Notes under the pieces: generated by a model
What the model was told of the DNA's origin: nothing
Database searches by the model: none
The model's input: the letters and a program-made list of their open reading frames with translations, nothing else
Part shown: piece by piece, positions 1 through 64,000 of the stretch
Position numbering within the stretch: position 1 is the first letter of the stretch
Layout of the letters: every line of letters starts with the position of its first letter
Position numbers and translations under genes: made by a program
NCBI GenBank assembly: GCA_963769935.1
Contig: CAVYNY010000017.1
Span: 96,001 to 160,000, forward strand
Source of the DNA: an uncultured delta proteobacterium
GTDB lineage: Bacteria > Desulfobacterota > Desulfobacteria > Desulfobacterales > JAFDCJ01
Length of the DNA stretch: 64,000 nt
Direction of reading: 5' to 3'

Positions 1-120
1 AACGGCAAAATCGATGATGTGCATGACGCCGTATGCCAGGGAAAATCCGATGGCGATGGTGATGTAAATGCCGCCGATCAGCAGTCCGTCCACAATGGCC
101 TGGGGTAATAAAACGAGCAT
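1..120 (-). CDS. Branched-chain amino acid ABC permease (LivH-like), N-terminus; runs off the window
   Basis: Manual translation MLVLLPQAIVDGLLIGGIYITIAIGFSLAYGVMHIIDFAV is a typical LivH start; lies downstream of the binding-protein gene. Confidence 0.85.
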   Translation of the reverse strand, partial: MLVLLPQAIVDGLLIGGIYITIAIGFSLAYGVMHIIDFAV

Positions 121-203
121 GGCTGCCTCCCTGAGATGGATGACGGCCGGTCGCGGGCGAGGCCCGCGGCCGGCCTTTATCTGTCAAATCGGACGGACGG
201 CGA

Positions 204-1439
204 TTACCGTTGATCCCAAGGCTTCATGGGATAAATCGGTTTCGCTTCCGCATCCTTTGCCGGCCCCACGATCACGGTTTTGCCGTTCTGGATCTGGATC
301 GTAAGAGGAGTGATACCAATGTTGGCGTGATAATATTGCCCCTCGTCGGCGAACTTGAGCCGACCGTAGAAGGTCTTCACGTCGAGTTCCTCCAGCGCTT
401 TCACCAGGGCGGCCTTGGCTTCGTCGGACAGCGGCGGCGCGGCCTGAATCTTCATCAGAGCCGCCTGGAAAGCGAGGCCCGCGGTGGAGGAACCGGCTTG
501 GGTGTAGTCCGCCGGCACGCCGAAGGCGTCTTCCGCTGCTTTGGCGTAGGTAGCGGCATCCTTCCAGAGCAGTTCGGCTTCGGTGTGAACCGTCGACGTC
601 CAGACCGAACCGCCGAAGACGCCATCGGCATCCGCGCCCAAGGCTTCCACGAAGGCCGGCTCGGTCACGCCGTAATGCATGAGCAGGGCCTTGGGGGTGT
701 AGTTGATCTGACGCAGGGATTTGACCATGTTGATCAGCTCCTCGTCATGGCCCCCGAAGGCCACCAGGTCCGGCCGCAGCACCTTGATCGCCGACATCAA
801 GGGGGTCAGGTCCTGTCCGGTGGGAACGATGTTGAACTTACGGACTTTGATGCCCTTTTCCTCGGCGGCCGCCTTGAACGCCTCGGCGGTGGCCTTGGAA
901 AAGGTGTCGTTTGAGCCCAGAATAACGGCTGTTTGGGGCGGAGGCGATAAATTTTTGATGGTGTCGATGGGGGTGGCGCCGGTGAAGTTGACCGGCGGAA
1001 TGGTGCCGAATGTATATTTGAATTTTTGCTCCCAGATAAGCGGCGACTCGGCGGAACCGGTGATCATCGGTATCTTGTATTTTTCCAGCACCGGCGCCGA
1101 TGCCAGGGTCACCCCCGAGGAATAGGGGCCGAGCACGAAATCGACCTTTTCCTGGGTGGCCAGCCGTTCGGCCCCGGAAGCGCCCTGATCCGGCTTGGAC
1201 TGGGCGTCGGTGTAAAACAACTGTACCTTGTAGCGCTTCCCGCCAATTTCGATGCCGCCCGCGTTGTTGACCGCCTGGGCCCAGAGGTCGTATCCGCGCT
1301 TGGTAACGTTGCCGCCCGTGGCCAGATCGCCGGAAAGGGACGTGATAACGCCCACCTTGTAAAAATCCCTATCCTGCGCCAGTGCGGGGCCCGCCGCGAT
1401 CAGGGCCAGTATCATGACTGTCAGAAGTCCGCGTTTCAT
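204..1439 (-). CDS. Branched-chain amino acid ABC substrate-binding protein (LivJ/K family)
   Basis: Signal peptide MKRGLL..ALA, KVGVITSLSG, VDFVLGPYSSG; AGGAGG RBS before the ATG at 1439. Confidence 0.9.
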   Translation of the reverse strand: MKRGLLTVMILALIAAGPALAQDRDFYKVGVITSLSGDLATGGNVTKRGYDLWAQAVNNAGGIEIGGKRYKVQLFYTDAQSKPDQGASGAERLATQEKVDFVLGPYSSGVTLASAPVLEKYKIPMITGSAESPLIWEQKFKYTFGTIPPVNFTGATPIDTIKNLSPPPQTAVILGSNDTFSKATAEAFKAAAEEKGIKVRKFNIVPTGQDLTPLMSAIKVLRPDLVAFGGHDEELINMVKSLRQINYTPKALLMHYGVTEPAFVEALGADADGVFGGSVWTSTVHTEAELLWKDAATYAKAAEDAFGVPADYTQAGSSTAGLAFQAALMKIQAAPPLSDEAKAALVKALEELDVKTFYGRLKFADEGQYYHANIGITPLTIQIQNGKTVIVGPAKDAEAKPIYPMKPWDQR

Positions 1440-1599
1440 AATGTCCTCCTTACTGATTAGATGGGTTTGATGGAATGGTATCGTCCAATGTGCCATGAAT
1501 GCTCTCGCAAGAAGCATGTCTTAGGTTTGATGGTATTTATTTTCAAGGTTGCCGGCGGCCGATCCGGGCAAAACCGCTTCGATTCGGATGGGATGTGGG

Positions 1600-2130
1600 T
1601 CCTTTGGGGCAGAAAATGGCGGATCAGGGGCAAAAGGCACTCCCGGCGCTCCCGTAGCGGGGGCATCCGCAAGGGGATGACATTGAGCCGGTAATAGAGA
1701 TCGCGGCGAAAATCCCCCGCCTCGGCCATTGTCTCCAGGTTCCGGCTGGTGGCGGCCAGGATTCGGACATCGACCCGGCGGCCGGCCGTGGCGCCTACTC
1801 GAGCGACCTGTCCGTCCTCCAGGAACCGGAGCAGCTTCACCTGGGAAGACAGGGGCAGTTCGGCAATCTCGTCTAGAAACAAAATGCCGCCGTCGGCCAG
1901 TTCGAAATAGCCGGGTTTGCCGCTTCTGTTCGCGCCGGTGAAGGCCCCTTTTTCGTACCCGAACAGCTCCGATTCCACCAGAGACTCCGGAATGGCGCCG
2001 CTGTTGATCTTGATCATGGGTTGATCGGACCGTGCGGAGTGCTTGTGAATGCGATCCGCCACCAATCCCTTGCCGGTTCCCGATTCTCCCAGAATCAATG
2101 CCGTGGATTCGACTTTGCTCACCTTCAGAA
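1600..2130 (-). pseudogene. Truncated sigma54-dependent activator (central AAA domain only)
   Basis: GESGTGKG, ESELFGYEKGAFTGA, LFLDEI and FRRDLYYRLNV present; no sensor domain and no C-terminal HTH; boundaries approximate. Confidence 0.8.
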
Positions 2131-2483
2131 AGATAAGAAGTTGCTTTTCCAGAGCGGATAAATCGAAATTCGCGAATTGTGTATCGGCTTCGGCTTCCGA
2201 CTTCGCTCTCCGAGCTACGACGGGACAAGGCAGCTCAACAGATTGAAGCACCCATCAGAGCAAACTATACATACTCAAATAATCAAAGCCGGTTTTGCTG
2301 TCAAGACTAATTTTTTACGCCGGGAGTGCATTTTCAGGCCAATTCGAATATAGCTCACCGGTTTGCCTGGGTTTGAAAGTCACCAAACGACTGAACGGCG
2401 ACCGCAGCACCGGCTTTGGCATCGTCATAGGGTACGGCTTGAGCCAAATAAAGTTTTTAGGCCTAACTCCCGATGAATAGTCT

Positions 2484-3041
2484 ATGAAGAGTTCATTGCC
2501 AATGGTTTTTCGATACCACGTATTTATCGGAGTCGGCCTGGCAGCTCTATCTTTATTTGTTTTTACAATATCCTGCGCCTCAAATCGTAAACAGCCGGCC
2601 GCCGCAGCCCCAACTATGAGCCGGGCTGCAAAAGCGGCAGGACACCCGCGAAGCGGCAGCGTGGAGCAGCGCATCCTTGAGGAATATAACCGCTGGAAAG
2701 GAACCCGCCACCTACTGGGTGGAACCGGCGGTGACGGCATCGACTGCTCCGGGTTTGTGAAAGCTGTCTACCAGGACGCCTTCGACATCATACTGCCTCG
2801 TACGACAAAAGCGCAGGTACGCCAGGGCAAACCGGTCCCCTTGGGTGATCTCCGGCCCGGCGATCTCGTATTTTTTAACCCGCCGAATTTTCCGCGCCAC
2901 GTCGGTATTTTTTTAAACCGCTCTCAATTCGTACATGCCTCCAAAACCAAAGGCGTCACCATATCCAAAATCGATGCCGACTACTGGCTTAAGTATTATT
3001 GGACCGCACGCCGTATATTGCCTGCCTCTCAAACACCTTAA
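2484..3041 (+). CDS. NlpC/P60 (C40) peptidase lipoprotein
   Basis: GIDCSGFV catalytic motif, GDLVFF, HVGI, FVHAS; lipobox-like ISC. Confidence 0.9.
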   Translation: MKSSLPMVFRYHVFIGVGLAALSLFVFTISCASNRKQPAAAAPTMSRAAKAAGHPRSGSVEQRILEEYNRWKGTRHLLGGTGGDGIDCSGFVKAVYQDAFDIILPRTTKAQVRQGKPVPLGDLRPGDLVFFNPPNFPRHVGIFLNRSQFVHASKTKGVTISKIDADYWLKYYWTARRILPASQTP

Positions 3042-3150
3042 AATTCACTATTCTCACTTTCTTTGTGGATAGCAAGAATCGGGTGGACCGTCCTTCCGAA
3101 TGTAAATATATTCACCTAAAAATTAACAGTAGAAATTATAGGAAATTGAG

Positions 3151-4188
3151 GTGAAAGTCATGAGTTCGATGAAACCATCCGAGTGGGCAATGCTGGTGGT
3201 GCTTTCCGTTTTCTGGGGCGGCTCCTTCTTTTTCATTGAAGTCGCGCTGCGCGGATTTCAGCCCTTTGCTATCGTCTTTTTGCGCGTGGTTTTGGCGGCA
3301 ATCATATTAACAGTCGTGGTATATCTAACCGGCCGACGCCTGCCGTCTTCACCCGGGGTGTGGGGTTCCTATTTTGTCATGGGCGCCCTGAACAACGCGA
3401 TTCCCTTCAGTTTGATTGTCTGGGGACAGACGCTTATCGACAGCGGGGTGGCGTCGATTTTGAACGCCACGACTCCGATTTTTACGGTGCTGCTGGCTCA
3501 TTTTATGACATCGGACGAGCACCTGACGTTTCGAAAAATGATGGGGGTATTGATCGGCTTTTGCGGAGTCTATATCATGCTGCAGCCCGAGCTCAAAGAT
3601 GGATTCAGCTGGCACGGGCTGGGCCACGTGGCCGTCCTGGGCGCCGCGGTTTCCTACAGCCTGGCCGGCATATTCGGCAAACGCTTTAAAAAAACATCTC
3701 CCGTGGTCAACGCAGCGGGCATGCTGATTTGCTCCAGTGTCATCATGCTCCCGCTGGTGCTTATGACCGGCGCCCTGGGTTTGTCCCGGCCGGCCGCGGC
3801 CGCCGTTGCTGCCGTATGCGGCCTGGCGACTGTGAGTACCGTCGTGGCCTACCTGCTCTATTTTCGGATTCTGGCCTCTGCCGGCGCAACCAACGTATTG
3901 CTGGTCACCTTTCTGATACCGGTCAGTGCGCTTCTATTGGGGGTCGGGGTGCTGGGGGAAGTCATCCATCTGCTGGAATATGCCGGTATGGGATGCATAT
4001 TTGCAGGGCTCATGGTTATCGATGGGAGAGTTCTGAGTCGGATCAAAAACAGTGTCGCCGGCCGGCAAAAAAAACGCTCATTTCGCCATATGGACCCTGA
4101 TGCGGCTAAAATCGAGGAAGGCCCGGCTTCGCCGGCGGCTGAATTATTGCTGCGCTTCAAAAAGCGTCGAGGGGTGAAGCTGCAGTAA
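3151..4188 (+). CDS. DMT/EamA family transporter
   Basis: WGGSFFF, SGVASILNATTPIFT, about 10 TM helices. Confidence 0.9.
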   Translation: MKVMSSMKPSEWAMLVVLSVFWGGSFFFIEVALRGFQPFAIVFLRVVLAAIILTVVVYLTGRRLPSSPGVWGSYFVMGALNNAIPFSLIVWGQTLIDSGVASILNATTPIFTVLLAHFMTSDEHLTFRKMMGVLIGFCGVYIMLQPELKDGFSWHGLGHVAVLGAAVSYSLAGIFGKRFKKTSPVVNAAGMLICSSVIMLPLVLMTGALGLSRPAAAAVAAVCGLATVSTVVAYLLYFRILASAGATNVLLVTFLIPVSALLLGVGVLGEVIHLLEYAGMGCIFAGLMVIDGRVLSRIKNSVAGRQKKRSFRHMDPDAAKIEEGPASPAAELLLRFKKRRGVKLQ

Positions 4189-4244
4189 ACTTTCCTGACC
4201 CGGGAAAGCCAAAATAGTGGATGATTCGGTCGAACGGCCTGTCG

Positions 4245-4460
4245 CTAATCCGGAATCTTTTTTGTGCCGGTCCACTTGCGAAACCGTTCGATCTCCTTTT
4301 TGAGCTGATCGGCTACCGGGGATGCATGGGAAGCCGCCAGGCTCTTATACATCTCGATGGCTGCCTCGGACAGCTTGTCTTGGGCCCTTAGAATAAAGAC
4401 GGGTTCGTCTTTTCCTATTTTCGGTATTTCGATTTTGCCGTACTTGCTTGATATCGCCAT
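4245..4460 (-). CDS. Small hypothetical protein (DEPVFILRAQD motif)
   Basis: AAGGAGG RBS before the ATG at 4460; 71 aa, plausible composition. Confidence 0.65.
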   Translation of the reverse strand: MAISSKYGKIEIPKIGKDEPVFILRAQDKLSEAAIEMYKSLAASHASPVADQLKKEIERFRKWTGTKKIPD

Positions 4461-4596
4461 TTTTCCCTCCTTTTGTGCAGAACTTACCTTAAATATAATT
4501 TTCGATTCAACCAAGTAAACAGGGTATACCTTAGTATTTAAAAAATGACCTGTTTTTTCACCGTTTCATCGCTTTACCGTTTCGCCGGTTCAACAG

Positions 4597-5628
4597 TCAA
4601 GCACCTTTGCCAAACGGGCAATGCGGGTGCGAACACTGCTCACAATCCTTGCATAGGCCCCCATGACCCAATAATGCCAGCTCGACCTTGCCAATTTTTT
4701 CGCCGGCTAGAATGCGGGGCAGCACCAGGTCCAGTACCGTGATGCGATGATACATACCGCAGGCCGGCACCCCCAGCAGGGGGACATCCCCGATGGAGGC
4801 CACCAGGAACATGGCGCCGGGCAGCACCGCCGAGCCGTAGTGCATTTCCGTCGCCCCGGCCAGGCGGATTCCCTGGCGGGTGACATCATCCGGATCAACG
4901 CTCATGCCGCCGCTCAGCAACAGCAAATCACAGCCGCGCTCCAACTGGGTTCGAATGGCGCTGCTGATAATGGCAGGGTCATCCGGGGCAAACGCCAGAG
5001 CTTCCACCATGCTGTTCAGAGCGGTCACTTTTTCAGTGAGAATCGGTGCAAAACGGTCTTCGATCAAACCGTGATAAACCTCATTGCCTGTAATGACCAG
5101 CCCCACTTTGGCCCGTCGCAGGGCCTTGACCGACAGGGTGGCACCGTTTTGCTGCGCGATGGCTGCCGCCCGTTCAATCGGAGCGCGCTTCATTATCAGG
5201 GGGATGGCCCTTGTCGCGGCCACCAGCTCTCCCTCTTTGACCAGGGTGTGGTTGTGAAGGGTGGCACACATGACTTCATCGACCATATTGAACGCCGCCA
5301 GTGATGTGGTGTTGACGGTGAAAAGACCGTCTTTTTCGGCCAGAAGCTTGATTTTGCCCTCCCGGGGGGCATCCTGCCAGACAATTCCCTCTCCGGCCAG
5401 TCCGGCAGCTAAAACGGCCGCCGCTTCGTCTTCATGAATTTCATCCTCGGCCAGGTCGATCTGATAAAGATGATTTTTACCCAGCTTTTGCAGGTGGCAG
5501 AGGTCATCATTGCAAACCGTATGTCCTTTTAAAAAAGCCGGTCCCTTGAACTCACCGGGACGGATCTCGGTAATATCATGGGCCAGTTTGGTACCGACAG
5601 CATCTTCTAAATTAATTTTTTTCAGCAC
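4597..5628 (-). CDS. MoeA-like molybdopterin-binding protein with C-terminal Cys cluster
   Basis: LAHDITEI, ITGNEV, SGGMSVDPDDVT, GGLCKDCEQCSHPHCPFGK; GTG start with GGAG RBS. Confidence 0.85.
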   Translation of the reverse strand: MLKKINLEDAVGTKLAHDITEIRPGEFKGPAFLKGHTVCNDDLCHLQKLGKNHLYQIDLAEDEIHEDEAAAVLAAGLAGEGIVWQDAPREGKIKLLAEKDGLFTVNTTSLAAFNMVDEVMCATLHNHTLVKEGELVAATRAIPLIMKRAPIERAAAIAQQNGATLSVKALRRAKVGLVITGNEVYHGLIEDRFAPILTEKVTALNSMVEALAFAPDDPAIISSAIRTQLERGCDLLLLSGGMSVDPDDVTRQGIRLAGATEMHYGSAVLPGAMFLVASIGDVPLLGVPACGMYHRITVLDLVLPRILAGEKIGKVELALLGHGGLCKDCEQCSHPHCPFGKGA

Positions 5629-5752
5629 GGTTCCGACTCCTTTCAAATTAAAGGGCAACGGGCAAAGAGCAGGGGGTATAGCGCAAGAGCCATAAGCCCC
5701 TAGCCGATTACCTGTAATCAGATCGATTTTATTTCGGCCACCAATCAGACAA

Positions 5753-6469
5753 TCAACCGGTCAACTCTTTTTCAGACCAGCATGCGTTTACGGCTTTCGG
5801 TGCCGGCTTTGCATTCCGATCGCCGTCGACGACGGCTTGGGAGTTTTTTTCAGGCCTCCAATTCATATCCGGCCAGCTGACCTCGCGCGCATTTGAATAA
5901 TAGGTCCCTTCAGCACAGGGCTTGCACAGCCGGCGGCCGTCCTTGATCACCTCGCGGTGGTCTCGCACGACCTGGCCGCATTGATCGCAAACCACCTTGC
6001 TGCGCGTAGGGCCGGGCAGATCAAACTCATCGACCGCTACCTGCACCTGCTGCACCCGAAATAAGACGCTGTCCGGCATGCGCTTGTAAGCTTCAAGCTG
6101 CTGAGGGTATTTTTGTTCTATTTCCGGGGCATAGACCGCTGCCAGGCTGCGGGCCTCCTCGGTGGATATCACCCTGAACGCCTTGCCGGTTTCGAGATTT
6201 AAAAAAGTGGCCGCCATGATACCGTAATCTGCAAATTTAAGGGAGCGGCGTCCCAATCTGACACCGGTGGCATGGGCGACGGCATCGGCCGTGCAGCGGT
6301 CCATCTCCACATATACGATGAGTTTCTTTATTTGATCGCGGCGGGTGGGTTCATCCAGGCCGATGAGTTTGCACCCCAGCATGGCCATACGCACGCCGAC
6401 CACCTGTCCCGGGCAGAGGTGCCCGTGGGCGGCGGCCGAGCTTTTTAAAAGGGATTCGAAACTTTGCAT
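5753..6469 (-). CDS. fmdE: FmdE family protein with C-terminal Zn finger
   Basis: HGHLCPGQVVGVRM, EMDRCTADA, CDQCG...CKPC. Confidence 0.9.
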   Translation of the reverse strand: MQSFESLLKSSAAAHGHLCPGQVVGVRMAMLGCKLIGLDEPTRRDQIKKLIVYVEMDRCTADAVAHATGVRLGRRSLKFADYGIMAATFLNLETGKAFRVISTEEARSLAAVYAPEIEQKYPQQLEAYKRMPDSVLFRVQQVQVAVDEFDLPGPTRSKVVCDQCGQVVRDHREVIKDGRRLCKPCAEGTYYSNAREVSWPDMNWRPEKNSQAVVDGDRNAKPAPKAVNACWSEKELTG

Positions 6470-6576
6470 ACTTAAATCATTTCAGATTATTTCAGGCATT
6501 TCTTTGACAGCCGGTCTTCAGAGGTCAAAATCCCCCCCACTTCGTTACTGATAGATCACCGGTAAAGCAAATTTCC

Positions 6577-6596
6577 TTATGTTAATGTTAACATAA
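6577..6596. promoter_or_regulatory. Putative ModE operator
   Basis: Palindrome TTATGTTAA-TG-TTAACATAA (TATGT-N8-ACATA) between fmdE and the divergent modE. Confidence 0.6.
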
Positions 6597-7038
6597 CAAA
6601 CGACAAAAAAAATTACCAGCGATTTGACGGTGGATCTTTAAATAGCATAGATTTATGTGTCTGTAACGTTAAAATTTTCACAGTTAGACCTCCCGGGCGA
6701 TCCCGCAAGAAATCACAGGGCCGTATTGACCGTGTGGGTGCGTAAGGATTGAGCGGGATTCGAAAGGTGGGCCGCTTGACCTTATTTTAGATATGCGATT
6801 TTAATTGCGGCGTCAATTTCTTATATGATAAAAACAGAGTTAAATTTACAGCAATTTAACTGCGCATCGAATCGATCCTTAAACGTGTCGAAAGAAGTCT
6901 CGTAACAGATCAATACAAATTCAAGGATCATGCCGTAAACTTCAAATCCCGGACCCGCAGGGTGCGCGCGGCCGATGTTAAGTTGACCAAAACTGAATTC
7001 GAACTGCTGGATGCGGGACACTCGATTTAGAGGGCGAA

Positions 7039-7368
7039 ATGGTAAAACTGGGTTTAAGATCGAGTCATTGGATCGTTGATGATGACGGCAATATCATTCT
7101 CGGCAAAGGTCGCGCCGAAATCCTGGCCAACATTGAAAAGACCGGCTCCATCAACCAGGCCGCCAAAGTCATGCAAATGTCCTACAAAGGCGTCTGGAGC
7201 AAGATAAAGGCCACCGAAAAACACCTGAACGAAAAAATCGTGCATGCCGACCGCCAAGAGGGCACTCGCCTGACCCGCTATGGCAAGGAACTGCTGGAAA
7301 AATACAAGTTTTTGGAAAAAAAGTGCATGGCCGCGGATGACAAAATTTTCAGCAAAATATTTGGTTAA
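7039..7368 (+). CDS. modE: ModE-type winged-helix regulator (HTH only, no TOBE domains)
   Basis: ILGKGRAEIL, GSINQAAKVMQMSYKGVW, GTRLT. Confidence 0.85.
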   Translation: MVKLGLRSSHWIVDDDGNIILGKGRAEILANIEKTGSINQAAKVMQMSYKGVWSKIKATEKHLNEKIVHADRQEGTRLTRYGKELLEKYKFLEKKCMAADDKIFSKIFG

Positions 7369-7609
7369 CAGGAAAGGAATTTTTATTTGCCTGAAAGGCA
7401 ATAAAAATTTAGCTCCCAATTGGGATGTTACAACTTTTACATTTCCGTCGCTTGACAAATACAACGATTTTCTTTATTAGCTTCGTATAATAGACGATGA
7501 GCGAACATCTCCATTTTACCGGCGCGATCTACTTATTAATATTTCCGCCGGTGATGCGGACTGCCTGCATTTTTAAACTGCAGAAATAAACTGCCGGTTA
7601 GGAGGGCCT

Positions 7610-8179
7610 ATGAACGAAGCCGACCGTGCATCGCAGGGGAAAAAGCCCGCCTGGCGAAGAGCGATTAAACCCGTCGTTCTCATCGGAATCGGTATTATCA
7701 TCGCTTTTCCGTTATTCAGCATGACTTATTACACCATGGTGCGCACATCGACGCCGCAATTTTGTGCCAGCTGCCACGAAATCCAATCCGCCTACAACAC
7801 CTGGAAAACCTCCACCCACGTCAACAATGCCCAGGGCTTTGTGGCCGACTGCATGGACTGCCATTTGCCGGCTCCCCACGACACCTTTAATTTTTTCTAT
7901 CAGAAGACGCTGCACGGCATCAAAGACGTATTCGTGCACTTCATGCAGGGCGAATACGATCGCAAAAAAAATCGTGAAGCGGCCTATGCTTCTTTTAAGA
8001 ATGAACAGTGCATGAAGTGCCACCGCAATCTGCTTTACATTCCGGATAAGCGCGGCGCCATGCTGGCGCACCGAACCGTCGTCTACCCGCGGCCGGGTTA
8101 TGAAAAAAAATGCGTGGACTGCCATCGTCCCCTGGTTCATATCCCGCGCCAAATTTATGACTACAAACAATTCGGCTGA
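7610..8179 (+). CDS. NapC/NirT family membrane tetraheme cytochrome c
   Basis: N-terminal TM helix, TSTPQFCASCHE, 4 CxxCH. Confidence 0.9.
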   Translation: MNEADRASQGKKPAWRRAIKPVVLIGIGIIIAFPLFSMTYYTMVRTSTPQFCASCHEIQSAYNTWKTSTHVNNAQGFVADCMDCHLPAPHDTFNFFYQKTLHGIKDVFVHFMQGEYDRKKNREAAYASFKNEQCMKCHRNLLYIPDKRGAMLAHRTVVYPRPGYEKKCVDCHRPLVHIPRQIYDYKQFG

Positions 8180-8281
8180 CTGATATAAATGCCTAAATTG
8201 TCTAAAATGCCCGCTAGTGCCCTGCATGGCAGGCGGGATCGTCGATATTGCATTCCAAGTCCTAAGAAAGGGGGGCAGAGT

Positions 8282-9679
8282 ATGAAAAGGCTTTTTTATA
8301 TCGTCGCGCTTACGGCTGCAGCTGCCGGCATGACGGCAACCTGGACCAGGGTCGCCGCTGCCCAAAGCACGGGAAATTTTCCCAAAGACAAGGAGTTTCG
8401 CATTGTGCGCAGCATGCCGCCGCAGGCGGTCGCCTGCCTGGAATGCCATAAGGCGGAACATCCCGGCATTTTCGACGACTGGGCCCAGAGCCGGCATGCC
8501 AGCGCCAACATTACCTGCTACGACTGCCACAAGGCCGAAGAGTTTGATCCGGACGTCAGCCAGGAGCACTATAAGCAGTATGAGCGCTCCGATACAAAAT
8601 ACGGCACCCGGGAATACAAAGTGCCGGTGACGGCGGCCGTAAGCCCCAAGGATTGTTCCCGCTGCCACCCGGATGAGGTGCTGGAATACAGCCGGAGCAA
8701 ACATGCCAATACCCTGGAGATCATCTGGAAAATCGATCCCTGGCTGAACAAGGGCATGAACAGCGATCTCGAAAGGACGACCGGATGTTACGTGTGTCAT
8801 GGTACCATTCTAAAACAAAAAGAGGGTGCCTTGGATCCGGCGACCTGGCCGAATGCGGGCGTGGGGCGGCTTAATTTCGACGGCAGCAAGGGCAGCTGCA
8901 CCTCCTGCCACACGCGGCACCGCTTCGCGGTCATGGAAGCGCGCAAACCGGAGGCCTGCGGCCAGTGCCACCTGGGACCCGATCATCCTCAGATCGAAAT
9001 CTATATGGAATCCAAGCACGGCGATATTTACACGGCGCACGGCAACTCCTACAACTGGAATGCCGCCCCGGGCACCTGGACACCGGGGGTCGACTACCGC
9101 GCGCCGACCTGCGCCGTCTGCCATATTTCGGGCGCCGGCCCGGTGCTGACAAGCCATGACGTTACCGAGCGGCTGGCCTGGGAAACCCAGGCGCCGTTGA
9201 CCGTTCGACCCAGTGATTTCAAACCCTTTCCCGCCAAGACGAATTACGAAGTCGAGCGCAAAAAAATGAAGGCCATTTGCCTGCAATGCCACGGCGACAC
9301 CTGGGTGAACGGCCATTTTGTCAGACTGGATGAGGTCGTTGCAGAATACAATGACGTTTACTACCAGCCGGCCAAAAAGATGCTTGATGATTTATATGCC
9401 AAGGGTTTGCTGGACAATACCAAATACTTTGACGAGCGCCTGGAATGGGAGTTTTACGAGTTGTGGCATCACGAAGGGCGCCGGGCGCGTTTCGGCGCCG
9501 CCATGATGGCGCCGGACTACGCCTGGTGGCACGGCTTCTACGAGTGCAAAAAACGCTTTATTAACTTCTTTGAGGAGGCCGATAACCTGATCAAGCACAA
9601 CCAGAAGGCCTATCGGGCCATGGATTTTCCGGCTGCCACGGGCAACACCAAGCGGCCGGTAGAATTATTTCCGGAATAG
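8282..9679 (+). CDS. Octaheme hydroxylamine oxidoreductase (HAO)-like cytochrome c
   Basis: 8 CxxCH, CGQCHLGPDHPQIEIYMESKHG, WHHEGRRARFGAAMMAPDYAWWHG; signal peptide from the ATG at 8282. Confidence 0.9.
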   Translation: MKRLFYIVALTAAAAGMTATWTRVAAAQSTGNFPKDKEFRIVRSMPPQAVACLECHKAEHPGIFDDWAQSRHASANITCYDCHKAEEFDPDVSQEHYKQYERSDTKYGTREYKVPVTAAVSPKDCSRCHPDEVLEYSRSKHANTLEIIWKIDPWLNKGMNSDLERTTGCYVCHGTILKQKEGALDPATWPNAGVGRLNFDGSKGSCTSCHTRHRFAVMEARKPEACGQCHLGPDHPQIEIYMESKHGDIYTAHGNSYNWNAAPGTWTPGVDYRAPTCAVCHISGAGPVLTSHDVTERLAWETQAPLTVRPSDFKPFPAKTNYEVERKKMKAICLQCHGDTWVNGHFVRLDEVVAEYNDVYYQPAKKMLDDLYAKGLLDNTKYFDERLEWEFYELWHHEGRRARFGAAMMAPDYAWWHGFYECKKRFINFFEEADNLIKHNQKAYRAMDFPAATGNTKRPVELFPE

Positions 9680-9710
9680 CCAAAAGCCCTCTTGCCAAAC
9701 AGCTCTTTAA

Positions 9711-9748
9711 AAAAACTTCGCTCCAAAAAGCTTTGGAGCGGAGTTTTT
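9711..9748 (+). terminator. Rho-independent terminator
   Basis: AAAAACTTCGCTCCAAA-AAGC-TTTGGAGCGGAGTTTTT after the HAO-like gene. Confidence 0.8.
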
Positions 9749-10010
9749 CTATTTTAAACCGTGTACGCAAGCCTATTTCAGAATCGAGACCGTGAAACCA
9801 CTGCTAATTATTCCGCGCTTTCTTCAATCTTCAAGGAACAACCTAAGATTGAAAGCACTGTTTTTGGGGACGGATTAATCAAGCTTTTGTTTTTATATCC
9901 TCAGGTGCCCGGCGCACGGTCCAGGGTTGACGATAACTAAATCAATGGGTAAGAATACAAGGGTAGGCGTTAGTCGGAAACACATATGATACCGCCAAAA
10001 TTTTTTATGC

Positions 10011-10096
10011 AAATCAGCGACTAGGGGCAGAGCGTGGTCTCGGCCCCTCCCAGGGGCCTGCCTTGTACCCCCAGCTCTGCTGGCGGTCGCTGATTT
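10011..10096. repeat. Long nested hairpin (REP/MITE-like or structured leader)
   Basis: AAATCAGCGAC/GTCGCTGATTT, GCAGAGC/GCTCTGC and GGCCCCT/AGGGGCC stems. Confidence 0.6.
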
Positions 10097-10128
10097 ATCA
10101 GGAAAATAATCGAAAGGGATAAGTATTT

Positions 10129-13100
10129 TTGCAGTTCATTTTAACTCTCGTTTATTTGATCTTTTTTTTGTCGGGTGCGGCCGCCCTGATGTATGAAGTG
10201 GTTTGGGTTCGTTCACTAAGCCTTATTTTCGGTGGAACCCACCTGGCCGTGACCAGCGTTTTGTCTGTTTTTATGGGAGGTCTGGCGCTGGGTAGTTTTT
10301 TAATCGGCAAGCGTGTCGATGCGGTCAAAAACCCGTTAAGATTATACGGCTTGCTGGAAATCGGCATCGCCCTGTCCGCCGTAATATTCATTTTTTTGAT
10401 GAAAATTTATCCCGCGATATATATCGTTTTGGTGCAGGGGAAGGAAAATGCGGGTTTATATCTTATATTCATCCGGGTCTTGTTTGCCTTGACCGTCTTG
10501 ATTTGGCCCACAACCCTGATGGGTGGGACGCTTCCCCTGCTGACGCGGTTTGTTTCAAGCCGCCCTGAAAAGCTCGGGGGACAACTATCCTTCCTTTACG
10601 GATTTAACACCCTGGGAGCCGTTGTCGGTACGGCAGCAGCCGGCTTTTGGCTGCTGCGATTTTATTCAGTCAGCACAACGCTCTATATCGCCATTCTGAT
10701 CAACAGCCTTATCGGGATTCTGAGCATTGTGATTGCGCCTAAGGCATCGATCGCGCCGGACCGTTTAACAATGGGTCCGAATTATGCCGATTTGAACGGC
10801 GTTGGTAAAACTTTGCACCAGGCAGCAACACCCAGCGAACTCGAGATCCGATTTCCATTCAGGGTCGTTTTCCTGGGGATTGGAATCAGTGGTTTTTGTG
10901 CGCTGGGCTATGAGGTGCTTTGGACCAGAATCCTTACTCTAACCATCGGTACGAGTGTTTACGGCTTTACCATCATGCTGGTGGCCTTTTTGACGGGCAT
11001 CGCTTTTGGCAGCAAAGCCTACGGGCTTTTACAAAAGTTGCTGCCCTCTAAGGCTATGGGTACGAAAAATCAAATTGTCGGGTTCGGTTTGGTACAGGGC
11101 AGCATAGGTGTTTGCGCCCTGGTTATAACGTATTACGTGCGCGATCTGCCGGTCAACTCTATTAACCTGTATGAATTTTTTGTGGGCCGGGGATTTGAGG
11201 TATTTGCTGCCCGGCAATGGGCGAATCTGACCCTCGCCTTTTCTTATATGGTTGTGCCGGCTTTCTTTATGGGTCTGGCCTTTCCGATCGCAGGCAGCGT
11301 GAATGCCATATATAGAAAGAAGGCAGGCCATGCGATTGGAGATGTACTGGCAGTCAATACAGTAGGTGCGATTTTCGGGTCGGCAGTGAGCGGATATTTC
11401 CTGATATATATCTTTGGCATCGAGCGCTCCCTCCAGCTCTTAACCGTTCTCAATATCGGACTGGGACTGCTGGTAATGTTGAGTATTCGGAACATCAAAC
11501 TGCTGAATCGGGGAGTGGTTGCGCTGACGGCGGCCGTCCTGGTGCTGCTGATTCTGCGTCCCAATTTTATGAGAATGTGGGACGCGGAATTTTTTGCTAT
11601 ATTCCAGAACAATCTGCCCGATGCCTACGACACCCTTGCGAAGAAACGGGACGCCGTTGAAAATACCAACGTTCTCTTTTATCGTGAAGGTGTCGATTCG
11701 ACCATCAGCTCCATCAAGATCAAGGGCGGGATTCAAGCATTGCTGGTAAACGGGAAAGTCGTTGCGTCCTCGTCCGCGCAGGACCGCCAATGCCAACTGA
11801 CCCTGGGGCATCTGCCGATGCTCTTGCACAAAGATCCTCGTAAAATACTTGTCATTGGATTAGGTACCGGTATGACGCTGGGAGCAGTTTCAGTCCACCC
11901 AAATCTTGAGGAATTGACTCTGGTGGAAATTGAGCCCAATGTTATCGGAGCCGCCAGAACCTTTGCAAATTTTAACAACCACGTACTGGAAAATCCCAAA
12001 CTGCAGATTGTATTTAACGACGGGCGGAATTTTTTAACGACCACCAAAAACAAATATGATGTGATTACCGCCGATCCGATTCATCCATGGACCCAGGGCT
12101 CGGGATATCTTTATACGGCCGAGTATTTTAATTTAGCCTCGCAACATCTTCTCCCCGGGGGCATCATGTGCCAGTGGCTGCCGATTTATGAGTTGAGCGT
12201 AGCTGATCTCAAGTCTGTCACCAGAACCTTTGCCCTGAGTTTTAGGTATACCATGGCCTGGATGACCCAGTACGACGCCGAGCTGATCGGAAGCAATGAG
12301 CCGATTATTATCAATGAGGCGGAACTGGAAAGGCGCATTGCCCGGCCGCCGATCTCAAAAGATTTGGAACCGGTGATGATGGGCACAGCAACCGATTTCC
12401 TCAGTTATTTTGTAATGGGCAGCAAAGCAGTCACAGAATTCAGCCGGAACGGAATCATCAACACGGACGATAACTTATACCTTGAATTTTCAACTCCGGT
12501 TTCGGTAGGAAAAGATGTTATGCAAACCAATGCCAATGCAATCGCTCAATATCAAGAGGATATTTTTCCCTATCTTCTCCCGGCCGGAGACGATGCGGCT
12601 CGAGAACAGCAAAGAAAAAAGTGGAGAGACGCCACTGAAGCTGCCGTGATCGCCGATCGGGCGCGGGCGCTCTTTTTGGGAGGACATTATGACAGCCCGA
12701 AATTCCGGCAGGCATTGGCAGTTCTGGATAATAAATACCCATGGTTTGCACCCGGAAGGTTTTTAAAGCAGCAATACGAGGCCGAACTCTCAAAGGTGCC
12801 GAGCCTGCTTCAAAATATTTCCTTAATTCTCCTGAACGAAAAGGGAGCGCCGATCAGACTGGTAATATCAGCTGTGATTGTGCGCGTCAGCAAAGTGAGG
12901 GCGGCTGCCGTCTTTGTCGACAATGCCGCTCGAGACATCTACGGGCAGAGGTATTTTTCCGGCAGCGATCTGGATAAGACCATAGCGGGATACGTATCCG
13001 GCGTGATGGCTGCGATACGCTCCATCTATGAGCGGGAAACCCAAATTGCCGTCAGCCGGGGAAGAAAATTTCCGGCTGCTGATCCTACCAAGAAGAAGAT

Positions 13101-13146
13101 AAGGGGTGTGATCCTAGAAAAAATTCAGGCAGCCGGCGATTTCTGA
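10129..13146 (+). CDS. Fused membrane (MFS-like)/spermidine synthase-like SAM-fold protein
   Basis: SGAAALMYEVVW, duplicated membrane halves, VIGLGTG, VEIEP, DGRNFL, DVITADP. Confidence 0.85.
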   Translation: MQFILTLVYLIFFLSGAAALMYEVVWVRSLSLIFGGTHLAVTSVLSVFMGGLALGSFLIGKRVDAVKNPLRLYGLLEIGIALSAVIFIFLMKIYPAIYIVLVQGKENAGLYLIFIRVLFALTVLIWPTTLMGGTLPLLTRFVSSRPEKLGGQLSFLYGFNTLGAVVGTAAAGFWLLRFYSVSTTLYIAILINSLIGILSIVIAPKASIAPDRLTMGPNYADLNGVGKTLHQAATPSELEIRFPFRVVFLGIGISGFCALGYEVLWTRILTLTIGTSVYGFTIMLVAFLTGIAFGSKAYGLLQKLLPSKAMGTKNQIVGFGLVQGSIGVCALVITYYVRDLPVNSINLYEFFVGRGFEVFAARQWANLTLAFSYMVVPAFFMGLAFPIAGSVNAIYRKKAGHAIGDVLAVNTVGAIFGSAVSGYFLIYIFGIERSLQLLTVLNIGLGLLVMLSIRNIKLLNRGVVALTAAVLVLLILRPNFMRMWDAEFFAIFQNNLPDAYDTLAKKRDAVENTNVLFYREGVDSTISSIKIKGGIQALLVNGKVVASSSAQDRQCQLTLGHLPMLLHKDPRKILVIGLGTGMTLGAVSVHPNLEELTLVEIEPNVIGAARTFANFNNHVLENPKLQIVFNDGRNFLTTTKNKYDVITADPIHPWTQGSGYLYTAEYFNLASQHLLPGGIMCQWLPIYELSVADLKSVTRTFALSFRYTMAWMTQYDAELIGSNEPIIINEAELERRIARPPISKDLEPVMMGTATDFLSYFVMGSKAVTEFSRNGIINTDDNLYLEFSTPVSVGKDVMQTNANAIAQYQEDIFPYLLPAGDDAAREQQRKKWRDATEAAVIADRARALFLGGHYDSPKFRQALAVLDNKYPWFAPGRFLKQQYEAELSKVPSLLQNISLILLNEKGAPIRLVISAVIVRVSKVRAAAVFVDNAARDIYGQRYFSGSDLDKTIAGYVSGVMAAIRSIYERETQIAVSRGRKFPAADPTKKKIRGVILEKIQAAGDF

Positions 13147-13164
13147 TCCGTTTGATCGATCGGG

Positions 13165-13476
13165 TTAGGTTTCCTGCAATACTTCATCCACCCATTGCAG
13201 AGCGGCAATCATATTGGGGAAACCCGTCGTCGTTAATGATAGCAGAACTGCATGCATAATTTCATCGGCGGAGGCGCCGGAGTCCAATGCCTTGCGCGTG
13301 TGAGACATGACCGCGCCCCTTGAATTGGCACCGACGGCAATACCGAGTTTGATGAGATCCTGGCATTTGGGATCCAGGGGGCCTGCGGCGCGGCAGGTTT
13401 GGCCCAGTTGTTTGAAATCTTTTAAAACTTCGGGAAATTTGCGGGAAAACTTTTCGTAGATTTTCGGAAGATACAT
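13165..13476 (-). CDS. Carboxymuconolactone decarboxylase (CMD/AhpD-like) family protein
   Basis: GPLDPK..LIKLGIAVG, AVMSH, TGFP; RBS before the ATG at 13476. Confidence 0.85.
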   Translation of the reverse strand: MYLPKIYEKFSRKFPEVLKDFKQLGQTCRAAGPLDPKCQDLIKLGIAVGANSRGAVMSHTRKALDSGASADEIMHAVLLSLTTTGFPNMIAALQWVDEVLQET

Positions 13477-13575
13477 AATGGCTCCTCTCTGAGAAAGATT
13501 CATAAGCACGCGCGAAGCATCCCTATTGGATAAATCCGAAATAACAGCCAGTCTTTCAAATGCAAATGACAAAAA

Positions 13576-14685
13576 TTATTCGGATAGCAGTACCACCGAA
13601 TAACTGTTAAACAATGCCCAAACTTCATCCCCTTCCACAAGTGCAAGACGTCTGCAGCTTTCACTCGTCACAATTGAACACACCTCAGTCCCATCCGAAA
13701 TGCGGATGATATATTCCGTATTGATTTCACCCTCGGTGATTTTTTCAACAACTCCTTTGAACATATTGTCTGCGCTGCATCCTTGTCCATTGCCACTTTT
13801 CTGCAATATCACCCACGGCGCTTTGATCTCGGCCGTTGTCAGCTTGCCCACCTTCAGGTCAAGCCGCTGCAAGCTATCGTTCGTGATAACCGTAGTGACG
13901 CGGTGTCCGCTTATGGTCACCAGTTCGACGCGGGTTTGGATGTCGCCCTTCTGAATAGTTTGGATCTTGCCGCAGAAAGAGTTTCTCGCGCTGGTTTTGC
14001 GCCTGGATTCCCTTTCCATGAAAAGCTTAGCAACTTGCTGGATTTCGTTTTCGGAAAAGGTAACATAAGACGAGGTCAGATTGGGCGTCGAATGTCCCAA
14101 CATCATTTGGACTGCCGGCAGGGGCATGTTGCCCTGCATTAATTCCACCGCCCGTGCCCTGCGAATCATCTCCGGGCCGCCTAACCGCTTGGAAAAACCG
14201 CAGGCTTGGGCGCGTTCGTAAAACTTACGGCGCACAAAACCGGGATCGACAGCGAGCATGTCCGGAGGCACCTCCTGAAAGGCAGGATCTGCCAGCATGT
14301 CTCGGAGTTCGTTGGAGAGTGCTTCCGAGATCTGAACCTCCCTTGGATGAGATTGTATGCCAATGCTCGTGGCACGAAAGAACAACGCATGCCGAGCCGG
14401 ATCGATGTCCTGCAGCGGATTCAGCGCCAAAACCTCGTTCAGCTTGGCACCCGTGTAGCGGATCAAAAGAAAAATGATCAAAATACGCCGGCGGGAAAAG
14501 CGGATATCGGCACGCGGGGAACTATCCGTCCATTCACGAAAGGAATCCTCCATCAAATCGAGTTGGGTGGTATCCAGGCACTGCTCTTCATCTGGAATCG
14601 AGACGATGCGTCCATGGTTCATGCTTTTTGATACTGATATCCTTGATACAGGACTCATTTGTTTGGTTTTTGGTTTTGGTTTCAT
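13576..14685 (-). CDS. tunR: TunR-family tungstate/molybdate regulator (recombinase-like domain plus two TOBE domains)
   Basis: RYTGAKLNEV and MLGHSTPNLTSSY integrase-like motifs fused to TSARN-type TOBE repeats; the start may be downstream (14622). Confidence 0.85.
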   Translation of the reverse strand: MKPKPKTKQMSPVSRISVSKSMNHGRIVSIPDEEQCLDTTQLDLMEDSFREWTDSSPRADIRFSRRRILIIFLLIRYTGAKLNEVLALNPLQDIDPARHALFFRATSIGIQSHPREVQISEALSNELRDMLADPAFQEVPPDMLAVDPGFVRRKFYERAQACGFSKRLGGPEMIRRARAVELMQGNMPLPAVQMMLGHSTPNLTSSYVTFSENEIQQVAKLFMERESRRKTSARNSFCGKIQTIQKGDIQTRVELVTISGHRVTTVITNDSLQRLDLKVGKLTTAEIKAPWVILQKSGNGQGCSADNMFKGVVEKITEGEINTEYIIRISDGTEVCSIVTSESCRRLALVEGDEVWALFNSYSVVLLSE

Positions 14686-14800
14686 GGGACTGCGCTACCG
14701 GTCATGCCCGTTTAGCTGCATTTCACTATTCTTAACATATCCACCCCATACAGCGCCAGGCCAAAAACAACTTGACAGGCCTCGAATATCCTGGTACCCA

Positions 14801-14830
14801 TGGACACGATAATAATTATTTTCGTGATCG
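14801..14830. promoter_or_regulatory. Putative TunR operator
   Basis: TGGACACG-N14-CGTGATCG, resembling the CGGTCACG-N14-CGTGACCG signal I recall for Desulfovibrio mod operons. Confidence 0.7.
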
Positions 14831-14938
14831 TTGCAACCAAAATTGAGGTTGACCGCCATGCCAGACAACCATCGGGTTCGAGTTGTAATGTGCGCCAAAC
14901 TGGTACACCAGTCTTTTTTCAACTGAATGGGAGGATCC

Positions 14939-16138
14939 ATGTCCGAACGATATAGGTTTGATCGAATGGAACTGGCCGGGTCTTTGGGGGATCTCGGGAC
15001 ACTGCTGCCCATCGCCATCGCCATGGTTCTTTTCAACGGCCTCAACCCGCTGGGTCTATTTTTAAGCATCGGGGCCTACTACATCATTTCCGGTATTTAT
15101 TTCGGGATTACGGTTCCGGTTCAGCCGATGAAGGTTATCGGTGCCTATGCGATTGCCACATCCATGAGTCCCAACCAGATTCTGGCTTCATCCCTTCTCA
15201 TGGGGATTTTTCTTTTGATCATCGGGCTGACCGGGGCCATTGACGTCATCCGCAAGGTTACCCCTAAATCGGTCATTCGCGGGGTGCAATTGTCCACCGG
15301 AGCACTGCTGATTTCCGGCGGCATCAAGTTCCTGATCGGGACCTCGAAATTTCAGGCCCTTCAGAATGCAGTGGAACCGTATCTCGCCTTTCAGTTCATC
15401 GGCCCCATACCCGTCAGCCTGGTTATTGGCGGCATCAGCGGCATCATCACGCTGCTGCTGTTGGATAATAGAAAATTCCCGGCCGGCTTGATTGTAGTGG
15501 CGGGTGGACTCATAACGGGCATGGCATTGGGCGCCAAAATCAACCCGAGCCGTGGCGGCATTGCCTTTAACGTTCCGGAAATTCTCCCCTTCGGATTTCC
15601 GGGGAAGGCCGATTTCACCTTTGCCCTATTTGCCCTGGTGCTGCCTCAACTTCCGATGACGCTGGGTAACGCGGTATTGGCGTATACGGATCTTTCAAAG
15701 GAGTATTTTGGAGAACGGTCGGCCAAGCTCACCAATCGAAAGGCCTGCGTGAGTATGGCTCTGGCCAATTTTTTCAGCTTTTGCCTGGGTGGCATGCCGC
15801 TTTGCCACGGTGCCGGGGGACTGGCGGCGCATTATCGTTTCGGCGCACGAACGGCAGGGTCCAATTTGATGATTGGACTGCTCTTCGCGGTGTTGGCGAT
15901 CGTTCTCGGCAACAATATCGTCAGCGTTTTAAACCTGCTGCCCATGTCAATCCTAGGTGTCCTGCTCATGTTTGCGGGCTCCCAGTTGACACTCACCATT
16001 ATGGACCTGGACAATCGCAAAGACTATTATGTCGCGACTTTGATTCTTGGCATCACCCTGGCGTCCAATCTTGCGGCGGGTTTTATCGCAGGGATGATCA
16101 TTGCCCATCTTCTCAGATGGAACAAACTATCCGTTTAG
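14939..16138 (+). CDS. MOT1-type molybdate/sulfate transporter
   Basis: ELAGSLGDLGT, PVQPMK, PQLPMTLGNA, GGMPLCHGAGGLAAHYRFGART. Confidence 0.9.
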   Translation: MSERYRFDRMELAGSLGDLGTLLPIAIAMVLFNGLNPLGLFLSIGAYYIISGIYFGITVPVQPMKVIGAYAIATSMSPNQILASSLLMGIFLLIIGLTGAIDVIRKVTPKSVIRGVQLSTGALLISGGIKFLIGTSKFQALQNAVEPYLAFQFIGPIPVSLVIGGISGIITLLLLDNRKFPAGLIVVAGGLITGMALGAKINPSRGGIAFNVPEILPFGFPGKADFTFALFALVLPQLPMTLGNAVLAYTDLSKEYFGERSAKLTNRKACVSMALANFFSFCLGGMPLCHGAGGLAAHYRFGARTAGSNLMIGLLFAVLAIVLGNNIVSVLNLLPMSILGVLLMFAGSQLTLTIMDLDNRKDYYVATLILGITLASNLAAGFIAGMIIAHLLRWNKLSV

Positions 16139-16176
16139 GAGCTGGCAAGTAATCCAGCAGGGTGAGACGGGAAAAT

Positions 16177-16830
16177 TCATTTCAAGCACCTGGCTACGAG
16201 AACATCCGAAGGAATGCCCCATGACACCACAGTTGTGTTGTTTTTGATTACCCACTGATGCTCGGAAATAAAGCAGGCCACCTCGATTGGTCGGCAGCCT
16301 CCCACCAGAGATGGATTTAAACTGTGAATCGCTCGCCAAACGGCGATAATTGCACGGGAGACCGCACCTTGGCCAAACGTCAGGCTTGTCACGCACAGAA
16401 GGCCATTGTTCTTGAGGATTCGATAGGCCTCATTGACAACTGCCCGGATTTGGTCCGGGGGAAGAAGATCAAGGACATAATTTGAAATGAATCGGTCGCA
16501 GCTGCCGTCCTCAGCCGGCACTTCCGCAGATCCGCTCGTCAGTGTGACGGAAGCGCGATTTTTGAATCCATTCAAACGGCGCTTCGTTAAGTCCACCATG
16601 GTGGCGCTTATGTCGAAACCGTGGTAGCCGGCATCGGTCGGGAGACACTCATTGAACAACCGCAGCGCAAAGCGGCCGGTCCCGCAGCCGAATTCGACGA
16701 TATCATGAGCATTTTCAAAATCCCCGAATTCAACCAGCTGATCAAGGGCCGGGTTTTCGTAAAAGGATTGGGTGTCTTGTTTGCGTCCGAAACGGTCGTA
16801 AAAACGCCGCGCCTGCTCCGGTGTAAACAT
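16177..16830 (-). CDS. Class I SAM-dependent methyltransferase
   Basis: EFGCGTG, DISATM, YVLDLL. Confidence 0.85.
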   Translation of the reverse strand: MFTPEQARRFYDRFGRKQDTQSFYENPALDQLVEFGDFENAHDIVEFGCGTGRFALRLFNECLPTDAGYHGFDISATMVDLTKRRLNGFKNRASVTLTSGSAEVPAEDGSCDRFISNYVLDLLPPDQIRAVVNEAYRILKNNGLLCVTSLTFGQGAVSRAIIAVWRAIHSLNPSLVGGCRPIEVACFISEHQWVIKNNTTVVSWGIPSDVLVARCLK

Positions 16831-16881
16831 GGCTGCAATTCTCCTCTCTATGCAAGCTGTCGGCTACAGGCGACAGGCTTT

Positions 16882-17967
16882 TCAAGGCTCGCAAGTGACA
16901 TGGCACACGCCGGTGGGAGTTTCGATGCTGAACGGAAAATATTTGCGTTTGAACCACAGCGCGACATTGACCAGGCTGATCAATACCGGCACTTCCACCA
17001 GGGGACCGATCACAGCCGCAAAGGCCTGGCCCGAATCGATGCCGAACACCGCCACCGCCACGGCGATGGCCAGCTCGAAGTTGTTGGAGGCCGCCGTGAA
17101 GCTCAGGGTGGCGGCCTGCTCATAGGTGGCGCCCACTTTCATGGAAAGATAAAACGACACGAAGAACATGATCACGAAATAGATGCACAGCGGAACCGCC
17201 ACCCGCACCACATCCAGCGGCAGCTGCACGATGTATTCTCCCTTCAGCGAAAACATCACCAGGATCGTAAACAGCAGCGCGATCAAGGTGATGGGGCTGA
17301 TCCTGGGAATGAATTTTTGTTCATACCATTCCCGGCCTTTGGTTTTCAGCCCCACCCAACGCGAAATCATCCCGCCGATGAAGGGAATTCCGAGATAGAT
17401 GAACACGCTTTCGGCGATCTGACCAATTGAAATCTCGACCACGGCGCCCTTCAGACCCAGCCACTGGGGCACCAGCGTGATAAAAAAATAGGCATACACC
17501 GAGAAAAACAGCACCTGGAAAATGGAGTTGAACGCCACCAGCCCGGCGCAGTATTCACGGTCGCCTGCCGCCAGATCATTCCAGACGATCACCATGGCAA
17601 TGCAGCGCGCCAGGCCGATCAGAATCAGGCCCACCATGTATTCGTGCCGGCCGGAGAGGAAGGTGATCGCAAGTAAAAACATCAGAATTGGACCGATCAC
17701 CCAGTTCTGTATCAGCGACAGGCCCAGCACCTTCACATTGCGAAATACCCGGGGCAGCTGCTCGTATTTAACCTTGGCCAGGGGCGGATACATCATCAGG
17801 ATCAGCCCGATGGCAATGGGGATATTGGTGGTGCCCACCTGGAAGTAGTTGATTACCTCCCGGACGCCCGGAAACAGGTAGCCCCACATCACTCCGGCGA
17901 ACATAGCCAGAAAAATCCACAGGGTCAAAAAGCGGTCCAGAAACGAAAGACGTTTAATCTCGGACAT
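16882..17967 (-). CDS. acr3: ACR3 family arsenite efflux transporter
   Basis: [41 protein letters not shown]. Confidence 0.95.
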
Positions 17968-18006
17968 GGCTGTCTCCTTACTCCATCATCTGAGTTCTGA
18001 TTCGGT

Positions 18007-18373
18007 TCAGCTTTTATGATAATTCTTACACAACTCCTCCTTGTCCGTCTCCAGGATCTGCTCCAGGCGGATTGCGTCCTGCCGGACTCTGACAGAGCGA
18101 TTCAATGATCTGCTAACCCACGCGATGGCTTCTTTAATTTCCGGCGGTGCGTCAGGGCCTGCTGAACGATAGTACATCCAGCGTCCTTTTTTCCGGCCGG
18201 AAACCAGCCGCGCCTGGCGCAGGATGGACATGTGTTTGGAAACCGTTGAAGGCGCCAGTTCGAGAAGCTCGATAAGCTGGCAAACGCACAACTCTTCTCC
18301 GTTTCAAAGCCAGCAGGATCCGCAGCCGGTTTTCTTCAGCCAGGGCCTTTGTGATGTTTAAGAATTCAAGCAT
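18007..18373 (-). CDS. arsR: ArsR/SmtB regulator split by a +1 homopolymer frameshift near 18304
   Basis: KALAEENRLRILLAL then ELCVCQL..STVSKH in another frame; removing one A from TTG AAA C restores the ORF. Confidence 0.8.
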
Positions 18374-18384
18374 GCAGCTGTTCC

Positions 18385-18431
18385 TATTTCGTTATGTGGC
18401 GAAATATAAAATTAAGAATTGGTCATGTCAA
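18385..18431 (-). promoter_or_regulatory. Sigma70 promoter with overlapping ArsR operator
   Basis: TTGACA (18431-18426)-17 bp-TATATT; palindrome TATTTCG-N8-CGAAATA at 18385-18406. Confidence 0.7.
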
Positions 18432-18733
18432 GCCGCATAATAAAAAAAATCAGGCGGCAGGCGCACCGGTGTGTTCCGCCGCTGGTGGGACTCGATTTGG
18501 CCGTATCAATTCAATATTTGCGTAAACGTCAAGGTTGCCGATAGATTTCAATTTTGCTGACCGGTTGCAAATCTTTTTAACATGAAATATGTTGCCTCCG
18601 AAGTTTGAAGACGACGGCGGGAAGCTTCGGCCTGGTTATGGCGGCACCGTTTCAGGCGCTTAAAAGAAAAGTTAAGGAGGATTTCTTACTTGGGCGGCAT
18701 TAAAATCATTTTGCAGTCACGGAAACGGCAACA

Positions 18734-19675
18734 TTGACTACCGCCGCGGATCATAACAGCATGCGGATGGCTGTATTTAGACTTTTGGCAGGGGCCGTCA
18801 TGATCAGCTTCTCAGGGGTGTGGGTTAAGGTCAGTCATGTGACGCCGGCGTCATCGGCCTTTTACCGCGTCCTTTTCGGCGATCTCCTGCTGCTGGCAGC
18901 GGCAATCTGGCGCCGAGAAGTCAAATGGCCCAGTATCCGGCAGCTGGCCCTGGCAACGACCAGCGGGTCCTTTCTGGCTCTGGATCTGCTTTTTTATCAT
19001 TCCAGCATTTTTTACGTCGGCCCCGGCCTGGGGACCATCCTGCCCAATTTTCAGGTATTCATCCTGGCGGCCGTCGGGATTCTTTTTCTCGGCGAAAAGC
19101 TTCGCTGGTCGCTCCTGACAGCGATTCCCCTGGCATTTGCAGGATTGTTTCTGATCGTCGGCATCGATTGGGGCGGTCTGGATGCGAGCTACAAGGTCGG
19201 CATCTACTTCGGTCTGGGGTCGGCGTTCTGCTATGCCTGGTTTCTGCTGTCTTTGCGTAAACTGCAGGCCGAACAGGCGGGGGTATCGGTCTTTTTCGTG
19301 TTGATGGCGGTGTCGTTTGTCACCGCCGTTTTTTTGGCGGCGGAAATCATCCACTCAGGCGGCACATTTGCGATTCCCGATCTGCAAAGCCTGGTCGCAT
19401 TGGCGGCTTTGGGGCTGTTCAGCCAATCGCTGGGTTGGGTCATCATTACCAATGCCCTGCCGCATATCCGCGCGTCCTTGTCCGGCCTGATCCTGCTGCT
19501 GCAGCCGGCCCTGGCCTTCGTTTGGGATGTGCTGATTTTCCAGAGGCCGACCAGCACGATCAACTGGCTGGGGGTGCTGGTGGTTCTGGTTGCCGTTTAC
19601 CTGGGCACGTTAAAGCCGACGCAGAGCGCGCGCAGGGAATGCAGTAAAAAAGACCTCGAGGATCCTCTAATATAG
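18734..19675 (+). CDS. DMT/EamA family transporter
   Basis: About 10 TM helices, AFYR, LLLQPALA. Confidence 0.85.
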   Translation: MTTAADHNSMRMAVFRLLAGAVMISFSGVWVKVSHVTPASSAFYRVLFGDLLLLAAAIWRREVKWPSIRQLALATTSGSFLALDLLFYHSSIFYVGPGLGTILPNFQVFILAAVGILFLGEKLRWSLLTAIPLAFAGLFLIVGIDWGGLDASYKVGIYFGLGSAFCYAWFLLSLRKLQAEQAGVSVFFVLMAVSFVTAVFLAAEIIHSGGTFAIPDLQSLVALAALGLFSQSLGWVIITNALPHIRASLSGLILLLQPALAFVWDVLIFQRPTSTINWLGVLVVLVAVYLGTLKPTQSARRECSKKDLEDPLI

Positions 19676-19785
19676 GCGGTCGGGACGATCTCGCATCTCT
19701 ATCAATTCGAACTTCAAGCATTTACTCGCCGGCAATCTTACAGCTGATGGAAATACCCGCCGAGCCGGACCCGTCAATAGCTAAA

Positions 19786-20310
19786 TTAAATGTCAAACTT
19801 AAATTGACGCATATATTCTCCAAGCCGCTGTTTTTTTTCAGCACTCAACGACGGACAATCCGCCGGGCCTTTCGCATCCTCGGCCATGCGGGCGGCAAAC
19901 ACCATGCAGGTTGGCTCGCCGCATTCCTTGCAGTTGGTCTTCGGCAGCAGTTTGAGAATCTCGATCAGTTGGGGTTTGGGTGCGCCTTCATAGCTGGGTT
20001 CAATCCCATTTCGGTTTTCCCAGGCATCGTTGATTTCCCGCTGCAGCCACGCGAGGATCTTGTCGGCTTCGTCCTCGTCTTTGAGAGCATTAATTGCGAT
20101 TTTGCAGCCGTGCACGGTAATAAGCTTGCCCTGTGATCGAAATATAACCGCCGGCGGATCCTTGAGGTAATCAAAACCGCCGAGGACGGCATTCAGATAG
20201 GGCAGCACCGCCGAAATATCCTGCTCCAGATGGGCGATGCAGTGCACGGATTCAAAGCTCGGGTTGCACTCGGGTCTGAATATTTCTTTGGAATAGCTTT
20301 TTAGCAACAT
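19786..20310 (-). CDS. Fe-S-binding protein (C-terminal 4-Cys FeS domain)
   Basis: LPYLNA, LLPKTNCKECGEPTCMVFA..CP. Confidence 0.85.
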   Translation of the reverse strand: MLLKSYSKEIFRPECNPSFESVHCIAHLEQDISAVLPYLNAVLGGFDYLKDPPAVIFRSQGKLITVHGCKIAINALKDEDEADKILAWLQREINDAWENRNGIEPSYEGAPKPQLIEILKLLPKTNCKECGEPTCMVFAARMAEDAKGPADCPSLSAEKKQRLGEYMRQFKFDI

Positions 20311-20416
20311 GACCGATACTCCTTGAGTGGTTGGTTTAGGGTTAACTTAACCGTGTTTTCATTTTTTCACTGGCTTTAGTTATGATCATTCATTTCGACT
20401 CAAGCAATTGAAGCGA

Positions 20417-21549
20417 TCAATATTCGACTTTGACAATCACCAGGGTGATGTCGTCTTCCTGTTTCCGGGCGCCTCGGAAATTCTGTACAGCATTCAATAT
20501 TGCCTCTTTAATAGCCTTTGCCGACTTGCCGGCCTGCGCCCGGACAATCTCCCGCAGCCTTTCTTTGCCGAACAATTCGCCTTTTATGTTCTGCGTCTCC
20601 CACAGTCCGTCGGTTCCGAAGACAAATATTTGCTCCGGTCTGATCTCTCGTCGGTATTCTGCGTAAGCTACATTTTTGGAAACACCCATGGCCATTCCCT
20701 GGCCTCCCAATTCCTCAAAAATACTCATATGCGGATCATAAACAATTGCCGGGTCGTGGCCGGCTCTGACCCAGCGCACGCTTTTTGCCTGGAAGTCGAA
20801 TTGTGCGTAAAACAAGGTCATAAACCGGCCGGAGTCGCCGACGTCCAGGCAGAGCTGATGGTTGATGTCGGAAAGATCGCAGCGATGCAACCCGGAAATG
20901 CTGCCCTCTGATGCAGCAAGGCCCGGGCGGTAGCCATTAGCAGGGCTGCGGAGATGCCGTGTCCGGTGACATCGCCGATGACCACCCCGAATTTGCCGGC
21001 CTTGTGCTCAGCGATAGTCAAGTAATCGAAATAATCACCACCTACCCGTCGCAATAAATGCAGCTGCCGGAAACATCCAGTCCGGGAGCCTCCGGATCTG
21101 ATTGGGGCAAAAGGCTGCGTTGCACTTCGGTTGCCAGCGCCATTGAGTGCTCCACGCGGACGTTCTTTTGCAGAGCGGGCCGATGGTATTGAAAACGCGT
21201 CCAAGCTCGCCGAATTCATCCCGCGAGCGGATATCCACCCGGGTGTTAAAATTCCCGCAGCCAAGTGCCGAACGCCTTGAGTCAGTATCCGGAGACGTTG
21301 GGTGACGGTTCGCGAAAACAATAAGGCAAGCGCCGCAGCAATTAGAATCATTGCCAGCATCAAATACAGAGAAAAGTCAAATTGGTTGGAAATGAGCTAA
21401 TTGACAAGCGGCTCCCGGACCAGTGGTGTTTGCCTGATCAGTTCATTGCCGAGTTTGTGCAGGTGCATAAAACCAAATGTCCTTAAGGCCAGCGGCGGAA
21501 TAATCGCAACCACCAGCAGTATGATAAGCAGCTTCCAGCGGTATCTCAT
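20417..21549 (-). pseudogene. Degraded HAMP + SpoIIE (PP2C) phosphatase gene
   Basis: TM1 start, periplasmic domain apparently deleted; HAMP (DEFGEL), GGDYFD, GDVTGHG, AGH, TDG and DDITL spread over several frames. Confidence 0.8.
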
Positions 21550-22027
21550 GGTTTTCCTTCGGGGGTATACCCCTGTTAAAACAGATGGTCCCGGGGTGCC
21601 ATGTGCGCTCAACAGACAAGGCGGTCCGAACACCTGCCGGATTCAGCGAACGCCCTCTGTACCGGGCATCTGTGAGCAGCCCGTTGCCTGAGCGGACGGA
21701 TGATCTTCCAGCCAGTATTTTAAATTACCCAGCATAACCGCTAAATTTCTTCATGGATAAATTCTTCCTCGCTGATGTTCAATACCATCGGCAACTCCTT
21801 CATACTGTCGGATTCCGGAGGACCATAATGAGCAGAGGCAACAAAAATATTTTGATTTGCCGGCTTATCATCACTTTTCCTGTTACTCCTTTCGGGCCTT
21901 TTTTTGTTCGGCCTATCGTCATTTTCCTTCCTCCCCTGAGTCATCAGGCAAAACATCTCGCATCGGATTCATAAATTCCGACTGGCTGCATTTTTAATGA
22001 TCCTTCGCAGGCCTTTGAAGGTTCAGG

Positions 22028-23116
22028 CTATGGTTCAGAGCAATATTTCTTTCCTCTTCCTTCCGAAATTTCGCACAACATGCCGCCGTTGCCGCATTGG
22101 GCGGTCTCAAACTGCAAAACGGGATGATCAATGCCGAAGCTGTGAAATAAAGCATGACGAATTTTTTGACCGATTTGCTCGGTCCGGCTTACGGGTTGAT
22201 CCGCCACCTCTATGTGGCAGGAAAAAGCAACGCTGGTTGAAGACACATTCCAGGCATGCATGTAGTGGATGCCCACAATATCCGGCAGTTTCAAAAGTTG
22301 CTTTCTGATCTGTTCAAGATCGAGTCCCTTGGGGGTGGCATTCATCAGAACCAACCCGGATTCTTTTAAAATTCCCCAGCAATTCTCCAAAATAAAGAGC
22401 ACAATCAGAATCGACAACACCGGGTCCAGCCAGTACCAGGGTTTAAAGATCAACACCACGCCGTTGATGAAGACGACCACCGAGGTGAGCAGGTCTCCCA
22501 GCATGTGCCAAAAGGCTCCGCGGACATTCAGGCTGTGTTTCGAATCCCGGTGCAGCAGCCAGGCCGAAAGACCATTGCCGGCTATACCGACCGCCGCCAG
22601 TCCCATAACCAGCCGTCCAATCACCGGCTGCGGATTCTGAAACCGCTGGATGGCTTCGAAAACAATGAAGGCGGCTGCTCCCACCAGTATTACCACATTG
22701 ATCTGGGCCGCCAGAATTTCAGCACGGCGATAGCCGAACGTGTTTTGCACCGTTGCTCCCTTTCGACCGATACGAAAAGCGATATAGGATATCAATATGG
22801 CGCCTGAGTCGCTGAAATTGTGAATTGCGTCCGAAATCAGCGCCACACTATTGGCCAAAACCCCTCCGATGATCTGGGCGATAGGGATAATAAGATTCAA
22901 GCCCAGGGTCATCAAAAGACGGGATCCGCTGGTATCTTCCATGTTCACATGGTGATGCGAATGGCTGTGTGCATGGCTATCTGTCGCTTCATCCTCCTTC
23001 TGGTGGATTTGCGTTGAAGACAAATACTCCAGGTGATTGTCGATATGGATGTCGGTGTTCTTATTCATTTGTGGTATATTCCGCTTCATGTTTAGGCTGT
23101 GGTCGGATTTCATCAT
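22028..23116 (-). CDS. Cation diffusion facilitator (CzcD-like)
   Basis: His-rich N-terminus, SVALISDAIHNFSD, TFGYRRAE, HMLGD. Confidence 0.9.
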   Translation of the reverse strand: MMKSDHSLNMKRNIPQMNKNTDIHIDNHLEYLSSTQIHQKEDEATDSHAHSHSHHHVNMEDTSGSRLLMTLGLNLIIPIAQIIGGVLANSVALISDAIHNFSDSGAILISYIAFRIGRKGATVQNTFGYRRAEILAAQINVVILVGAAAFIVFEAIQRFQNPQPVIGRLVMGLAAVGIAGNGLSAWLLHRDSKHSLNVRGAFWHMLGDLLTSVVVFINGVVLIFKPWYWLDPVLSILIVLFILENCWGILKESGLVLMNATPKGLDLEQIRKQLLKLPDIVGIHYMHAWNVSSTSVAFSCHIEVADQPVSRTEQIGQKIRHALFHSFGIDHPVLQFETAQCGNGGMLCEISEGRGKKYCSEP

Positions 23117-23433
23117 CTCCTCGTTAGTCGCCTCATAAATAGGGCGAATTTCTCATTCGGAGGGATTTGTCTTTTTGATAATGCGATGAATGCTTTTTAC
23201 CGGACGGATCGATTGTTATGATCCACTGCTTTGGGGAGAAAATGTAGATCAGATTAGAAGGCAGGTAGTTAATAAATAGATCGGCGTCGATTTTTTTATG
23301 ATCGCTCCAGAAATTAACTGCCAGCAAAAGGGTTAACAGCAAATATTGTATTCTTTGCCTGTTCTCACTATCCGTTTTATTCATTGTCGACATTTGCAGC
23401 GTATCCCCACCTTTTCCCCAAATAAGAGGATTT

Positions 23434-24141
23434 TTAAGATAATATTAGCGGATCGATAATAAAATACACTCCCAAAAGGACGATGGTAATTCCGGCTGCG
23501 CGTCGAAACCACAAACCGGCACCCTGCCAGGCGCTGCTTTCGGTCAGTTTGCGCACCATGGCCGTGGAACTGCCGGCCGCGACGATGGGAAGGCAGTGAC
23601 CCAGGGCGAAGAGGATCATCATGACCGAACCCGCGACGATTTTCTGCTGCACGGTGACGATGGCCAGGATCGGGGCGATGAAGCCGAAGGTGCAGGATCC
23701 GGACAGGATGCCGTAGGCGAGCCCCAAGCCGAACGCGCCGTGGATGCCCCGCAATTTCAACCGGTAGAGCAGCGCGCCGGACATGGAGCATGCCTGCACG
23801 CCGAGCATGCCCAGGGCCACCCAGATCAGGACGCCGCCGACAAGGATCTGCCACCATATGCCCACATCGCCCAGCATACGGCCCAGCAGGGCGCAGACGA
23901 TCCCTGCGACAGCGATGGTAATAAAAAGCCCCAAGGTGAAAGCGCCGGCATACCAGGCGGCCCGCCGGGGGTTAACGGCGCTTTCCTGCCCGCCCACATA
24001 GGCCACGATCAAGGGGATGGAGGCCAGGTGGCAGGGGGAAAACAGCACGCTGACCATACCCCAGGCAAAGGCGCCCACCGCGGCGACGGCCAAACCGCCG
24101 GTCATCCATTGATTTACGGTCAGCAGAAACTGATCAAACAT
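23434..24141 (-). CDS. ccdA: CcdA/DsbD-type thiol-disulfide membrane transporter
   Basis: SPCHLASIP, SCTFGFIAP, 6 TM helices. Confidence 0.85.
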   Translation of the reverse strand: MFDQFLLTVNQWMTGGLAVAAVGAFAWGMVSVLFSPCHLASIPLIVAYVGGQESAVNPRRAAWYAGAFTLGLFITIAVAGIVCALLGRMLGDVGIWWQILVGGVLIWVALGMLGVQACSMSGALLYRLKLRGIHGAFGLGLAYGILSGSCTFGFIAPILAIVTVQQKIVAGSVMMILFALGHCLPIVAAGSSTAMVRKLTESSAWQGAGLWFRRAAGITIVLLGVYFIIDPLILS

Positions 24142-24206
24142 ATCCGCATCGATCCTTTGCTAAAAATGCCAATGGGGACTAAGCACATATTTTTTCATGA
24201 CTTTCA

Positions 24207-24596
24207 TTATTCAATTCCCATTTTTTTTAGCTGGTTGACGATCGCCTTTTCACTCATGAAACCGACATGGCGGAAGACCTCCTTGCCGTTTTCATGGAAA
24301 AATATCTGCGTGGGGATGGCCCGTATTCCAAAGCGCCGGGCCTGTTCCTTGTGCTTCCAGACATCAATGAACACAATGGCGGCTTTTTCCGCATATTGTT
24401 TTTCCATCTTCTCAATGATGGGAGTCATCATTTTGCATGGAATGCATTCAGTGGCACCCAAGTCGATCATAGTAACCTTGCCTTTGACCGGTACGTCATC
24501 GAAATCTTCGGCCATGGCGACACCGGCTGTCAAGACAGCCGCGACAAACAATAATGAGATGCTCCGCAGGCAGATGCCGGCATAATATCGATTCAT
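24207..24596 (-). CDS. Exported thioredoxin family protein
   Basis: Signal peptide, CIPC, IPTQIF. Confidence 0.85.
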   Translation of the reverse strand: MNRYYAGICLRSISLLFVAAVLTAGVAMAEDFDDVPVKGKVTMIDLGATECIPCKMMTPIIEKMEKQYAEKAAIVFIDVWKHKEQARRFGIRAIPTQIFFHENGKEVFRHVGFMSEKAIVNQLKKMGIE

Positions 24597-24794
24597 AAAT
24601 TACCCCTATCGGTCAGAAACTGATTGGTCCTTGTATCGGCGTCTACTTTTGACCAGTTGAACCTCGCACCGATATTTGCTTCTATTATCTCATATGCCTG
24701 CCAACTGAATCTTTCGGAGGAGGGAAGGCAGTGCGTTTCGCCAAAAGTAAGGTGTTAGTAAACGACCGCAGCTTGCTTTTTTAGAGCTGTACGA

Positions 24795-25220
24795 TTAGCC
24801 GCAGCAGGAGCTCGTCACACCTTTAGCCGCTGGCTCAGCCGAAGCTTTGCGAGCACACGCTGTTTGCATGGCGTTCTTGACAGTTTTGATATCTTCAGGT
24901 TTCAGGTTGAAGTCCTTGTTTTTTTCAATCCCGAGTTCGGTTACCACAATATAATTTTTAAGCGGCACCTTCGCCTGTTCAAGAATGGCTTTAGCACATC
25001 CCACCGAGCAACCGTCGATGGCCACCATTTGCGGTACATCTTTGGCAGACTGGACAAACCCGCTGAGTTGCCCGCCAATGCCGGCCAGGCAAAACATTTT
25101 GCCGAAACCCTCGCGGGTTAATTCCACCGCCGCTTGATTGGTGAGCTGTCCCACGTTGGAACCGCCCGAGCAGGCCAGGATCATAATGTTTCCATCTGGA
25201 GTACAACAATCGTTAGCCAT
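24795..25220 (-). CDS. DGC-domain putative zinc-binding protein
   Basis: ACSGGSNVGQ, FCLAG, IDGCSVGC. Confidence 0.85.
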   Translation of the reverse strand: MANDCCTPDGNIMILACSGGSNVGQLTNQAAVELTREGFGKMFCLAGIGGQLSGFVQSAKDVPQMVAIDGCSVGCAKAILEQAKVPLKNYIVVTELGIEKNKDFNLKPEDIKTVKNAMQTACARKASAEPAAKGVTSSCCG

Positions 25221-25387
25221 GTATGGCCTCCTTTTATGCTTGTTTGTTAAAAATCTGGTACTTTGCCAAAAAAATTATTCAACCGGTGCATATCCAATTG
25301 GTGCTGACTTCATTATTGAAAGACTCTCTGTTTACATCAAAATGCCGGCGGCATTATTTACGGAAAAATCCTATGCGATCACTGGAA

Positions 25388-26578
25388 TCAGGCCGGCTCC
25401 GATTCAGCTGCCAGACGGGATGGAACGACCTGGCCGTTGATCAAAATAAAGCTCAGCATCAGCGTGATGACTAAGGCAGCGGCGTAGATCATGAACAACG
25501 CGGACAGGCCGTAGACGGATGCGATTTTTCCGCCGATGGCTGTCCCGAGACCTCCGCCGCCCATGAAGCAAAAAGCCACCAGAGACATGGCCGCCCCCCG
25601 CGCTTTGCGGGCGAACTCAGTGGCACGCGTTAAAAGGGTGGAGTGGGTGAAAATAAACCCGAGACCCAGCAATCCGATGCCGACCACCAGCCACCCGACA
25701 CTGGGGCCGAAATAATAGATGAAAAAGTCGGCCAGAGTGGCAAACATAAGCCCCAGTGTCAGGATTTTGCGGGCACCGATTTTTGGAACGAGTTTGCCGC
25801 TTAGGCGCCCGCCGACCACCGTCATCAAGCCAAAAGCCGTCATGATAATTCCGATGGTCAGGTAGTTGAAATGATGTGTTTTAGCAATGAAGGCGCCGAG
25901 ATAGGAAAAGCTGCCGATGATGAACATGCCTTCCAGCAATATCAGAATATAGGTAAACAGGCTTTTGGGATCGGCCAGAAGTTTCAAATAAGGCGCAATA
26001 AATTTACTGTCCGCATGCTTGGTATCCGGCAGCAGCTTATAGTTTTTGATGAGCATCACCATCGGAATGACGGACAGCAGGGCATAGATCGCGAACACGC
26101 CGCGCCAGTTTAAAAAATAGGCAATCGCGCCGCCGGTAACCATGCTTAAGCCCTGACCGAGAAAGGATATGCCCATGAAGTTTCCGATGGCGCCCTGTCT
26201 TTGCTCGATCGGAAAAATATCGCCGATCAACGCCAGCGATATGGGCATCACGGCCGCCGCAAAAATGCCGGTCAGCGCCCGGTAAATCGCCAGATCGGTC
26301 AAGCCAAAGCCCGCCGCACACATTCCGGTGGCGATGGTAAACAGTATCATCGAAAAAGTTATGACCTGTTTTTTGCCGTAGCGATCCGCCAGGGGACCGA
26401 AAATAATTTGAAAAATGCCAAAAGGAATCATGTAAGCGGCGATCAGAAGCCCGGCACGCTCGACTGCAACGCCTATATTTTCAGAAATCGCAGGCAGAAT
26501 GGGTGACACGACCCAGTTATCGGCCATAACAATAAATCCCAAAAAACCAAGTAAGATGACAATTCTATTTTTTTTCAA
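25388..26578 (-). CDS. MFS transporter
   Basis: GPLADRYGKK motif A, 12 TM helices; TTG start after GAGGGAG. Confidence 0.9.
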   Translation of the reverse strand: MKKNRIVILLGFLGFIVMADNWVVSPILPAISENIGVAVERAGLLIAAYMIPFGIFQIIFGPLADRYGKKQVITFSMILFTIATGMCAAGFGLTDLAIYRALTGIFAAAVMPISLALIGDIFPIEQRQGAIGNFMGISFLGQGLSMVTGGAIAYFLNWRGVFAIYALLSVIPMVMLIKNYKLLPDTKHADSKFIAPYLKLLADPKSLFTYILILLEGMFIIGSFSYLGAFIAKTHHFNYLTIGIIMTAFGLMTVVGGRLSGKLVPKIGARKILTLGLMFATLADFFIYYFGPSVGWLVVGIGLLGLGFIFTHSTLLTRATEFARKARGAAMSLVAFCFMGGGGLGTAIGGKIASVYGLSALFMIYAAALVITLMLSFILINGQVVPSRLAAESEPA

Positions 26579-26710
26579 CTTGACAGCTCCCTCAGGAAAT
26601 TCTGTCAGCAGGCATATCAAACCCTTTTAACGGTAGGGTATGGACATGCCCGCTGGGTTGATTGTTGGTGTGGAACGGTATTGCTGCCTCAGCTTAATCG
26701 AAGCGTGATG

Positions 26711-26944
26711 TTATTCGGCCAACCAGGACTTAACCTCTTCTTTTTTGGGGATTTTGCCGACGCTTTTGACTTGGCCGTCAATAACAACAGCCGGCGTGCC
26801 GAACACACCGTAGCCGGCAATTTCCATAGTGTCGGTCACATGTCCGACGGTAGCATCCACGCCCGCTTCCGCTAAAGCTTCTTTAACGATTTTTTCTGTC
26901 TGTTGACATTTGGGACAACCGGGTCCAAGCACTTTGATTTCCAT
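26711..26944 (-). CDS. Small redox-active disulfide protein (thioredoxin-like, MTH895 type)
   Basis: MEIKVLGPGCPKC, TPAVVIDG. Confidence 0.9.
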   Translation of the reverse strand: MEIKVLGPGCPKCQQTEKIVKEALAEAGVDATVGHVTDTMEIAGYGVFGTPAVVIDGQVKSVGKIPKKEEVKSWLAE

Positions 26945-27003
26945 GATGAGTACCTCCTGATTAAAAAATTTAATGTTTGACTAATTTTTTGTGGGCTTTT
27001 ATT

Positions 27004-27508
27004 TTATTGTTTCGCAAATGCATCTTGCAGCCATTGCTTTAGCTTTGTTTTGGGTGGAATTGAACCGACCGACTTGACCGCGCCGTTGACAATCAGCGCC
27101 GGGGTGCCCATCACCCCGTAGCTGCCGATTTCAGCGATGTCGGTAACGTGCTCGACATCAGCCGCCATATTCATCTCGGCCATCACCGCCATCAGATCCT
27201 GCTCCAGCTGGTTGCAGCGCGTGCAGCCGGAGCCCAGCACCTTGATTTCCAGCCCGTCCGGACCGCTGTTCTCAATTGGACGGCCGGTAAATTTTTTAAA
27301 CTCTCTTAAGAAAGCGTTGCCGTATTCCGCTTTCGACGACTCGGGAATATAGTTGCGCTTAGCGAGCCGTTTTAATAGTTCGCTACGAATTTCTTCATCG
27401 GATTGGACGGCAAACCCTTCAGCCACTTCGGTTAGAACAGGCTTCAGCCCGATAATGCCGGTGCGATCCCCTCCGACTTTTGATTTGAGTGATTTCATCT
27501 GAAGTCAT
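27004..27508 (-). CDS. Two-domain small thioredoxin-like protein; +1 homopolymer frameshift near 27479
   Basis: IKVLGSGCTRC; the N-terminus MTSDEITQIK joins VGGDRTG if one A is removed. Confidence 0.75.
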
Positions 27509-27536
27509 GATATTATTTTCTTCTCCGTTTAAGTGG

Positions 27537-28925
27537 TTAAGCGAAAAAATGGCCGAAAATCATGCCGCTGATAGTGGCCATGACCACCACCAGGCTCACA
27601 AAGGCCACCGTCTTCTTAGTACCCATGATACTTCGGATCACCAGCATGTTGGGCAGGCTCAGAGCCGGACCGGCCAGAAGCAGCGCCAGGGCCGGACCCT
27701 GCCCCATTCCGGCGCCGAGAAGACCTTGCAGAATCGGTACCTCGGTCAGCGTGGCAAAGTACATAAATGCGCCGACTACCGATGAGAACAGGTTGGCCCC
27801 CAGGGAATTGCCACCCACCAGTCCGGCGACCCACTTGGATGGAATCAGGCCTTCCGAGCCGGGTCGGCCGAGTAAAAGACCTGCAACCAGCACCCCGCCG
27901 AACAGCAGCGGGGTAATCAGCTTGGCAAAATCCCAGGTGGACGTAAACCAGGATTCGGTTTCCCCGCGGGTGGTGGTCAGCAGCACCACCAATGCAATGA
28001 TGCCGGCCGCAAAGGCAATCAGGGGCCGGTGCGGGAAAACAAATGCCAGGACCAGAACGGCGGCGGCGGCTAGGACGACTTTAATAGCTTTTACGCGGAA
28101 CCATTTGGTCAGCAGCACGCCGAGCGCAATCGCAAAAAACCCCGTCAGCCACCACTTGACGCCGTAGACCGTATTCCAAAACCCCACCGGTTGTTCGGGT
28201 TTGCCCCAGGTGGCAAAGATCAGAACTCCCACCATGCAGGCAAAATAGATCACATTCTGCCACAGCGGCCGCTCCACTTCCTGCTCCGGCAGGTGCAGGG
28301 CTGCCTGGGCCTTGGCCTGCTCTTCCTTGCGGAACATGAGATGCATGATCAGGCCGATGACCACGCTGAACAGCACGGCTCCCACGGCCCGGGCCACGCC
28401 GAGGGGCAGCCCGAGCACCCTGGCGGTCAAGACGATCGCCAGCACGTTGATCGCCGGGCCGGAATACAGAAACGCAATGGCCGGGCCGAGGCCGGCGCCG
28501 CGCTTCCAGATACCGGCGAAAAGCGGCAGCACCGTGCAGGAGCAGACCGCCAGGATGGAGCCCGACACGGAGGCCACTCCATAGGACATGACCTTTTTGG
28601 CGCCGGCCCCCAGGTATTTCATGACCGCGGCCTGGGACACGAATACGGAAATGGCGCCGGCGATGAAAAAGGCCGGCACCAGGCACAGCAGCACGTGCTC
28701 CTGGGCGTACCACTTGACTAAAGCCAACGACTCGATCACCGCGCCGGTAAATCGGCTATTGTTTATCGGAAGCCAGAAAAATATAAGAAAAACGCCGATA
28801 ATGAGACTTAAAGGCTTCCATATGGCTTTCCAATCGATTGAGCTGGGTTGGGTGTCAACCTTTTCAACCTTAGAGGATTGTTTGATGCCGGCCCTATGTT
28901 CAGTAACTGCGGATGGTTCACTCAT
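27537..28925 (-). CDS. arsP: ArsP-like (DUF318) permease
   Basis: EHVLLCLVPAFFIAG, AVCSCTVLPLF, MYFATLTEVPI. Confidence 0.85.
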   Translation of the reverse strand: MSEPSAVTEHRAGIKQSSKVEKVDTQPSSIDWKAIWKPLSLIIGVFLIFFWLPINNSRFTGAVIESLALVKWYAQEHVLLCLVPAFFIAGAISVFVSQAAVMKYLGAGAKKVMSYGVASVSGSILAVCSCTVLPLFAGIWKRGAGLGPAIAFLYSGPAINVLAIVLTARVLGLPLGVARAVGAVLFSVVIGLIMHLMFRKEEQAKAQAALHLPEQEVERPLWQNVIYFACMVGVLIFATWGKPEQPVGFWNTVYGVKWWLTGFFAIALGVLLTKWFRVKAIKVVLAAAAVLVLAFVFPHRPLIAFAAGIIALVVLLTTTRGETESWFTSTWDFAKLITPLLFGGVLVAGLLLGRPGSEGLIPSKWVAGLVGGNSLGANLFSSVVGAFMYFATLTEVPILQGLLGAGMGQGPALALLLAGPALSLPNMLVIRSIMGTKKTVAFVSLVVVMATISGMIFGHFFA

Positions 28926-29014
28926 TTTTGTATTTCCTTTCTCCCTTATGATCCATGCTGAATCTATAAAATTTATCTGAATATTTAAGTCGGGGGGCAG
29001 TGTTTAATAAAACG

Positions 29015-29038
29015 CTATATGCATATTTAACGATATAT
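29015..29038. promoter_or_regulatory. Second copy of a putative ArsR operator, upstream of the permease
   Basis: CTATATGCATATTTAACGATATAT, an inverted near-copy of 29407-29430. Confidence 0.6.
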
Positions 29039-29052
29039 TAAAATAAAAAAAA

Positions 29053-29397
29053 TTAGCCCCGGCAGATATCGATTCGGTTTATAAAAGGTGCTTTTTTCAT
29101 CATTTCTGCGATTTCAGCATCTTCGTTCAACCAGTGCTGAAGATTGCCAAGCAGACTGGCGGCATAGGGGCTACTCTTGCCGTTGGCAAGGGAATAGTTT
29201 ACCCACAAGCCTTCTTTCCTATAGTCAACCAACCCGGCCTCTTCGAGTATTTTCAGGTGCTTGGATACCGTCGGCTGAGCCAGCTTTAATGCCGCCTGAA
29301 GCTCACAAACGCACATAAATTTTTGCTGCAGCAGCTTGATAATTTTGACCCGATTTGGGTCAGACAACGCTTTCATGACTTTCACAAATGATTTCAT
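29053..29397 (-). CDS. arsR: ArsR/SmtB regulator
   Basis: KALSDPNR, MCVCEL, QPTVSKHL, C-terminal IC. Confidence 0.9.
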   Translation of the reverse strand: MKSFVKVMKALSDPNRVKIIKLLQQKFMCVCELQAALKLAQPTVSKHLKILEEAGLVDYRKEGLWVNYSLANGKSSPYAASLLGNLQHWLNEDAEIAEMMKKAPFINRIDICRG

Positions 29398-29406
29398 GAT
29401 AACCTC

Positions 29407-29452
29407 ATATATCGTTAAAATAGAATATAGTCGGTCTCGCCACTTTTGTCAA
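29407..29452 (-). promoter_or_regulatory. Sigma70 promoter and ArsR operator
   Basis: TTGACA at 29452-29447; imperfect palindrome TATATCG-N8-GAATATA. Confidence 0.6.
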
Positions 29453-29489
29453 ATCTTTTTTGCAAAAATTAATACCGAAATTCTAAACC

Positions 29490-29868
29490 CTAACAAATCT
29501 CCAAAGCAATCAGTGTAATGTCATCATGGGTAAGCGATTTTTCGGCATAATCATGCAATTTTTTGAGCACCACAGATTTAAGTTCGGAAAGAGAGGCTTT
29601 CGGGTTAGCGTCAAGGACATCTTTAAGACGCGTTAATCCAAAATTTTCACCCTTGGGGCTGGGTGTGTCGATGATGCCATCGGTATAGACCAAGAGCCGG
29701 TCTCCGGGCGCCATCGAAATCGTGAATTGCTCGTATATCGTATCAAATTCGACTGCAAGGGGGATGTTCAGCGGAAAACTGTCACTCTCATCTTTCCGGT
29801 CTGAGGGTCTTGCATAGGACCAGGCTTTGTCGCCCGTTCGCCTGTATAGAATTGGGGGGTGTCCGGCA
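29490..29868 (-). pseudogene. C-terminal fragment of a SpoIIE (PP2C) phosphatase
   Basis: AGHPP..PLAV..GDRLLVYTDG..DDITL with no N-terminus; abuts the stop of the upstream gene. Confidence 0.75.
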
Positions 29869-29876
29869 GAAAATTA

Positions 29877-30410
29877 TTAGTTGCTCAACAGTTTTTCCAT
29901 TGAGATCAATAATTCATTTTTTAGATCGTTACGGGCGCGATATTTACATTTGGCGGCCCAATCATCGGTTAATTGATGCATCCAGTATATAGGCTTTGGC
30001 GGTGTTTTCTTCCATTCCACAAATAGCCGGTAAAAAAGATAAATATCCCAGGCGACGTTCCCGGCCCAGCCAACACTGTCGGCGATTAGCTTGCCGACCT
30101 TTTTGTGTGGATCGTAAAAATGCTGGATTCTTTTATCGCTTAAGAATTTAACAGATGGAAGGGCCGCCTCCAAGGAATCATCCTCGAGCATGGGAATCCA
30201 AATGATTGCAGCGCTGATATCTGCATCGGGATATTTTTCAAAAACATTTTCATGCACCGCACGGGCACCTTTGTCACGTCACATGGGGCATGTAGGAGAG
30301 AGCAAGGCGAAGAATCGGATTTTGTCACGATCCCTGTTAAATCGCTCTTTAAGCGATTCCAGAGACTTGTCCAGGTTAATTATACGAGTTGACTGGTTGT
30401 CATTTTTCAT
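29877..30410 (-). CDS. Thioredoxin-like selenoprotein with CxxU motif
   Basis: ATG at 30410 reads LLSPTCPM-TGA(30281-30279)-RDKGARAV in frame into ORF 29877..30257; a hairpin follows the TGA. Confidence 0.75.
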
Positions 30411-30666
30411 TTCAAAAACCTTTCAACTTATCCACCACCCGGCGGATATCGGCCAAGCATCATTTTCCCTTAGGGTTCATCGTCGCGCAGCGGCAATTGC
30501 CAAACTTCTTTTCCATTTGGATTCTTTCCATTATCGTTGACTTGCCATTTTCTAAATAGTCCCGGTTAATATCATCGGCCGAGTACTCGAAACAGTAGCA
30601 AATTAAGTTCTTCACAAAGCTCTTCCTTTTGAATTTATATGGGACCGTTGCGTTTCACACCGCGTT

Positions 30667-30842
30667 ATATGAGACTGCATCTCACACAGAGCGCTCAGAG
30701 GTCACAGAGGTTCGGGTTAGTAGTCGCCTGCGGCGAAAGAAAAATGTTCTCCGCGGTCTCTGCGAGCTCTAACGAAGTGGGCGTGATAGTAAGTCCAACT
30801 GTGTCCGAATTCCCAAAAGTTTCTTTCTCGATTAATCTGGCC
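30667..30842. repeat. Composite intergenic repeat element, copy 1
   Basis: Shares arms GGCCRG..ATCRARAAAGAAAC and TGMAGTYTCATAT, plus an internal CACAGAG/CTCTGCG hairpin, with 53092-53268 (opposite orientation). Confidence 0.6.
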
Positions 30843-31596
30843 TTCTTTTGGGTAAAGTCAGGAACACTTTGCGGCTGAACTTATGAAGCACCGGGGTTCC
30901 CATGCCGTGCCGGATGGCTTTCAGGGTTTTTTCTTTGTCGATCGGCACGGTGCCGGCGAGCATAGCGACCGGCAGGTGACGGAAGGCCTCCGCCGCCATG
31001 GGCGTGCTGGGACCGAGCATCACCGTTTTTACCTTTTCCGCGACATTGGCCAGAATTTCTTCAGTGCTGTTGTTCAAAATGGAAGTGGAGGTCAACAGCA
31101 GTACCTGGGCCCAGTTTTTCAGCTTTTTATAGAATTCTTCCTTGTGGCCGAGTCCTCTGGAAGTATCCAGAATCTCCACGAAACTCCATTTTTTTCAAAG
31201 TTTCTGACCAGCGGACCGAAGTAGCCGACCATGGCGACCCGGCGGCCCCGGCCGATTTTAAATCTTTCGAACATGAGGCTGTTGTCGTCATCTTCGGGCA
31301 GCTCAAGGGCCGCTCGGTAGTTGAGGGCATTGATCAGGGCCAGGGCCATGCTTTTTTCAATGGGTATGTCGCTCTTAATTTTTTCAAGGAGCTGTTCCGC
31401 CGGATCGGCCTTCATAATCGACGCGGGTATTTAAAACCATGCAGGACTTTTTATCGCTAAAGTAGGTGTATGACAGGCCGATCCCGCCATCGGAGGTGGT
31501 GACGGCGGTGTAGCCGAGACCCAGGCTTAGTATCGTTACATTGACCTTTCGGGCCTGTTCGATGAATAGATCATAAAGCCTATTGTTTAATTCCAT
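30832..31596 (-). pseudogene. DUF364 (Rossmann-like) protein in three frames
   Basis: GLGYTAV, LALINAL, VAMVGYFGP, MLGPSTP; two single-base indels near 31405 and 31180. Confidence 0.75.
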
Positions 31597-31723
31597 TATC
31601 GGATTCTCCTTCGGGGTTAAGCTGCGGCGCTGCTGCGACGGCTTGAAACTATCATAGTTGCTGTTTTCCTACAACAGGTTCGAGGCTTCTCTCCAAATAA
31701 AATGCTGGAATGTTGGATAAATC

Positions 31724-31835
31724 GGTTAGCCCGTTTGCCGGTTAGCCGGTAGGCCGTTAAGCCTATTTATCGGTTAGCCGGCCAACGGCCCAACGGCCCA
31801 ACGGGCTAACCGGCTAACGGGCCCACGGGTCAACC
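31724..31835. repeat. Inverted array of degenerate octamers (CGGTTAGC/GCTAACGG)
   Basis: GGTTAGCCCGTT... on the left and ...AACGGGCTAACC on the right. Confidence 0.75.
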
Positions 31836-31884
31836 CGTCTCATTTCCGCACTCAAGTTTACCCTCATATCGGCCGATATTCCAG

Positions 31885-32048
31885 CTAAGAGCTCACTCAA
31901 AGATAACTTCCCATTTTATACGCCGCTGCATCCCGCCCGGCTGCGTTGCGAAAGCTCGGAATATCCAGATATTCCTGCGTTTTCGCGCCTTGCCGGCCGG
32001 GCGCCGCAACGCCTAAAATTGTGAACTTATTTTTGAGTGAACCCTTAG
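31885..32048. mobile_element. MITE-like element
   Basis: About 35-bp imperfect terminal inverted repeats CTAAGAGCTCACTCAAAGATAACTTCCCATTTTA / TAAAATTGTGAACTTATTTTTGAGTGAACCCTTAG with nested internal stems. Confidence 0.7.
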
Positions 32049-32091
32049 GTTTGCCGCCGTCGTGCTCATAAATAGAATGGATTCCATCATC

Positions 32092-32913
32092 ATGCGAAAA
32101 TTTAGTCCAGCAAGACATATACTGTCGATGTTTCTCGGTTTATTTATAGTGCCGGCTTTTTTCGGCATTGCCTGGGGTCATCATGAAAGCATTCCGTGTG
32201 CGACGTGCCATGATAAGACGGCGGAAGAGCTCAAAGATTATGTCCACGACAGTACTAAATTTCCAATCAGTGCGCGCTGTCTTGCCTGCCATGACGGCAG
32301 CATGGATGTATCCGGACTTAATCCGCCTCATGTTATCAACGGCCGGAAGGAATTGGCCGGCGGTTCTTTTTCGCCCACAATTTTTTCCGACACCGTCGGC
32401 CATAATATTCTATCCATTGATCAGGAACAGGGATTGACCCCCCCGGGCGGCGCTTCCCTGGATGATTTTGGCTGTTTAAGCTGCCATGACGCCCACGACA
32501 ACGGAAATTTTCGCAATCTGAAAAAAAAGATAAATGGATACGCAACCTTGGTCGAGGCGGATGGCGACCCGAATTTTCAACAAAACGTTTACATTTCCGG
32601 AATCAACGATTTTTGCGGGGCGTGTCACGAGCGGTTCAACCGCACCCGCAACAGCCGTGGGGCAAGAGGGTGGCGTCAGCATCCTGTGGGAATTACGATA
32701 TCCGGCTCCCGACATGCCGATTTCAACCACTGGTCCAGCCAGTCCGAGCGCATCACCCAGGCCGAATATCCATCGGGAAATTCCTCTGACCTTTACGGAG
32801 CCCAGTTGATCTGTCTTTCATGCCACCGCGCCCATGCCACACCTTATAATAATGCGCTGCGCTGGGATTACAGCCAAAATTCCCAGGGATGTCTGGAATG
32901 TCACCCCTTTTAA
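32092..32913 (+). CDS. Short OmcS-like hexaheme cytochrome c
   Basis: 6 CxxCH; GGSF, GHNI, PPGG, CLSCHDAH, HPVG and CLSCHRAHA motifs colinear with 40689..41873; start approximate. Confidence 0.8.
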   Translation: MRKFSPARHILSMFLGLFIVPAFFGIAWGHHESIPCATCHDKTAEELKDYVHDSTKFPISARCLACHDGSMDVSGLNPPHVINGRKELAGGSFSPTIFSDTVGHNILSIDQEQGLTPPGGASLDDFGCLSCHDAHDNGNFRNLKKKINGYATLVEADGDPNFQQNVYISGINDFCGACHERFNRTRNSRGARGWRQHPVGITISGSRHADFNHWSSQSERITQAEYPSGNSSDLYGAQLICLSCHRAHATPYNNALRWDYSQNSQGCLECHPF

Positions 32914-32970
32914 ATGAATTTCCCACGCAAATACAACTTAGCGCTTATGGGGCTCAACCCTCGGCCCGGG

Positions 32971-33906
32971 TTACTCCTTAACGGCAAATACCTGTATGCG
33001 GTTGTTGTTCGTATCGGCAATAAAGATGTTCCCGCTCTTGTTGATGCACAGTTGAGAGGGATAATTTAAAAGACCTTCTTTCCAGCCCATCGCCGACAGT
33101 CGCCCCAGGAAGGATCCATCCGGCCCGAGAATGATGACCCTGCTGCCATTGTGGTCGACCAGATACATATGTCCCCGGTTATCGGTGGTTATGGCGGTCG
33201 GAAACCGCACATATTCCTTCAAGCTTTGGGTCAGCGGAGAAAACTCGGCCGAATCCTTGGCCGCCGAAAATACCTTGGCATTGATGCTATCGATCAAGAA
33301 AACCGTTCCTTTAAAATCCACTGTGAGATCCGAGAGGAAACCGTAGGCTTTCGGGAATTTTTTTTGTGCCAGGTATCGGCCCTCAGAGTTCAACACCAGG
33401 ATGCGCTCGGAAAATATATCTAAAATATAGATGTCGTCATTGCGGTCGATACAGAAACTGCGCGGGACATATGTCGGGGAAGGCAGTCCGGTCGGATTCA
33501 GGTCGCCGATAAATGCGCCGGCCGGGGTCAGGCGCACAATTCGGCGTTTTTTGCGGTCGAGCACGAAAATTTCGCCTTTGGAATTTAGCTGCACCCGGGT
33601 CGGATAGGCCAGCTCGGGCATCTTAATTGCCGGCGAGCCGCCGCTGATGGTTTGATCCCGCAATATATAGCGCAGGAGCCGGCCGTTTCCGGTGTCCGCT
33701 ACAATTACATGGGATTGGTCATCACAGGCAATGCCTTCAGGCTGCTTGAGCGGCGTGCCATCCTGGCCGGCGGTGCTCGTCTGAGCGGCATAAATGGTTG
33801 TGATATAGCTGAACTTCAACACTTCGGTCCCGAAAGATGCGTCTGAAATCAACCCGAAACTCAGCGTGGCGGTTATCAGGACAATCGTTTTGATAAATGC
33901 GCTCAT
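32971..33906 (-). CDS. NHL-repeat beta-propeller, exported
   Basis: PEGIA, VADTGNGR, IADTNNNRIQVF; signal peptide from MSAFIK. Confidence 0.9.
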   Translation of the reverse strand: MSAFIKTIVLITATLSFGLISDASFGTEVLKFSYITTIYAAQTSTAGQDGTPLKQPEGIACDDQSHVIVADTGNGRLLRYILRDQTISGGSPAIKMPELAYPTRVQLNSKGEIFVLDRKKRRIVRLTPAGAFIGDLNPTGLPSPTYVPRSFCIDRNDDIYILDIFSERILVLNSEGRYLAQKKFPKAYGFLSDLTVDFKGTVFLIDSINAKVFSAAKDSAEFSPLTQSLKEYVRFPTAITTDNRGHMYLVDHNGSRVIILGPDGSFLGRLSAMGWKEGLLNYPSQLCINKSGNIFIADTNNNRIQVFAVKE

Positions 33907-33919
33907 TGCGGTTGCAGTC

Positions 33920-35239
33920 TCACTTTCTGCGTTCGGGATGGCATTGGATGCACAAGTCATAAGTGGTTTCAAACGGCATCATATTGGGCTTGTTTCCGGT
34001 ACCGCAGGCCTTGTGACAGCTCAGGCATTCTACGGTAAGGTTCTTATCTCTCGGATCAATCACCTTTTCTCCAATCGGGTGGGTGGCATGGGTCTCCCAT
34101 TGATGACATTTACCGCAAATTTTCTCACCGATGGAGAGTTGCGGCGGCATGAGAAGGATATTGTCCGCCGCATGGGGTGCATGACAGGCGGTGCAGTTGC
34201 CCGTTTTTACAGGTTCGCACAAAGTCGTATTTTTGGGATTCTTGATCGACCATTGCTGCAGTCTAACCGTATCTTCATGACATCTGCCGCAGGTTTCGCC
34301 GATGGATTTTTCCAGAAGCTTTTTTTGTTTTGAGCCATGGGGATTGTGGCAGTTCAAACATCCGACTTTGTCCGTCAGCGGCCAGTGCACCCGGCTTTTG
34401 GCGAAAATCGCATCCACCGCATCGCGGTGACATTGCCGGCACAGTTCCGTTCCCTGTTTTTTGGTCCTGGTGGCATTCGGCGAGCCGGCATCGAAATGGC
34501 ATTCGGTGCATTTATTTTCGGCGACCGGAGGATGGACTTGATCGTATAAAATACCGCGGGTATTGGATCCATGCGCGCTGTGGCAGGAGTCGCAGTTCGT
34601 ATCGGCAACAGGGTAGCCCAGGTGTTTGCGTTTAAACGAAAGCTGGTTGGTTTTATGGCATTCCGTGCAGAGGGCCGGAACGACGTTTTTTAACAGATAC
34701 TCCGACCTTGCCGATGCGTGCGGATCGTGGCAGTTGAGGCAGCCTTTGCCCTTCATCAATGGATCGTGTTTGAATCGTACTTCGTTGGTTTGCTTACCGA
34801 CATCCTGGTGGCAATTCACGCACAGCGCATTGCCCGATTTGTTGAGAAGGAAGCTGTTGTCCGACCCGTGGGAATTGTGGCAGGTCTGGCAGTTGCCGTC
34901 AACGACCACCTTATGGATGCTGCGCGCTTTGTCCGGCACGACTTGTTGATGGCAACTGCGGCAAAGCGTATTGACGTCCGAAACTAAAAGATTCTTATGG
35001 CTGGAAGTATGCGGATCATGGCAGGCGGTGCAATCTCCCTTTTTAAGCAGCGGATGCACGGACCGTTGTTTGCTCGTTTTGGCCACGTCCTCGTGGCATT
35101 TCAGGCATTGGGTGCCTTTGGCGCCGGGCTGAAGACTAACCTTATGCTGCGGGTATGCCGGCGCAGCAAAGACCATCGTTAAAATTGTGCCGATTAATAA
35201 AAATCGGGCAGATTTAAGGTTTATAAAGTTTCGTCGCAT
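33920..35239 (-). CDS. 16-heme periplasmic cytochrome c
   Basis: 16 CxxCH counted, paired CxxCHxxH repeats, signal peptide. Confidence 0.9.
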   Translation of the reverse strand: MRRNFINLKSARFLLIGTILTMVFAAPAYPQHKVSLQPGAKGTQCLKCHEDVAKTSKQRSVHPLLKKGDCTACHDPHTSSHKNLLVSDVNTLCRSCHQQVVPDKARSIHKVVVDGNCQTCHNSHGSDNSFLLNKSGNALCVNCHQDVGKQTNEVRFKHDPLMKGKGCLNCHDPHASARSEYLLKNVVPALCTECHKTNQLSFKRKHLGYPVADTNCDSCHSAHGSNTRGILYDQVHPPVAENKCTECHFDAGSPNATRTKKQGTELCRQCHRDAVDAIFAKSRVHWPLTDKVGCLNCHNPHGSKQKKLLEKSIGETCGRCHEDTVRLQQWSIKNPKNTTLCEPVKTGNCTACHAPHAADNILLMPPQLSIGEKICGKCHQWETHATHPIGEKVIDPRDKNLTVECLSCHKACGTGNKPNMMPFETTYDLCIQCHPERRK

Positions 35240-35241
35240 GG

Positions 35242-37317
35242 CTATTCGATAATATGGCAATCCTTACACGTTTTGTCGGCAAACGGCTTGTGGACGACGG
35301 CTTTAAAAAACTTGGGATCTGTAGAGGTATGGGGGTCATGGCATTTGCCGCAATCCATCCGGCCGGCATCGACGCTGAGATGGGCCGTTTGAAAAGAATT
35401 TTTCTTATAGTCATGGCATTTGCCGCACAACAGCTGGATAGGTTGCACCATCAGCGCTCGCTGGGCTGCAAAATGGGGTTTATGACATATTTGGCAATTT
35501 TTGAGATCCGAGGGGGCATGCACGTAAATTTTGGCAGTCGCTGCCATAGCGTCTTTTGCGCCGGCGGCGGGAACCTCGGCTTCAGCAGCCGGTTCTTCCT
35601 CCGGTGGGTACATCCTGGCCTTCAGGTCGCTATGGCAGGTCAGGCAGAGGTCCGGGTAATCCGCCAGCAGAAGATTTTTTAGATTCGCTTTATGCGGACT
35701 GTGACACTTCGTGCACTCGCCGGCGACAACCGGGTCGTGTTTGCTTGCGATGTCTTTTATTTCCTCCCCAGGATCCGTGCCGTGGCAGGAATAGCATAAA
35801 AATCCCTGTTTGGCGACGGTCATTCCGGCAAAATCGCTGCCGTGCGCAGCATGGCATTTAAGACACTTTCCGTTTTTAAAAAACTCATGGTTGGACCCTC
35901 CCACGGCTGCCTTCATCAAGTCGCCATGGCAAGCGGCACACAGTTTCGGGTCGTCTATGGCGGCCACTAGAAGTTTATTGTTCTTTGCGCCATGGGATCG
36001 ATGGCAGGACTCGCATTTTCCTTCGATTACCGGCAGGTGCGTATTCGTCTTCAGGAATTTGACTTCAGCGTCAAAATGACAGGCGTAACAAACCGTGTCG
36101 GTCTTGCCTTTGAGCATCCCGTAGAAATTCGATCCGTGGGGGTTGTGACAGACGTCGCATTTGCCCTCGGAAAAAGGCTCATGTCGGATGTGATCTTTTT
36201 GAGCCTCTTTGGTCTTCGCATGGCAGCCCAGGCATAGCGGCTGCTCTTCGGCCAGCAGAAGTTTTTGGGTTTTGGCCGCGTGTTTTTGATGGCAGGAAAG
36301 ACAGCCCCGGCCATCGGTTACCGCTTTGTGAGGGACGCTTGCCGGTACGTTTTTATTTTCGTGGCAGTCAAAACAGAGCGTATTGCCCGCTTTGACCAGC
36401 AAAACCGGATTCTCCGAAGCATGGGGAGCATGACAGGCAATGCATTTTCCTTCCCGGAAGGGTTGATGTTCGATGGTGCCGCCGGCCTTCAGATCGGCAG
36501 CCTTGTGGCAATCTTCGCAAAGTTGGGCGCCTTTTTGCCTGGTGGCAAAGGGGTTTTGAGACGAGGACGCATTGTGGCATTTTTCACAATCAAGCTTGAC
36601 CACCGGGGAATGCGCGCTGGTTTTTAAAAGCTTAAGTTGAGCCGAGGCGTGAGGGCTGTGACAGCCGGCGCAGGAAGCAGTTTCCACCGGATATCCGCGA
36701 TGGGCAGTTTTGAAAGCGGCCTGTTGGACGTTGTGGCAGGACATACACAGCGGCACTTCTTTCTTCCTGAGAAGATCGGCCTGATCCGAGCTGTGCGAGA
36801 AGTGACAGGTGTCGCAGGAATCTGTCTGCAACGGCTTATGCACCACCTTCTTTTGAAAGGCTTTTTGCGGATGGCACTGGTAGCACAGATCACTGCCGGC
36901 AGCCTTTAAGAGAGGGGTTGTCTGGGACGCATGCGGGTTATGGCAATCGGTGCATTTCCCGGTTTTCAAAGCGGTGTGCACCGCGGCTTTATCCAGTCCG
37001 ATTTTTTCAGGAGGATGGCAGGAATAGCAGAGGTCGTTGCCTTCCCTTTTCAGCAGTAGTTTAGGGATGATGCCGTGTCGCAGGTGGCAGTCTTCGCACT
37101 TTTTTTCCTTGACCACCGCGTGCACATCCTTCATTGCCAGATATTTTGCCGCAAAGTCGCTGTGGCAATCCAGACATTCCTTGCGGGCGAATTTACCCGT
37201 TTGGCGTGAAGGGGCCGGAACGCAGGCGGCTACATAAATAAAAATGCCGGCGGCCAATAGAATGGCGACTCCGGCAGATCCGGACAGCCTCGGTAATGAA
37301 ATCGTGGTTTTCCTCAT
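35242..37317 (-). CDS. 26-heme cytochrome c lipoprotein
   Basis: 26 CxxCH counted; lipobox VAAC. Confidence 0.9.
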   Translation of the reverse strand: MRKTTISLPRLSGSAGVAILLAAGIFIYVAACVPAPSRQTGKFARKECLDCHSDFAAKYLAMKDVHAVVKEKKCEDCHLRHGIIPKLLLKREGNDLCYSCHPPEKIGLDKAAVHTALKTGKCTDCHNPHASQTTPLLKAAGSDLCYQCHPQKAFQKKVVHKPLQTDSCDTCHFSHSSDQADLLRKKEVPLCMSCHNVQQAAFKTAHRGYPVETASCAGCHSPHASAQLKLLKTSAHSPVVKLDCEKCHNASSSQNPFATRQKGAQLCEDCHKAADLKAGGTIEHQPFREGKCIACHAPHASENPVLLVKAGNTLCFDCHENKNVPASVPHKAVTDGRGCLSCHQKHAAKTQKLLLAEEQPLCLGCHAKTKEAQKDHIRHEPFSEGKCDVCHNPHGSNFYGMLKGKTDTVCYACHFDAEVKFLKTNTHLPVIEGKCESCHRSHGAKNNKLLVAAIDDPKLCAACHGDLMKAAVGGSNHEFFKNGKCLKCHAAHGSDFAGMTVAKQGFLCYSCHGTDPGEEIKDIASKHDPVVAGECTKCHSPHKANLKNLLLADYPDLCLTCHSDLKARMYPPEEEPAAEAEVPAAGAKDAMAATAKIYVHAPSDLKNCQICHKPHFAAQRALMVQPIQLLCGKCHDYKKNSFQTAHLSVDAGRMDCGKCHDPHTSTDPKFFKAVVHKPFADKTCKDCHIIE

Positions 37318-37346
37318 TGGATGGTGAATGTTAACCGCAGTATCCT

Positions 37347-39083
37347 TTATCTTTTAAGGTCGGTGCGATAAATTTTAACGGGATAATATGCTTTGAGCTT
37401 TTCGGCCCAAACCTCCACGGACTTTTTCAGTTTATCATCGAAAACCTTTTTGGCAATTTCCTGCTTGACCTCTTCAAAGGGTTGAAGCTGGGCCGGGACG
37501 ACCTGATAGATGTACAGCACATAATACCGGCCCCCGGGGCCTTCATACAGTCTGAAATCACCGGTCTTCGCTCTGGAAACCGCTTTTTGCACATTTTCCG
37601 GCATACTGCTTTCCGTTATCAGACTGCCGTCAAACTTTAAAATTCCTGGGGTATTTTGATCGACCTGACCTTCGGCATTGGAGCCTAGCCAGTTGAAGTC
37701 GGTACCCTTTTTGAGCTTATCGATGGCCGCCACGGCAGCGCTTCTTTGGTCAAATACGAGGCTTTTAATTCTCAACAGCCGGGGGGCGGTGTATTGTTCA
37801 GCGTTTTGGGAATAATAGGTTTTCAAATCCTTCGGTTCAAGCTTAATATCGGGGGCGACAGCCTTGCGGATGAACTCATCGAAGAGCAGAGAAATTTCAT
37901 ATTCCGTAACTTTTTGGCGATATTCGTCTGTTTTATCGAGTCCCTGCTTCAAGGCTTCTTTCAACAGCAGTCGTTTTTGAAGCATTTCTTCCAGGATGTC
38001 GCTTTTTTTGCTGTTGATTCTTTTATTTTTGGCGGCCAATTGGACTCCGTGGTAGAATTTCGCTTCAACGGCCGCGCTGAGGTCTGAAACGGTAATGGGT
38101 TTTTCGCCTTTAATCCGGGCCAGAACTCTTTTGTCCGTCAACAAATTTTCAAATCCCGGCTTTTCAGCTTCGTAGTCCAGCCGGTCTAAAAGCGTTTGAT
38201 CCAATTCAACATATTTTTTTTTCAATTCGCTGTAGTATTGTCTGGCCGCCTTAACTTTCTTCTGGTTAAGTGCCTGCCGCCGCGCTATTTCCTTGGCCTC
38301 CGGGTCCTCATCAGCCGGATAGCGGATATCTTCCAGTTTAAAGACGACAAATCCCTTTTTGCCGATGGAAAGAACCGGGCTGACCGATCCGACTTCCATT
38401 TGCGCCGCAAGCTGGGCCACCGGCAGCGTCAGGTCTTTGCTTTTTACATAATCGGCCCGGTTGTCCGCTTCGCCGATGCCCCAGTCAAGGGCTTTTTGCA
38501 AAACGTCGTCAAAACTGACGCCCGCTTTCAGCTGGGTTTGAATCTGCCTGGCAGCATCTTCCGTTTTCAGCCGAAGCGATTTGATCTTAAACTCCTTTAC
38601 CATGGATTTATAGCGCTGTTCAACCACGTCCTCATCGGCCGTAATATCTTTGACATAGCCTTCAAGCAAAAGCTCCCTGAGGGCTTGTTTTGAGTATGTA
38701 TCCAGCGCCGCTTTAATTTCGGGAAGCTCATCCAGTCCCATGTTCCTTGCTTCCAATACGATCAATCGCGTATTGATCAGGCGCTGCATAATGTCGGAAA
38801 AATCGATCCGGCCGGCTTTTTCTCCCCTGGGCCGGGCGGCATGGGAAGCGGCCACGGCGCGATCCAATTCCTCCAGGCTGATCGGATCGTCATTGACGGT
38901 TGCGACGGCTTCTTTACCGTCAATGATCGGCAATTTCTGATCAGACGCCTTGCCGTAGCCGGCAGCTGCCAGGAGAAAAAAACTGGCCGTCACGATGATC
39001 AGCACTGATGAAACTGGTTTCAGGCGCATTGGATTCCTTTTCGGATGTGCTCTCGTGGGTACACTGAGGCGGAAAAAAGCCAT
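37347..39083 (-). CDS. SurA/PpiC-like peptidyl-prolyl isomerase chaperone (duplicated module)
   Basis: VATVNDDPIS, LIVLEARNMGLD and a second copy VLARIKGEKPIT; alternative start at 39029. Confidence 0.8.
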   Translation of the reverse strand: MAFFRLSVPTRAHPKRNPMRLKPVSSVLIIVTASFFLLAAAGYGKASDQKLPIIDGKEAVATVNDDPISLEELDRAVAASHAARPRGEKAGRIDFSDIMQRLINTRLIVLEARNMGLDELPEIKAALDTYSKQALRELLLEGYVKDITADEDVVEQRYKSMVKEFKIKSLRLKTEDAARQIQTQLKAGVSFDDVLQKALDWGIGEADNRADYVKSKDLTLPVAQLAAQMEVGSVSPVLSIGKKGFVVFKLEDIRYPADEDPEAKEIARRQALNQKKVKAARQYYSELKKKYVELDQTLLDRLDYEAEKPGFENLLTDKRVLARIKGEKPITVSDLSAAVEAKFYHGVQLAAKNKRINSKKSDILEEMLQKRLLLKEALKQGLDKTDEYRQKVTEYEISLLFDEFIRKAVAPDIKLEPKDLKTYYSQNAEQYTAPRLLRIKSLVFDQRSAAVAAIDKLKKGTDFNWLGSNAEGQVDQNTPGILKFDGSLITESSMPENVQKAVSRAKTGDFRLYEGPGGRYYVLYIYQVVPAQLQPFEEVKQEIAKKVFDDKLKKSVEVWAEKLKAYYPVKIYRTDLKR

Positions 39084-39132
39084 GACATATTTCCTAATTA
39101 TTTACAAGCCCAAACTTAAGGGAAATGTTCGA

Positions 39133-39147
39133 GCAATTACTATGCCA
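39133..39147 (-). promoter_or_regulatory. Sigma54 -24/-12 promoter (chaperone-26heme-16heme-NHL operon)
   Basis: TGGCAT-AGTAA-TTGC on the minus strand. Confidence 0.85.
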
Positions 39148-39272
39148 GGTGCAGTTCACCGGCGGAAAACTGCCGACCGCCGCACTAGGAGGGAACCGAC
39201 ATAACCAATAAAATTAATCCACCGATGTAAGAGCTGCCAATTCAATGCTTGGGCGGCGACACCCGCCGCAGG

Positions 39273-39308
39273 TGGTGAAATCACCAAACCGATTTGGCAA
39301 TTTCACCA
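39273..39308. promoter_or_regulatory. Tandem enhancer (sigma54 activator) sites
   Basis: TGGTGAAATCACCA and TGGCAATTTCACCA, 22 bp apart. Confidence 0.8.
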
Positions 39309-39405
39309 TCCTTTATAAACCATGCATTTCGTTTAGTACGCGCTGAATTTTTATAACAATTTGTTATTAAATAACAATCGATCAATGACGCCCCTTGCCG
39401 CCGCG

Positions 39406-39420
39406 TGGCACACTCGTTGC
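39406..39420 (+). promoter_or_regulatory. Sigma54 -24/-12 promoter (NHL-omcS operon)
   Basis: TGGCAC-ACTCG-TTGC, consensus match. Confidence 0.9.
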
Positions 39421-39486
39421 AATTATCGTTGCAATAACTATTGGGACCTGATATCTGGTAATAGCTTGAATTGCAGGATTACCGCG

Positions 39487-40473
39487 ATGAAACGTATGCT
39501 CGACAAAATCAAACACTCCATTTCAGCCGCTCTTCGACCGGCGGTTGTCACATTTTTGTTGAGTGCCGTATGGGTTGCAGGTGTCCCGGCCGAAGTTCAG
39601 GCCGAGGTTCAAACCTCCTTCCTTTACCGGCTGTCCAATTTTTCAGGACCCGTGGCTTCCAATTGGGCAACGATCTCAGTTGATCAAGCCAGAGACGAAA
39701 TTTATGTAACCGACGGCCAGTCGGGCATTATCCGGATTTATAATGATCGGGGCATGGAGGTTTATCGTTTTGGCGATGACTGGAATTCAGGCAGCCTCCT
39801 GTTGGCAGCCGCCGCCCGAAATGATGGAAACATTCTCGTCTTGACCCGCAGGTTCTCCGCAAATTCAATTGTGCTCTGCAATTTCAGAGGCGAGTTTCTG
39901 GCCGTACTTGCTTTGCAAGACTTCCCCCCCGATTTTTCGGGTTTTTCACCGACAGACATGGTTTACCGAGACAGACGGCTTTACCTGCTGGATAATAATT
40001 TACTGCGGCTGGCCGTCACCGATTCCAACGGTTATTTCATGGCCGGCTACGATCTCGGCGCGCTGTTGAAGATCGACGATAATAAGCGAATGGCAACCCA
40101 GCTCGGCGGGTTCAGCGTGGATCACGCTGGGAACATATACTTTACCGTGCCGGTGCTTTTTACAGCCTTTAAACTTTCGCCGGACGGTAAGCTGGCAAGC
40201 TTCGGCAAGCCGGGAAGCGCTCCCGGCCGGTTTAACAATCTGGGGGGAATTGTCGCCGATGACCAGGGCTATATTTATGTGGCGGACCGGTTAAAGTCGG
40301 TTGTCATCATATTTGATAAAGATTTCAAGTTCGTGAATGAGTTCGGTTATCGCGGACGCCGGCCGTATAATCTGATAGCTCCCAATGATTTGGATCTGGA
40401 TGCCGCCGGCCGGCTGTATGTGTCCCAGCTGGCCAGTATCGGCGTCAGCGTCTTTAAAATTATCTACCAGTAG
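39487..40473 (+). CDS. NHL-repeat beta-propeller upstream of omcS
   Basis: FGKPGSAPGRF, IYVADRLKS, EFGYRG; the ATG at 39487 lies downstream of the promoter. Confidence 0.88.
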   Translation: MKRMLDKIKHSISAALRPAVVTFLLSAVWVAGVPAEVQAEVQTSFLYRLSNFSGPVASNWATISVDQARDEIYVTDGQSGIIRIYNDRGMEVYRFGDDWNSGSLLLAAAARNDGNILVLTRRFSANSIVLCNFRGEFLAVLALQDFPPDFSGFSPTDMVYRDRRLYLLDNNLLRLAVTDSNGYFMAGYDLGALLKIDDNKRMATQLGGFSVDHAGNIYFTVPVLFTAFKLSPDGKLASFGKPGSAPGRFNNLGGIVADDQGYIYVADRLKSVVIIFDKDFKFVNEFGYRGRRPYNLIAPNDLDLDAAGRLYVSQLASIGVSVFKIIYQ

Positions 40474-40576
40474 CTTCAAACATCTGTAGAAGCTGCCGGA
40501 AAAAAGGAGGTGATGAAACTCAGGTAGGGATAAGGATTTTTTTTGGTTTCCGAATTTTAACGGTCGATACAAAATT

Positions 40577-40664
40577 TTCCCTCCGAAAAAGGTAAACCCA
40601 TCGAAAGGTGGGGTCACAAAGCCGACGGGTCCTCATTAACGGGGGACGGCCGGGCTGCCGGGAA
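40577..40664 (+). ncRNA. c-di-GMP-I (GEMM-I) riboswitch
   Basis: GGTAAACCCATC-GAAA-GGTGGGGTCACAAAGCC..GGGTCC..GGACGGCCGGGCTGCCG: P2 with GNRA loop, CAAAG junction, P3; 25 nt before the omcS ATG. Confidence 0.9.
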
Positions 40665-40688
40665 GATGAAGATAAGGAGAACAACTGG

Positions 40689-41873
40689 ATGAAAACAATT
40701 AAATTATGCTTAGCCATGATGGCCGCGGTCCTGCTGTCCTTCGGATTAAGTACCGCGGCCCTGGCCTTCCACAACGGCGGCGTGGCGCACTGTGACGGCT
40801 GCCATACCATGCACAACTCGGAAAACGGCCAATCCATCATTGAAGGGGGAGTTGTCGGCGTAACCGGCGACTACCTGACCAAGGGCACCGACCCCGGCTC
40901 CACGTGTTTGACCTGTCACGCGGGAAGCGGCAGCTACCATGTACTCAGCGATGACGGCTCCAACCAGACCCCGGGCGGCGATTTCTACTGGCTGACCAAA
41001 ACTTTCAGCTATCCGGTGCGCAGCAGCACTGTAACCCGCCACGGGTACAACTTCGGGCACACGATCATCGCCGCAGATTTCGGTTTTTTGACTCCGGACC
41101 CCGATCTGGCTCAAGCCCCCGGAGGCACCTTTCCATCGGCACTGTTGACCTGCAGCAGCTGTCATGACCCGCACGGTGTCAAGGTTAACCGGACCGGACC
41201 CATTGCCGGATCAGGCTCCTACGGTAACGCACCTCCGCCCGGCGCGGATCTGGGAAATTATCGGCTTCTGGGCGACATCGGATACCGGCCGGCGAGCGGC
41301 ATCGTGACATTTACAAACTCGCCGCCGATCGCCGCCACCACCTCAATTGCTCCCAATCCAGAGAGCGACAGCAACCACACCGACTACGGCAAGGGCATGT
41401 CCGAATGGTGCTCCAACTGCCACACGGCTTTTTTGGCACCCGGGGGGGCGGGACAGCATAAGCATCCGGCCGGCAATACCTCCGGCCTGGGCGCCGCCGG
41501 CATTTTCAATAACTACAACAGCTATGTCAAGACAGGCGATTTAACGGGAAATGCCGCAACCTCTTACCTGGCGCTGGTGCCTTTTGAAAGGCAGATCTCG
41601 GATTCGACGCTGTTAGATTCGCACAGTACCCAGGGACCGGATGGAAGTTCGAACGTTATGTGCCTGTCGTGCCATCGGGCCCATATTTCGGCTTTTCCGA
41701 ACTCGGGGCGCTGGGATTTCGAAACCGAACTGCTGGTCAATTCCCATCCGCAGGATACCGATACGGGAGCAATTGCCGGGGATCAGCTGGCCAGCTACTA
41801 CGGCCGGGATATTGCGACCGTTTTCGATCCCGAGCAGCGGAGTCTGTGCAACAAATGCCACGTCAAGGACTAA
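40689..41873 (+). CDS. omcS: OmcS-family hexaheme nanowire cytochrome
   Basis: Mature start FHNGGVAHCDGCHTMHNS, TPGGDF, APGGTFP, CSSCHDPHG, GMSEWCSNCH, YNSYVKTGDLTG, CLSCHRAH, C-terminus QRSLCNKCHVKD; closely parallels Geobacter OmcS/OmcT. Confidence 0.93.
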   Translation: MKTIKLCLAMMAAVLLSFGLSTAALAFHNGGVAHCDGCHTMHNSENGQSIIEGGVVGVTGDYLTKGTDPGSTCLTCHAGSGSYHVLSDDGSNQTPGGDFYWLTKTFSYPVRSSTVTRHGYNFGHTIIAADFGFLTPDPDLAQAPGGTFPSALLTCSSCHDPHGVKVNRTGPIAGSGSYGNAPPPGADLGNYRLLGDIGYRPASGIVTFTNSPPIAATTSIAPNPESDSNHTDYGKGMSEWCSNCHTAFLAPGGAGQHKHPAGNTSGLGAAGIFNNYNSYVKTGDLTGNAATSYLALVPFERQISDSTLLDSHSTQGPDGSSNVMCLSCHRAHISAFPNSGRWDFETELLVNSHPQDTDTGAIAGDQLASYYGRDIATVFDPEQRSLCNKCHVKD

Positions 41874-41895
41874 CCTGAATAATCCAGGCAAGCAT

Positions 41896-41932
41896 AAATG
41901 GCTGGCGGCGCTCTGCCGCCGGCTATTTTTTT
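41896..41932 (+). terminator. Rho-independent terminator after omcS
   Basis: AAATGGCTGGCGGC-GCTCT-GCCGCCGGCTATTTTTTT. Confidence 0.85.
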
Positions 41933-42058
41933 GACTGAATTGGGCATTGACGGTATATTATGATTGATGCTATCCAATCACCGTCGGTATGTAGATATCC
42001 CATTTTTTCAAGGTTGGATTGAAGCCCCCCTTTTCTGCCCCTAAAGGAGGTCAGGCTT

Positions 42059-43489
42059 TTGAAGATGCCGCGGCTGAATCGATATTTTGTTTTTTTGCTG
42101 GCTGTGCTTATCGGCGGCTGTTTTCCCCTCGAACCGGACGTTGACGTTGCCGTCCTTAAAATGCCCCTGGGACAGGATGGCGAAGTGATTTTATACCTGC
42201 AGCAGCTGCCGCCGGAAGCCGACAAGCTTCGCTTTGATATCGACGGGATTTCCGCCGTAAGGGATGACGGCTCGGTGGTGCCCTTATCCCTTTCCCTGAC
42301 CGGCCTGAAAGGCGCAGATCTCGCGGGGCTTCAAAAATTGATGGCAAGCGGGGTTCTGACCCCGGGCCATTACACCGGACTCTCCATCCGGATCAAGCAG
42401 GCCTGGGTCGAGACCGCCGAAGGTGAGGCCGCGCTGAAAGTTCCCGAGGAACCGCTGAGCGTGGCGCATCCCTTCGACGTGGCCCGGGAAAAAGCCTCGG
42501 CCCTGTTTCTGACGCTTAATCCCGGCCGGCAGATTACGGGGGAGAATCGATTTGCGCCTGTTTTCAGCCTGGCGTCAGCCGGCCAATTGCTGATCAATCT
42601 CACCGCTCTCGTCAGCAACCCCGAAACCAATCTCATCACAGTTTTCAACAAAGCGACCATGCAGGTGGCCGATGCGATTGCCGCCGGCCAGGGACCCATG
42701 GCACTGGCCCTCGACCAGCTCCGGGGCCTGGTGTATGCAACGGTTGCGCGGGATGACGCCATTTTGGCGATCGACGTCTTCAAACGGCAGATTATCAACA
42801 GGCTGAAACTCAATTTCAGGGACAATCCGGTCGATTTGGTCCTGACCCCCGACGGCCGGCGGCTGGTGTCGGTTAACCACGACTCCAATACGGTCAGCCT
42901 TATCGATGCCTTCTCGATGACGGAGGAAAGAAGAATCAGGGTCGGTGAGGGGCCGGCCGCTGCGGTTATGGACCCATCGGGTTCAAGGGTCTACATTTTA
43001 AATACGCGCTCGCGATCGATTTCGGTGGTGGATCTGTCCCAAAACACCCTGGTGGTTACGATCGGCGTCGAGGCGTCTCCGCTGAGAGGCACGTTTAATC
43101 GTGAAGGCGATATGCTATTTGTTATCAGCGGCGATTCACCTTACCTCACCGCCATCGATCGATCCCGGCTGGCCGTCACTGGAAAAATTTTTGTGGGGAC
43201 GGGGGCTGTTTCCATAAAGGCCGACAATCAAAGCGGTCTGCTCTATGTCGGCCGCAAGACCGGCGGCGAAATCGCCGTCATCGAACCGTCTTCTTCGATG
43301 TTTGTCGACACATTTCAGGTCGGCGGCAGGCCGGTGTTCCTGGCGATTGACGAGCAGGAGAGATCGCTGTTTGCGGCGCTTTCCGACCGTAAAATCCTTC
43401 AGAAAATCAATCTCATCAGCAAGAAGGTCGTTGCTGAAATAGAAGTGGGGAAGGGGGCTTACGCAATTGTGGTCATGGGCGAGAGGTAG
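42059..43489 (+). CDS. Lipoprotein with beta-sandwich N-domain and YVTN/YncE beta-propeller
   Basis: Lipobox IGGC; repeats VSVNHDSNTVSLID, RIRVGEGP, EIEVGKG. Confidence 0.8.
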   Translation: MKMPRLNRYFVFLLAVLIGGCFPLEPDVDVAVLKMPLGQDGEVILYLQQLPPEADKLRFDIDGISAVRDDGSVVPLSLSLTGLKGADLAGLQKLMASGVLTPGHYTGLSIRIKQAWVETAEGEAALKVPEEPLSVAHPFDVAREKASALFLTLNPGRQITGENRFAPVFSLASAGQLLINLTALVSNPETNLITVFNKATMQVADAIAAGQGPMALALDQLRGLVYATVARDDAILAIDVFKRQIINRLKLNFRDNPVDLVLTPDGRRLVSVNHDSNTVSLIDAFSMTEERRIRVGEGPAAAVMDPSGSRVYILNTRSRSISVVDLSQNTLVVTIGVEASPLRGTFNREGDMLFVISGDSPYLTAIDRSRLAVTGKIFVGTGAVSIKADNQSGLLYVGRKTGGEIAVIEPSSSMFVDTFQVGGRPVFLAIDEQERSLFAALSDRKILQKINLISKKVVAEIEVGKGAYAIVVMGER

Positions 43490-43492
43490 GAT

Positions 43493-45688
43493 ATGGGCCG
43501 GACGATTTTCCCTTGTATCTGTCTGATTGCGATTTTCTTTTGGATCCATGCCCAATTGGGTTCAAGCGCCAGGGCCGACAGCGTGGACTTTAATACCGAC
43601 CATCGGTATATCGATTCCAGAGGCACGACCAAATTTAAACTTACCGGGGAAAATCTCGATACCAATTATGAGCAATTTAATCAGCTCTACAATCTTAACC
43701 TTTCAAAAAACATTTATCCTTATCTGCTTTTTAACAGTGGAACCGTATACCAGATAAATTCAACCTCGTCTTCAAGCGGAGACAACAACGTCGATACCGA
43801 GGAGAAGATTCTGACTCCCTTTGCCGAACTGAACCTTACCAATCCGATATACCAGGCCGGCCTTGCCTATCACAAAAGAAGAATCGAGGAAGATGTAACC
43901 GATGTGCCTGATACCCGGGCAGACCGCGATGAAATCACCGGGACGCTGGGGATGAACCCCCCTTCCGACTTGTTTCCGGATTGGAGCCTGCGCTACAGCG
44001 ATATCCACACCTACGACGATCCGGAAACCCAGGATCAGTTTCAGAAGGTGTGGATGCTGGATACCGCCTACACGCCTTTGAGTGGCCTCTTTCTCGACTA
44101 CTCGTACGCGCGCACCGATACCGAAGAAAAACTTCAGAATTTCGATACGGTCGAACAATCGCATCTGGGTACGGCCGAATATTCCCGCAATTTTTTCAAC
44201 CAACGCCTGTCCATGGACACCTCCTATACGGTCAATTACAGCAAATTTGAGTTTTCGAGAGGCAGCGGTACTTCCGAAGTTCCATTGCTGCGGTTTGCCG
44301 GTCTTTCGTCGCTGAGCAATACACCGGACGACGGCCCGGCGATGGGTACCAACCCGGCTTTAATCGACGGCAATCTGACGGCCTCGGCCGGCCTGAATAT
44401 CGGAACCGCCGGCGATCAGAGCCAGCCGGTCAACATGGGGCTCGATTTCGGATTTGCGATCGATGTGGATACCCTCCATGTATGGGTGGATCGCCGTCCG
44501 ACCAGCACGGTTGTCAACTCTTTTTCCTGGAGTGTTTATACCAGTCCGGATAATACGGATTTCAGCACCTGGACCCTGGTTGCAACCGTGTCCCCAGCCA
44601 ATTTCGGGACGCTCGACAATCGCTTCGAGATATCTTTTCCCCGGGTCAATACGCGGTTTATCAAGGTGGTGACGGCCGCGCTGTCTCCTGTTGTTCCCGG
44701 TGCGGGGAGCTTCCCGAATATCTTTGTCACCGAGTTGCAGGCCTTTATCACGACCTCGGGGACATCCTTCAATACCCAAAGCAGCGTCCTGAATCAAAAC
44801 TATAACCTCGGTCTCAGAGGCAAGCTCAGCGCCAGTACCCTGCTTGGCTATAATCTGTTCTATAACCAGCAGGATACAGATCCGGGCAATATCAAACGCA
44901 CGCAATATACCAACGGTCTTTATTTGAATCATACCTTCAACGATACCTTTTCCGCCAACGCCAACGGTCAACGCACCGACATCTCCAATGACGTTGCGAA
45001 TGGAACCGAGGATTCCTACAATTACACGTATGGGACTTCCCTAAGGGCAAATTGGCTGGCCACGTTCAATCAGGCGCTGACGTTCAGCGGGTCATATGAC
45101 AACACCGTTCTGGGATCATCTTCGCAGAACGCCCTGTTCCTGCGCAATAATGCCATTCTTTATCAAGGCTGGAGTGCGTTTTTGGATACCGGCTACACCT
45201 GGGAAGAGCCTGAAATCGGATCCCGCATATCCAGTGTTATTATCAGACAGGGCACAAACCTGCAGCCGAACCAAAAAATCAGCCTTAATCTAAGTTTTTC
45301 GTATAAGCGAACCATGCAATCCGGCGAAGACGTCGGACCCAGCGACGAAACCAGATGGGACATACAGGGATTTTATATACCGTTTCGCAATCTGTCTTTT
45401 TTTGCCAAAGTAAATTCGGTCTACCGGGATGGTTCGACGGACACATTTCAGAATTACACCGTGAACTGGTCGCCTTTTCCGGATGGCGATCTGCAGTTTT
45501 TTTTCGTTTTTAACGAAATCCTGTTGTCTGAAAGCAACCAGGAAGAAAGGGTAGTCGGACCGGGTTTGAAATGGACCATCGGTCCGCACATCTCTTTAGA
45601 TATGTCCTACAATTATACGACCAGCGACAACGATACCGAGAAAATTGAATCAAACGTTTTCAGTGCGGATTTAAGGACCCATTTTTAA
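43493..45688 (+). CDS. Large outer-membrane beta-barrel with inserted discoidin-like domain
   Basis: Signal peptide, alternating Y/N/S-rich beta-strands, C-terminal Phe (DLRTHF); central ALIDG..TRFIKV..VTELQA insert. Confidence 0.75.
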   Translation: MGRTIFPCICLIAIFFWIHAQLGSSARADSVDFNTDHRYIDSRGTTKFKLTGENLDTNYEQFNQLYNLNLSKNIYPYLLFNSGTVYQINSTSSSSGDNNVDTEEKILTPFAELNLTNPIYQAGLAYHKRRIEEDVTDVPDTRADRDEITGTLGMNPPSDLFPDWSLRYSDIHTYDDPETQDQFQKVWMLDTAYTPLSGLFLDYSYARTDTEEKLQNFDTVEQSHLGTAEYSRNFFNQRLSMDTSYTVNYSKFEFSRGSGTSEVPLLRFAGLSSLSNTPDDGPAMGTNPALIDGNLTASAGLNIGTAGDQSQPVNMGLDFGFAIDVDTLHVWVDRRPTSTVVNSFSWSVYTSPDNTDFSTWTLVATVSPANFGTLDNRFEISFPRVNTRFIKVVTAALSPVVPGAGSFPNIFVTELQAFITTSGTSFNTQSSVLNQNYNLGLRGKLSASTLLGYNLFYNQQDTDPGNIKRTQYTNGLYLNHTFNDTFSANANGQRTDISNDVANGTEDSYNYTYGTSLRANWLATFNQALTFSGSYDNTVLGSSSQNALFLRNNAILYQGWSAFLDTGYTWEEPEIGSRISSVIIRQGTNLQPNQKISLNLSFSYKRTMQSGEDVGPSDETRWDIQGFYIPFRNLSFFAKVNSVYRDGSTDTFQNYTVNWSPFPDGDLQFFFVFNEILLSESNQEERVVGPGLKWTIGPHISLDMSYNYTTSDNDTEKIESNVFSADLRTHF

Positions 45689-45882
45689 GTCTCACCCGGA
45701 AGCTGGAGGCGTGAATGCCGGCGTGAAGTCAGGCTGGTTTTTCGCAACGGCAAGGGCTTCTTTTTATCGTCATTTTAGCGGGGAATGTCAAAGCAGTTGA
45801 TCGCAAAGGCAAAAGCAGCTATGCTTTAAAAAGCATTTTGCAAAATCAGAGGGCCAAGATACTTTAATACGAGGAAATTAAG

Positions 45883-46476
45883 ATGGTTAGAGCGGCAAAT
45901 CGCACACATTTCAGGCTCTGTCTTTTATCCTTTATCCTTATTTTTTCGGTTGCCTGCGGTTCCAAATACAACATATCCGAAAATTACCATGACCCGGATG
46001 TCGATTTCGCGCTCCTGCGGACTGTGGCCGTGATGCCGTTTTCCAATCTGACCAATGATAAGCTGGCGGGGGAAAGGGTGCGCAGTACTTTTATGAACAG
46101 CCTCCTGTCTACCGGCGCGCTTTATGTGATTCCTCCCGGGGAGGTGGCGCGCGGAATTTCACGGGCTGGAATCGACAACCCATGGGCCCCATCCGGCGAG
46201 GATATCAACAAATTCGCGGCGATTGTCGGTGCCGATTCCGTGATTACCGGGGTTGTCACGGAATATGGGGAGGTACGGTCGGGCGCCGTAACGGCCAATG
46301 TGATATCATTGAGCATGCAAATGCTTGAGAAAGATTCACGCAAAGTCATATGGTCTGCAGCCACTACCAAAGGCGGGATATCCATCTGGGATAGGCTTTT
46401 CGGCGGCGGCGGCCAGCCCATGGAAGATGTAACCCAAGCGGCGGTAGATGATATTATCAATAAACTTTTCTATTAG
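45883..46476 (+). CDS. CsgG/DUF799-like lipoprotein
   Basis: Lipobox SVAC, VAVMPFSNLT, ADSVITGVVTEY, KVIWSA. Confidence 0.75.
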   Translation: MVRAANRTHFRLCLLSFILIFSVACGSKYNISENYHDPDVDFALLRTVAVMPFSNLTNDKLAGERVRSTFMNSLLSTGALYVIPPGEVARGISRAGIDNPWAPSGEDINKFAAIVGADSVITGVVTEYGEVRSGAVTANVISLSMQMLEKDSRKVIWSAATTKGGISIWDRLFGGGGQPMEDVTQAAVDDIINKLFY

Positions 46477-47584
46477 GACGGCTGTCCTTCTGCTTGCATT
46501 TCTGCTTTGCAATTCAAGTGCTGCAGCCCAAAATGACGCGGCCGATGAAGCGGCTGTCCCCAAGACCAGCGGCAGTACTGAACGGCTTAAAATTGCAGTC
46601 TATCCGGTCTCAAACCTCAGCGGAAGCACCGCGCCGCTTGCCGCCATAGGCCTGCAGCTGATCGGGGAGCTTAAAGATTCGGACGCCACCCTCATCGAGG
46701 GTGACGTCCTTGACAGCGTCATTACCAAATACCGTGTTCGTTACCTGGGCGGTCTTGATAAGGCGACCGCGCAGGCGCTGCGGCGGGATGCCGGGGCCGA
46801 TTGCGTTCTGATAACATCGTTGGAGCTTTACAGTGAAGTAGTTCCCCCCAAAATTGCGTTGACAGCCCGGTTGGTTTCAACCGGAAGTAAGACGGAAATT
46901 CTATGGATCGATGGTATCGGCCTGGCCGGTGACGACGCTCCCGGGCTTCTGGCGCATGGGTTGGTCGAAGACCCCCTGATGCTGATGAGAAGAGCCGTTC
47001 ATCGCCTGGCACAATCCCTGACAGTTTTTCTATCCGGGCAGGGGAAACGGGTGAATTCCCGGTCGCCCCAGAAAAAGTTCGCTCCCGAGGTCATCTACCG
47101 TAAAGATGTCCTGGCGGGCGACAAGACTTATAGAGTGGCGGTTGTGCCCTTTTTCAACCCGAGTGCCCGCACCTTCGCCGGAGAGATCCTGGCGCTGCAT
47201 TTTGTCAGACAGCTATGGGCGCTTGAGAATTTTAAGATCATTGAACCCGGCGTGGTGCGGCAGCAGCTTCTCAAATCAAGGATTATCATGAATAGCGGCA
47301 TTTCCCTGGCCGATGCCGATCTCATTGGCCACGAGTTGAATGCCGATCTCATTCTAAACGGCAAGGTCATTGATTATCAGGACTATCGAGGCTACAGCGG
47401 TATCGTCAAAGTGGATTTCTCGGCCCAGCTCTTCGAACGCGCCAGCCGCGAGGTGGTTTGGTCGGTAAAAAGCTATCATCAGGGGGATGACGGCGTTTTC
47501 TTTTTCGATTGGGGAAAGGTAAATACGGCTTACGCGATGGCCAGCCAGATGGTGCAGCTGGCGGTGGAGGAGATGGGTGAGTAG
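46448..47584 (+). CDS. Tandem CsgG/DUF799-like domain protein
   Basis: IAVYPVSNLS..EILW and VAVVPFFNPS..ADLILNGKVIDY..EVVWS. Confidence 0.7.
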   Translation: MILSINFSIRTAVLLLAFLLCNSSAAAQNDAADEAAVPKTSGSTERLKIAVYPVSNLSGSTAPLAAIGLQLIGELKDSDATLIEGDVLDSVITKYRVRYLGGLDKATAQALRRDAGADCVLITSLELYSEVVPPKIALTARLVSTGSKTEILWIDGIGLAGDDAPGLLAHGLVEDPLMLMRRAVHRLAQSLTVFLSGQGKRVNSRSPQKKFAPEVIYRKDVLAGDKTYRVAVVPFFNPSARTFAGEILALHFVRQLWALENFKIIEPGVVRQQLLKSRIIMNSGISLADADLIGHELNADLILNGKVIDYQDYRGYSGIVKVDFSAQLFERASREVVWSVKSYHQGDDGVFFFDWGKVNTAYAMASQMVQLAVEEMGE

Positions 47585-47712
47585 TTTCAAGTTAATTGTT
47601 ATTGGTTATTGGCCGTTGGTTGCTGGTCAGTGGCTCGTTATGAATAAAAGCAGTGTCTAAAAACTATACCGCGAAAGGTTGATCAGAGCGAACCTGAAAG
47701 TGAAGTGAGAAG

Positions 47713-49281
47713 ATGAAGCCCGGTACCCAAAATCCGGTAATAACCCCTTTTCGACCTGAAATGAAAAAATCCTTGCCGTATATTTACGTCCTCGCCTTTT
47801 TTTCAGGTATGTGCATCATGGCCAATGAACTTTGTGCATCCCGACTCGTGGCACCCTATTTCGGTACCTCCTCCTTTGTCTGGACCAACATCATCGGCGT
47901 CATAATGATTGCCCTCTCGGCCGGTTACGTTATCGGCGGGAAGCTCGCCGATCGGAAACCAAGGCTTGGTATCCTGTTGAAGCTGCTCCTGGCTGCTTGT
48001 GTGTTTCTCTTCCTGCTCCCTTTTGTGGTTTACCCCGTTGTCCAGGGGCTCTCATCTTTCTTGGAGAGCTTCAACTCCTCATTTTCGTTCATATTTTTCG
48101 GATCGCTCTTAGCCATAATTTTCCTGTTCTCTCCACCGATCGTGATCTTGGGCATGACCAGTCCTTTCCTTATACGCATTGTTGCCCGGACCGACCACGT
48201 GGGGGGCTCTGTAGGGCGCATTTTCGGCATCTCAACCATCGGGAGCGTCGTTGGAACATTTTTGCCTGTCCTTGTGCTCATTCCGGCCATCGGCACAAGC
48301 AAGACGATCCTGTTCTTTTCCTCAGCCCTCTTCGTCGTCGCCGCTCTGGGTTTCACTGGAAAAACAAGGGCGCTTCTTTCAGTAGCGGCGATCGTGCCGT
48401 TCCTTTTCCCGGTGCCGGACGCGAGGCGAACTCCGGGAAAGATCTACGCGACGGAGTCGTCCTATCAGTATATAGAGGTGTTCGACATAGGCTCTTACCG
48501 TTATCTCGTGTACAACAACGCAGCTGGATTTCAGACGGTCGCCAACAAGAGAAGTCCTCTCACAGGCCTGAACTACTACTACGACTACTATTCTCTCCTC
48601 CCCTTCATTTTTGAGGGCACGCCCAAAAAGGCCCTTATCATAGGCCTGGGGGGCGGCATTATCGCGAACCAGTTGCGCTACTTTCATCCGGAAATCATCG
48701 TAGATGGCGTCGAAATAGACCCGAAGGTCATACAGGTCGCCCGGAAATACTTCGCCCTTAGGTCCGATGCAGATGTATTCAATCAGGACGGACGTATCTT
48801 TGTGACATTGAGCAAAAAAAAATACGACATTGTCATCATCGATGCTTACACACGACAAGTCTACATTCCTTTTCACCTGACAACTGTGGAATTCTTCACG
48901 AAGCTGAAGGATAGACTTTCGGAACAGGGAATTGTCGCAATGAATGTTTCCGCGCCCAGAGAAGACTCGCCGCTCCTGCAGAGCATCATGAACACGCTGC
49001 GGCTTGTGTTCGGTCACGTGTATCTATTCAGAATCCCGATGTCTTACGACAATATCGTGCTCGTCTCAGACAGAAGCTTGGACTTCGGGTTGTTCGGACG
49101 GGCGGCCGGGACCGAACTTCAGGGCATCGCCCAGTTAAGCCGGCCCCTGTTCCGGGAAATCAAAACCAACGGCAAGTACGAACCGCTTACCGACGACCGG
49201 GCTCCCGTCGAACATATGGTGGATTGGGAGATTCTCAAACAGGAAATCAAGGCTGATAAAGCCGGACCCGGTGCCGGCTGA
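47713..49281 (+). CDS. Fused membrane/spermidine synthase-like protein
   Basis: SRLVAPYFGTS, IIGLGGG, VEIDP, DGRIF, IIDAY, LTDDRAPVE; the start may be 47761. Confidence 0.85.
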   Translation: MKPGTQNPVITPFRPEMKKSLPYIYVLAFFSGMCIMANELCASRLVAPYFGTSSFVWTNIIGVIMIALSAGYVIGGKLADRKPRLGILLKLLLAACVFLFLLPFVVYPVVQGLSSFLESFNSSFSFIFFGSLLAIIFLFSPPIVILGMTSPFLIRIVARTDHVGGSVGRIFGISTIGSVVGTFLPVLVLIPAIGTSKTILFFSSALFVVAALGFTGKTRALLSVAAIVPFLFPVPDARRTPGKIYATESSYQYIEVFDIGSYRYLVYNNAAGFQTVANKRSPLTGLNYYYDYYSLLPFIFEGTPKKALIIGLGGGIIANQLRYFHPEIIVDGVEIDPKVIQVARKYFALRSDADVFNQDGRIFVTLSKKKYDIVIIDAYTRQVYIPFHLTTVEFFTKLKDRLSEQGIVAMNVSAPREDSPLLQSIMNTLRLVFGHVYLFRIPMSYDNIVLVSDRSLDFGLFGRAAGTELQGIAQLSRPLFREIKTNGKYEPLTDDRAPVEHMVDWEILKQEIKADKAGPGAG

Positions 49282-49300
49282 GACGGTCGTACCGGCCCGC

Positions 49301-50689
49301 CTACTCCAGCCCATATTTCTTCACCTGGTAGCGCAGCGTATCGTAGCTGATGTCCAGCAGTTTGGCTGCCAGGGTCTTGTTGTAATTTGATTTTTCGAGC
49401 GCCTGGCGGATGAGGTCCTTTTCCACCTCCTCCAGGGATATACCCGAATCGGGCAATGAAATTTTATCGCCGGTAAGTTGTTTGGTGCTTAAATTGTTGC
49501 CGAAGATCCATTTGGGCATCTGTTCCGGTGCAATAATTTCCGCATCTTCAAGCACGACGAATCGTTCGACCAGATTCTTGAGCTCTCTGACATTGCCCGG
49601 CCAGGCGTAGTTTATCATCAATTCTTCTGCCTGCGGTGTAAAGCCTTTAATTATTTTTTTATTATATTTCTTGGCAAAGTGGCTCAGAAAATAATTGGCC
49701 AGCAAGGGGATATCATCCTGTCTTTTTCTAAGCGGCAGGACGTGCAGATAAAAGGCGGTCAAACGAAAGAACAGGTCTTTGCGGAATTCCCCTTTGCTCA
49801 CCGCTTCGGAGAGGTTGCGATTCGTCGTGGCGATAACCGTCGCCTCCACATCGATTTCCCCTTTGCCGCCGATGCGTCTTATTTTGCGGTCTTCCAAAAC
49901 TCTGAGCAACTTGCTCTGAAGGTCCAATTTCATGTCCCCGATCTCATCGAGCAGGATGGCTCCGCCATTCGCCATTTCAAATAATCCCTTTTTGTCCGAC
50001 TTGGCATCGGTAAACGATCCCTTCTCATAGCCGAACAGCTGACTTTCAAGCAGCGATTCCGGCATGGCGGCACAGTTCACCGAAATAAAGGGTGCATTCC
50101 AGGAGTTGTCCGTATTGAACATTAATTTATGAATTCGTCGGGCGATAAGCTCTTTGCCGGTTCCGCTCTCTCCGGTGACGAGAATGTTGGAGACCCGGGC
50201 CTGGGCAATTTTCTTGATTTTTTCCTCCAGATCCTTGATGATGCCGGACTCTCCGACAATTTCCCTGTCAATGACTTCGGAATAGGCTTTTCTGAGATAG
50301 TCCACCTCCTCTTTGAGATTTTCTTTTTCAATAATGTTGCGGATAACGATTTTGACCTCATCCGTGTTAAACGGTTTGGTCAGGTAGTCGGAGGCGCCGA
50401 GCTTCATTGCTCTGACAGCCGTTTCGGCCGTATCATCCGCGGTGAGCATCACCACGGGGGTCGTCAGTCCATTTTCTTTTATTTCCTTAAGTATATCAAT
50501 TCCGTCACGATCGGGCATTCGGATGTCCATCAGCAGCAGATCCGGATTGCAGGACTTTATTTTATCGATAATGCCGGTGGTTTCAGTCTCGGCAAAAACG
50601 TCGTAGCCTTCCCTCCTCAACGCCTTGGAGAGCACCGTGACGATAAGTTCTTCGTCATCCAGCAAAAATACTTTCCCCTTGCTTTTCAT
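49301..50689 (-). CDS. NtrC-family sigma54-dependent response regulator
   Basis: REC (LDDE, MDIRMP, KPF), GESGTGKE, GSFTDA, WPGNVREL, C-terminal HTH. Confidence 0.95.
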   Translation of the reverse strand: MKSKGKVFLLDDEELIVTVLSKALRREGYDVFAETETTGIIDKIKSCNPDLLLMDIRMPDRDGIDILKEIKENGLTTPVVMLTADDTAETAVRAMKLGASDYLTKPFNTDEVKIVIRNIIEKENLKEEVDYLRKAYSEVIDREIVGESGIIKDLEEKIKKIAQARVSNILVTGESGTGKELIARRIHKLMFNTDNSWNAPFISVNCAAMPESLLESQLFGYEKGSFTDAKSDKKGLFEMANGGAILLDEIGDMKLDLQSKLLRVLEDRKIRRIGGKGEIDVEATVIATTNRNLSEAVSKGEFRKDLFFRLTAFYLHVLPLRKRQDDIPLLANYFLSHFAKKYNKKIIKGFTPQAEELMINYAWPGNVRELKNLVERFVVLEDAEIIAPEQMPKWIFGNNLSTKQLTGDKISLPDSGISLEEVEKDLIRQALEKSNYNKTLAAKLLDISYDTLRYQVKKYGLE

Positions 50690-52896
50690 GCCGTCTGTCC
50701 CTTTATATCCTGCAAAACCTGAAGGGAAACATTGACAACGGTTCCCCGGTTGGGTGTGCTTTCGACATAAATGTCGCCGCCGTGCTCTTCGACGAGCCGC
50801 CGGGTGATCGCCAGCCCCAGGCCGGAGCCCTTGCTTTTGGTTGTGAAAAACGGCTGGAAGATTTGATCCAGCGCTGTCGTTTCAATGCCCTTGCCGGTGT
50901 CGGCAACCGCAATGCGGATGGAATTTAAAGCGGCATCATAGTATGTCTTAACCGCCAGGGCGCCGCCGTCGGACATGGCTTCGATCGCATTGAACATCAG
51001 ATTCAAAAATACCTGCTGCAGCTGCATGGGATCGGCCATGGTTTTGGGGATGTCGGCGCCAAAGTCCTTTAGTACTTTTATCGGACTTGGGGAATTCGAG
51101 GACAATAGGGGGTGCTTCAAGGAAAATGAAATGGTTTTATCAAGCAGATCGTTTATATCCGTAAGCATTAGCTGCAATTGGGGCGGCTTGGCGAAATTCA
51201 GCAGGCTCTTAATCAATAATTCGATGCGTTTAATTTCATCAACGGCTTTGACCACAATCGATCGGTCCTCTTCCGAGATGCAGGGCTCCTGAAGGAGTAC
51301 TTCCACCGATCCCTTGATGCCGGCCAGCGGATTTTTGATTTCATGGGCCAGGCCGGCCGCCCATTCGCCGACCGTTTTCAACTGTTCGGTTCGCTGCAAG
51401 GCTTCCTCCACCCGTTTACGGTCGGTGATATCCCGGATGACATGAATCAATCCGGTAAGTTGGTGATCGCTGTCGAACATAGGCATTGCGCGTATCTCAA
51501 GAAACCGTTCCAGGTGCGGCTCATACATTTCAAAGGAGGCCGGCTTTTCCGTCCGGTAGCATTCACAGCTGGGGCAATCTTCCGGCGGACTTTGCTTGCC
51601 ATGGTAATACTGATAGCATTTTGCTTCGGTATCTTCCAGAAACGGCAGATTCAGGAATTTTTCAGCGGCCTTGTTGGCGCGGATGATTCTGAAATCCCTA
51701 TCATGAATTGTTATCATATCGGTGATGGTATTAAACGTGTCCTCCCATTCCTGCTTGGACTGCAGGACCAATTGCTCCATTTGCCTGCGTACCGAGATAT
51801 CGCGGTCAAACGCCAGGATATATCTGTGACCCATATATTCGACCAGCCCGGCGCTGATTTCTACCGGAAAAATCGTGCCGTCTTTTTTGCGGTGGTCTAA
51901 CTCAGCCTTGATCCATTCACCTTCTAAAATGCGCCGGAACCGTGCCGGGGCAACCTCGGCATCCTCCGGGGCATCGAGATCTTTTATCAGGTTTAGCTTC
52001 AGCATTTCATCGATCGTATAGCCATGCATATCGGCGGCGGCCTGGTTGGCATCCACAATATCGCCGCGGTTTTCGCCTTCGGCTTCGACCATGAAAATGG
52101 CGTCCCCGGCGCTTTCAAAGAGCGTGCGGTATCTTCGTTCGCTTTCCCGGATATTTAAGATGTTTTGCTTCAGGGACTCCGACATGGCATTAAAGGATGT
52201 GGCCACCTCGCCGAACTCATTTTTTAAGCCTTTGATGCGGTAATCCAGATCACCTTCCTGCAATTGACGCGTGGCTTTTAAAAGAACCTTGACCGGTTTG
52301 GTAAACTCGCCGATGACAAAAAAACAAAAGCCGGCCGCAATCAGAAGCGTTATGACCACCAGCGTATTGACAATATGTTCTGACCGGCCGATTGCATTCA
52401 GTGAGGCTTCGGTTTTATCACCCAGCCTGCTGCTGGCTATGTGCACCATGTCGTTGGCCTGCTCCACCAGCGTCTGCGATGTCCGGAACGCCGTGTCGCC
52501 CTCCTGCATCCATTCGGCAAGATTGCCCTTCAGGGTCAGAATCCGGCCGATAGATCCTTTTAACAACTCGACTCCCGAGTTCAATACCTCAAGCCGTTTT
52601 ACCACCTGGGGTCTGTGATGGCAATCAAAGCAGGTGACGGACACGCGCTTCAAATTATTGACGTTGGTCAGAATTTCGTCCGGGCTTTTATCGTAGCGTG
52701 TCCCGATGAGGTAGAGGTCCGACTGCACATTTTTTATCTGGATCAGCAAATGTTCCCGCAGGATTTCAACCTGGTGGAGTTTAATCAGATAGCCGAGCTC
52801 CGAGGTGGCATCCTGGATTGTTGAAACGATATAGACGCCGCCGCTGATCAATATGATGCAGACGAGGCCTAAAGCCATGAATATTTTTTTCTTCAT
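50686..52896 (-). CDS. Sensor histidine kinase with periplasmic CxxCH, HAMP and two PAS domains
   Basis: CFDCHH between two TM helices, AHEIKNPL, PFFTTK, GSGLGL. Confidence 0.92.
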   Translation of the reverse strand: MKKKIFMALGLVCIILISGGVYIVSTIQDATSELGYLIKLHQVEILREHLLIQIKNVQSDLYLIGTRYDKSPDEILTNVNNLKRVSVTCFDCHHRPQVVKRLEVLNSGVELLKGSIGRILTLKGNLAEWMQEGDTAFRTSQTLVEQANDMVHIASSRLGDKTEASLNAIGRSEHIVNTLVVITLLIAAGFCFFVIGEFTKPVKVLLKATRQLQEGDLDYRIKGLKNEFGEVATSFNAMSESLKQNILNIRESERRYRTLFESAGDAIFMVEAEGENRGDIVDANQAAADMHGYTIDEMLKLNLIKDLDAPEDAEVAPARFRRILEGEWIKAELDHRKKDGTIFPVEISAGLVEYMGHRYILAFDRDISVRRQMEQLVLQSKQEWEDTFNTITDMITIHDRDFRIIRANKAAEKFLNLPFLEDTEAKCYQYYHGKQSPPEDCPSCECYRTEKPASFEMYEPHLERFLEIRAMPMFDSDHQLTGLIHVIRDITDRKRVEEALQRTEQLKTVGEWAAGLAHEIKNPLAGIKGSVEVLLQEPCISEEDRSIVVKAVDEIKRIELLIKSLLNFAKPPQLQLMLTDINDLLDKTISFSLKHPLLSSNSPSPIKVLKDFGADIPKTMADPMQLQQVFLNLMFNAIEAMSDGGALAVKTYYDAALNSIRIAVADTGKGIETTALDQIFQPFFTTKSKGSGLGLAITRRLVEEHGGDIYVESTPNRGTVVNVSLQVLQDIKGQTA

Positions 52897-53055
52897 TTTT
52901 AATCTGCTATTTTATGGGTTTCAGAGGTTTAGATTTCTAAACTGGAAAAAATCTTCGCAAAATACCACATTGTGACGAAAAGCGAAACTGCTTTCAAAAT
53001 TCCCTGCTTCTCTGGCTTTAGACCTGTATCGGTTAACATTTGTCAGATGCAAAAA

Positions 53056-53473
53056 GTTTCAGGTGTCAGCTCGGCCGCCGGCCAAAACAACGGCCGGTCT
53101 GATCAAAAAAGAAACAGAATAGTTCACCGCAGAGCCCGCAGCCTCCGGCCCATAGGGCCTACGCCCCGGTGGGAGAACGCCGAGGAAGAAAATGTTAATT
53201 AATTTCTCTGCGCTCTCAGCGGTGAGACACTTCATAAAAATCGCATCGAATTTAATGAAGTTTCATATGAGTTTTCACTTGTCAGGCATTGGAAGTGCTG
53301 AATACTGAGACCTATAATTTGCTCAATTGTTGCTGGACGAGTATAATGCCTCATAAAGGCCAATTTTTTGGAGCGAAGTCCCGGAAAAATAATTCAATAG
53401 TTATTGTCTTTTTTTATATCATTTTGGTCGGTTACAGGCTGGACTGACACCTGAAACCTGACACCTGAAACCT
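53056..53473. repeat. Nested composite repeat element, copy 2
   Basis: Outer heptamer arms GTTTCAGGTGTCAG / CTGACACCTGAAACCTGACACCTGAAACCT enclose an element (53092-53268) homologous to 30667-30842. Confidence 0.65.
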
Positions 53474-53531
53474 CATAATTAACCTGACATCCGTCGACAA
53501 CTGCAACAGATAGCCGACCCGGCACGCCGCC

Positions 53532-55943
53532 CTACTCCTCCTTGACTGTGCGCTGCGCGGGATCATGGAAATACAGGTATTTAAACAATCCGTCGGGACC
53601 GTGGCAGTCCATGCACGGCAAATTACGGGATTGAACCCTGAGAAAACTATTGTCGGCCGACCCCTCTGTCTTGACGCCGGTGCCCTCGGAAGGACTCCCT
53701 GAACTCCACTGATGCGCATTGTGGCAGGAGGGGCAGGAAAGATTGCCGACCGTTATTAACTGGCCGGTGGTCTTGTCAAAAAGTGGGAAGTAGTTGGCCC
53801 GGCCTTTCGTATTGCGGCCGACGTTGGTAATCAGCTTACCCGCCGGGTGAAAGGCAATCGGTGGAATTTTATCAGCGGCCGCGCCATTTCTGGAATGGCA
53901 GGAAATGCACATCATTTCGGCAATGCTGTTGCCTGAGGTTAAATCCCGGGCCCAGAGCCTGATTTTATTGGGGCTGTTGTGAACCAGATGACAGACGCCG
54001 CAGGTGCCCGATTCGAGCGGAGTTTGACCGATTATATTCAGGGCCGACGGTGCCATCGAGACCAGATCATGATCGGTTTTATTGATATACGCCTGCGCAG
54101 CATGGCAGTTTTCGCAAAGCCCGGCTGCGGGTGAATTTTCCAATCTTAAAAAACTGTTTTGTGAGGTCCCCTCGATCTTAATCTGGTTTTTATCAGGTGT
54201 CTGCGACGGCGCCCAGCGATGCGGATCATGGCAGGTGGGACAGGCGATGACACCGTTTGGCGAAATTTTCCCCTTTCCGTCAAATAACGGCAAGGTGGTG
54301 GCGAGCCCTTTTTCAGAAGGTGGCAGGTCGATTGGATGGGAATAATCTTTGATTACTTTTTTGCCTGCCAGGCCGTTGTCGCTATGACAGTCGAGACAAA
54401 GGCCATCGACCGCACTTTTATTTTCCGCGGTTCGTTTCCTGGCCCAGAGAAATGTCTGCTGGGCATTGTGCACCAGGTGGCAGCTGCCGCAGACACCCGA
54501 CTGCAAAGGCGTTTGATTCCGGGTGTTCCTGGCTTCCGGCGCCACCTTGCCCAGATCATGTTTGGAATCGGCAATGTAAAATTTGTCACGGTGGCATTCA
54601 CGGCAGATTTCCGGTGACGGCTGCCTGATAAAGAATTGGCGGATCGGTTTGTTTTCTTTGGCTGCGGCGGCGGCAGGGGCTGCCGCCGACCGATGAGGGT
54701 CATGGCAGGTGGTGCACGTTATGACCCCCTTCTGATCCTGCAATCCGAAATCGTTATAAAGCGGAAGGTCCGGCTTATTTTCAGGCCGAACCGCCAGCGG
54801 ATGCTGGGTGCCGGTTAAACTGGCTTTACCTGCGATATTGCCCTGGCTGTGACAGCTCAGGCACAGTGCTGTGGTAAAATTTTCTCCGCCGGCAAGTTGT
54901 CTGGCCGCCTTGTGGGGCAGATGGCAGGCCGAACAAACGCCGGCCTGAGCTACCGTCTGGCCTTGAAGATTCCTTTCATTCGGCCCTGACAGCTGCAGAT
55001 TGTGGGTGGTATCGGAAATCGACTTTTTGTCCGGGTGACAGTTCAGGCAAAAGGCCGCCTTTTCATCGTTTGTTACCAGCAGGGACGCCTGTTCGGTCTG
55101 GTTTTTATGGACCTTATGGCAGGTCAGGCATATCAACTCTCCGTTGCGGCCTGTTTCGGCACCTTTTTTTATTATCGCTTCAGGTATCGTTGCTTTTACC
55201 GGCTTGACGTTTACGACATGCATGGGTTTTTTTTTGCCGGCCGGAGTCATAGGGTTCTTATCCGGGTGGCATGCCATACAAAGACTGGAATCGCGGCCGC
55301 TTTCAATCAGAAAACTCTCATACTTCGCCCCGTGGGCGGCGTGGCAGGTTTCGCATATCAGTTGATTGGGTTTATCGCCCGCCAACGCATACCCTTCCAT
55401 CAGACGGTGGGGAATTTCCTGCTTGACGGTATCCAACGGGTGATTGTGAAATTTGCTGGCATCAGCCATCTCCGGGTGGCACATGCGGCACATGGCTGAA
55501 TTGCGGTTGGAGGTTCGCATGAAAATCGACTCTTTGTTGCCGGGCCCGCTGGGAACTCCGTGGGCGGTGTGACAGGTGGCACATACCATGTTGCCCTGTT
55601 CGTCCAGCGGAAAAATAGGGGGTATCTTCATGTGCGCGGGCGGCGGCACATTGGTTTTGTGTTGAGCCGTCTGGTAGGCGCGGGCGCGGGAATCCTCGAT
55701 GCTGCCGTCATGACAGGAAAAGCACATTTCAGGCGTGGCAACTACTTTGGCAGCCGTATAATCGACCAGGTCACTCCCCCGGCCCTCTACAAAAAAGGTG
55801 TCAATCCAGCGATAGTGACAGATGGCACATGCCTTGGCTGAATTGGGGTTTTTCGGCGGCGCCACATTCATCTGGGCATCGGACAACTTGAAAAGCAGAA
55901 CCAGCGCAACGCTAAGTAGAATCAGGAAACTTTTTCTTTTCAT
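53532..55943 (-). CDS. 20-heme cytochrome c, exported
   Basis: 20 CxxCH counted; internal three-heme repeats (HDL..GVC..CH..HP). Confidence 0.9.
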   Translation of the reverse strand: MKRKSFLILLSVALVLLFKLSDAQMNVAPPKNPNSAKACAICHYRWIDTFFVEGRGSDLVDYTAAKVVATPEMCFSCHDGSIEDSRARAYQTAQHKTNVPPPAHMKIPPIFPLDEQGNMVCATCHTAHGVPSGPGNKESIFMRTSNRNSAMCRMCHPEMADASKFHNHPLDTVKQEIPHRLMEGYALAGDKPNQLICETCHAAHGAKYESFLIESGRDSSLCMACHPDKNPMTPAGKKKPMHVVNVKPVKATIPEAIIKKGAETGRNGELICLTCHKVHKNQTEQASLLVTNDEKAAFCLNCHPDKKSISDTTHNLQLSGPNERNLQGQTVAQAGVCSACHLPHKAARQLAGGENFTTALCLSCHSQGNIAGKASLTGTQHPLAVRPENKPDLPLYNDFGLQDQKGVITCTTCHDPHRSAAAPAAAAAKENKPIRQFFIRQPSPEICRECHRDKFYIADSKHDLGKVAPEARNTRNQTPLQSGVCGSCHLVHNAQQTFLWARKRTAENKSAVDGLCLDCHSDNGLAGKKVIKDYSHPIDLPPSEKGLATTLPLFDGKGKISPNGVIACPTCHDPHRWAPSQTPDKNQIKIEGTSQNSFLRLENSPAAGLCENCHAAQAYINKTDHDLVSMAPSALNIIGQTPLESGTCGVCHLVHNSPNKIRLWARDLTSGNSIAEMMCISCHSRNGAAADKIPPIAFHPAGKLITNVGRNTKGRANYFPLFDKTTGQLITVGNLSCPSCHNAHQWSSGSPSEGTGVKTEGSADNSFLRVQSRNLPCMDCHGPDGLFKYLYFHDPAQRTVKEE

Positions 55944-56021
55944 CCCTAATTATTCAAATTTGGAAAATCTGGTCCTCTGGGCCAGGCCAGAGTAAACCGG
56001 CTAGGCCGAAGACATATGCCG

Positions 56022-56161
56022 TGGAATGATGGAATATTGGAATGTTGGAATTATGGGTTCTGAAGGATGAAATCTTTTTTCGATACACCTCATAGATCAG
56101 AAACTAAAAACAAGATAAATTCCGTTTTTTAAACCCAATATTCCATTATTCCAGCATTCCA
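56022..56161. repeat. Inverted array of TGGAATRN octamers
   Basis: TGGAATGATGGAATATTGGAATGTTGGAATTATGGG ... CCCAATATTCCATTATTCCAGCATTCCA. Confidence 0.8.
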
Positions 56162-56231
56162 TTGGACGTCTAAAGGAAAACGCCGCCTTTGTGGTGTGAA
56201 ATCAATTCCGGGCCCTCGGGGTTATGATTCC

Positions 56232-57182
56232 CTACTTTGATTCAGCTTCGCCCACCTGGCGGTATACGCCGACCTTGTTGGCAAACATTTCCACCACATA
56301 GAGTCGGTCCTGCCGATCTATGAATAGGCCAACAGGAGTCTTGAATTTTTTTACCTTGCCGGTTGCCGGCTCACCGATAGCGGCGTAAAACTCCCCGGTC
56401 GACGTGAAAATTTGAATGACGCCCATGTAACTGTCACTGACATAGATGCGGTTGTTTTTATCAACGGCGACGCCCTTGGGTCTGAAAAATTCTCCTTTTT
56501 CAACCCCCCATCCGCCGATGAAATTTACAAACAATCCGTCCGGATTCAGCTCCTGAACCCGGGTATTGATCACATCAACGATATAGAGGTATTTTTGTTT
56601 ATCCAGCGCTATCAGAAAAGGATAGCGGAAGGCGCGTTTGTCGGTGCCCGGTGTGCCCCATGAATCAAGCAATTTAAGATTTGAGAGATCGTAGACCAGA
56701 ATGCGATGGTTGTCGTTGTCCACGACATAGCAGCGGTGGCGGGTGTCATCGACGGCCACATCGGTGGGGTCCGCCGGATGTTTCAAAGCCGGAAGTTTAA
56801 TTTGGGCGATAAAGCCGCCGGTGCGATCAAATATCTGCACCCGATGGTTGCCGGAGTCAGCCACATATACCCGGCCTGATTCAGGGATGTCGATGCCCAG
56901 CGGGTATTTGAACTCCCCGTCGCCTGCACCCGCCAGGCCGAAGGAAGAAACCGGCATTCCCCGGGAGCTGTATATCCGGATACGGTTGTTGACGCCGTCA
57001 ACCACATAGATTTGTCCATCTTTTGATACAGCGACCTCGCTGGGCTCCTTTAGCTGATCGGTTATTTCGAATTGAAGCTCCACATTAATTAGACGAATCC
57101 CCAATGCCGGCGTCACCGCCAGCAGCAGGATGACGGCCGACAGCACTAGGTATGAGTAGCTGTGTTTAGGCAAATATAACAT
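56232..57182 (-). CDS. NHL-repeat beta-propeller, exported
   Basis: YVVDGVNNRI, VADSGNHRVQIF, FFRPKGVAVD. Confidence 0.9.
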   Translation of the reverse strand: MLYLPKHSYSYLVLSAVILLLAVTPALGIRLINVELQFEITDQLKEPSEVAVSKDGQIYVVDGVNNRIRIYSSRGMPVSSFGLAGAGDGEFKYPLGIDIPESGRVYVADSGNHRVQIFDRTGGFIAQIKLPALKHPADPTDVAVDDTRHRCYVVDNDNHRILVYDLSNLKLLDSWGTPGTDKRAFRYPFLIALDKQKYLYIVDVINTRVQELNPDGLFVNFIGGWGVEKGEFFRPKGVAVDKNNRIYVSDSYMGVIQIFTSTGEFYAAIGEPATGKVKKFKTPVGLFIDRQDRLYVVEMFANKVGVYRQVGEAESK

Positions 57183-57228
57183 CAAAGTCCTTTTTTAGGT
57201 TTCAGGTATCAGGTGTCAGCACAGCCAA

Positions 57229-57479
57229 CAATCAAAATCACAAATTCCAAATCACAAAACTCAAACAATTTCCAATGACCAAAATTCAAAATTCCAAACA
57301 GGACTTCATCGGTTTTGTTATCGCTTTAGATAAATAAGCGATCCTTTGATCGCGAACGCACAAAAGTTCTAAAACATGAAAAAATAAAACAGTTTGATTT
57401 TCTTGATATGGCCGGTTTCGGTCATTGATTATTGTGATTTGGAATTTATTTGTTATTTGGTGCTTGTAATTTGGAATTT
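57229..57479. repeat. Inverted array of AAATYMC heptamers
   Basis: AAATCACAAATTCCAAATCAC..CAATGACC versus GGTCATTG..GTGATTTGGAATTT. Confidence 0.75.
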
Positions 57480-57542
57480 ATACCTTTCCGCCAGTTCTTT
57501 GCCATCGGTTTTCTGCCTCCTGGAAATTGACATGACACCCGT

Positions 57543-58520
57543 CTAGTTTTCAAACAGGTCCGGAAAATAAAAGGTTTTGTATTTAGTCACCAGGCCTTTG
57601 ATGTTCAGCGATTTAAGATTGGTGGCCGTCTTTTCGCTAAAGCCCAGCTGCTTAAAATCCAGGATGCTGTGGGAAGAATGGCACTCCTCACAGGCCACGC
57701 TGATTTCCTTTTTGGCGATGTCCCGGTGAAAATAACTCAGGCCTTCGGTTCTCTGCTTGTCTGTCAGGGATTTTTCCTTCTGCAGGAATTCTTTTGCCTT
57801 GCGGGTGTCCTCAGGGTTGAATGTCAGTTGTCTTTCTCCGTCATTTTTTACATAAACCGCTATTCTGGATAAAAAATGCGCTGATTTGTGGGCGGTTTGC
57901 GTCCTGGGGTTGTAATACGTACCGAAAGGCTTCCCGCTGAAATCCGCGTTTTCGGTGTCTTTCCAGTCAAAGGTGAAATCAGGGAATTTTTCTTTTTTTA
58001 AATGACATACGTCACAGACCATAAATCCGGTGTGCAAATTTAAAAGCGCACGGACCAGTTTATTTTCAGTATGGGGATACAACGGGTGGCAAACACGGCA
58101 GGCGGTTTCGTCATCCAGCCGGGTGATATACGACTGTTCTCCCTTATGGATATCTTTCAAAGGGTAATTTTTTACCAGCTGCTTGTCTTTTAATTCGCGG
58201 TGACAGGCAGTGTTGCAATTAACCTGTGTCTCACCCGTGTGGGGAACTTTCACCACACCGGTGTGGCACATGCGGCAGTCCACCTTGCCATGGGGCGACT
58301 GGTCATATTTTGCTTCATCAATATGCAGCACTGTGAATCCGCCATCTTTATTATGCCGGACAAGACCTGGATATTGATGACAGGTAAGGCACCCCCCTTC
58401 GTCGAGTGCAAAGCTCACAGTGGCCGTACTAAGGAGCAAGCTGCAAACAACCAGTGTCACAAAGACCAATGGATACGCCCTCAAATTTTTTAAACGAATT
58501 GAATGAAAAAGCGCTTTCAT
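57543..58520 (-). CDS. Multiheme cytochrome c (5 CxxCH + 1 CX3CH)
   Basis: CLTCH, CRMCH, CNTACH, CRVCH, CDVCH, CEECH; the ATG at 58520 lies downstream of the sigma54 promoter. Confidence 0.88.
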   Translation of the reverse strand: MKALFHSIRLKNLRAYPLVFVTLVVCSLLLSTATVSFALDEGGCLTCHQYPGLVRHNKDGGFTVLHIDEAKYDQSPHGKVDCRMCHTGVVKVPHTGETQVNCNTACHRELKDKQLVKNYPLKDIHKGEQSYITRLDDETACRVCHPLYPHTENKLVRALLNLHTGFMVCDVCHLKKEKFPDFTFDWKDTENADFSGKPFGTYYNPRTQTAHKSAHFLSRIAVYVKNDGERQLTFNPEDTRKAKEFLQKEKSLTDKQRTEGLSYFHRDIAKKEISVACEECHSSHSILDFKQLGFSEKTATNLKSLNIKGLVTKYKTFYFPDLFEN

Positions 58521-58596
58521 GACAATAACGTCCTGGTCTGTTTGTTCAAAATCTGAATCACCCAATGCCAATAATGCTAACCTCGAAACTTTAGAG

Positions 58597-58611
58597 GCAA
58601 TTACTATACCA
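58597..58611 (-). promoter_or_regulatory. Sigma54 -24/-12 promoter
   Basis: TGGTAT-AGTAA-TTGC, 14/15 identical to 39133-39147. Confidence 0.85.
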
Positions 58612-58763
58612 AACAGCATTTAGTTTCCAGCTTTTTTGCCAAAGCATCTTTTACCCCCCCTTGGTGTTCAGGGAAAGCAGGGTGGTTGCCGCGTCCTCGT
58701 TTTTGCATCGGAAAAACAAGGGCCGCGTGCAAAAAAACCGTTGCGGTCAGGGCATTCGTTGCC

Positions 58764-58799
58764 TGGTGAAATCACCAATCTGATTCGGTGAAATGCCCA
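58764..58799. promoter_or_regulatory. Tandem enhancer sites
   Basis: TGGTGAAATCACCA and CGGTGAAATGCCCA, 22 bp apart. Confidence 0.8.
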
Positions 58800-58886
58800 A
58801 TTGTTCTTTATTTGATAAACGAATTAAATCCGGCTGACTACCATTAACAAAAGGTTTTTAAAAGATCATTCCCGTCGCAGACGCTC

Positions 58887-58901
58887 TGGCACATACATTG
58901 C
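58887..58901 (+). promoter_or_regulatory. Sigma54 -24/-12 promoter
   Basis: TGGCAC-ATACA-TTGC, consensus match. Confidence 0.9.
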
Positions 58902-59042
58902 AAAATATTCTTAAAATCAAATAATTGCAACCCAATTCCGTTTCGAATCCCAATTTTTAAGTAAGGTCAGGTAAAGCATCTGCGGTAATTTATAACCGAC
59001 TGGTAAATGCCGATTCTTCAATTTAAAGAGGCAGTGCAGCTT

Positions 59043-60119
59043 ATGGTAATCAAAAAACTCCTTAAATTCATAATCTCCTTCTGGGCCATCACCTTATTCT
59101 TAGCGCTTATCACGCCGCCGGGTTCCGTAGCCTCCGATATCGGCAACTGTCTTTTATGCCACAAGTACCCCGGTCTAAGCCGGATAGACGAAAACGGCAA
59201 ATTCAGGCTCATGTACGTCAATGAAGACATATTCAATAAAAGCGTACATGCCAAAGTTAAATGCGAAGGCTGCCACCCGGACATCCAAAAGATTCCCCAC
59301 GAGCCGGCCAAAAAAGTCGACTGCCTGACCCAATGCCACATTATCGAGCCATCCAGCGAAAAAAAATTTTCCCACAAAGATGTCGCGGATTATTTGGCCA
59401 ATAGTGTGCATGCCAAGGTCGATAAAAATGGACAACCCAAAAAATATCAGGAGGATATACCGACGTGCAAGAACTGTCATGAAAACCCGCTTTACCGGCC
59501 GCTGTCTTTTTTCAAACGGGTGCGCCCCGGCATATCCGATGTCGCTATAGGACGGTGCCGGGTTTGTCATAAATCCGATGAATTTATCTATAGATTCTAT
59601 AACCACGTGACGACCAGGCTGCACAAGATCAGAAACCCGAGAAATATCGCCGAAGTGTGTGCCAGATGCCATGACGATGACGAAATCGTCGCGCGGCATA
59701 ACCTGTCCACCAAAGCCGTATTCTCCTACGGCGAAACGTTTCACGGCAAGGCGGCCCGTTTTCTGGATGAAAGAATCCCCGATTGCCTCGACTGTCATGT
59801 CAAACCCGGCGAATCCGTGCACCAGATGCTGAGCCACAACGATCCGAATTCCATCACGCATGTAAACAACCGAGGCAGAATCTGCGCCACTGCGGACTGC
59901 CATCCCAAGGCCACACCGCAAATGGCCAACTACAAAGTTCACGCTGAGTTCAACAAGGAGCAAAGCCCTCTGCAGTATTATTTTCAGGTATTTTTTATCG
60001 TATTGACCGGCGGCACCCTGCTGCCCCTGATGGGCCTGTTGTTTCTCGATTTATTCAGAAGATTGATTCCGCATGCTGCCATCAAACGGAGTAAGTCCAC
60101 CAATGGAAAAACATCTTAA
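59043..60119 (+). CDS. Membrane-anchored multiheme cytochrome c (CbcL c-domain-like)
   Basis: 6 CxxCH + CLTQCH + CATADCH; signal peptide and C-terminal TM helix. Confidence 0.85.
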   Translation: MVIKKLLKFIISFWAITLFLALITPPGSVASDIGNCLLCHKYPGLSRIDENGKFRLMYVNEDIFNKSVHAKVKCEGCHPDIQKIPHEPAKKVDCLTQCHIIEPSSEKKFSHKDVADYLANSVHAKVDKNGQPKKYQEDIPTCKNCHENPLYRPLSFFKRVRPGISDVAIGRCRVCHKSDEFIYRFYNHVTTRLHKIRNPRNIAEVCARCHDDDEIVARHNLSTKAVFSYGETFHGKAARFLDERIPDCLDCHVKPGESVHQMLSHNDPNSITHVNNRGRICATADCHPKATPQMANYKVHAEFNKEQSPLQYYFQVFFIVLTGGTLLPLMGLLFLDLFRRLIPHAAIKRSKSTNGKTS

Positions 60120-60972
60120 AATCAAGATAAAAAACGGCCAAAAATATTTCTACAAATTTACGCCGCTTCAGAGAGCACAGCATATAACCATTGCATCATG
60201 TGTCATCGTGCTGGTCCTGACCGGCATGCCCCTTAAATTTCATGATGCATTCTGGGCGCCCTATCTTTATGCGTTCTTTGGCGGAATTAAGGTGGCCCCG
60301 GTGGTTCATAAGACTGCCGGCACGGTCTTGATGCTTCTTTTTATGTTTCACCTGATTTACGTGTTCTACTGCATCGTGACGGACATGATAATTCCGTTGA
60401 AGAAAAAAAACCAACTGCGGGTAGGCACGGTCCTCAAAACCCTGCTGACCCACCCCATCATGCCAAGCTTCAAGGATGTCAGGGATATCATCGATCTTTT
60501 GAAATATTACCTGTTCTTGACCGATAAACGTCCCGCAGGCGAAAAGTTTACCTGGAAAGAAAAGTTTGACTACTGGGCACCCTTCTGGGGCATCGTCATC
60601 ATGGTGACCACCGGTATCATTATGTGGCAGAAGGAAATCGTTACCAGTATCCTGCCGGGATATGTCATCAACTTCGCCCTGATTGCCCACAGCGACGAAG
60701 CCCTGCTGGCGGCCTTGTTTTTGTTCATCTGGCACTTTTACAATGTGCATTTTTCCACCTCCGTTTTTCCCATGGGTACGGTATTTCTGACGGGATATCT
60801 GCCGGAGCATCTGATGGTCGAAGAACATTATGATTACTACCAGAAAGTCATGAAAGCCGCCGGATTAGAGGATGAGATTCTGGCACCGGATGGTTCGGCA
60901 GCAAAAAAATCGGAAAAAGCGCCGGAACCAACCCGCATCATATCCATCTCGGATCTGCCGCGAGTATCCTGA
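60103..60972 (+). CDS. Di-heme cytochrome b (FdnI/CbcL b-domain-like)
   Basis: QRAQH, LTGMPLK, VHK, KFTWKEKFDYWA, AHSDEALLA, WHFYNVH. Confidence 0.88.
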   Translation: MEKHLKIKIKNGQKYFYKFTPLQRAQHITIASCVIVLVLTGMPLKFHDAFWAPYLYAFFGGIKVAPVVHKTAGTVLMLLFMFHLIYVFYCIVTDMIIPLKKKNQLRVGTVLKTLLTHPIMPSFKDVRDIIDLLKYYLFLTDKRPAGEKFTWKEKFDYWAPFWGIVIMVTTGIIMWQKEIVTSILPGYVINFALIAHSDEALLAALFLFIWHFYNVHFSTSVFPMGTVFLTGYLPEHLMVEEHYDYYQKVMKAAGLEDEILAPDGSAAKKSEKAPEPTRIISISDLPRVS

Positions 60973-60998
60973 GCGGACGCTGAAAGAGGAAGTTATTA

Positions 60999-61877
60999 AT
61001 GAAGACGTTGGTTGCAAAACTATATATCCTGGGGTCTTTGGCTTTAACGGTGATTTTTATCATCATTATCTGGAAGGTGACTTTCGGGCATATTGTCGAA
61101 GAGTATCGCGCCCGCAAGGTGAATGTAGAACTCGCCCAAATAAAAGAAAAGCAGCAAAAGGAAAAAGAGGCAGTCACATTTCAAAAAGCGATTCTGGAAG
61201 GCGAGAAGCGCCAAAAGATTTACCTCGGCTACCGGGTTTTGGAGCAAAGGTGGATAGAAGGCCATTTTCATCACATTGATTTTGATTTCAAGCCGGACAA
61301 GACAAATTACTGCATTGAATGCCACGGCGACCTGCCCCACGACAAGATCAAGGAGTTACGGGCGTTCGGCAATATGCATGCCTCTTTTATGGCCTGCGAG
61401 ACCTGTCATGTCAGGCTTGAGGGGGAAGCCCGGACCGGTGTGTTCAAATGGTACGACCGCCAGGCCGGTCAGATTGTTGAAAGTCCGGTGAAAGAAGGGG
61501 TTCGGCCCGGCATGTATAACGCAAAAATTCTGCCGTTTGAGCGGGTTAACGGACAGCTGCAAAGAGTCGACAATCCGGAAAGAATTGCATTCGCGCACGA
61601 ATACCAGAAAACGGAAAAAGACCTGACCGAGCTGCAAAAGTCCAAGGCCAGAAAAATCATTCATAACATCGTCAGTGAAAAACCCTATTTATGCGAAATG
61701 TGCCACCAGACGGAGAATCCGGTTTTGCCGCTCAAAGAGCTCGGATATCCGCAGCACCGCATTGATACGATCGTCAGCACCGAAGTCATCGGGATGATCA
61801 AAAATTACACCAAGTTCTATATTCCATTGCTGCTGGAGCCCGGGGCGGGAACCCAAGCCCCGGCCCCGCAGCAGTAA
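60999..61877 (+). CDS. Membrane-anchored triheme cytochrome c
   Basis: N-terminal TM helix; CIECH, CETCH, CEMCH; resembles the C-half of 57543..58520. Confidence 0.85.
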   Translation: MKTLVAKLYILGSLALTVIFIIIIWKVTFGHIVEEYRARKVNVELAQIKEKQQKEKEAVTFQKAILEGEKRQKIYLGYRVLEQRWIEGHFHHIDFDFKPDKTNYCIECHGDLPHDKIKELRAFGNMHASFMACETCHVRLEGEARTGVFKWYDRQAGQIVESPVKEGVRPGMYNAKILPFERVNGQLQRVDNPERIAFAHEYQKTEKDLTELQKSKARKIIHNIVSEKPYLCEMCHQTENPVLPLKELGYPQHRIDTIVSTEVIGMIKNYTKFYIPLLLEPGAGTQAPAPQQ

Positions 61878-61945
61878 ATATTTAAACAACTATGAACAAT
61901 ATTGAGGCAATTGAAGCCTATCAGAAGGTCTTAAACCTGTCGGCC

Positions 61946-62033
61946 TTGGAGTAATGGAGTGATGGAGTATTGGAGTGTTGGAGTATTGGAAAAAGACATC
62001 AAACCTTTAGCCATTTCTCCAGTACTCCAATAC
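61946..62033. repeat. Inverted array of TGGAGTRN octamers
   Basis: TGGAGTAATGGAGTGATGGAGTATTGGAGTGTTGGAGTATTGG ... CTCCAGTACTCCAATAC. Confidence 0.8.
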
Positions 62034-62122
62034 GCTGAAACCGATTTAAATTGAAACCGCACACAACAGGTTACCTTCGTTTGGTTCATAGATCCGAAAA
62101 ATAAAGATAGAGGAGAACTGCT

Positions 62123-63280
62123 TTGGGAATTGGCAGATTAAGCGCTTTTACATCCTGTATTTTTTCCGTTCTTTTTTTGTTGCTGTCTTCCGGCATGGCC
62201 CTGGGAACAAATGCCGTTTCCGACACGGAAAATTGTCTGCTGTGCCATCGATATCCGAGCATCGGCAGATATGATGAAAGCGGAACCAAAAGGGTTTTTT
62301 ATGTCAACGATAAAAAATTTGCCGCCTCAGTTCACGGCAAATTGAAGTGTAAAGATTGTCATGTCGACCTCAACCAGATACCGCACACGGATGTCAAAAA
62401 GGTTGATTGTGCCACCAAATGCCACATCAAGGAGCCCTCAACCAATCAGGAATTCTCCCACATCAACATGATTGAAAAATTCGAGGCCAGCGTCCATGGA
62501 GCCGGAACGGCCGAAAATCCCAAACCTTTTCCCGAAGATTTGCCCACCTGCAAATACTGCCACGAAAATCGCATGTACAACCAGTTGGATGGGGTATGGG
62601 GCAACAGCGCGGCCCTGTCCAATGAAACTCTGGCGCGCTGTGTCGGCTGTCACACGAAGGAAAGCTGGGCTCAAAATTTTTACGCCCATTTTACCCATCG
62701 CATGCGGCGCCGCCGGACCCAGGCCGAAGTCGTAAAATTGTGCACCAGCTGCCATGAAGATACCCATAAAATGGCGCGCCACGGTCTGGAGAGTATTGAG
62801 ACTTATAAAGACACTTTTCACTGGAACCTGGTCAGGTACGGCGTCAAAAACGCCCCGGACTGCATCAGCTGCCATGTACCGGTCGGTTATGCCACTCACG
62901 ACATACGCCCCCGAAGTGATCCGATTTCACCGCTTCACATTTTCAACCGCATCAAGACCTGCAGCAACCAGGGCGGGATTCAGATCTGTCATCCCGGGGC
63001 GACGGCCGAGTTTGCCACCGGCAGAGTGCATGCGTACGGCACAAAAGTTCAGATGCTGGCCGGCACCAACTTCAGTGATTTCAGTAATAAGGAAATGACC
63101 AGCGTACTCAAACGGGCCGAAGCCGATACATCTGAAGCAGAAGTTTTTGATTACAAGGTGCTGCAGTTGATCAAGCTGTTTTATAAAATCATGATCGGCG
63201 GGACGGTTTTGTTTATGGGCTTTCATCAATGGCTGGATTTTTTGCGGACAAAAAGAAGGCAGAAGCAGTCAAAAAAATAA
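62123..63280 (+). CDS. Membrane-anchored multiheme cytochrome c, paralog of 59043..60119
   Basis: 6 CxxCH + CATKCH + CSNQGGIQICH; C-terminal TM helix. Confidence 0.85.
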   Translation: MGIGRLSAFTSCIFSVLFLLLSSGMALGTNAVSDTENCLLCHRYPSIGRYDESGTKRVFYVNDKKFAASVHGKLKCKDCHVDLNQIPHTDVKKVDCATKCHIKEPSTNQEFSHINMIEKFEASVHGAGTAENPKPFPEDLPTCKYCHENRMYNQLDGVWGNSAALSNETLARCVGCHTKESWAQNFYAHFTHRMRRRRTQAEVVKLCTSCHEDTHKMARHGLESIETYKDTFHWNLVRYGVKNAPDCISCHVPVGYATHDIRPRSDPISPLHIFNRIKTCSNQGGIQICHPGATAEFATGRVHAYGTKVQMLAGTNFSDFSNKEMTSVLKRAEADTSEAEVFDYKVLQLIKLFYKIMIGGTVLFMGFHQWLDFLRTKRRQKQSKK

Positions 63281-63339
63281 GGCATAATCCGGGATCATAA
63301 ATAACTATTGTAAGACATATTTCCTGAAAGGCCGCTAAC

Positions 63340-64000
63340 ATGGAAATTGAAGAATCAGTATTAAGCGCTGCTGCCGCACCGCCTGTCGAAAATGTCAGGG
63401 GCAGTCGGTATTTTGTGCGACTCAACTATTCCGAAAGGGTGCAGCATTCGGTGTTTGCCATGTGTTTCATTGTCCTGGTCATCACCGGATTCATGCTCAA
63501 AATTCCGGACAGCATCGTGAAGTCCTTTGGAACGGCGGGCGAGATCGTGTTCAGCTACCGCAGCATTTTGCATCGCACGGCCGGCATAATTATGATGCTG
63601 GTGGGTGTCTATCACTTTTATTATCTGATCTTTAAACGGGCGGGCCGTCGCTGGCTGATCGACATGCTGCCGCGCTTAAAAGATTTAAAAGATATGTGCG
63701 ATAATTTCCTCTATTACATCAACCTGAAAGAAGAACCACCTGAATTTGATCGCTTCAGCTATAAACATAAAATCGAATACGGGGCCCTGATTGCCGGCAC
63801 CACGATCGTATCGGTTACCGGACTGATCTTGTGGTCGCAGTACAAATGGAGCAAATTTGTCGTGGACATTGCGGCTCTTGTCCACGGCATGGAAGCCATT
63901 CTTGCGTGTTTGGCAATCATGATATGGCATCTGTATGAAATCCATTTCAGACCGCACAAATCTCCGCTGGACAATACGTGGCTTACCGGAGTGATCGATG
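63340..64000 (+). CDS. Second di-heme cytochrome b; runs off the window (absent from the ORF track)
   Basis: Manual translation: ERVQH, ITGFMLK, LHRTAG, DRFSYKHKIEY, VHGMEAILA, WHLYEIH. Confidence 0.88.
   Translation, partial: MEIEESVLSAAAAPPVENVRGSRYFVRLNYSERVQHSVFAMCFIVLVITGFMLKIPDSIVKSFGTAGEIVFSYRSILHRTAGIIMMLVGVYHFYYLIFKRAGRRWLIDMLPRLKDLKDMCDNFLYYINLKEEPPEFDRFSYKHKIEYGALIAGTTIVSVTGLILWSQYKWSKFVVDIAALVHGMEAILACLAIMIWHLYEIHFRPHKSPLDNTWLTGVID

Follow-up and report, generated by a model that had tools for sequence, protein, structure and literature searches.

How OmcS-type cytochrome wires are started and ended is the question raised by this locus. The window analyzed here, a stretch of 64,000 nucleotides, carries both of the OmcS-like hexaheme genes that a search of this genome turned up; no others were found. 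The short gene (32092..32913, plus strand) specifies a 273-aa cytochrome c with six CxxCH motifs, and an in-frame ATG five codons upstream (32077) is a possible alternative start. Its full-size neighbor (40689..41873, plus strand), 8 kb away, encodes a protein of 394 aa, 121 aa longer, that matches Geobacter sulfurreducens OmcS (6ef8) at E 3.6e-77. OmcS monomers are linked through His-16, which ligates heme V of the adjacent monomer (described in PMC13319180); eleven of the twelve ligands are internal, and the sole neighbor-derived one sits on heme 505 (structural description in PMC6584659). The initial annotation had reported that the short protein carries its six motifs in the OmcS order, is about 120 aa shorter and reads CATCHDKT where the full-size protein reads CDGCHTMH. 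The open reading frames bear out this description (273 versus 394 aa).

To map its sites, the short protein was aligned with a compact family comprising the best 120 of 285 homologs (from 2306 candidates searched) plus the query, nearly all of 255-290 aa. The chain starts with a likely Sec signal peptide ending in AWG (32092..32178), called by eye and with no lipobox seen; of 114 compact-family rows, 75 have AWG, AWS or AWA just ahead of the mature chain. All sites lie on the plus strand. The heme motifs, as read from the sequence, are CATCH (heme 1, 32197..32211, intact in 103 of 115 rows), CLACH (heme 2, 32278..32292), CLSCH (heme 3, within 32473..32496), CGACH (heme 4, 32614..32628), CLSCH (heme 5, within 32812..32835) and CLECH (heme 6, 32890..32904). 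Five further histidines are near invariant in this best-120 set and align with distal ligands of OmcS: His31 (32182..32184, 115/115 rows) with His2, a putative ligand of heme 2; His104 (32401..32403, 121/121) with His110, for heme 4; His135 (in the heme 3 segment, 115/121) with His147, for heme 1; His197 (32680..32682, 121/121) with His257, for heme 6; and His248 (in the heme 5 segment, 121/121) with His335, for heme 3. The place of the inter-subunit His16 is taken by Thr43 (32218..32220).

The missing residue is a property of the whole family. Three residues after heme 1 (position +3), histidine occurs in 0 of the 115 rows of the best-120 set that span the site, versus 119 of the best 120 OmcS-like homologs (drawn from the 3438 found with the full-size gene), the single exception being N-terminally truncated. 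In the wider superfamily, 79 of the best 150 representatives have six motifs; 69 of these keep the histidine, and five of the ten exceptions belong to the compact family. The difference between 0/115 and 119/120 argues that the loss is due neither to chance nor to sequencing error, and because no row has the His16 equivalent, the short protein is not classed as a self-polymerizing OmcS subunit. A substitute histidine, an outcome that would have counted against the initial annotation, was sought among the compact-family rows and no conserved one was found. His52 (23/116) and His80 (61/121) were rejected as poorly conserved, and histidines at +1 (six rows) and +5 (one row) are sporadic.

The OmcS layout consists of three repeats of the same order: a histidine, an odd heme, a histidine at +3 and an even heme. 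In the filament His16 ligates heme 5 in the preceding subunit, so each +3 histidine probably serves the preceding odd heme, and by this repeat logic His135 is predicted to serve heme 1. Among rows without an intact heme 1 motif, His135 is replaced by Asn in 5 of 12, largely from one subclade and so counting as about one event rather than five independent ones; the replacement is seen in none of the 103 rows with the motif, and His31 is always kept. Since His135 gives way to Asn only where heme 1 is gone, the OmcS ligand map appears valid in the compact family. Heme 5 of the short protein, we infer from the alignment, is left without an internal sixth ligand. Two large proteins, P0244 (1880 aa) and P0247 (1509 aa), are built of tandem compact modules of ∼240 aa that each retain the +3 histidine, as expected of the later modules if it serves heme 5 of the preceding one. 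As single proteins of tandem OmcS-like hexahemes, both are candidate covalent nanowires of fixed length. In another variant, L006:9935-10810 and its relatives P0089-P0117, the heme 1 motif is replaced by CxxCL or CxxCF with both cysteines kept. This subclade is a five-heme form, perhaps with a disulfide, and the only L006-type locus with genomic context is an orphan.

Homology to OmcS becomes clear at the profile level. The single short sequence matches OmcS weakly (E 0.029), the compact-family profile finds it at E 3.5e-12, and profile-profile comparison, which lines up hemes 1-5 in sequence, gives a probability of 99.8 (E 3.2e-30). A structural model built from 148 rows reached pLDDT 89.3 and pTM 0.86, a confidence that depended on the His-keeping relatives among those rows; an AlphaFold2 model from the compact family alone (pLDDT 44.6) was left unused. 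The top Foldseek match of the short model is OmcS (probability 1.00, E 4.7e-4), and VIA-align superimposes the two at Z 16.0 and 3.2 Å rmsd over 224 of 244 residues with 24% identity, the next row having Z 5.7. The short protein is predicted to have the OmcS fold, and at Z 16.0 the model gives no sign of the different fold that could have overturned the earlier proposal.

The two ends of the chain differ in conservation. The comparison was made at like diversity (mean pairwise identity of 56% and 58% in the two sets). Over the two segments from the mature start to heme 2, mean top-residue frequency is 0.44 and 0.35 in the compact family versus 0.89 and 0.71 in OmcS-like proteins; over the remaining segments it is 0.65-0.76 versus 0.64-0.71. 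The N-terminal stretch that bears His16 is the most variable part of the compact family and among the most conserved in OmcS-like proteins, and between hemes 1 and 2 the compact family has no position conserved at 90%. As judged from these alignments, the donor (N-terminal) end is decayed and the heme-5/6 end is conserved. Such a variable stretch fits a subunit that only accepts, and equally a monomer. The heme 5-6 segment measures 21 residues in the compact family against 57 in OmcS-like proteins, and each heme of the short protein is accompanied by 41 residues against 61 in the full-size one. The earlier claim that this protein could accept the inter-subunit ligand and could not donate it gains support from the five of six distal histidines kept, the predicted OmcS fold and the decay of the His16-bearing stretch.

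Phylogenetic analysis addresses the origin of the compact form. In a FastTree of 153 rows, with midpoint root and local support only, the compact family forms one branch of 49 rows (two of them read from heme 2), all without the +3 histidine; this branch is long and distant from the full-size neighbor. Eight His-less rows fall outside it, one a truncation artifact, which indicates that the loss of the +3 histidine is recurrent. Compact relatives that keep the histidine also exist (289 and 294 aa), so small size is best read as a compact form of the superfamily. A recent trimmed duplicate of the neighbor is ruled out by the tree distance together with these relatives; on this sequence evidence the short protein represents an old separate clade rather than a shortened copy.

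Two full-size OmcS-like proteins also lack the histidine: L083:14046-15248 (genome G179; CEGCHVLN) and L025:9758-10888 (CQACHTMK). The former has other cytochrome genes as neighbors and is separated by ∼20 kb from the main OmcS-like gene, and no compact-family member was found in G179 within the order sample of 301 genomes; no cluster genes were found within the flanks of L025. Weaker matches in the same sample, from G232 and G318, keep the histidine and fall outside the compact family.

The genomic context of the family was examined at 56 loci (10 from GTDB, 46 from metagenomes), several apparently from the same organisms. A wire-type cluster adjoins 20 of the 24 loci with at least 3 kb of downstream sequence, the other four, from three organisms, being orphans; cluster genes are also present at 10 of the 32 loci with shorter downstream context. 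A second cluster type, with 33-42-heme proteins, carries the compact family as well (L007, L009 and L125), and in the last of these no His-keeping hexaheme gene was found within the flanks. Among 301 genomes of the order at least 85% complete, an OmcS-like gene was found in eight and the compact family in four, all among those eight. The short protein is therefore not a required part, the family not being found in 4/8 of the genomes with an OmcS-like gene. The nine genomes behind the GTDB loci, a sample that overlaps the 301, include seven with a close OmcS-like gene and one (G066) with three distant His-keeping ones; in G068 (2.9 Mb), which has a compact gene, no His-keeping hexaheme relative was found. 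On co-occurrence and histidine loss across omcS clusters, which the initial annotation had put forward as a check, the loss is uniform (0/115) and the four carriers all have an OmcS-like gene (4/4), but the compact gene is missing from 4/8.

In the window, the short gene runs toward the 3' end of a minus-strand gene set and lies outside both cluster operons. This set comprises, by family scan and motif count, a convergent NHL-repeat gene (32971..33972), a 16-heme cytochrome c (33920..35260), a 26-heme cytochrome c (35242..37317) and a SurA-like peptidyl-prolyl isomerase chaperone (37347..39083), with a sigma-54 consensus match with one mismatch ahead of it (39133..39147, minus strand). The plus-strand operon has an exact sigma-54 match (39406..39420) ahead of its NHL-repeat gene (39361..40473) and the full-size OmcS/GSU2501-like hexaheme, which keeps its linking histidine (His42, 40812-40814) and is the candidate partner. 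A YncE-like beta-propeller (42059..43489), a 731-aa putative outer-membrane beta-barrel (43493..45688; assigned from sequence pattern and position, no Pfam match) and two GNA1162/LpoB-like, lipoprotein-like proteins (45883..47584) follow on the same strand. Both cluster operons have a sigma-54 site, whereas none was found ahead of the short gene in the window or in 10 relatives. In contigs of related organisms from three sediment metatranscriptomes of one study, the OmcS-like gene is covered and the body of the short gene barely so; the contigs join the 3' end of the short gene to the NHL gene and cannot rank the genes. Immediately 5' of the short gene, at 31885-32050, lies a repeat of ∼165 bp with roughly 100 copies in the genome; it resembles a MITE or a REP-type element, and the promoter of the short gene may be influenced by it.

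Binding between the two hexahemes was assessed by complex prediction. The pairing of the short protein with its full-size neighbor, with four hemes, received weak support, at 0.50 against 0.00 for the best control. The mark was attained for 116 of the 157 solved pairs and for 2 of the 215 mismatched ones; at or below 0.60 lay only 18 of these solved pairs, and both mismatches. The runs agreed in at least 87% of contacts and the partner had a pLDDT of at least 82, with no interface given. The partner alignment contained His-keeping relatives and the neighbor itself, and the pass may reflect likeness to the solved OmcS filament. The contact surfaces of the short protein may not match the neighbor, because the clade has a long branch and its heme 5-6 segment is short.

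We consider it a realistic prospect, falling just short of an even chance, that the short protein is an accessory subunit that only accepts and occupies the heme-1 end of an OmcS-type wire. This end-subunit reading draws on the five distal histidines kept, the +3 histidine lost, the OmcS fold predicted and the linkage to wire clusters at 20/24 loci. Heme 5 of the short protein would offer an open axial site for His42 of the full-size protein. No His-linked subunit could be added past its heme-1 end, which would be closed, and the wire would extend at the opposite, heme-5/6 end. Were new subunits to join at the cell surface, in the manner of chaperone-usher pili, the short protein would be the first-laid tip subunit, its hemes surrounded by less protein (41 against 61 residues per heme); with the opposite wire polarity it would be a base adaptor. 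The idea that it ends the filament can be kept for the heme-1 end, which could be blocked, but not for the heme-5/6 end, which could not. Cap or nucleator remains a conjecture, given a weak binding prediction (0.50 versus 0.00) and an accessory, sometimes orphan gene. Against a core role stand the convergent gene, the sigma-54 site not found, the absence from four of the eight OmcS-like genomes and the orphan copies. More speculative, and rather unlikely in our estimate, is the wider proposal that the compact family is the missing tip, or initiator, of OmcS-type wires: accept-only, heme-exposed and laid first, with full-size subunits adding by His donation through the beta-barrel.

Much of this evidence must also be weighed for a monomer that has left the polymer and works on its own as an electron carrier or redox enzyme. 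Its heme 5 would stay five-coordinate and act as a reaction site, or as the place where another cytochrome, for instance the 26- or 16-heme protein, docks transiently. We hold this to be unlikely, though a serious contender. It would account for the separate convergent gene and its missing sigma-54 site, for the orphan copies and the carrier genome G068 with no His-keeping hexaheme found, for the loss of heme 1 in one subclade, for the variable N-terminal stretch equally expected of a monomer, and for the full-size His-less protein of L025 with no cluster gene in its flanks. It accounts less well for the strong linkage (20/24) to wire-type clusters, which are of two architectures, for the presence of an OmcS-like gene in every carrier genome of the order sample (4/4) and for the weak predicted binding to the neighbor (0.50 versus 0.00). 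These linkage arguments are softened because linkage would be expected, too, of a soluble partner in that pathway.

Two further readings do without the inter-subunit bond altogether. Closure of heme 5 by a residue of its own (His208, Met, Lys or Tyr) would give a fully ligated monomer, neither donor nor acceptor, and candidates are present in the best-120 set: His208 in 95/121 rows, Lys144 in 119/121, Tyr167 in 121/121 and Met at 171 in 79/121. We judge this improbable. In 26/121 rows His208 gives way to Asn, Tyr, Gln, Glu, Gly, Pro, Lys or Asp, and it is no compensation for the missing histidine, because P0260 and P0271, relatives that keep that histidine, have it as well; the counterpart of Tyr167 in OmcS-like proteins is likewise a conserved Tyr. 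Least probable, in our view, is a polymer or dimer of the short protein itself held without inter-subunit His ligation. OmcZ is the precedent, its filaments forming with all ligands internal (as described in PMC9473688), and the heme-5/6 end is conserved; but the heme-1 end, which would need to contact the next subunit, has no 90%-conserved residue between hemes 1 and 2, and heme 1 itself is missing in one subclade.

Comparison with known systems places the end-subunit reading in context. The short protein resembles OmcS (GSU2504, G. sulfurreducens, 6EF8/6NEF) in the number (six) and order of its CxxCH motifs, in keeping all but one of the six distal histidines, and in its predicted fold, export signal and nearby wire-type cluster; it differs in lacking His16, in having 244 rather than 407 mature residues, a variable N-terminal stretch and a short heme 5-6 segment, and in its separate convergent gene. 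In chaperone-usher pili, a tip subunit such as FimH has an acceptor site and no donor element, starts the fiber and ends up at its tip. The likeness is one of logic only: there is no homology, and the donor here is a heme-ligating histidine, not a beta-strand. According to the main text of bioRxiv 2025.11.06.686851, OmcT, OmcJ and GSU2501 are OmcS-like hexahemes of unknown function beside an eight-gene secretion block, and wire formation is known for OmcS alone; the full-size gene of the window (40689-41873) occupies the GSU2501-type position. The survey described there was limited to proteins within 10% of OmcS length, so the 273-aa protein falls outside it, and the word histidine does not appear in that main text.

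The text of a 2026 paper (PMC13712944) poses the start and stop of cytochrome nanowires, and the appearance of their tip, as open. It expects the tip to resemble the main subunit with more exposed hemes, gives no candidate in OmcE operons, and pictures a hypothetical anchor with one histidine above twice the heme number. The short protein may fit this tip description for an OmcS-type system, the paper itself being concerned with OmcE; with 11 conserved histidines for six hemes, one too few, it is the opposite of the anchor. An oetABI cassette with OmcS-like, OmcX and Apc2a cytochromes is described for syntrophic sulfate reducers in the text of PMC10553843, and the window shares with it the 26- and 16-heme cytochromes, a porin, an OmcS-like protein and an origin in Desulfobacterota. 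Apc2a, described there as a cytochrome with 6-8 hemes and a mass of about 5.7 kDa for each, was compared by that description only: the L006 contig is not in the paper's tree archive, and the organism names of the compact family's close GTDB matches differ from those in the first part of its Apc2a tree. The literature searched, whose coverage left out most subscription journals and bioRxiv supplements, describes neither an OmcS relative without the histidine nor a tip or cap. None of the papers found identifies the end piece of OmcS-type wires, tip or seed, for which the compact family is a candidate. A conserved, cluster-linked protein of predicted OmcS fold with exactly one ligand missing makes a concrete tip candidate. 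Even as a soluble carrier only, it would be a natural non-polymerizing OmcS-fold protein, useful where filaments hamper structural or redox work and possibly for setting wire ends in bioelectronics. The case also shows that a protein with six motifs and homology to OmcS need not be a subunit of a nanowire.

Several other features of the window and its relatives were recorded. In the 16-heme protein (33920-35260), the second-last motif, near the C-terminus, reads CLSCHxxCG, with Cys at +3 where His is usual; the Cys is shared by the window and eight loci (L001-L005, L080, L082 and L087), and more distant loci have His. On this pattern a Cys-ligated heme is possible. Cytochromes with 42 hemes at L009:4003-7188, L029:15597-18725 and L090:4235-7426 resemble fusions of the 26- and 16-heme proteins, which suggests that the latter two form one continuous chain. 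The DUF4213/DUF364 gene at 30832-31415 (minus strand) is seemingly split across two overlapping frames, and RNA contigs of related organisms show a one-base difference at 30808, near this gene. Spermidine-synthase-like membrane proteins, named by eye, are encoded at 10129-13146 and 47713-49281, and similar genes adjoin the short gene in L001, L003, L004 and L114. At the far end of the window, 53532-64000 encodes a cytochrome with 20 hemes, an NHL protein and several cytochromes with 3 to 7 hemes whose membrane partners resemble cytochrome b; this gene set recurs beside the cluster in relatives and is likely its inner-membrane link.

Follow-up and report, generated by a model that had tools for sequence, protein, structure and literature searches.

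The heme-rich region at 32092-64000 of the window (the whole stretch of DNA that we analyzed, 64 kb) consists of two gene cassettes: cassette A, with an OmcS-family cytochrome and an outer-membrane barrel, and cassette B, with cytochrome b/c modules and 20-heme cytochromes. Pairs of sigma-54 motifs and one tandem-palindrome site are common to both cassettes, rare in the genome and kept in relatives, and this shared regulatory signature is new. Judging from sequence, we favor with moderate confidence the reading that the cassettes would together encode an inducible chain from the menaquinol pool to extracellular acceptors. The CxxCH count per ORF was 6+16+26+6 (OmcS-like)+1 (histidine kinase)+20+5+6+3+6 = 95, exactly the total of the original prediction, and all the parts that it listed are present: cytochrome b/c modules, 20-, 16- and 26-heme cytochromes, barrel, OmcS-like protein, assembly factors and two-component system. 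It had also placed the end of the locus beyond the window; on contig C17 the heme genes extend to ~71,850, with a second cytochrome b, a triheme, a heptaheme, a ResB-like protein, CcsB and a second 20-heme cytochrome.

Table. Features of the locus, numbered from the first nucleotide of the window; entries marked as beyond it lie further along contig C17.
Position	Strand	Feature	Evidence
32092..32913	+	Hexaheme cytochrome c, signal peptide, left edge of cassette A	6 CxxCH; homologs by same cassette in G002, G005, G037
32971..33972	-	NHL beta-propeller, final gene of leftward arm	Pfam NHL; follows 16-heme gene in relatives
33920..35260	-	16-heme cytochrome c, OscJ/GSU2494-like, probably OetA (named by heme number and position)	16 CxxCH; core gene of PMC5539420
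35242..37317	-	26-heme cytochrome c, OscI/GSU2495-like, probably OetB (named by heme number and position)	26 CxxCH, VAAC lipobox
37347..39083	-	SurA/parvulin-type PPIase, OscH-like chaperone	Pfam Rotamase_2, SurA_N
39133..39147	-	Sigma-54 -24/-12 motif facing PPIase-26-heme-16-heme arm	In 3/17 PPIase homologs scanned, all three of divergent layout
39274..39307	.	Candidate activator site: two GGTGAWWTCACC palindromes, 22 bp apart	Motif search
39361..40473	+	NHL-like beta-propeller, likely true start near 39487	Homolog in 58/78 hexaheme loci
39406..39420	+	Sigma-54 motif facing NHL-OmcS-barrel arm	Strict motif in 12/28 homolog upstream regions
40689..41873	+	OmcS-family hexaheme cytochrome	Full-length match to 6EF8, E 4e-77, 263 bits
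42059..43489	+	YncE-like beta-propeller lipoprotein, OscD-like by position and size	Domain match
43493..45688	+	Outer-membrane beta-barrel, OetI/OscE-like, 28 predicted strands, inserted CBM32-like domain (residues ~259-421)	AF2 model
45883..46476	+	GNA1162-like lipoprotein, OscF-like by position	In 48/78 loci
46448..47584	+	Exported protein, no family match, OscG-like by position	In 36/78 loci
47713..49281	+	Fused MFS/spermidine-synthase-like membrane protein	NF037959; homologs in only 4/78 loci
49301..50689	-	NtrC-family sigma-54 response regulator, candidate activator	Family and domain matches
50686..52896	-	Sensor histidine kinase, periplasmic CxxCH at residue 89, HAMP, two PAS domains	Domain matches
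53532..55943	-	20-heme cytochrome c: 8-heme N-terminal part, three tandem OmcE-like tetraheme repeats (residues 309-454, 457-617, 620-784)	
56232..57185	-	NHL beta-propeller, conserved neighbor of 20-heme gene	Pfam match
57543..58619	-	Pentaheme (+1 CX3CH) cytochrome, related to module c-type subunits, likely start near 58520	5 CxxCH
58597..58611	-	Sigma-54 motif facing pentaheme-NHL-20-heme-kinase-regulator	Motif scan
58765..58798	.	Tandem-palindrome site, second copy	Motif search
58887..58901	+	Sigma-54 motif facing cytochrome b/c modules	Strict motif in 8/12 homolog upstream regions
59007..60119	+	Module 1 cA: 6 CxxCH + CX3CH + CX4CH, C-terminal membrane helix without His	Homologous to CbcL c-domain
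60073..60972	+	Module 1 cB: FdnI-type diheme cytochrome b	Homologous to CbcL b-domain
60999..61877	+	Module 1 c3: N-terminally anchored triheme cytochrome, unnamed family	
62123..63280	+	Module 2 cA: 6 CxxCH + CX3CH	CbcL first-helix His kept
63340..64095	+	Module 2 cB (window ends at 64000)	
64159-64938	+	Module 2 c3 triheme, beyond window	
65702-66676	-	Heptaheme lipoprotein, beyond window	
66766-68169	+	Presumed ResB-like protein, beyond window	No NCBIfam match at 1e-25
68321-69160	+	CcsB, beyond window	
69374-71854	-	Second 20-heme cytochrome, beyond window	65% identical to first

Only four sigma-54 motifs occur in the window, against ~1.1 expected from the genome rate, and all four face outward from two divergent spacers. 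The 24-bp enhancer pattern was found twice in the window and in none of 100 shuffles. Allowing up to three mismatches, the tandem motif has three sites in 8 Mb, two of them the locus copies; allowing up to four, it was absent from 2000 random 850-bp windows. In relatives with OmcS/barrel, the enhancer-like site is present in 6 of 11 spacers of the OmcS arm and in 6 of 8 spacers of the modules, counts to be read in the light of a consensus derived from these very sequences and of genomes that are kin; where no barrel was found, it occurs in one of eight module spacers. One relative, G127, keeps the site at both cassettes although they lie 3.3 Mb apart. These shared promoter and enhancer-like motifs support the physical and regulatory link between cassettes that was originally proposed, and the NtrC-family regulator is the likely activator of all four promoters.

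It is very improbable that the cassettes are chance neighbors on an island of heme genes with no common function. They are patchy in the genus (the hexaheme was found in just 2 of 22 congeners) and unlinked in G127, and repeat elements lie in several spacers of the locus. Chance would nevertheless have to account for motifs that are shared and conserved, and for cassettes that are adjacent again in five other genomes (in G002, G004, G005, G006 and G009, cassette B lies next to the OmcS cassette or to the regulator genes that belong to it). Nor does base composition mark an island, GC being 50.7% in the locus and 51.2% in the genome; no tRNA or tmRNA was found on contig C17. The genome holds 28 ORFs with at least three CxxCH, 210 motifs in total, and because 12 of these ORFs and 124 of these motifs fall within 40 kb, the heme density of the locus is not a product of chance. 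Physical linkage is not obligatory: among 250 genomes of the order, the barrel occurs in 10, the triheme in 16, both in 6, and both on one contig in only 3.

The host RpoB is 61-63% identical to that of four Geobacteraceae/Geopsychrobacteraceae genomes and falls inside a 100-supported clade with Desulfobacterales-labelled genomes; identity and placement together rule out a Geobacterales host. Its dsrA scores above the cut-off, and the 8-Mb genome also encodes Qrc, Tmc and a twin-arginine [NiFe] hydrogenase. By these markers the host is an uncultured marine-sediment sulfate reducer of Desulfobacterales type; the original prediction had rightly placed it outside Geobacter. Its 16S has 0 mismatches to probes DSS1431 (Sva0081 target) and DSS658, although a probe match alone gives no placement; a free-living Sva0081-type organism is likely. 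Contigs from sediment metatranscriptomes (four runs, one study) cover both cassettes at 95% identity or more, which we do not take as proof of expression, as the runs may contain DNA and the depth of contigs is no basis for ranking genes.

Cassette A is the osc/Oet cluster known from the literature, where it has also been reported outside Geobacter. Its 16/26-heme, PPIase and propeller operon is known from SEEP-SRB (Skennerton 2017, PMC5539420), and the OetABI/OmcS-like cluster from Murali 2023 (PMC10553843), whose supplement gives ~9% of Desulfobacterales. The omcS companions of Geobacter sulfurreducens, the osc block (GSU2500-GSU2493; oscJ is GSU2494, and GSU2495 has 26 hemes), are covered in PMC12977616 and PMC13194489, and the osc survey of Shen et al. 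2025 may already include Desulfobacterales loci. All four core genes (16-heme, 26-heme, PPIase, six-bladed propeller) are present, and the likeness to the omcS neighborhood noted in the original prediction holds: the locus shares with the published clusters a hexaheme with a propeller after it, the barrel, a pair of exported proteins, the PPIase, the 26-heme and 16-heme cytochromes and an NHL propeller, with a sensor kinase nearby. Unlike the published clusters, cassette A is split by inversion into two divergent arms, has one hexaheme only, lacks an OmcX-like 12-heme protein and is joined to cassette B. At least four of six osc companions accompany 42 of 78 hexaheme loci; the two-arm split occurs in 9 of 39 informative loci, and these bear Desulfobacterales-type or Deltaproteobacteria labels.

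The hexaheme has six CxxCH and full-length homology to OmcS, and His2, His16 and the other shared His are kept in 39-40 of 40 homologs. We take His16 to be the inter-subunit ligand. Orthology to GSU2504 was weighed against OmcT/OmcJ/GSU2501 at 263 versus 427 bits, and in a FastTree of 64 hexahemes without G. sulfurreducens sequences the protein falls in its own clade. Such homology places the protein in the OmcS family, as no more than a candidate for a true OmcS ortholog. The terms "complete conduit" and "nanowire" in the original prediction are for this locus what we infer at most, because polymerisation is known only for OmcS proper, and the barrel might instead be a channel for secretion. 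In one study, reduction of Fe(III) oxide still proceeded after OmcS had been deleted (PMC11077965).

The AF2 model of the barrel (pLDDT 88.5) has as its best VIA match MtrB (6R2Q_B; Z 17.7, rmsd 8.1, 415 aligned), and its insert matches the AlyQ CBM32 (Z 13.0, rmsd 2.9, 130 aligned). It is 26-33% identical to barrels of Geobacter/Geotalea loci, which served for this comparison in place of the published OetI query. We think it quite doubtful that the locus encodes two separate machines under common regulation, with cassette A folding and secreting a cytochrome filament (structural, adhesive or capacitive, the barrel being its pore) and cassette B feeding other periplasmic acceptors. The carbohydrate-binding-like insert would suit that arrangement, as would the lack of a barrel match in 10 of 16 triheme-positive genomes of the order. 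So would the published proposal that osc genes serve OmcS folding, secretion and morphology, with OscE/F/G acting in secretion and not conduction, and the dispute over physiological support for filament conduction. Against it, the barrel has MtrB as its best structural match, secretion alone would hardly account for the 42 hemes carried by two proteins of cassette A, and cassette B without an OmcS barrel usually adjoins another nanowire/porin cassette (an OmcE-type one in 5 of 7 barrel-less genomes examined).

Less has been published on cassette B than on cassette A. The predicted duplication of inner-membrane modules holds, with two cA-cB-c3 sets at 59007-61877 and 62123-64938. Both cA and cB are collinear with residues 11-296 and 328-583 of fused b/c proteins with 9 CxxCH from Geobacter-type genomes; a 618-aa Geobacter sp. 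AOG1 protein with 9 CxxCH, taken as CbcL from its architecture, matched cA1 at E 2e-23 and cB1 at E 5e-41. A search of PDB sequences returned no match for cA1 and FdnI at E 0.002 for cB1, whose four FdnI-type His are invariant. Of the five membrane His of CbcL, module 2 has all and module 1 lacks that of the first helix. It is gene fusion, and that alone, that suggests an association of cB with c3: they are fused in 9 of 11 loci of other lineages (551-583 aa), while on host contig C10 c3 is fused to a cA-like domain. The modules differ from CbcL in being three genes rather than a single chain of nine c hemes and six membrane helices, in having 7-8 versus 9 c-type motifs in cA, in replacing the final helix by the anchor of an added triheme subunit, and in occurring as two copies plus a third on C10. 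They also carry a sigma-54 motif (motif evidence), whereas cbcL is constitutive.

CbcBA, which has no sequence homology to CbcL, resembles the modules in that its b and c proteins have a gene each, its cytochrome c is anchored at the C-terminus and its operon is sigma-54-dependent. We rejected that label because the best matches in Geobacter-type genomes are CbcL-type fusions and because cB holds at least four His, all the heme ligands, as against three in CbcB and a fourth from CbcA; CbcBA is thus set apart by description, not by direct sequence comparison. A published counterpart is in Desulfurivibrio alkaliphilus, where, in the available part of PMC12545173, a 582-codon "CbcL-like 3x" gene is up in ferrihydrite incubations together with OmcS-like genes. 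Its iron-induced cluster gc5 (DA_2136-DA_2141) has a 1,095-bp membrane multiheme followed by this triheme gene, matching the cB::c3 fusions in size and heme count, with a porin-cytochrome set adjoining. Unlike our locus it has one fused copy, another porin partner and OmcS-like genes elsewhere, and that text tabulates it without analyzing it as a system.

The electrons might run inward, from a partner or reduced mineral through the Oet conduit to menaquinone for sulfate respiration, which we judge unlikely. An inward role has been suggested for the OetABI/OmcS-like genes of ANME partners, with CbcBA presumed to run in reverse (PMC10553843); the host has DsrA, Qrc and Tmc; and module 1 lacks the helix His kept by CbcL and module 2, so one copy could run in the other direction. 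Qrc, however, already gives an inward route, the order contains a second, distant group of barrels with which the host barrel shares only 25-28% identity, and the closest expression evidence concerns iron reduction. An 8-Mb genome with a twin-arginine [NiFe] hydrogenase is also unlike SEEP-SRB1, which has no periplasmic hydrogenases, and the same contrast makes an obligate ANME partner unlikely.

Both 20-heme cytochromes of cassette B contain three OmcE-like repeats in tandem; the first is a single 803-aa chain in which the repeat units are fused. Its repeat aligns with OmcE over the entire protomer (hhalign 98.9%, 133 columns), while controls aligned over fewer columns (26-heme 63, 16-heme 33, OmcS 25, edge hexaheme 105), and the top PDB matches of the repeat profile were 9YUQ and 7TFS, both of the OmcE family. 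Each unit shows, in the order known from OmcE, four CxxCH and four additional His. OmcE is a secreted, polymerising protomer of one unit; here three units (four in 24-heme homologs), with shorter loops, follow an 8-heme head. The whole protein found NrfB at E 7e-4 among PDB sequences, and a heme-free model of the repeat had low confidence (pLDDT 59.5) and no structural match.

In the outward chain that we favor, the heme-bearing kinase would sense periplasmic redox, and the NtrC-type regulator would bind the tandem palindrome and fire both divergent promoter pairs. Each cA-cB-c3 trio would work as a CbcL-like menaquinol:cytochrome c oxidoreductase that is split between genes and extended, and the duplicate trios would probably differ in the potential to which they are tuned. 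Electrons would then cross the periplasm on the 20-heme protein, in which OmcE-like units are covalently joined; the 16-/26-heme cytochromes and 28-strand barrel would pass electrons, the hexaheme subunit, or both through the outer membrane; and outside the cell the hexaheme would polymerise and hand electrons over to partner cells, humics or Fe(III)/Mn oxides.

The original prediction that the fusion may be undescribed stands in part. The outer half is published (PMC5539420, PMC10553843, PMC12977616, PMC13194489) and a CbcL-like triheme by a porin cluster is listed for D. alkaliphilus (PMC12545173), whereas the shared regulatory motifs are new. Our literature search turned up no account of EET genes in Sva0081, nor of cassette B, its repeat protein or the enhancer, and neither "CbcL" nor "Sva0081" appears in the 12 supplements, out of 17, of Murali 2023 that were searched (PMC10553843). 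We offer only tentatively the idea that Desulfobacterota possess in cassette B a portable and so far undescribed inner half of extracellular electron transfer, a three-subunit CbcL-like quinol oxidoreductase with a length-defined, covalent OmcE-type wire spanning the periplasm, that plugs into OmcS or OmcE cassettes. If so, abundant Sva0081-type sulfate reducers would be nanowire-based respirers of minerals or partners under a heme-sensing sigma-54 switch. Sva0081 makes up to 8% of cells in some tidal sediments; therefore, extracellular respiration in part of the group would bear on iron-sulfur coupling.

The electron route across the periplasm to cytochrome filaments is poorly understood (PMC10553843), and the co-regulated locus names candidate parts for each step. 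The covalent OmcE-like chain is a candidate soluble model wire of fixed length, the enhancer-like site makes regulation directly accessible, and a similar unit is carried by an organism in culture. The sensor domain of the kinase also adjoins hexahemes in Malonomonas and Desulfobulbaceae loci.

The locus is real and well organised. As originally noted, 32092-64000 holds 95 CxxCH motifs (per-ORF count: ten CxxCH-bearing ORFs, one motif inside the kinase) and the locus continues past the window, to an end near 71,850. Its right-hand end carries a cytochrome b and a 20-heme gene, each the second of its kind, with a triheme, a heptaheme lipoprotein and two maturation genes between them. The whole locus accounts for 124 of the 210 CxxCH motifs in the 28 ORFs with at least three motifs in the host genome (8.0 Mb, 96.7% complete). 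The host does lie outside Geobacter, as had been proposed: its RpoB grouped with Desulfobacterales-labelled genomes in a 100-supported clade (24-row tree), with 92% and 89% identity to the named neighbours closest to it, 82% to SG8_13, and 61-63% to Geobacter, Geotalea, Geomonas and Malonomonas. The host 16S had 0 mismatches to probes DSS658 and DSS1431, a probe match rather than a phylogeny; the available text of PMC6305295 gives the DSS1431 target as one subgroup within the Sva0081 marine benthic group. The genome also encodes dsrA, qrcAB, tmcAB and a twin-arginine [NiFe] hydrogenase.

Cassette A comprises the hexaheme, barrel, 16- and 26-heme cytochromes, PPIase and propellers. The hexaheme matched OmcS (6EF8) over its full length (E 4e-77) and keeps its His set; by sequence we class it as OmcS-family only, because it is further from OmcS (263 bits) than is a Geobacter protein at the GSU2501 position (427 bits). 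Four or more of the six companion genes were present in 42 of 78 loci of hexaheme relatives, from Geobacteraceae, Desulfuromonadales, Desulfobulbaceae, Nitrospirota, Myxococcota and others, and the divergent two-arm layout was common to 9 of 39 informative loci. Cassette A is an already published cluster. Its 16-heme, 26-heme, PPIase and propeller core is reported from SEEP-SRB1 and other Deltaproteobacteria (Skennerton 2017, PMC5539420); the portions available of Murali 2023 (PMC10553843) name it OetABI, with OmcS-like genes at the omcS position, and place it in about 9% of Desulfobacterales; osc names, with proposed folding and secretion roles, appear in PMC12977616 and PMC13194489. The barrel was modelled as a confident 28-strand fold with an inserted sandwich, for which MtrB was the top VIA hit (Z 17.7, rmsd 8.1, 415 aligned) and came second in Foldseek, amid generic barrels; this model-based match is one of large porin fold and makes no statement on function. 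The insert matches CBM32 carbohydrate-binding modules and would, by strand count, face outward. A single 42-CxxCH protein replaces the 26-/16-heme pair in ten loci labelled Krumholzibacteriia, Gemmatimonadota, Fibrobacteraceae or unclassified (L030, L050, L052, L061, L068-L070, L075, L080, L081).

Cassette B, which is little described, combines the 20-heme cytochromes with two modules of multiheme c (cA), cytochrome b (cB) and triheme (c3). In Geobacter-type genomes, cB1 best matched the C-terminal half of a protein of CbcL architecture (616-670 aa, 9 CxxCH), whose N-terminal half matches cA1, and from these alignments we read the module as a split CbcL. Four FdnI-type His were invariant among 41 cB homologs; the CbcL first-helix His is kept by module 2 but absent from module 1 and its eight orthologs. 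CbcBA and CbcL are reported to share no sequence homology (bioRxiv 2021.04.15.440034). The c3 family numbers 351 proteins, the best 120 of which carried no cytochrome or family name; it turned up in 24 of 400 genomes from the phylum and in 16 of 250 from the order. Of 11 loci from other lineages, 9 have c3 fused behind cB; there an NHL gene, usually with the 20-heme gene too, lies downstream. A tabulated, published precedent is gc5 of D. alkaliphilus (PMC12545173, in its available text), in which a membrane multiheme and a 582-codon 'CbcL-like 3x' gene adjoin a porin, and which was raised together with OmcS-like genes in ferrihydrite incubations. A third module type adjoins other cassettes in four compared genomes (G002, G005, G006, G220).

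The 20-heme protein contains three tandem tetraheme units, and its 24-heme homologs four. A 55-unit profile placed 9YUQ and 7TFS (OmcE family) at the top of the PDB ranking, and aligned with seven OmcE-like proteins over 133 columns at 98.9%. This OmcE signal is partly generic, because four control multihemes also aligned (25-105 columns, 90-96%). No structural match was obtained for the tetraheme-repeat model, the heme-free model being poor.

The window contains only four sigma-54 motifs, all outward-facing within two divergent spacers. Each spacer also carries two GGTGAWWTCACC palindromes 22 bp apart, with the rightward promoter 122-132 bp beyond them. Allowing up to 3 mismatches, this tandem motif has 3 sites in the host genome; it recurs in 6 of 11 OmcS-arm spacers, and in 6 of 8 module spacers of OmcS-bearing genomes versus 1 of 8 of barrel-less ones. 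By sequence, the shared signature is strong for the window and only suggestive across genomes, since the groups compared are kin, some genomes possibly stand under two ids, and the consensus was drawn from the same sequences. The heme-sensing kinase domain also adjoins hexahemes in Malonomonas and Desulfobulbaceae loci, and GSU2507, a kinase gene, is numbered beside omcS in G. sulfurreducens (PMC11077965); the regulator therefore probably came with cassette A. Several spacers are filled by non-coding repeats with 20-110 genome copies; these look like recent MITE-type insertions, because related-strain RNA-library contigs join across 55942-56229 and 57193-57544.

Five genomes picked for having both cassettes (G002, G004, G005, G006, G009) carry cassette B next to cassette A genes. 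Even sampling of 250 genomes from the order gave the barrel in 10, the triheme in 16 and both in 6. Of these six, three have the two on one contig, two have them on separate short contigs, and one has them at distant positions of a closed chromosome. Seven barrel-less genomes were examined; in five of them a tetraheme and propeller set comes after cassette B, and it fits the omcE cluster described in the available text of bioRxiv 2025.10.22.684050. Two of these tetrahemes, when tested, matched OmcE structures (E 2e-25 to 7e-14), and in five of the genomes no OmcS turned up. OmcE-type cassettes hold a tetraheme, often a pentaheme paralog, propellers, a 660-700-aa aromatic-rich protein and an 11-heme. 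G004 has OmcE and OmcS cassettes within 35 kb. In G002, about 50 kb of unrelated genes (C47:38250-88873; L148-L150), presumably including topoisomerase-like and integrase-like ORFs from the look of their sequence, lie between the barrel and the cassette gene that follows, an insertion or misassembly.

Our best reading, with moderate confidence, is an inducible outward electron chain, in which electrons would pass from menaquinol through cA-cB-c3 and a 20-heme wire to the 16/26-heme cytochromes with the barrel, and then to a hexaheme filament. Against it, the 16/26-heme genes were reported silent in metal respiration (PMC5539420), filament function is disputed (PMC13194489, PMC11077965), and the hexaheme was found in only 2 of 22 congeners. 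Inward use of the same chain seems unlikely, and two separate machines a little more so. One sediment study yielded RNA-library contigs, from four runs, that span parts of both cassettes, which is no proof of transcription. The suggestion that the locus may be undescribed holds in part: cassette A was already in print, and the cassette B half has the tabulated gc5 as a precedent. Four features do look new, namely a regulatory signature common to both cassettes, the OmcE-repeat cytochrome, the OmcS/OmcE cassette interchange and the Sva0081-type host; the window's arrangement was not found in the available portions of bioRxiv 2026.05.27.727921, PMC10954620, PMC12133095, PMC4814501 or PMC11077965.

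A second octaheme, similar in size to that of the window, lies on host contig C9. Homologs of about 1000 aa of the membrane spermidine-synthase-like proteins adjoin cassette A in G005 and G037.

Features of the window, the host genome (G000) and related loci
Feature	Position	Remark
NrfH/NapC-like tetraheme, then octaheme of HAO/hydrazine-dehydrogenase kind	window 7610-9679	
Two membrane spermidine-synthase-like proteins	window 10129-13146 and 47713-49281	
Metal/arsenic handling	window 13576-29400	Mop-domain regulator, ACR3 arsenite exporter, CDF transporter, MFS exporter, permease
Non-coding repeats in spacers	window 30660-30830, 31723-32056, 53048-53473, 55948-56211, 57205-57541, 61890-62096	
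Barrel insert	window 44267-44755	
Third cA-cB-c3 module, then 10-heme cA::c3 fusion	L194:1816-6755 (G000:C10)	
cbb3-type oxidase subunit I-like gene	L202:1707-3080 (G000:C26)	score under curated cut-off
OmcE-type cassettes in Desulfobacterales-order genomes	L144:3836-13468, L181, L183, L187, L188

Follow-up and report, generated by a model that had tools for sequence, protein, structure and literature searches.

A conserved tandem array of palindromes in the genome of an uncultured delta proteobacterium is best read as the enhancer of a new sigma-54 regulon for extracellular electron transfer, predicted to be run by a sensor kinase which likely carries heme c. The array lies between two divergent promoters at 39133-39420 of a 64,000-nucleotide stretch of contig CAVYNY010000017.1, referred to here as the window. 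In our full reading, to which we assign a probability of roughly 0.7, the array would be the UAS of the activator encoded at 49301-50689 and would drive both promoters of an OmcS/Oet electron-export cluster. The sigma-54 enhancer array itself is real and conserved, there is good support for its cognate activator, the predicted binder, and taken on its own the assignment of the array to this activator as its binding site is, on sequence grounds, very probably correct. Whereas the regulon appears undescribed, the way it is thus predicted to work belongs to a familiar type.

The tandem array and its promoters

Two divergent -24/-12 promoters had been claimed for this region in a preliminary description, and both are present with correct GG-N10-GC spacing. 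The rightward promoter (39406-39420, plus strand), with a predicted start near 39432, faces the arm that carries an NHL protein gene and omcS, and the leftward promoter (39147-39133, minus strand), with a predicted start near 39121, faces the arm of PPIase, 26-heme, 16-heme and NHL genes. The spacing is exact at all four -24/-12 sites of the two regions discussed below (two per region), the right promoter is kept in 11 of 12 aligned loci, and rpoN is encoded in the genome (match above the curated cut-off). Control of this region by sigma-70 was considered and rejected: a search for sigma-70-like sites returned none in 39083-39487 and five in 38900-42100, where shuffled sequences gave 2.9 +/- 2.1. 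Metatranscriptome contigs (four contig-only runs of one study, 90-99% alike) cover both arms and leave 39059-39550 uncovered; because such contigs show neither starts nor strand they were left out of the argument.

The tandem motif, described as having a 22 bp period and lying 133 bp before the rightward promoter, was found exactly at those positions. It is composed of two 14 bp dyads, unit 1 (39273-39286), whose palindromic arms are perfect, and unit 2 (39295-39308), which follows 22 bp later; scored against the 12 arm positions of unit 1 they have 0 and 2 mismatches, respectively. Measured from the array start the right promoter is 133 bp away and the left promoter, by the same measure, 161 bp. 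A possible degenerate third unit in the same 22-bp phase (39251-39264) mismatches at 5 of 12 positions and is not conserved in an alignment of 12 loci. Sites were called throughout by counting mismatches to unit 1 of the window, a measure by which diverged sites would be missed. The AT-rich DNA reported between array and promoters is valid for the right side only, since AT content is 62% from the array to the right promoter, with 85% in the 40-bp stretch at -60 to -20, but 43% on the left side, against 49% for the window.

Only two tandems with four or fewer total mismatches occur in the 8-Mb genome when periods of 16-29 are allowed, at 39273/39295 and 58764/58786, both with a period of 22, and the array is thus not a product of chance. 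The second array (58764-58799), with units at 58764 (0 mismatches) and 58786 (3 mismatches), is 19.5 kb from the first and also sits between two -24/-12 promoters, a rightward one 123 bp after the array start (58887-58901, plus strand) and a leftward one 188 bp from the array (58597-58611, minus strand) which differs by one base from that at 39133-39147. When all 1385 -24/-12-like sites of the genome were ranked for an array 100-145 bp upstream, the best were 39406, 58887 and 39147, the last of these through the weak third unit at 39251; the next-best sites have 8 mismatches. One further match in the same genome (C21:39920, 5 mismatches) was not counted as a target because its only -24/-12-like site overlaps it. 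The second copy was absent from the list of the preliminary description, as were the identity of the omcS/oet targets and the CxxCH of the kinase.

Alignment of 12 loci showed invariant columns only in the dyads (positions 2, 3, 6, 12 and 13 of unit 1 and positions 2, 3, 9 and 12 of unit 2), in an IHF-like block and in the core of the right promoter, with a variable spacer between the units. The seven orthologs of the second region have the same conservation pattern, and three of them (L179-L181) carry a third in-phase unit. These data bear on whether the 36-bp element could be a structural palindrome (a hairpin, cruciform or repeat remnant) devoid of any protein-specific role, as the folding of 39265-39316 as single-stranded DNA might suggest (-13 kcal/mol, z -5.5). 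We regard this as very improbable: no such folding is seen for the second copy (z -0.45), for which reason a hairpin or cruciform role was rejected, the dyad positions are conserved whereas the 8-bp spacer is not, the distance to the -24/-12 site is fixed, and there are only two copies in 8 Mb.

Co-occurrence of array and activator

The distribution of the array was compared with that of the activator over 76 omcS loci (78 were fetched and two dropped, their genomes being already represented). Orthologs of the activator, defined by E <= 1e-135 and sharing 48-89% identity, were found in 33 of the 76 genomes. At a cut-off of 8 mismatches, which was picked after seeing the data, 22 of the 33 ortholog-positive loci had an array that started 100-145 bp ahead of a -24/-12 site, versus one of the 43 ortholog-negative ones, the latter genomes having been scanned within their omcS loci only. 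Stricter cut-offs, counted over 24 positions, gave 13/33 versus 0/43 (5 mismatches), 17/33 versus 1/43 (6 mismatches) and 18/33 versus 1/43 (7 mismatches). Moving the search interval to 200-245 bp left 3/33 and 0/43, and to 300-345 bp 1/33 and 0/43, at a cut-off of 8, and 12 shuffled palindromes produced 0-4 matches versus 18 for the real one at a cut-off of 7. Positive loci span the Desulfobacterales, Desulfobulbales, Desulfuromonadales and Nitrospirota, and among the 76 loci those of Geobacterales, Myxococcales and Krumholzibacteriota had neither ortholog nor array. Some of the negative genomes may be misses, since the ortholog search scored only 23-59 candidates per genome; one genome first scored as negative (G476) does contain the activator, in pieces and 8 kb from omcS. 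Of the 11 ortholog-positive omcS loci without an array, some are truncated or have the array elsewhere (L027, L043, L049, L085 and L100). In the cultured carrier Malonomonas rubra (L038) the array is weak, at 9 mismatches.

The association also holds from the side of the regulator. The ortholog often adjoins omcS, and among 20 regions fetched around activator orthologs the array was found before a promoter in 14 when a looser promoter pattern was used, these regions including omcS copies or cytochrome operons missed before in the genomes of L027, L043, L049, L085 and L100. Across 401 genomes sampled from the phylum, 28 gave a match to the activator C-terminus at E <= 1e-22, 9 of the 14 with omcS and 19 of the 387 without. 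Of a second set of 20 regulator-side regions from 18 genomes, 17 of which have no omcS match, 14 contain a true ortholog (conserved helix) and 8 of these carry the array, versus none of the six with more distant activators; at seven or fewer mismatches the count was 5 of 14, and six of the 14 ortholog regions had no array in view. In one of these genomes (locus L226) an array with 0+0 mismatches lies between divergent promoters (111 and 135 bp) before octaheme cytochromes, and in another genome (G615) a further array target is another multiheme protein. The presence of the array beside orthologs in genomes without a close omcS means that it follows the activator and not omcS. The earlier prediction that the array is the site of the 49301-50689 activator is thus supported by co-occurrence, by synteny and by this independence from omcS.

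A different protein, either one of the other 57 sigma-54 activators of the genome or a redox repressor, might nevertheless bind the array, with the two-component system only co-travelling. In favour of this is locus L047 (G709), where an array with 3+3 mismatches stands 112 bp before a promoter in a genome in which no ortholog of activator or kinase was found. Co-inheritance in one mobile block could also yield the association. On the OmcS tree the two traits change 13 and 14 times, and a tree-aware test on 10 independent pairs (4.1 changing the same way, 0.1 opposite, 5.8 with no difference) agrees in direction but is underpowered and not significant (median p 0.125). We nevertheless consider another binder improbable, given that 42 of the 43 ortholog-negative omcS loci have no array, that the array accompanies the activator into genomes without a close omcS and to other cytochrome targets, that the recognition helix is conserved across orthologs along with the site, and that position and tandem spacing fit an enhancer and not a promoter-overlapping operator.

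An order-wide pattern scan was also performed, in which 9 of 301 genomes matched; this count alone is no evidence because a reversed control matched 7. Outside the window's own genome (G000) there were 11 matching places, seven of them with a -24/-12 site in range; the other four (G540, G494, G456 and G493), for which neither a -24/-12 site in range nor an ortholog was found, were treated as chance.

Probable use of the array in two directions

The bidirectional control that had been proposed is likely, though less well supported than the assignment of the activator. A -24/-12 site facing the opposite way is present in 13 of 19 regions, that is, by the strict definition, in 6 of 12 of region 1 and 7 of 7 of region 2, where 0.024 would be expected per region; the spacing on the far side, however, is variable (142-225 bp, as against 107-133 bp on the near side), and 6 of the 12 region-1 orthologs have no left promoter. 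The array may therefore be the activator's site and yet drive the nearer promoter only, here that of the rightward omcS arm, whereas the leftward promoter would depend on another activator, on a weak site of its own such as the 39251 unit, or only on weak activation from solution. The conserved near-side and free far-side spacing, the missing left promoters, a left side without any AT-rich or conserved block (43% AT), and the D. vulgaris orp system, which as described in the available text has two palindromic sites for two promoters (PMC3897727), would all be in keeping with such an arrangement. We think it unlikely, though less so than a different binder, as arrays between two facing-away promoters recur in unrelated contexts (113/129 bp in L223, 111/135 bp in L226 and 122/158 bp in L179) and as the near side switches arms in region 2. 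Furthermore, in many loci of the Desulfuromonadales and Desulfobulbales the PPIase and 26/16-heme genes of the left arm are found downstream of omcS and colinear with it, behind the promoter that carries the array; they therefore belong to the same regulon. Since the left-arm genes are elsewhere colinear with omcS, the back-to-back layout would represent a rearrangement which kept co-regulation by the shared array. It is likely that the array drives both back-to-back promoters.

On the right side the intervening DNA carries an IHF-like site (39354-39366) with 1 mismatch to the E. coli consensus as given in the available text of PMC3897727; it lies 52 bp upstream of the right promoter. In the 12 aligned loci three columns of this block are invariant, 11 of 25 spacers contain a site with no more than one mismatch where shuffles give 3.7, often at -42 or -52, and the genome has 12 genes of the IHF/HU family. 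The array-promoter distances cluster at 120-124 bp; relative to the common value of 121 bp those of the window and L028 are about 10 bp longer and those of L088 and L047 about 10 bp shorter. This clustering is no proof of helical phasing: the phasing statistic does not discriminate between 10.5 bp and periods of 12 or 14 bp, which fit equally well.

Predicted target genes of the two regions

The right arm of the first region begins with a gene for an NHL beta-propeller protein (39487-40473, plus strand), which is followed by a c-di-GMP-I-GGC riboswitch aptamer in the omcS leader (40582-40663, plus strand; 67.3 bits, gathering score 59). The aptamer appears to have a G at position 20, which would make it prefer c-di-GMP to cGAMP and set it apart from the omcS-type switches of Geobacter. 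Downstream lie the gene for a hexaheme OmcS homolog (40689-41873, plus strand; full-length match to PDB 6EF8, E 4e-77, 6 CxxCH) and, with a gene order shared by many omcS loci, those for a YncE-like propeller, a 731-aa putative outer-membrane barrel and two lipoproteins (42059-47584, plus strand). The conserved 731-aa gene, a candidate for the outer-membrane porin OetI, has no Pfam or NCBIfam match, and barrel is a putative label. A strong terminator-like stem just 3' of omcS (41896-41928) would raise omcS message over that of the downstream assembly genes. The left arm (32971-39083, minus strand) encodes a PPIase (start at 39083 or 39029), a 26-heme cytochrome, a 16-heme cytochrome and an NHL propeller, and corresponds to the four-gene core of propeller, 16-heme, 26-heme and PPIase genes described in the available part of Skennerton 2017 (PMC5539420).

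In the second region the left arm comprises pentaheme, NHL and 20-heme genes (53532-58520, minus strand); it precedes the kinase and activator genes, which share its strand. The ORF call at 57543-58619, with its start at 58619, overlaps the leftward promoter at 58597-58611, and the true start is probably 58520. The right arm (59007-64000, plus strand) consists of genes for a membrane-anchored 6-heme protein, cytochrome b, a 3-heme and a 6-heme protein and a second cytochrome b, and continues past the window to a 3-heme gene. We take this nearby membrane cytochrome b/c module to resemble quinone links of the CbcBA type. After the b/c operon, at G000:C17:161700-168000, there are more 7-heme and 20-heme genes together with two cytochrome c maturation-like membrane proteins; no array was noted in this interval beyond the window.

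The activator and its kinase

The predicted binder is a REC-AAA+-HTH sigma-54 activator (49301-50689, minus strand) in which a receiver with acceptor Asp, Walker A, Sigma54_activat and HTH_8 are all present. Its sigma-contact loop is GSFTDA, a departure from GAFTGA that weighs against the full reading; the central F and T of GAFTGA, named as critical in the available text of PMC3162934, are both kept. Among 37 parsed ortholog loops 28 read G[AS]FTDA, four were other xxFTDA forms and five were mis-parsed. The recognition helix is unique among those activators of the genome with a parsable helix (34 of 58), and the C-terminus of the nearest paralog in the genome scores only E 8e-15. The ortholog is interrupted in L120 (G688:C251; one TAG stop) and in L159 (G476:C1; C-terminal piece only), by assembly error or by real loss.

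The sensor kinase (50686-52896, minus strand) is composed of a transmembrane helix, a periplasmic four-helix domain with a CxxCH (residues 89-93), a second transmembrane helix, HAMP, two PAS domains, HisKA and HATPase. The CxxCH, periplasmic and between the two transmembrane helices, is conserved in 32 of 33 orthologs, and the sensor domain probably bears heme c. His41 and a second His directly after the CxxCH are nearly invariant (residues 41 and 89-94) and may serve as axial ligands or in a relay. AlphaFold gives an all-helical model (pLDDT 90), with NarQ as its best, weak, Foldseek match (E 6.5e-4), and the atlas neighbours of the sensor domain are the four-helix families 4HB_MCP_1, CHASE3 and TarH. 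Two or three CxxCH kinase copies or two activator orthologs occur near omcS in L074/G734, L168/G745 and L036/G698. In L078, L105, L184, L223, L225, L226, L229 and others a stand-alone receiver-like gene (about 120 aa) is found next to the pair of kinase and activator or at the array, often on the array's other side; the window's cluster has no such match.

Proposed mechanism

Sigma-54 activators bind their enhancers as dimers, assemble into a ring and reach the promoter through DNA looping. In the mechanism which we propose, the periplasmic four-helix domain of the kinase, probably with heme c, would sense a redox-type cue, and the kinase would phosphorylate the activator. Two activator dimers would then bind the dyads two helical turns apart on one face of the DNA and nucleate the AAA+ ring, and bending by IHF at 39354-39366 would allow the ring to reach sigma-54 at 39406. 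The symmetric array would also reach the leftward promoter at 39147. At 58764-58799 the second array would do likewise for the inner-membrane cytochrome b/c operon and, in addition, drive the arm pointing into the kinase and activator genes, a possible positive feedback. Such feedback by read-through is plausible because these two genes follow the left arm on the same strand, because the gap before the kinase is less than 100 bp in L029, and because the kinase/activator pair ends the b/c operon in L179-L181. The c-di-GMP-I riboswitch would act as a second check on omcS.

Comparison with known systems

The closest parallels in layout come from D. vulgaris, whose sigma-54 regulome, in the parts of the sources available (Kazakov 2015, PMC4641369; Rajeev 2011, PMC3333781), likewise has palindromic sites, often as 19-24-bp tandems, upstream of -24/-12 promoters and with the cognate activator nearby. 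In that organism DVU3142 is the predicted regulator of an octaheme cytochrome complex and DVUA0100 that of two divergent operons (PMC4641369, PMC3333781). The present system differs in its targets, the OmcS/Oet conduit, and in its input, a CxxCH four-helix kinase, and no site of the array's pattern is present in parts 1 and 5 of the six parts of the D. vulgaris binding-site table (PMC4641369). In the orp system, as covered by the available text of PMC3897727, one activator, OrpR (DVU2106), coordinates two divergent sigma-54 promoters through palindromic sites, and IHF sites lie 40-80 bp before the start. It differs in having separate activator sites (-131 and -88) for its two promoters, where we find one shared symmetric array, an activator that is 10 kb away and under kinase control, and a layout that is present twice.

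With regard to the genes controlled, the oetABI/omcS DIET cluster shares the four-gene core, the OmcS homolog and the large putative barrel, according to the available text of Skennerton 2017 (PMC5539420) and Murali 2023 (PMC10553843); we group with it the G. sulfurreducens osc operon, cited in the available part of PMC13194489. Unlike that cluster, the one described here consists of two back-to-back arms with a shared array between them. In its main text Murali 2023 contains neither 'sigma' nor 'two-component', and the available text of Skennerton 2017 neither 'promoter' nor 'two-component'. A kinase/response-regulator pair, GSU2507/GSU2506, also adjoins omcS in G. sulfurreducens, according to the available parts of PMC10599522 and PMC11077965, but there GSU2507 has Cache_1 and HAMP domains and GSU2506 contains PAS, as opposed to a four-helix CxxCH kinase and a REC-AAA-HTH regulator. 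A search for the activator C-terminus, run with no positive control, matched none of the 41 genomes scanned from the family to which Geobacter sp. AOG1 belongs. The kinase shares the TM-four-helix-TM-HAMP architecture of NarQ/NarX-type sensors, and it differs from the heme-c sensors of Geobacter and Pseudomonas, which in the sources as available have Cache/PAS folds, in that its CxxCH is placed at the end of helix 2 of a four-helix domain. The site and its regulator are not described in the literature surveyed; supplements, subscription papers and regulon databases beyond it could hold the motif.

The conduit is known from the sulfate-reducing partners of methane-oxidising archaea (PMC5539420, PMC10553843, available text), and a 2025 review states, in its accessible portion, that little is known on the regulation of cytochrome nanowires (PMC12307469). 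For this regulation a concrete predicted site, activator, sensor and target list are now supplied. The array could serve to mark, from sequence, which multiheme cytochromes belong to the conduit regulon, and a heme-c four-helix sensor, if confirmed, would be a candidate means by which cells gauge how reduced or oxidised an external partner or mineral is. A wider and distinctly more tentative proposal is that the heme-c four-helix kinase and the sigma-54 activator, with shared two-way enhancers and positive feedback, may form a master switch for the whole electron chain, from the quinone-linked b/c module through the periplasmic 16/20/26-heme cytochromes to the OmcS nanowire. This switch would travel with the conduit across Thermodesulfobacteriota, Nitrospirota and other phyla, with relatives of the bacterial partners of methane-oxidising archaea among its carriers. 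In Geobacteraceae another pair would take its place, so that it could not have been discovered in the model organism.

Other features of the window

Several further features adjoin the two regions. A fused MFS/spermidine-synthase-like gene (47713-49281) has similar genes near omcS in L028, L079, L087, L101, L174 and L177, and a hexaheme gene (32062-32913) converges on the end of the left arm, its homolog being likewise placed in L031. Low-complexity short-period repeats, perhaps REP-like, occupy intergenic stretches at 53000-53480, 55990-56200, 57200-57480, 61940-62040 and 31700-31830, and such tracts could interrupt read-through into the kinase. Genes for an MFS transporter, a thioredoxin-like protein, an ArsP permease and an ArsR regulator at 25388-29397 form an unrelated arsenic/metal-response-like block.

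Follow-up and report, generated by a model that had tools for sequence, protein, structure and literature searches.

Among the described systems closest to the leader RNA reported here, the Vc2 riboswitch of Vibrio cholerae (Rfam RF01051) is one in which position 20 has been linked to ligand choice: according to the available part of PMC6140456, G20 recognizes one guanine at its Hoogsteen edge and C92 forms a pair with the second, the wild type (G20) has picomolar affinity for c-di-GMP and binds cGAMP at 10 uM, and the G20A mutant binds both c-di-GMP and cGAMP. Besides, mutations of the lower P2 alter selectivity, position 20 being a selectivity factor and no hard filter, and Vc2 is a translational OFF switch, as stated in the accessible part of PMC9262584. 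For Geobacter, the association of GEMM with omcS dates back to 2007 (PMC1950547, available part). The accessible sections of PMC6456294 report 17 GEMM-I RNAs in G. sulfurreducens, an omcST riboswitch sensitive to cGAMP and c-di-GMP alike, and a gacA effect that is smallest, 2-3 fold, for omcST. In the same species, two Ser-type enzymes (PMC8835794, available part) and an increase of omcS expression at low c-di-GMP (PMC12285248, available part) have been reported. OmcS homologs in sulfate reducers and other bacteria have already been published, the word 'riboswitch' being absent from the main texts of these publications. A literature search found no description of G20 omcS leaders or of the anti-Shine-Dalgarno (anti-SD) platform presented below, of which the supplements of the primary papers may contain some.

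The leader compared here precedes an omcS-type gene in the window, a term used for the whole 64-kb stretch of DNA that was analysed. The host genome (8.0 Mb, 51% GC, 96.7% complete) contains dsrA, a key sulfate-reduction gene, and belongs to the same phylum as the Geobacter family, but stands outside that family. The gene and its surroundings comprise the following features:

32971-39083, minus strand: PPIase, multiheme cytochrome and NHL genes
39133..39147, minus strand: match to the sigma54 -24/-12 pattern, divergently oriented, 5' of the PPIase, multiheme cytochrome and NHL genes
39406..39420, plus strand: match to the sigma54 -24/-12 consensus, from which the NHL-omcS transcript is predicted to start
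39487..40473, plus strand: NHL-repeat gene just 5' of the leader (start given by the ORF caller: 39361)
40503..40514, plus strand: start-less Shine-Dalgarno-like 12-mer, perfect complement of the host 16S 3' tail
40581..40663, plus strand: GEMM-I (c-di-GMP-I) aptamer, with G20=40591, A47=40618, C92=40658 and the P1 pair G14:C93=40585:40659
40689..41873, plus strand: OmcS homolog of 394 aa, hexaheme, with a hydrophobic N-terminal leader
41896..41928, plus strand: intrinsic-terminator-like hairpin 3' of omcS

The ORF at 40689-41873 contains six CxxCH motifs, and its only PDB match is OmcS (6EF8, E 3.6e-77), over the full length. Judged by this full-length homology and by the six motifs, it is an OmcS homolog of the nanowire-cytochrome type, whose formation of filaments is putative. 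The gene is present as a single copy in the genome, its nearest named relatives come from Desulfobacteraceae MAGs (58-60% identical), and a search of 22 congeners located omcS in just 2. Its neighbourhood, which comprises genes for multiheme cytochrome, NHL, PPIase and beta-propeller proteins with a sigma54 activator and a histidine kinase close by, seems to resemble the 'osc' assembly cluster. As regards the NHL gene, the ATG at 39487 is a likelier start than 39361, since it falls after the sigma54 motif. Contigs from four RNA runs of one study span the leader and omcS in close relatives; considered as expression evidence, they were set aside because they are blind to strand, start and level, and are possibly derived from DNA.

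The exact sigma54 pattern is found three times in the window against 0.59 expected, a count reached by 2 of 100 shuffles, whereas a scan tolerating two mismatches stayed at chance level (65 against 75.8). The third exact motif lies at 58887-58901 on the plus strand. A sigma54 site right before the aptamer was also sought, and none was found within 300 nt. Since the plus-strand motif of the cluster is located 1.2 kb upstream, ahead of the NHL gene, sigma54 control of omcS would need read-through, with a transcript that would probably begin at this site. The sigma54 layer put forward in the original prediction can therefore be retained in that -24/-12 motifs head the cluster, although it amounts to a motif situated 1.2 kb from omcS.

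Between the NHL gene and the aptamer, the 12-mer at 40503-40514 lies about 30 nt past the NHL stop and is followed by no properly spaced start codon. Such a motif is present in its strict form in 37 of 89 omcS-type leaders and in a relaxed form in 53 of 89, at a median distance of 88 nt 5' of the aptamer, while the genome background of the strict motif is 0.007 per 250 nt. A conserved upstream mini-ORF was ruled out, as a start codon follows 4-10 nt later in only 3 of the 53 SD-like motifs. A literature search found no paper on a start-less SD motif in this group, in which it may, we presume, work as a STAB-SD-like mRNA stabiliser or as a standby site.

With regard to the aptamer itself, an Rfam scan of the whole window at gathering threshold returned a single match, at 40582-40663(+). 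The highest-scoring model is RF03167, c-di-GMP-I-GGC (67.3 bits for a cut-off of 59, E 9e-14), and RF01051, c-di-GMP-I, reaches 63.4 bits at the same site for a threshold of 35. Base by base, the register assigns G40585 to G14, G40591 to G20, A40618 to A47, C40658 to C92 and C40659 to C93, the bottom pairs of P2 being G40592:C40617 and U40593:A40616; this agrees with the earlier claim of a G just before the P2 pairs and of a C at position 92. The window RNA is thereby like Vc2 in its three-way junction and in the G20/A47/C92 ligand-contact triad of the class, and is set apart from Vc2 by its bottom P2 pairs, G-C and U-A. All its ligand-contact positions and stems are intact, and it lies on the sense strand 5' of omcS, whose ATG follows 26 nt further on. 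The stems of the P1/P2/P3 junction covary: among 25 distinct related aptamers, in an alignment that had been fitted to the tested structure, 96.2% of the cells are paired and both sides have changed in 9 of 15 pairs, while 0 of 500 shuffles is as good and slid controls pair only 31-50%. The A20 that characterizes GEMM-Ib, the 3',3'-cGAMP riboswitch, is absent, the base being G40591. Concerning RF03167, 'GGC' presumably stands for the bases at positions 20, 47 and 92, and the consensus of this model has a G in the column where the window RNA has A40618. Because position 47 is an A, a true GGC variant was ruled out despite the best score, and the triad is the ordinary G20/A47/C92.

The closest counterpart of this leader is the omcS-omcT GEMM-I/Ib element of Geobacter sulfurreducens, and the comparison was made with genome G470, whose encoded OmcS matches the 6EF8 chain. 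The end of an NHL-like gene precedes omcS in G470 too, the RNA occupying the same slot between the two genes, and the G470 leader shares with the window both the P1/anti-SD layout and the upstream start-less SD-like motif. The two omcS aptamers are identical at 68 of 82 positions (83%), whereas the window aptamer reaches at most 72% with the six others of its own genome and at most 67% with the 16 others of G470; because this value exceeds those of all 22 other aptamers compared, the two are regarded as orthologs. The G470 omcS leader carries A20, and the contrast at this position is therefore real: within J1/2, the sole difference is AG against GA at positions 19-20, namely A19-G20 in the window and G19-A20 in the Geobacter omcS switch. 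At the genome scale, 14 of the 17 GEMM-I RNAs of G470 are A20 and 3 are G20, in contrast to the host, whose seven GEMM-I RNAs are all G20, as are those of two congeners (6/6 in G021 and 5/5 in G022). It had been stated at the outset that omcS-type riboswitches of Geobacter typically carry A20 and sense cGAMP; the base is indeed A20 in G470, but the ligand was overstated in view of the dual response described in the available part of PMC6456294. As a speculation, the G adjoining A20 might explain this dual response.

To place the window RNA within its family, a covariance model built from 17 aptamers was used to scan 134 loci around OmcS homologs, some of them overlapping. Directly 5' of OmcS homologs from genomes, 29 distinct aptamers were obtained, with 18 G20, 8 A20, 2 C20 and 1 U20. 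The seven from the Geobacter family are distributed as five A20, one C20, one U20 and no G20, whereas the 22 from outside this family, Nitrospirota and Acidobacteriota records included, comprise 18 G20, three A20 and one C20. Since this majority (18/22) makes G20 the common state outside the Geobacter family, the special rewiring that the original prediction implied is not needed to account for the window aptamer. In metagenomes, a pattern scan that was neutral at positions 15-20 gave at least 80 loci from 121 stretches, 12 loci with a non-parsable 3' end being left out. Among the matches listed, 55 distinct aptamers divide into 35 G20 and 20 A20, and the 45 found with a strict OmcS N-terminal motif into 27 G20 and 18 A20; L295, also among the matches listed, is A20, the N-terminus of its protein being identical to the window protein at 55 of 74 positions. 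When 28 of the 29 downstream OmcS proteins (L076, of 78 aa, was dropped) are arranged in a tree, A20 requires six changes, at least four of which are forced by strongly supported branches. Position 20 has thus changed several times on the OmcS tree, which is unrooted and gives no direction of change.

Several other observations were made along these scans. A20 is nearly always found with G19 (8/8 genome loci, and 17/20 metagenome aptamers among the matches listed) and G20 mostly with A19, the change resembling an AG/GA swap. The C20 and U20 variants of omcS leaders are L020:819-905, L036:1195-1280, L154:2843-2926 and L149:1307-1383, and genome G283 has one omcS paralog with C20 and another with A20. 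The Nitrospirota genome G450 (loci L399 and L079) carries 27 GEMM-I RNAs and an A20 omcS leader; a Ser-type GGDEF was not found among the domains retrieved from it, one of which has Asn at the signature position. Finally, another secreted protein family, devoid of the OmcS N-terminal motif, has this aptamer and anti-SD layout in front of it, with C19-G20 (L259, L265, L272, L280, L300, L304, L305 and L320); several of its members have a CxxCH motif.

The way in which ligand binding would act on omcS involves three further elements of the leader:

40574..40581, plus strand: partner of 40660-40667 in a slipped helix that is predicted for the minimum-energy fold without ligand and leaves the SD open
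40581..40584, plus strand: 5' P1 strand CUCC, predicted anti-SD, with four Watson-Crick pairs with the SD
40674..40681, plus strand: omcS Shine-Dalgarno site AAGGAGAA, 7 nt before the ATG

The 5' P1 strand and the SD region share a helix of 4-9 Watson-Crick pairs in the 22 genome loci with no more than 46 nt between aptamer and start; upstream control 10-mers mostly reach 2-4 pairs and never more than 7. One flanking pair covaries with all four pair types (19/33 against a shuffle mean of 11.1, reached by 11 of 5000 shuffles), while its two neighbours show no covariation excess (24/33 against 24.7 and 6/33 against 8.5), this test covering 33 distinct combinations of related sequences, after six loci without an anchor, among them that of the window, were dropped. 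When P1 is forced closed, the median predicted SD opening goes from 0.00 to 0.52, with a rise above 0.3 in 72 of 92 leaders, a set in which some leaders are duplicates and a few belong to other genes. Because the bound fold raises the predicted SD opening, the omcS-leader family, G470 included, looks in these folding models like a translational ON switch, as opposed to the OFF switch Vc2, and such a mode of action would fit the small mRNA effect on omcST. Transcriptional attenuation was ruled out, as the stretch from the aptamer to the ATG showed nothing resembling a terminator. Folded by itself, 40570-40700 has an unremarkable stability (z -0.92).

The window copy departs from this family pattern. 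Its anti-SD/SD helix has four pairs (-5.4 kcal/mol) against 4-9, mostly 5-9, in 21 relatives and is weaker than that of the Geobacter-type leader, its SD is GGAGA instead of GGAGG, and the slipped 8-bp helix of 40574-40581 with 40660-40667 leaves the SD open without ligand. Imposing the bound fold on this copy lowers its predicted SD opening from 0.85 to 0.55, the sole decrease among the 92 leaders, and across 18 settings the opening changes by only -0.12 to +0.08, so that no switching is predicted by equilibrium folding, a method that leaves out tertiary contacts and co-transcriptional kinetics. Close relatives with an equally short anti-SD retain a small predicted ON effect (from 0.30 to 0.51 in L310, and from 0.28 to 0.45 in L315). 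Moreover, the spacer between aptamer and SD (40663-40673) is polymorphic, with close-relative contigs that lack 6 nt or contain insertions.

Turning to the enzymes that could supply a ligand, 16 GGDEF matches were obtained in the host: ten are canonical Asp types (one with an internal stop), four are degenerate, and two have Ser at the signature position of GacA. These two are:

L115:1001-2374 = G000:C16:381474-382847, minus strand: GacA-like GGDEF with Ser348, a GGDEF motif, Val at the Asn339 position and Thr at the Tyr304 position
L116:1001-1492 = G000:C22:598282-598773, plus strand: GacA-like GGDEF with Ser348, AGDEF, Val at the Asn339 position and Arg at the Tyr304 position

For both domains, the best PDB match is GacA (6D9M), with 119 bits against 84 for the next entry in the case of the C16 domain and 106 against 86 bits for the second. 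The search for Hypr GGDEF genes suggested by the original prediction thus turned out positive, and the argument that c-di-GMP must be the ligand by elimination, no cGAMP synthase being encoded, is ruled out by these Ser-type domains. The host shares with the GacA/GEMM-Ib pathway the Ser signature and the GacA best match, but differs from it by Val at Asn339, by other N-terminal domains (by eye, two PAS-like repeats precede the GGDEF of the C16 protein) and by its receptors, no A20 aptamer being found in the host genome or in the two congeners, where all are G20. Asn339 is one of only two base contacts named for GacA in the available part of PMC6456294, and Arg at the Tyr304 position has been reported to skew products towards c-di-GMP. 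Within the genus, 18 of 23 genomes contain the Val/Ser GacA-like clade; the 28 domains retrieved, with a profile that itself contained four Val/Ser sequences, are all of the Val/Ser type (16 T/V/S/GGDEF and 12 R/V/S/AGDEF). A SMODS search of the host genome, 96.7% complete, gave no match. In G470, only one Ser-type domain stood out among the GGDEF domains retrieved, fewer than the two described for G. sulfurreducens (PMC8835794). Across genomes, retrieval gave Ser/Thr-type GGDEF domains for 10 of the 18 that carry a G20 leader and for 5 of the 6 tested ones that carry an A20 leader, two A20 genomes lying outside this comparison; as the GGDEF retrieval was partial and several genomes are incomplete, absence is soft in these counts. 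The idea that position 20 tracks Hypr presence was thus rejected, there being at most a weak trend, and the ligand is not settled by gene content.

The window aptamer quite probably prefers c-di-GMP. The reading that we favour, at a probability of about 65%, is that the omcS leader contains a G20/A47/C92 GEMM-I RNA orthologous to the Geobacter omcS riboswitch, which likely senses c-di-GMP over cGAMP and is predicted to tune translation and not transcription end. By analogy with published structures, G20 would read the Hoogsteen edge of one guanine and C92 would pair with the other. As the comparison of relatives suggests, the 5' P1 strand (xxCCUCC) would pair with the SD (GGAGGxx) in the family when ligand is lacking, and the ligand would close P1 and free the SD, thereby turning translation ON. 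Since the anti-SD has shrunk to four pairs in the window, the response there would probably be weak or leaky. In favour of this reading are the Rfam matches, the ligand binding of Vc2, the uniform G20 of the host and of the two congeners, the ten canonical GGDEF matches, the identity to the G470 omcS aptamer and the anti-SD complementarity and predicted SD opening in the family. Against it stand the two Ser348-type GGDEF domains with their spread in the genus, the effect of lower-P2 mutations on selectivity, the predicted SD closure in this copy, the two flanking pairs that do not covary and the increase of omcS expression reported for G. sulfurreducens at low c-di-GMP. The earlier proposal that omcS is wired to c-di-GMP accordingly keeps its ligand, which is the likelier one, but its wiring is not supported, since according to the folding predictions ligand does not release the ribosome-binding site here; the 'biofilm state' attached to it was an overstatement extrapolated from G. 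sulfurreducens.

An unlikely alternative is that the aptamer accepts both ligands or that cGAMP is what it senses in vivo, a GacA-like enzyme spread through the genus making cGAMP to which a G20 aptamer on the omcS scaffold responds. The match of the C16 protein to GacA, the Ser/Thr-type domains of 10 among the 18 genomes whose omcS leader is G20, and the G470 ortholog, which is set apart in J1/2 by the AG/GA change alone and whose Geobacter counterpart was described as dual-sensitive in the accessible part of PMC6456294, all speak for it. They have to be set against the strong discrimination of cGAMP by G20 in Vc2 (PMC6140456, available part), the Val at Asn339 in both candidate enzymes, with AGDEF and Arg at Tyr304 in the second, and, in a genome 96.7% complete, the lack of any A20 aptamer, as in the two congeners, and of any SMODS match. 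Somewhat less probable still is a leader that has kept ligand binding while its platform decayed or became inverted, in which case omcS translation would be near-constitutive or mildly ligand-repressed and control would reside at the upstream promoter. The GGAGA site, the four-pair anti-SD of -5.4 kcal/mol, the slipped 8-bp helix that opens the SD without ligand, the 18 settings without predicted switching and the 6-nt gaps in the post-aptamer spacer of close-relative contigs would be explained in this way. However, ligand-contact positions and stems are intact, L310 and L315, whose anti-SD is equally short, keep a slight predicted ON effect, and tertiary contacts and co-transcriptional kinetics lie outside equilibrium folding.

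At the level of the family, it can be proposed as a tentative and rather speculative view that the omcS leader, made of the start-less SD, the GEMM aptamer and the anti-SD, is an old cassette that accompanies the nanowire gene through Desulfobacterota, Nitrospirota and Acidobacteriota, and in which a one-base change would have switched the input from c-di-GMP to cGAMP or back on several occasions; the Val339/Ser348 cyclase without an A20 receptor would then mean either that G20 aptamers read cGAMP or that the enzyme makes another dinucleotide. The window instance is in itself ordinary, as it combines a known riboswitch class and a known gene in the form that is commonest outside Geobacter and its close relatives, and the part worth testing is the repeatedly changed specificity base together with the unexplained Val/Ser GacA-like cyclase clade. 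Taken together, these comparisons suggest that control of the c-di-GMP type is no less widespread among OmcS nanowire genes than the cGAMP type of Geobacter. The natural series of G20, A20, C20 and U20 on one scaffold can be used to test how far position 20 sets specificity, and the same series could test whether nanowire output is tied to permanent or to transient attachment depending on the lineage.

Follow-up and report, generated by a model that had tools for sequence, protein, structure and literature searches.

An OmcS-family hexaheme cytochrome gene within an osc (oet) cluster of an uncultured, probably sulfate-reducing bacterium

Genes and features of the locus

The window (the whole stretch of DNA analysed, 64,000 nucleotides) carries a gene for a hexaheme cytochrome of the OmcS family at positions 40689-41873, accompanied by a cluster of putative helper genes. 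The OmcS reference locus was taken from genome G059, whose OmcS is identical letter for letter to the 6EF8 chain. Identities in the list below refer to the G059 counterparts, and the Osc letters D to H were assigned by gene order.

10129-13146, plus strand: fused membrane/spermidine-synthase-like protein, 48% over 1005 aa to the G059 gene between omcT and oscC
32062-32913, plus strand: small OmcS-like hexaheme, about 246 aa mature, candidate tip or end subunit, with 11 internal histidines and no His16
32971-33972, minus strand: NHL beta-propeller, last of the eight-gene block, 44% over 307 aa
33920-35260, minus strand: 16-heme cytochrome, OscJ counterpart, 47% over 281 aa
35242-37317, minus strand: 26-heme cytochrome, OscI counterpart, 49% over 678 aa
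37347-39083, minus strand: SurA-like peptidyl-prolyl isomerase, OscH position, 37% over 513 aa
39361-40473, plus strand: NHL beta-propeller, counterpart of the gene just upstream of G059 omcS, 36% over 304 aa
40582-40663, plus strand: GEMM-I (c-di-GMP-I-GGC) riboswitch aptamer, 67.3 bits against a gathering score of 59, E 9.3e-14
40689-41873, plus strand: OmcS-family hexaheme cytochrome c, candidate filament subunit, 394 aa (368 mature)
40689-40766, plus strand: predicted signal peptide of 26 aa, judged by eye, ending A-L-A before Phe1 (Phe27 of the precursor aligned to 6EF8 residue 1)
40812-40814, plus strand: codon of His16 (mature numbering), from the sequence and its alignment to OmcS
41896-41938, plus strand: intrinsic-terminator-like hairpin of 15 pairs and a T run just past the stop, a consensus match only
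42059-43489, plus strand: YVTN/YncE beta-propeller, OscD position, 38% over 468 aa
43493-45688, plus strand: 731-aa probable outer-membrane barrel, OscE position, 31% over 686 aa
45883-46476, plus strand: GNA1162/LpoB-like lipoprotein, OscF position, 56% over 164 aa
46448-47584, plus strand: LpoB-like two-domain protein, OscG position, 47% over 336 aa

The open reading frame at 40689-41873 encodes 394 amino acids plus a stop, and its ATG lies 9 nt beyond an AAGGAG sequence (40674-40679). A longer reading from a GTG at 40608 was rejected, as it would read through the riboswitch. From Phe27 the mature chain comprises 368 residues compared with 407 in OmcS, and six CxxCH motifs are found in this single, predicted-exported chain beginning with Phe1; the first-pass annotation had put the protein at about 370 mature residues and six hemes, and both figures agree with this. 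Chance was excluded as the origin of any of the features of this gene.

In three metatranscriptome runs from a single study the gene is covered by contigs of 90-99% likeness that represent several strains. Summed contig depth was 13-211 on the gene, mostly 0-17 on the helper genes and at most 48 in two adjacent bins, and flat at 3-7 in a DNA run; these depths were not counted as evidence, the metatranscriptome runs having been picked using the gene and contigs being unable to rank genes. A search of a plasmid collection found no OmcS relative.

The osc (oet) helper cluster

All eight genes located behind oscC in G059 (the block GSU2500-GSU2493) have counterparts within 8 kb at 31-56% identity, as does the NHL gene upstream of omcS. 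The block is present in two divergent halves, and the same split was observed at loci L001-L004, L006, L007, L010, L022 and L063. The fused spermidine-synthase-like gene at 10129-13146 is displaced by about 27 kb from the omcS-type gene. Among 78 loci, most companions were found in 36-52 within the fetched flanks, and the distal NHL gene in 13. The omcS position, that is an NHL gene, a GEMM-I leader and then the gene, is occupied by 40689-41873, which is the only OmcS-type gene in its own genome (G000).

The core described in the accessible part of PMC5539420, consisting of a 16-heme and a 26-heme cytochrome, a peptidyl-prolyl isomerase and a six-bladed propeller, is present in the window. Judged from its predicted genes, the locus corresponds to the osc cluster, to that four-gene core and to the oet cassette that PMC10553843 reports from syntrophic sulfate reducers. 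Roles in folding (OscH), secretion (OscE to OscG) and morphology (OscD) are attributed to Shen 2025 in the available text of PMC13194489. No Pfam or NCBIfam hit was obtained for the protein at 43493-45688; based on the osc literature and a C-terminal Phe it is probably an outer-membrane barrel. The G059 counterpart of the 16-heme cytochrome (L131, G059:C1:2742189-2743529) has 10 CxxCH motifs in frame, and only its first 300 residues align. A frameshift of oscJ between strains is mentioned in PMC13194489.

Other cytochrome and regulatory genes are found elsewhere in the window. In the region 7610-13146 a NapC/NirT tetraheme and an octaheme HAO-like cytochrome accompany the displaced fused gene, and a second spermidine-synthase-like gene of 522 aa (47713-49281) follows the osc cluster. 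A second cytochrome island extends from 53532 to 64000 and beyond the window on the same contig; it includes 20-heme and 5-heme proteins, an NHL propeller, two pairs of a 6-heme protein with a cytochrome b561-type membrane protein, a 3-heme protein and then 7- and 20-heme reading frames, and may represent the point where the same electron path ends at the inner membrane. Between the two islands a sigma-54 response regulator and a PAS histidine kinase are encoded on the minus strand (49301-52896), the kinase having one CxxCH in its N-terminal part.

Heme ligands and fold

The sole PDB sequence match of the protein was OmcS (6EF8/6NEF; residues 27-394 against 1-407, E 3.6e-77), with 45.6% identity over 364 aligned columns. 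At the termini, identity was found at 15 of the N-terminal 18 residues and at 10 of the 13 residues that surround the last motif. An AlphaFold2 model based on a 64-row alignment had a pLDDT of 80.3 and a pTM of 0.84. A Foldseek search with this model gave 11 hits, in which 6EF8 alone was matched (TM 0.84/0.76, E 2.9e-31), and the structural alignment to OmcS (VIA) that had been suggested as a check by the first-pass annotation superposed 352 of the 368 residues with Z 35.7 and rmsd 2.7. The N-terminal arm was the least confident part (residues 1-7 with pLDDT below 50, residues 11-40 at about 66). A homodimer prediction with four hemes (score 0.00, mark 0.42) counts neither way.

According to the accessible part of PMC6584659, all 12 axial ligands of OmcS are histidines; a subunit supplies 11 of them itself, and the twelfth, on heme 505, belongs to a neighbouring subunit. 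A set of 140 homologues was obtained from 157 profile hits after three open-ended sequences and two without the first motif had been skipped and identical sequences collapsed. Eleven OmcS histidines (2, 13, 51, 110, 144, 147, 243, 257, 332, 335 and 404) are invariant in all 140, and this conservation suggests that they are the 11 same-subunit ligands of PMC6584659. His63 (55) and His247 (67) of OmcS are unconserved in the set. His16 is retained in 120 of the homologues by position and in 122 by alignment, a pattern that fits its function as the inter-subunit heme ligand, which we take it to have in OmcS. The protein encoded at 40689-41873 possesses the 11 invariant histidines and His16 and so all 12 ligand positions. 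The earlier description of it as an OmcS homolog with a His16 equivalent is thus borne out by sequence, by the 12 histidines and by fold; the absence of axial histidines, which had been named as grounds for abandoning it, was checked by alignment and every one was found. The interface residues named alongside them were judged at the termini, where 15 of 18 and 10 of 13 positions are identical.

Twenty of the 140 full-size OmcS-family proteins are without His16 but have all 11 internal histidines, and they are spread over several distinct clades (L013, L024, L025, L030, L032-L034, L039, L041, L042, L047, L060, L100, L101, L112-L114, L116, L123 and L129). Seven of the 20 share a fetched locus with a His16-bearing copy. 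In the accessible portions of the literature searched, no published treatment of such His16-less paralogues was found.

Position among the OmcS paralogues

Beside the 45.6% identity to OmcS, the protein is 45.5% identical to OscC, 44.9% to OmcT and 43.3% to OmcJ, and these three keep the same histidines as OmcS. The filament hallmarks are therefore necessary and not diagnostic, because OmcT, OmcJ and OscC, which are not known wire-formers, keep them as well. Trees were built from subsets of the 140 homologues. In an IQ-TREE phylogeny of 44 rows OmcS, OmcT, OmcJ and OscC were placed in an 18-row clade with support 100/100 that does not contain the 40689-41873 protein, and a FastTree phylogeny of 95 rows likewise placed it outside. 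Forcing it to group with OmcS was rejected (p-AU 3e-17) in a test under LG+G4 with no mixture model, on an unrooted tree and with the group named after the tree had been seen. One-to-one orthology with OmcS to the exclusion of OmcT, OmcJ and OscC was not found. At its C-terminus the protein has the OmcS/OmcT pattern (QRxLCNKCHxxD) and not that of OscC.

Length of the protein

The first-pass annotation had proposed a compact nanowire variant. The 39-residue deficit relative to OmcS consists of ten deletions (43 aa) minus four single insertions. Counted by segment, 13 residues are lost in the stretch from motif 2 to GGDF, 13 from motif 3 to motif 4, 5 from motif 4 to motif 5 and 10 from motif 5 to motif 6, and 2 are gained from GGDF to motif 3. 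Of the nearest 120 relatives 117 were complete, with mature lengths of 337-382 aa, a median of 368 and none of 400 or more. The core, measured from Phe1 to the His of the last motif, is 365 aa here; in 100 distinct homologues from 78 GTDB loci it ranges from 306 to 454 with a median of 361, and 60 of them are at or below 365. Both sets were gathered with the 40689-41873 protein as query and are biased towards it. A less biased set of 150 cluster representatives at 50% identity, 50 of which were incomplete and left out, gave a median of 403, with 13 of the 100 complete ones at or below 365.

Core medians were 360.5 for Desulfobacterales (n=6), 364 for Desulfobulbales (n=9), 359 for Desulfuromonadales (n=9), 334 for FCB-type (n=15), 404 for Geobacterales (n=44) and 442 for Myxococcales (n=5). 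The 39 Geobacteraceae sequences have cores of 379-421, none as short as 365. Segment lengths vary continuously among the homologue groups, and long loops are concentrated in the OmcS/OmcT/OmcJ/OscC clade. Loop insertions and deletions in the family are expected to be tolerated, according to the available text of PMC12977616. The protein is indeed shorter than Geobacter OmcS, but its length is common elsewhere, is typical for homologues from Desulfobacterales, Desulfobulbales and Desulfuromonadales, and lies within the ordinary range of the family. On these comparisons it is on the short side of family diversity, unexceptional and ordinary for its tree neighbourhood, and it does not form a separate class. 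What it lacks relative to OmcS, 39 residues, is loop sequence; such loops are long chiefly in the clade that contains Geobacter, and their shortness here calls for no special explanation.

Leader riboswitch and terminator

The aptamer at 40582-40663 agrees with the leader of G059 omcS in 67 of 83 aligned bases. At 40591, which we take to be specificity position 20 by Vc2 numbering, it has G where the G059 omcS leader has A; the A that defines GEMM-Ib (cGAMP) riboswitches at this position is absent. Folding energy of the leader was not beyond that of shuffled sequences (z -0.36), and the riboswitch call rests on the covariance model. In the accessible parts of the two sources, GEMM-I riboswitches with G20 are of the c-di-GMP type (PMC6140456) and the Geobacter omcST riboswitch senses both cGAMP and c-di-GMP (PMC6456294). 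On account of G20 at 40591 and these reports the aptamer is therefore predicted to be selective for c-di-GMP, and not to be a cGAMP or dual sensor.

A leader model built from 13 such leaders was searched in 90 sources. It gave 22 hits at OmcS loci, which include the 13 used for building and two identical to the letter, and in all 22 the distance to the His2 codon of the following gene, which bears His16, is 94-108 nt. The G059 omcS is among them; omcT, oscC and omcJ are not. The riboswitch lineage travelling with omcS varies at the specificity base, with G20 in 15 hits, A20 in six and C20 in one (L106); the A20 leaders include that of G059 omcS and those of the Desulfuromonadales loci L013 and L033. 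Its position and its leader link the gene to omcS, although the tree does not.

The host genome (G000) has six more c-di-GMP-I riboswitches (L079-L083 and L085), all with G20 and none preceding an OmcS-type gene. It was also searched for Hypr-type cyclases at the position that we take to be the guanine-recognition motif of Hypr-type GGDEF domains. Asp was found there in all seven regex-matched GGDEF domains and in 10 of the best 13 of 16 Pfam GGDEF matches, the rest having Leu, Gln or no match. Ser was found in none of the GGDEF domains examined, which is not proof of its absence from the genome. Terminator-like sites numbered seven in the region compared with 4.5 +/- 2.1 in shuffled sequences, and the one at 41896-41938 has the longest stem.

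The small hexaheme at 32062-32913

It is this protein, rather than that of 40689-41873, that is the compact hexaheme of the locus. It is colinear with the OmcS family (hhalign probability 99.1, E 1e-18; 98.3 against OmcS itself), and the counterparts of the 11 internal histidines are at least 90% conserved in 73 aligned relatives. A histidine at the His16 site was found in none of 98 six-motif relatives (at least 120 relatives were listed). The predicted structure had a pLDDT of 43.6, and a search of the Atlas returned generic paired-CXXCH clusters alone, with recognition below threshold. The protein may be the Apc2a of PMC10553843, which the accessible part of that source labels a putative filament former.

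In all four related genomes tested the small hexaheme and the omcS-type gene are on the same contig, 7-14 kb apart. Of 401 genomes searched in the order, five carry the small hexaheme, four of them together with an OmcS-type gene, and four of the eight OmcS-bearing genomes of the order gave no match to it, a small number of candidates having been scored in each genome. None was found in G059. In the locus survey 18 hits to it were cross-hits to OmcS genes, with the exception of L006. Two repeats lie in front of the gene: an intergenic repeat of about 165 bp (31885-32053), with 80 near-full-length hits in the genome and 88-95% identity among the matches listed, and a short GC-rich repeated tract at 31715-31835.

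Host and distribution

The host is probably a sulfate reducer of the Desulfobacterales type, because its genome contains dsrA above the cut-off and the nearest named homologues of the 40689-41873 protein are from metagenome-assembled genomes labelled Deltaproteobacteria, Desulfosarcina and Desulfobacteraceae. An OmcS-type gene was detected in two of 22 genomes of the same genus and, with four candidates scored per genome, in eight of 401 genomes of the order including its own. The available part of the PMC10553843 supplement gives 2.6% for Desulfobacterales versus 88% for Seep-SRB1a. The gene is rare in the order of its host and therefore singles out a sulfate reducer capable, perhaps, of electron exchange with minerals or partners.

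Function of the cytochrome

It is near certain that 40689-41873 encodes a genuine member of the OmcS family, of normal length and in a known cluster. The explanation that we favour, and hold to be reasonably probable, is that the protein forms the shaft of an OmcS-type cytochrome filament, with the adjacent osc (oet) genes providing for its export; polymerisation, secretion route and ligand specificity of this system are what we infer. The precursor would be exported and receive six c-type hemes; its folding would be aided by the SurA-like protein, as reported for OscH, and the barrel and the two lipoproteins would secrete or anchor it, as reported for OscE to OscG. Subunits would then stack head to tail, His16 of each binding heme 5 of its neighbour to give an unbroken heme stack, with the 26- and 16-heme proteins linking the wire to the periplasm and c-di-GMP controlling the leader of the gene. 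A wire is favoured by the gene context, with a single OmcS-type gene, counterparts of the eight helper genes and the GEMM-I leader shared with Geobacter omcS. Against it, the hallmarks do not set wire-formers apart from the paralogues, the protein falls outside the clade of OmcS, and the N-terminal arm is modelled with the least confidence; moreover the OmcE structure of PMC13712944 is described there as the first of a bacterial nanowire from any species but G. sulfurreducens.

A non-polymerising or accessory hexaheme similar to OmcT, OmcJ or OscC, serving as a surface or periplasmic carrier handled by the osc proteins, is a less likely identity for the protein, though one to be taken seriously. 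Its equal identity to all four paralogues and its tree position outside their clade would suit such a carrier, and according to the accessible part of PMC12977616 the osc machinery may have secreted cytochromes before wires arose. Against this, the gene occupies the place of omcS, behind an NHL gene and a riboswitch and ahead of a terminator, its product ends in a C-terminus of the OmcS type, and the genome has no other full-size protein that is a candidate substrate of the helper block. Moreover His16, lost in 20 of 140 homologues, is yet kept here and in all 22 riboswitch-led copies. That the shortened loops make a distinct compact nanowire with other properties, such as a thinner sheath and more exposed hemes, is very improbable. 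The net loss of 39 residues, the mere 13 of 100 cluster representatives as short as this and the lack of any so short among the 39 Geobacteraceae sequences (379-421) would favour it, but the 117 nearest complete homologues (337-382, median 368), the 60 of 100 GTDB-locus cores at or below 365, down to 306, the continuous variation of segment length, the superposition of 352 of 368 residues on OmcS and the expected tolerance of loop indels (PMC12977616, available text) all argue against it.

A wire of two components, in which 40689-41873 supplies the shaft and the small hexaheme caps the heme-1 end as a tip or initiator, is improbable, though somewhat less so than a distinct compact wire. The accessible part of PMC6584659 describes the hemes of OmcS as stacking in sequence order; a subunit so stacked and without His16 could accept a neighbour's His16 and not donate one, and would therefore fit at the heme-1 end only. 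Colinearity with OmcS, the conserved internal histidines, the lack of His16 in all 98 relatives, the distance of 7-14 kb in four of four related genomes and the sharing of both genes by four of five carriers in the order are consistent with such a cap. On the other side, no small hexaheme was detected in G059, whose OmcS is a known wire-former; half of the eight OmcS-bearing genomes of the order gave no match, and one genome has the small hexaheme without an OmcS match. The gene is moreover transcribed apart from the omcS-type gene and convergent on the helper block, heme 5 of its product could be five-coordinate or take another histidine of its own, and the product may be Apc2a, a putative filament former according to the accessible text of PMC10553843. 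Were the two-component wire real, a tip with about 120 fewer sheath residues would expose hemes to minerals or partner cells, and the 20 His16-less full-size paralogues among 140 would be independent inventions of the same end-piece. How cytochrome wires begin and terminate and what makes up their tips are described as open questions in the available part of PMC13712944, which knows of no tip candidate in OmcE operons; the His16-less neighbour is a concrete tip candidate for an OmcS system.

The gene adds a further carrier to a published and widespread cluster. OmcS itself belongs to the long-loop clade, and a single-copy homologue of 368 aa is therefore a clean test of whether wire formation came before the OmcS/OmcT/OmcJ/OscC duplications.

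Comparison with known systems

OmcS (GSU2504) of Geobacter sulfurreducens shares motif order, the 12 histidines, fold and termini with the protein encoded at 40689-41873, and the upstream NHL gene, the GEMM-I leader and the helper genes are common to both loci. OmcS is 39 residues longer and has an A20 riboswitch where G20 is found here; it is a known filament-former, and the present gene is single-copy and its product a candidate filament subunit. OmcT (GSU2503), OmcJ (GSU0701) and OscC (GSU2501) have the same histidines and 43-46% identity to it, but they possess long loops and have no riboswitch hit directly ahead, and the C-terminus of OscC differs. Compared with the GEMM-I families of Rfam (RF03167, RF01051), the aptamer scored above the gathering threshold. 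Relative to the osc cluster, copies of omcT and oscC do not occur at the locus in this window and the small His16-less hexaheme is extra. The eight downstream genes, the upstream NHL gene and the core of the osc/oet cluster, as described in the accessible parts of PMC13194489, PMC12977616 and PMC10553843, are all present here.
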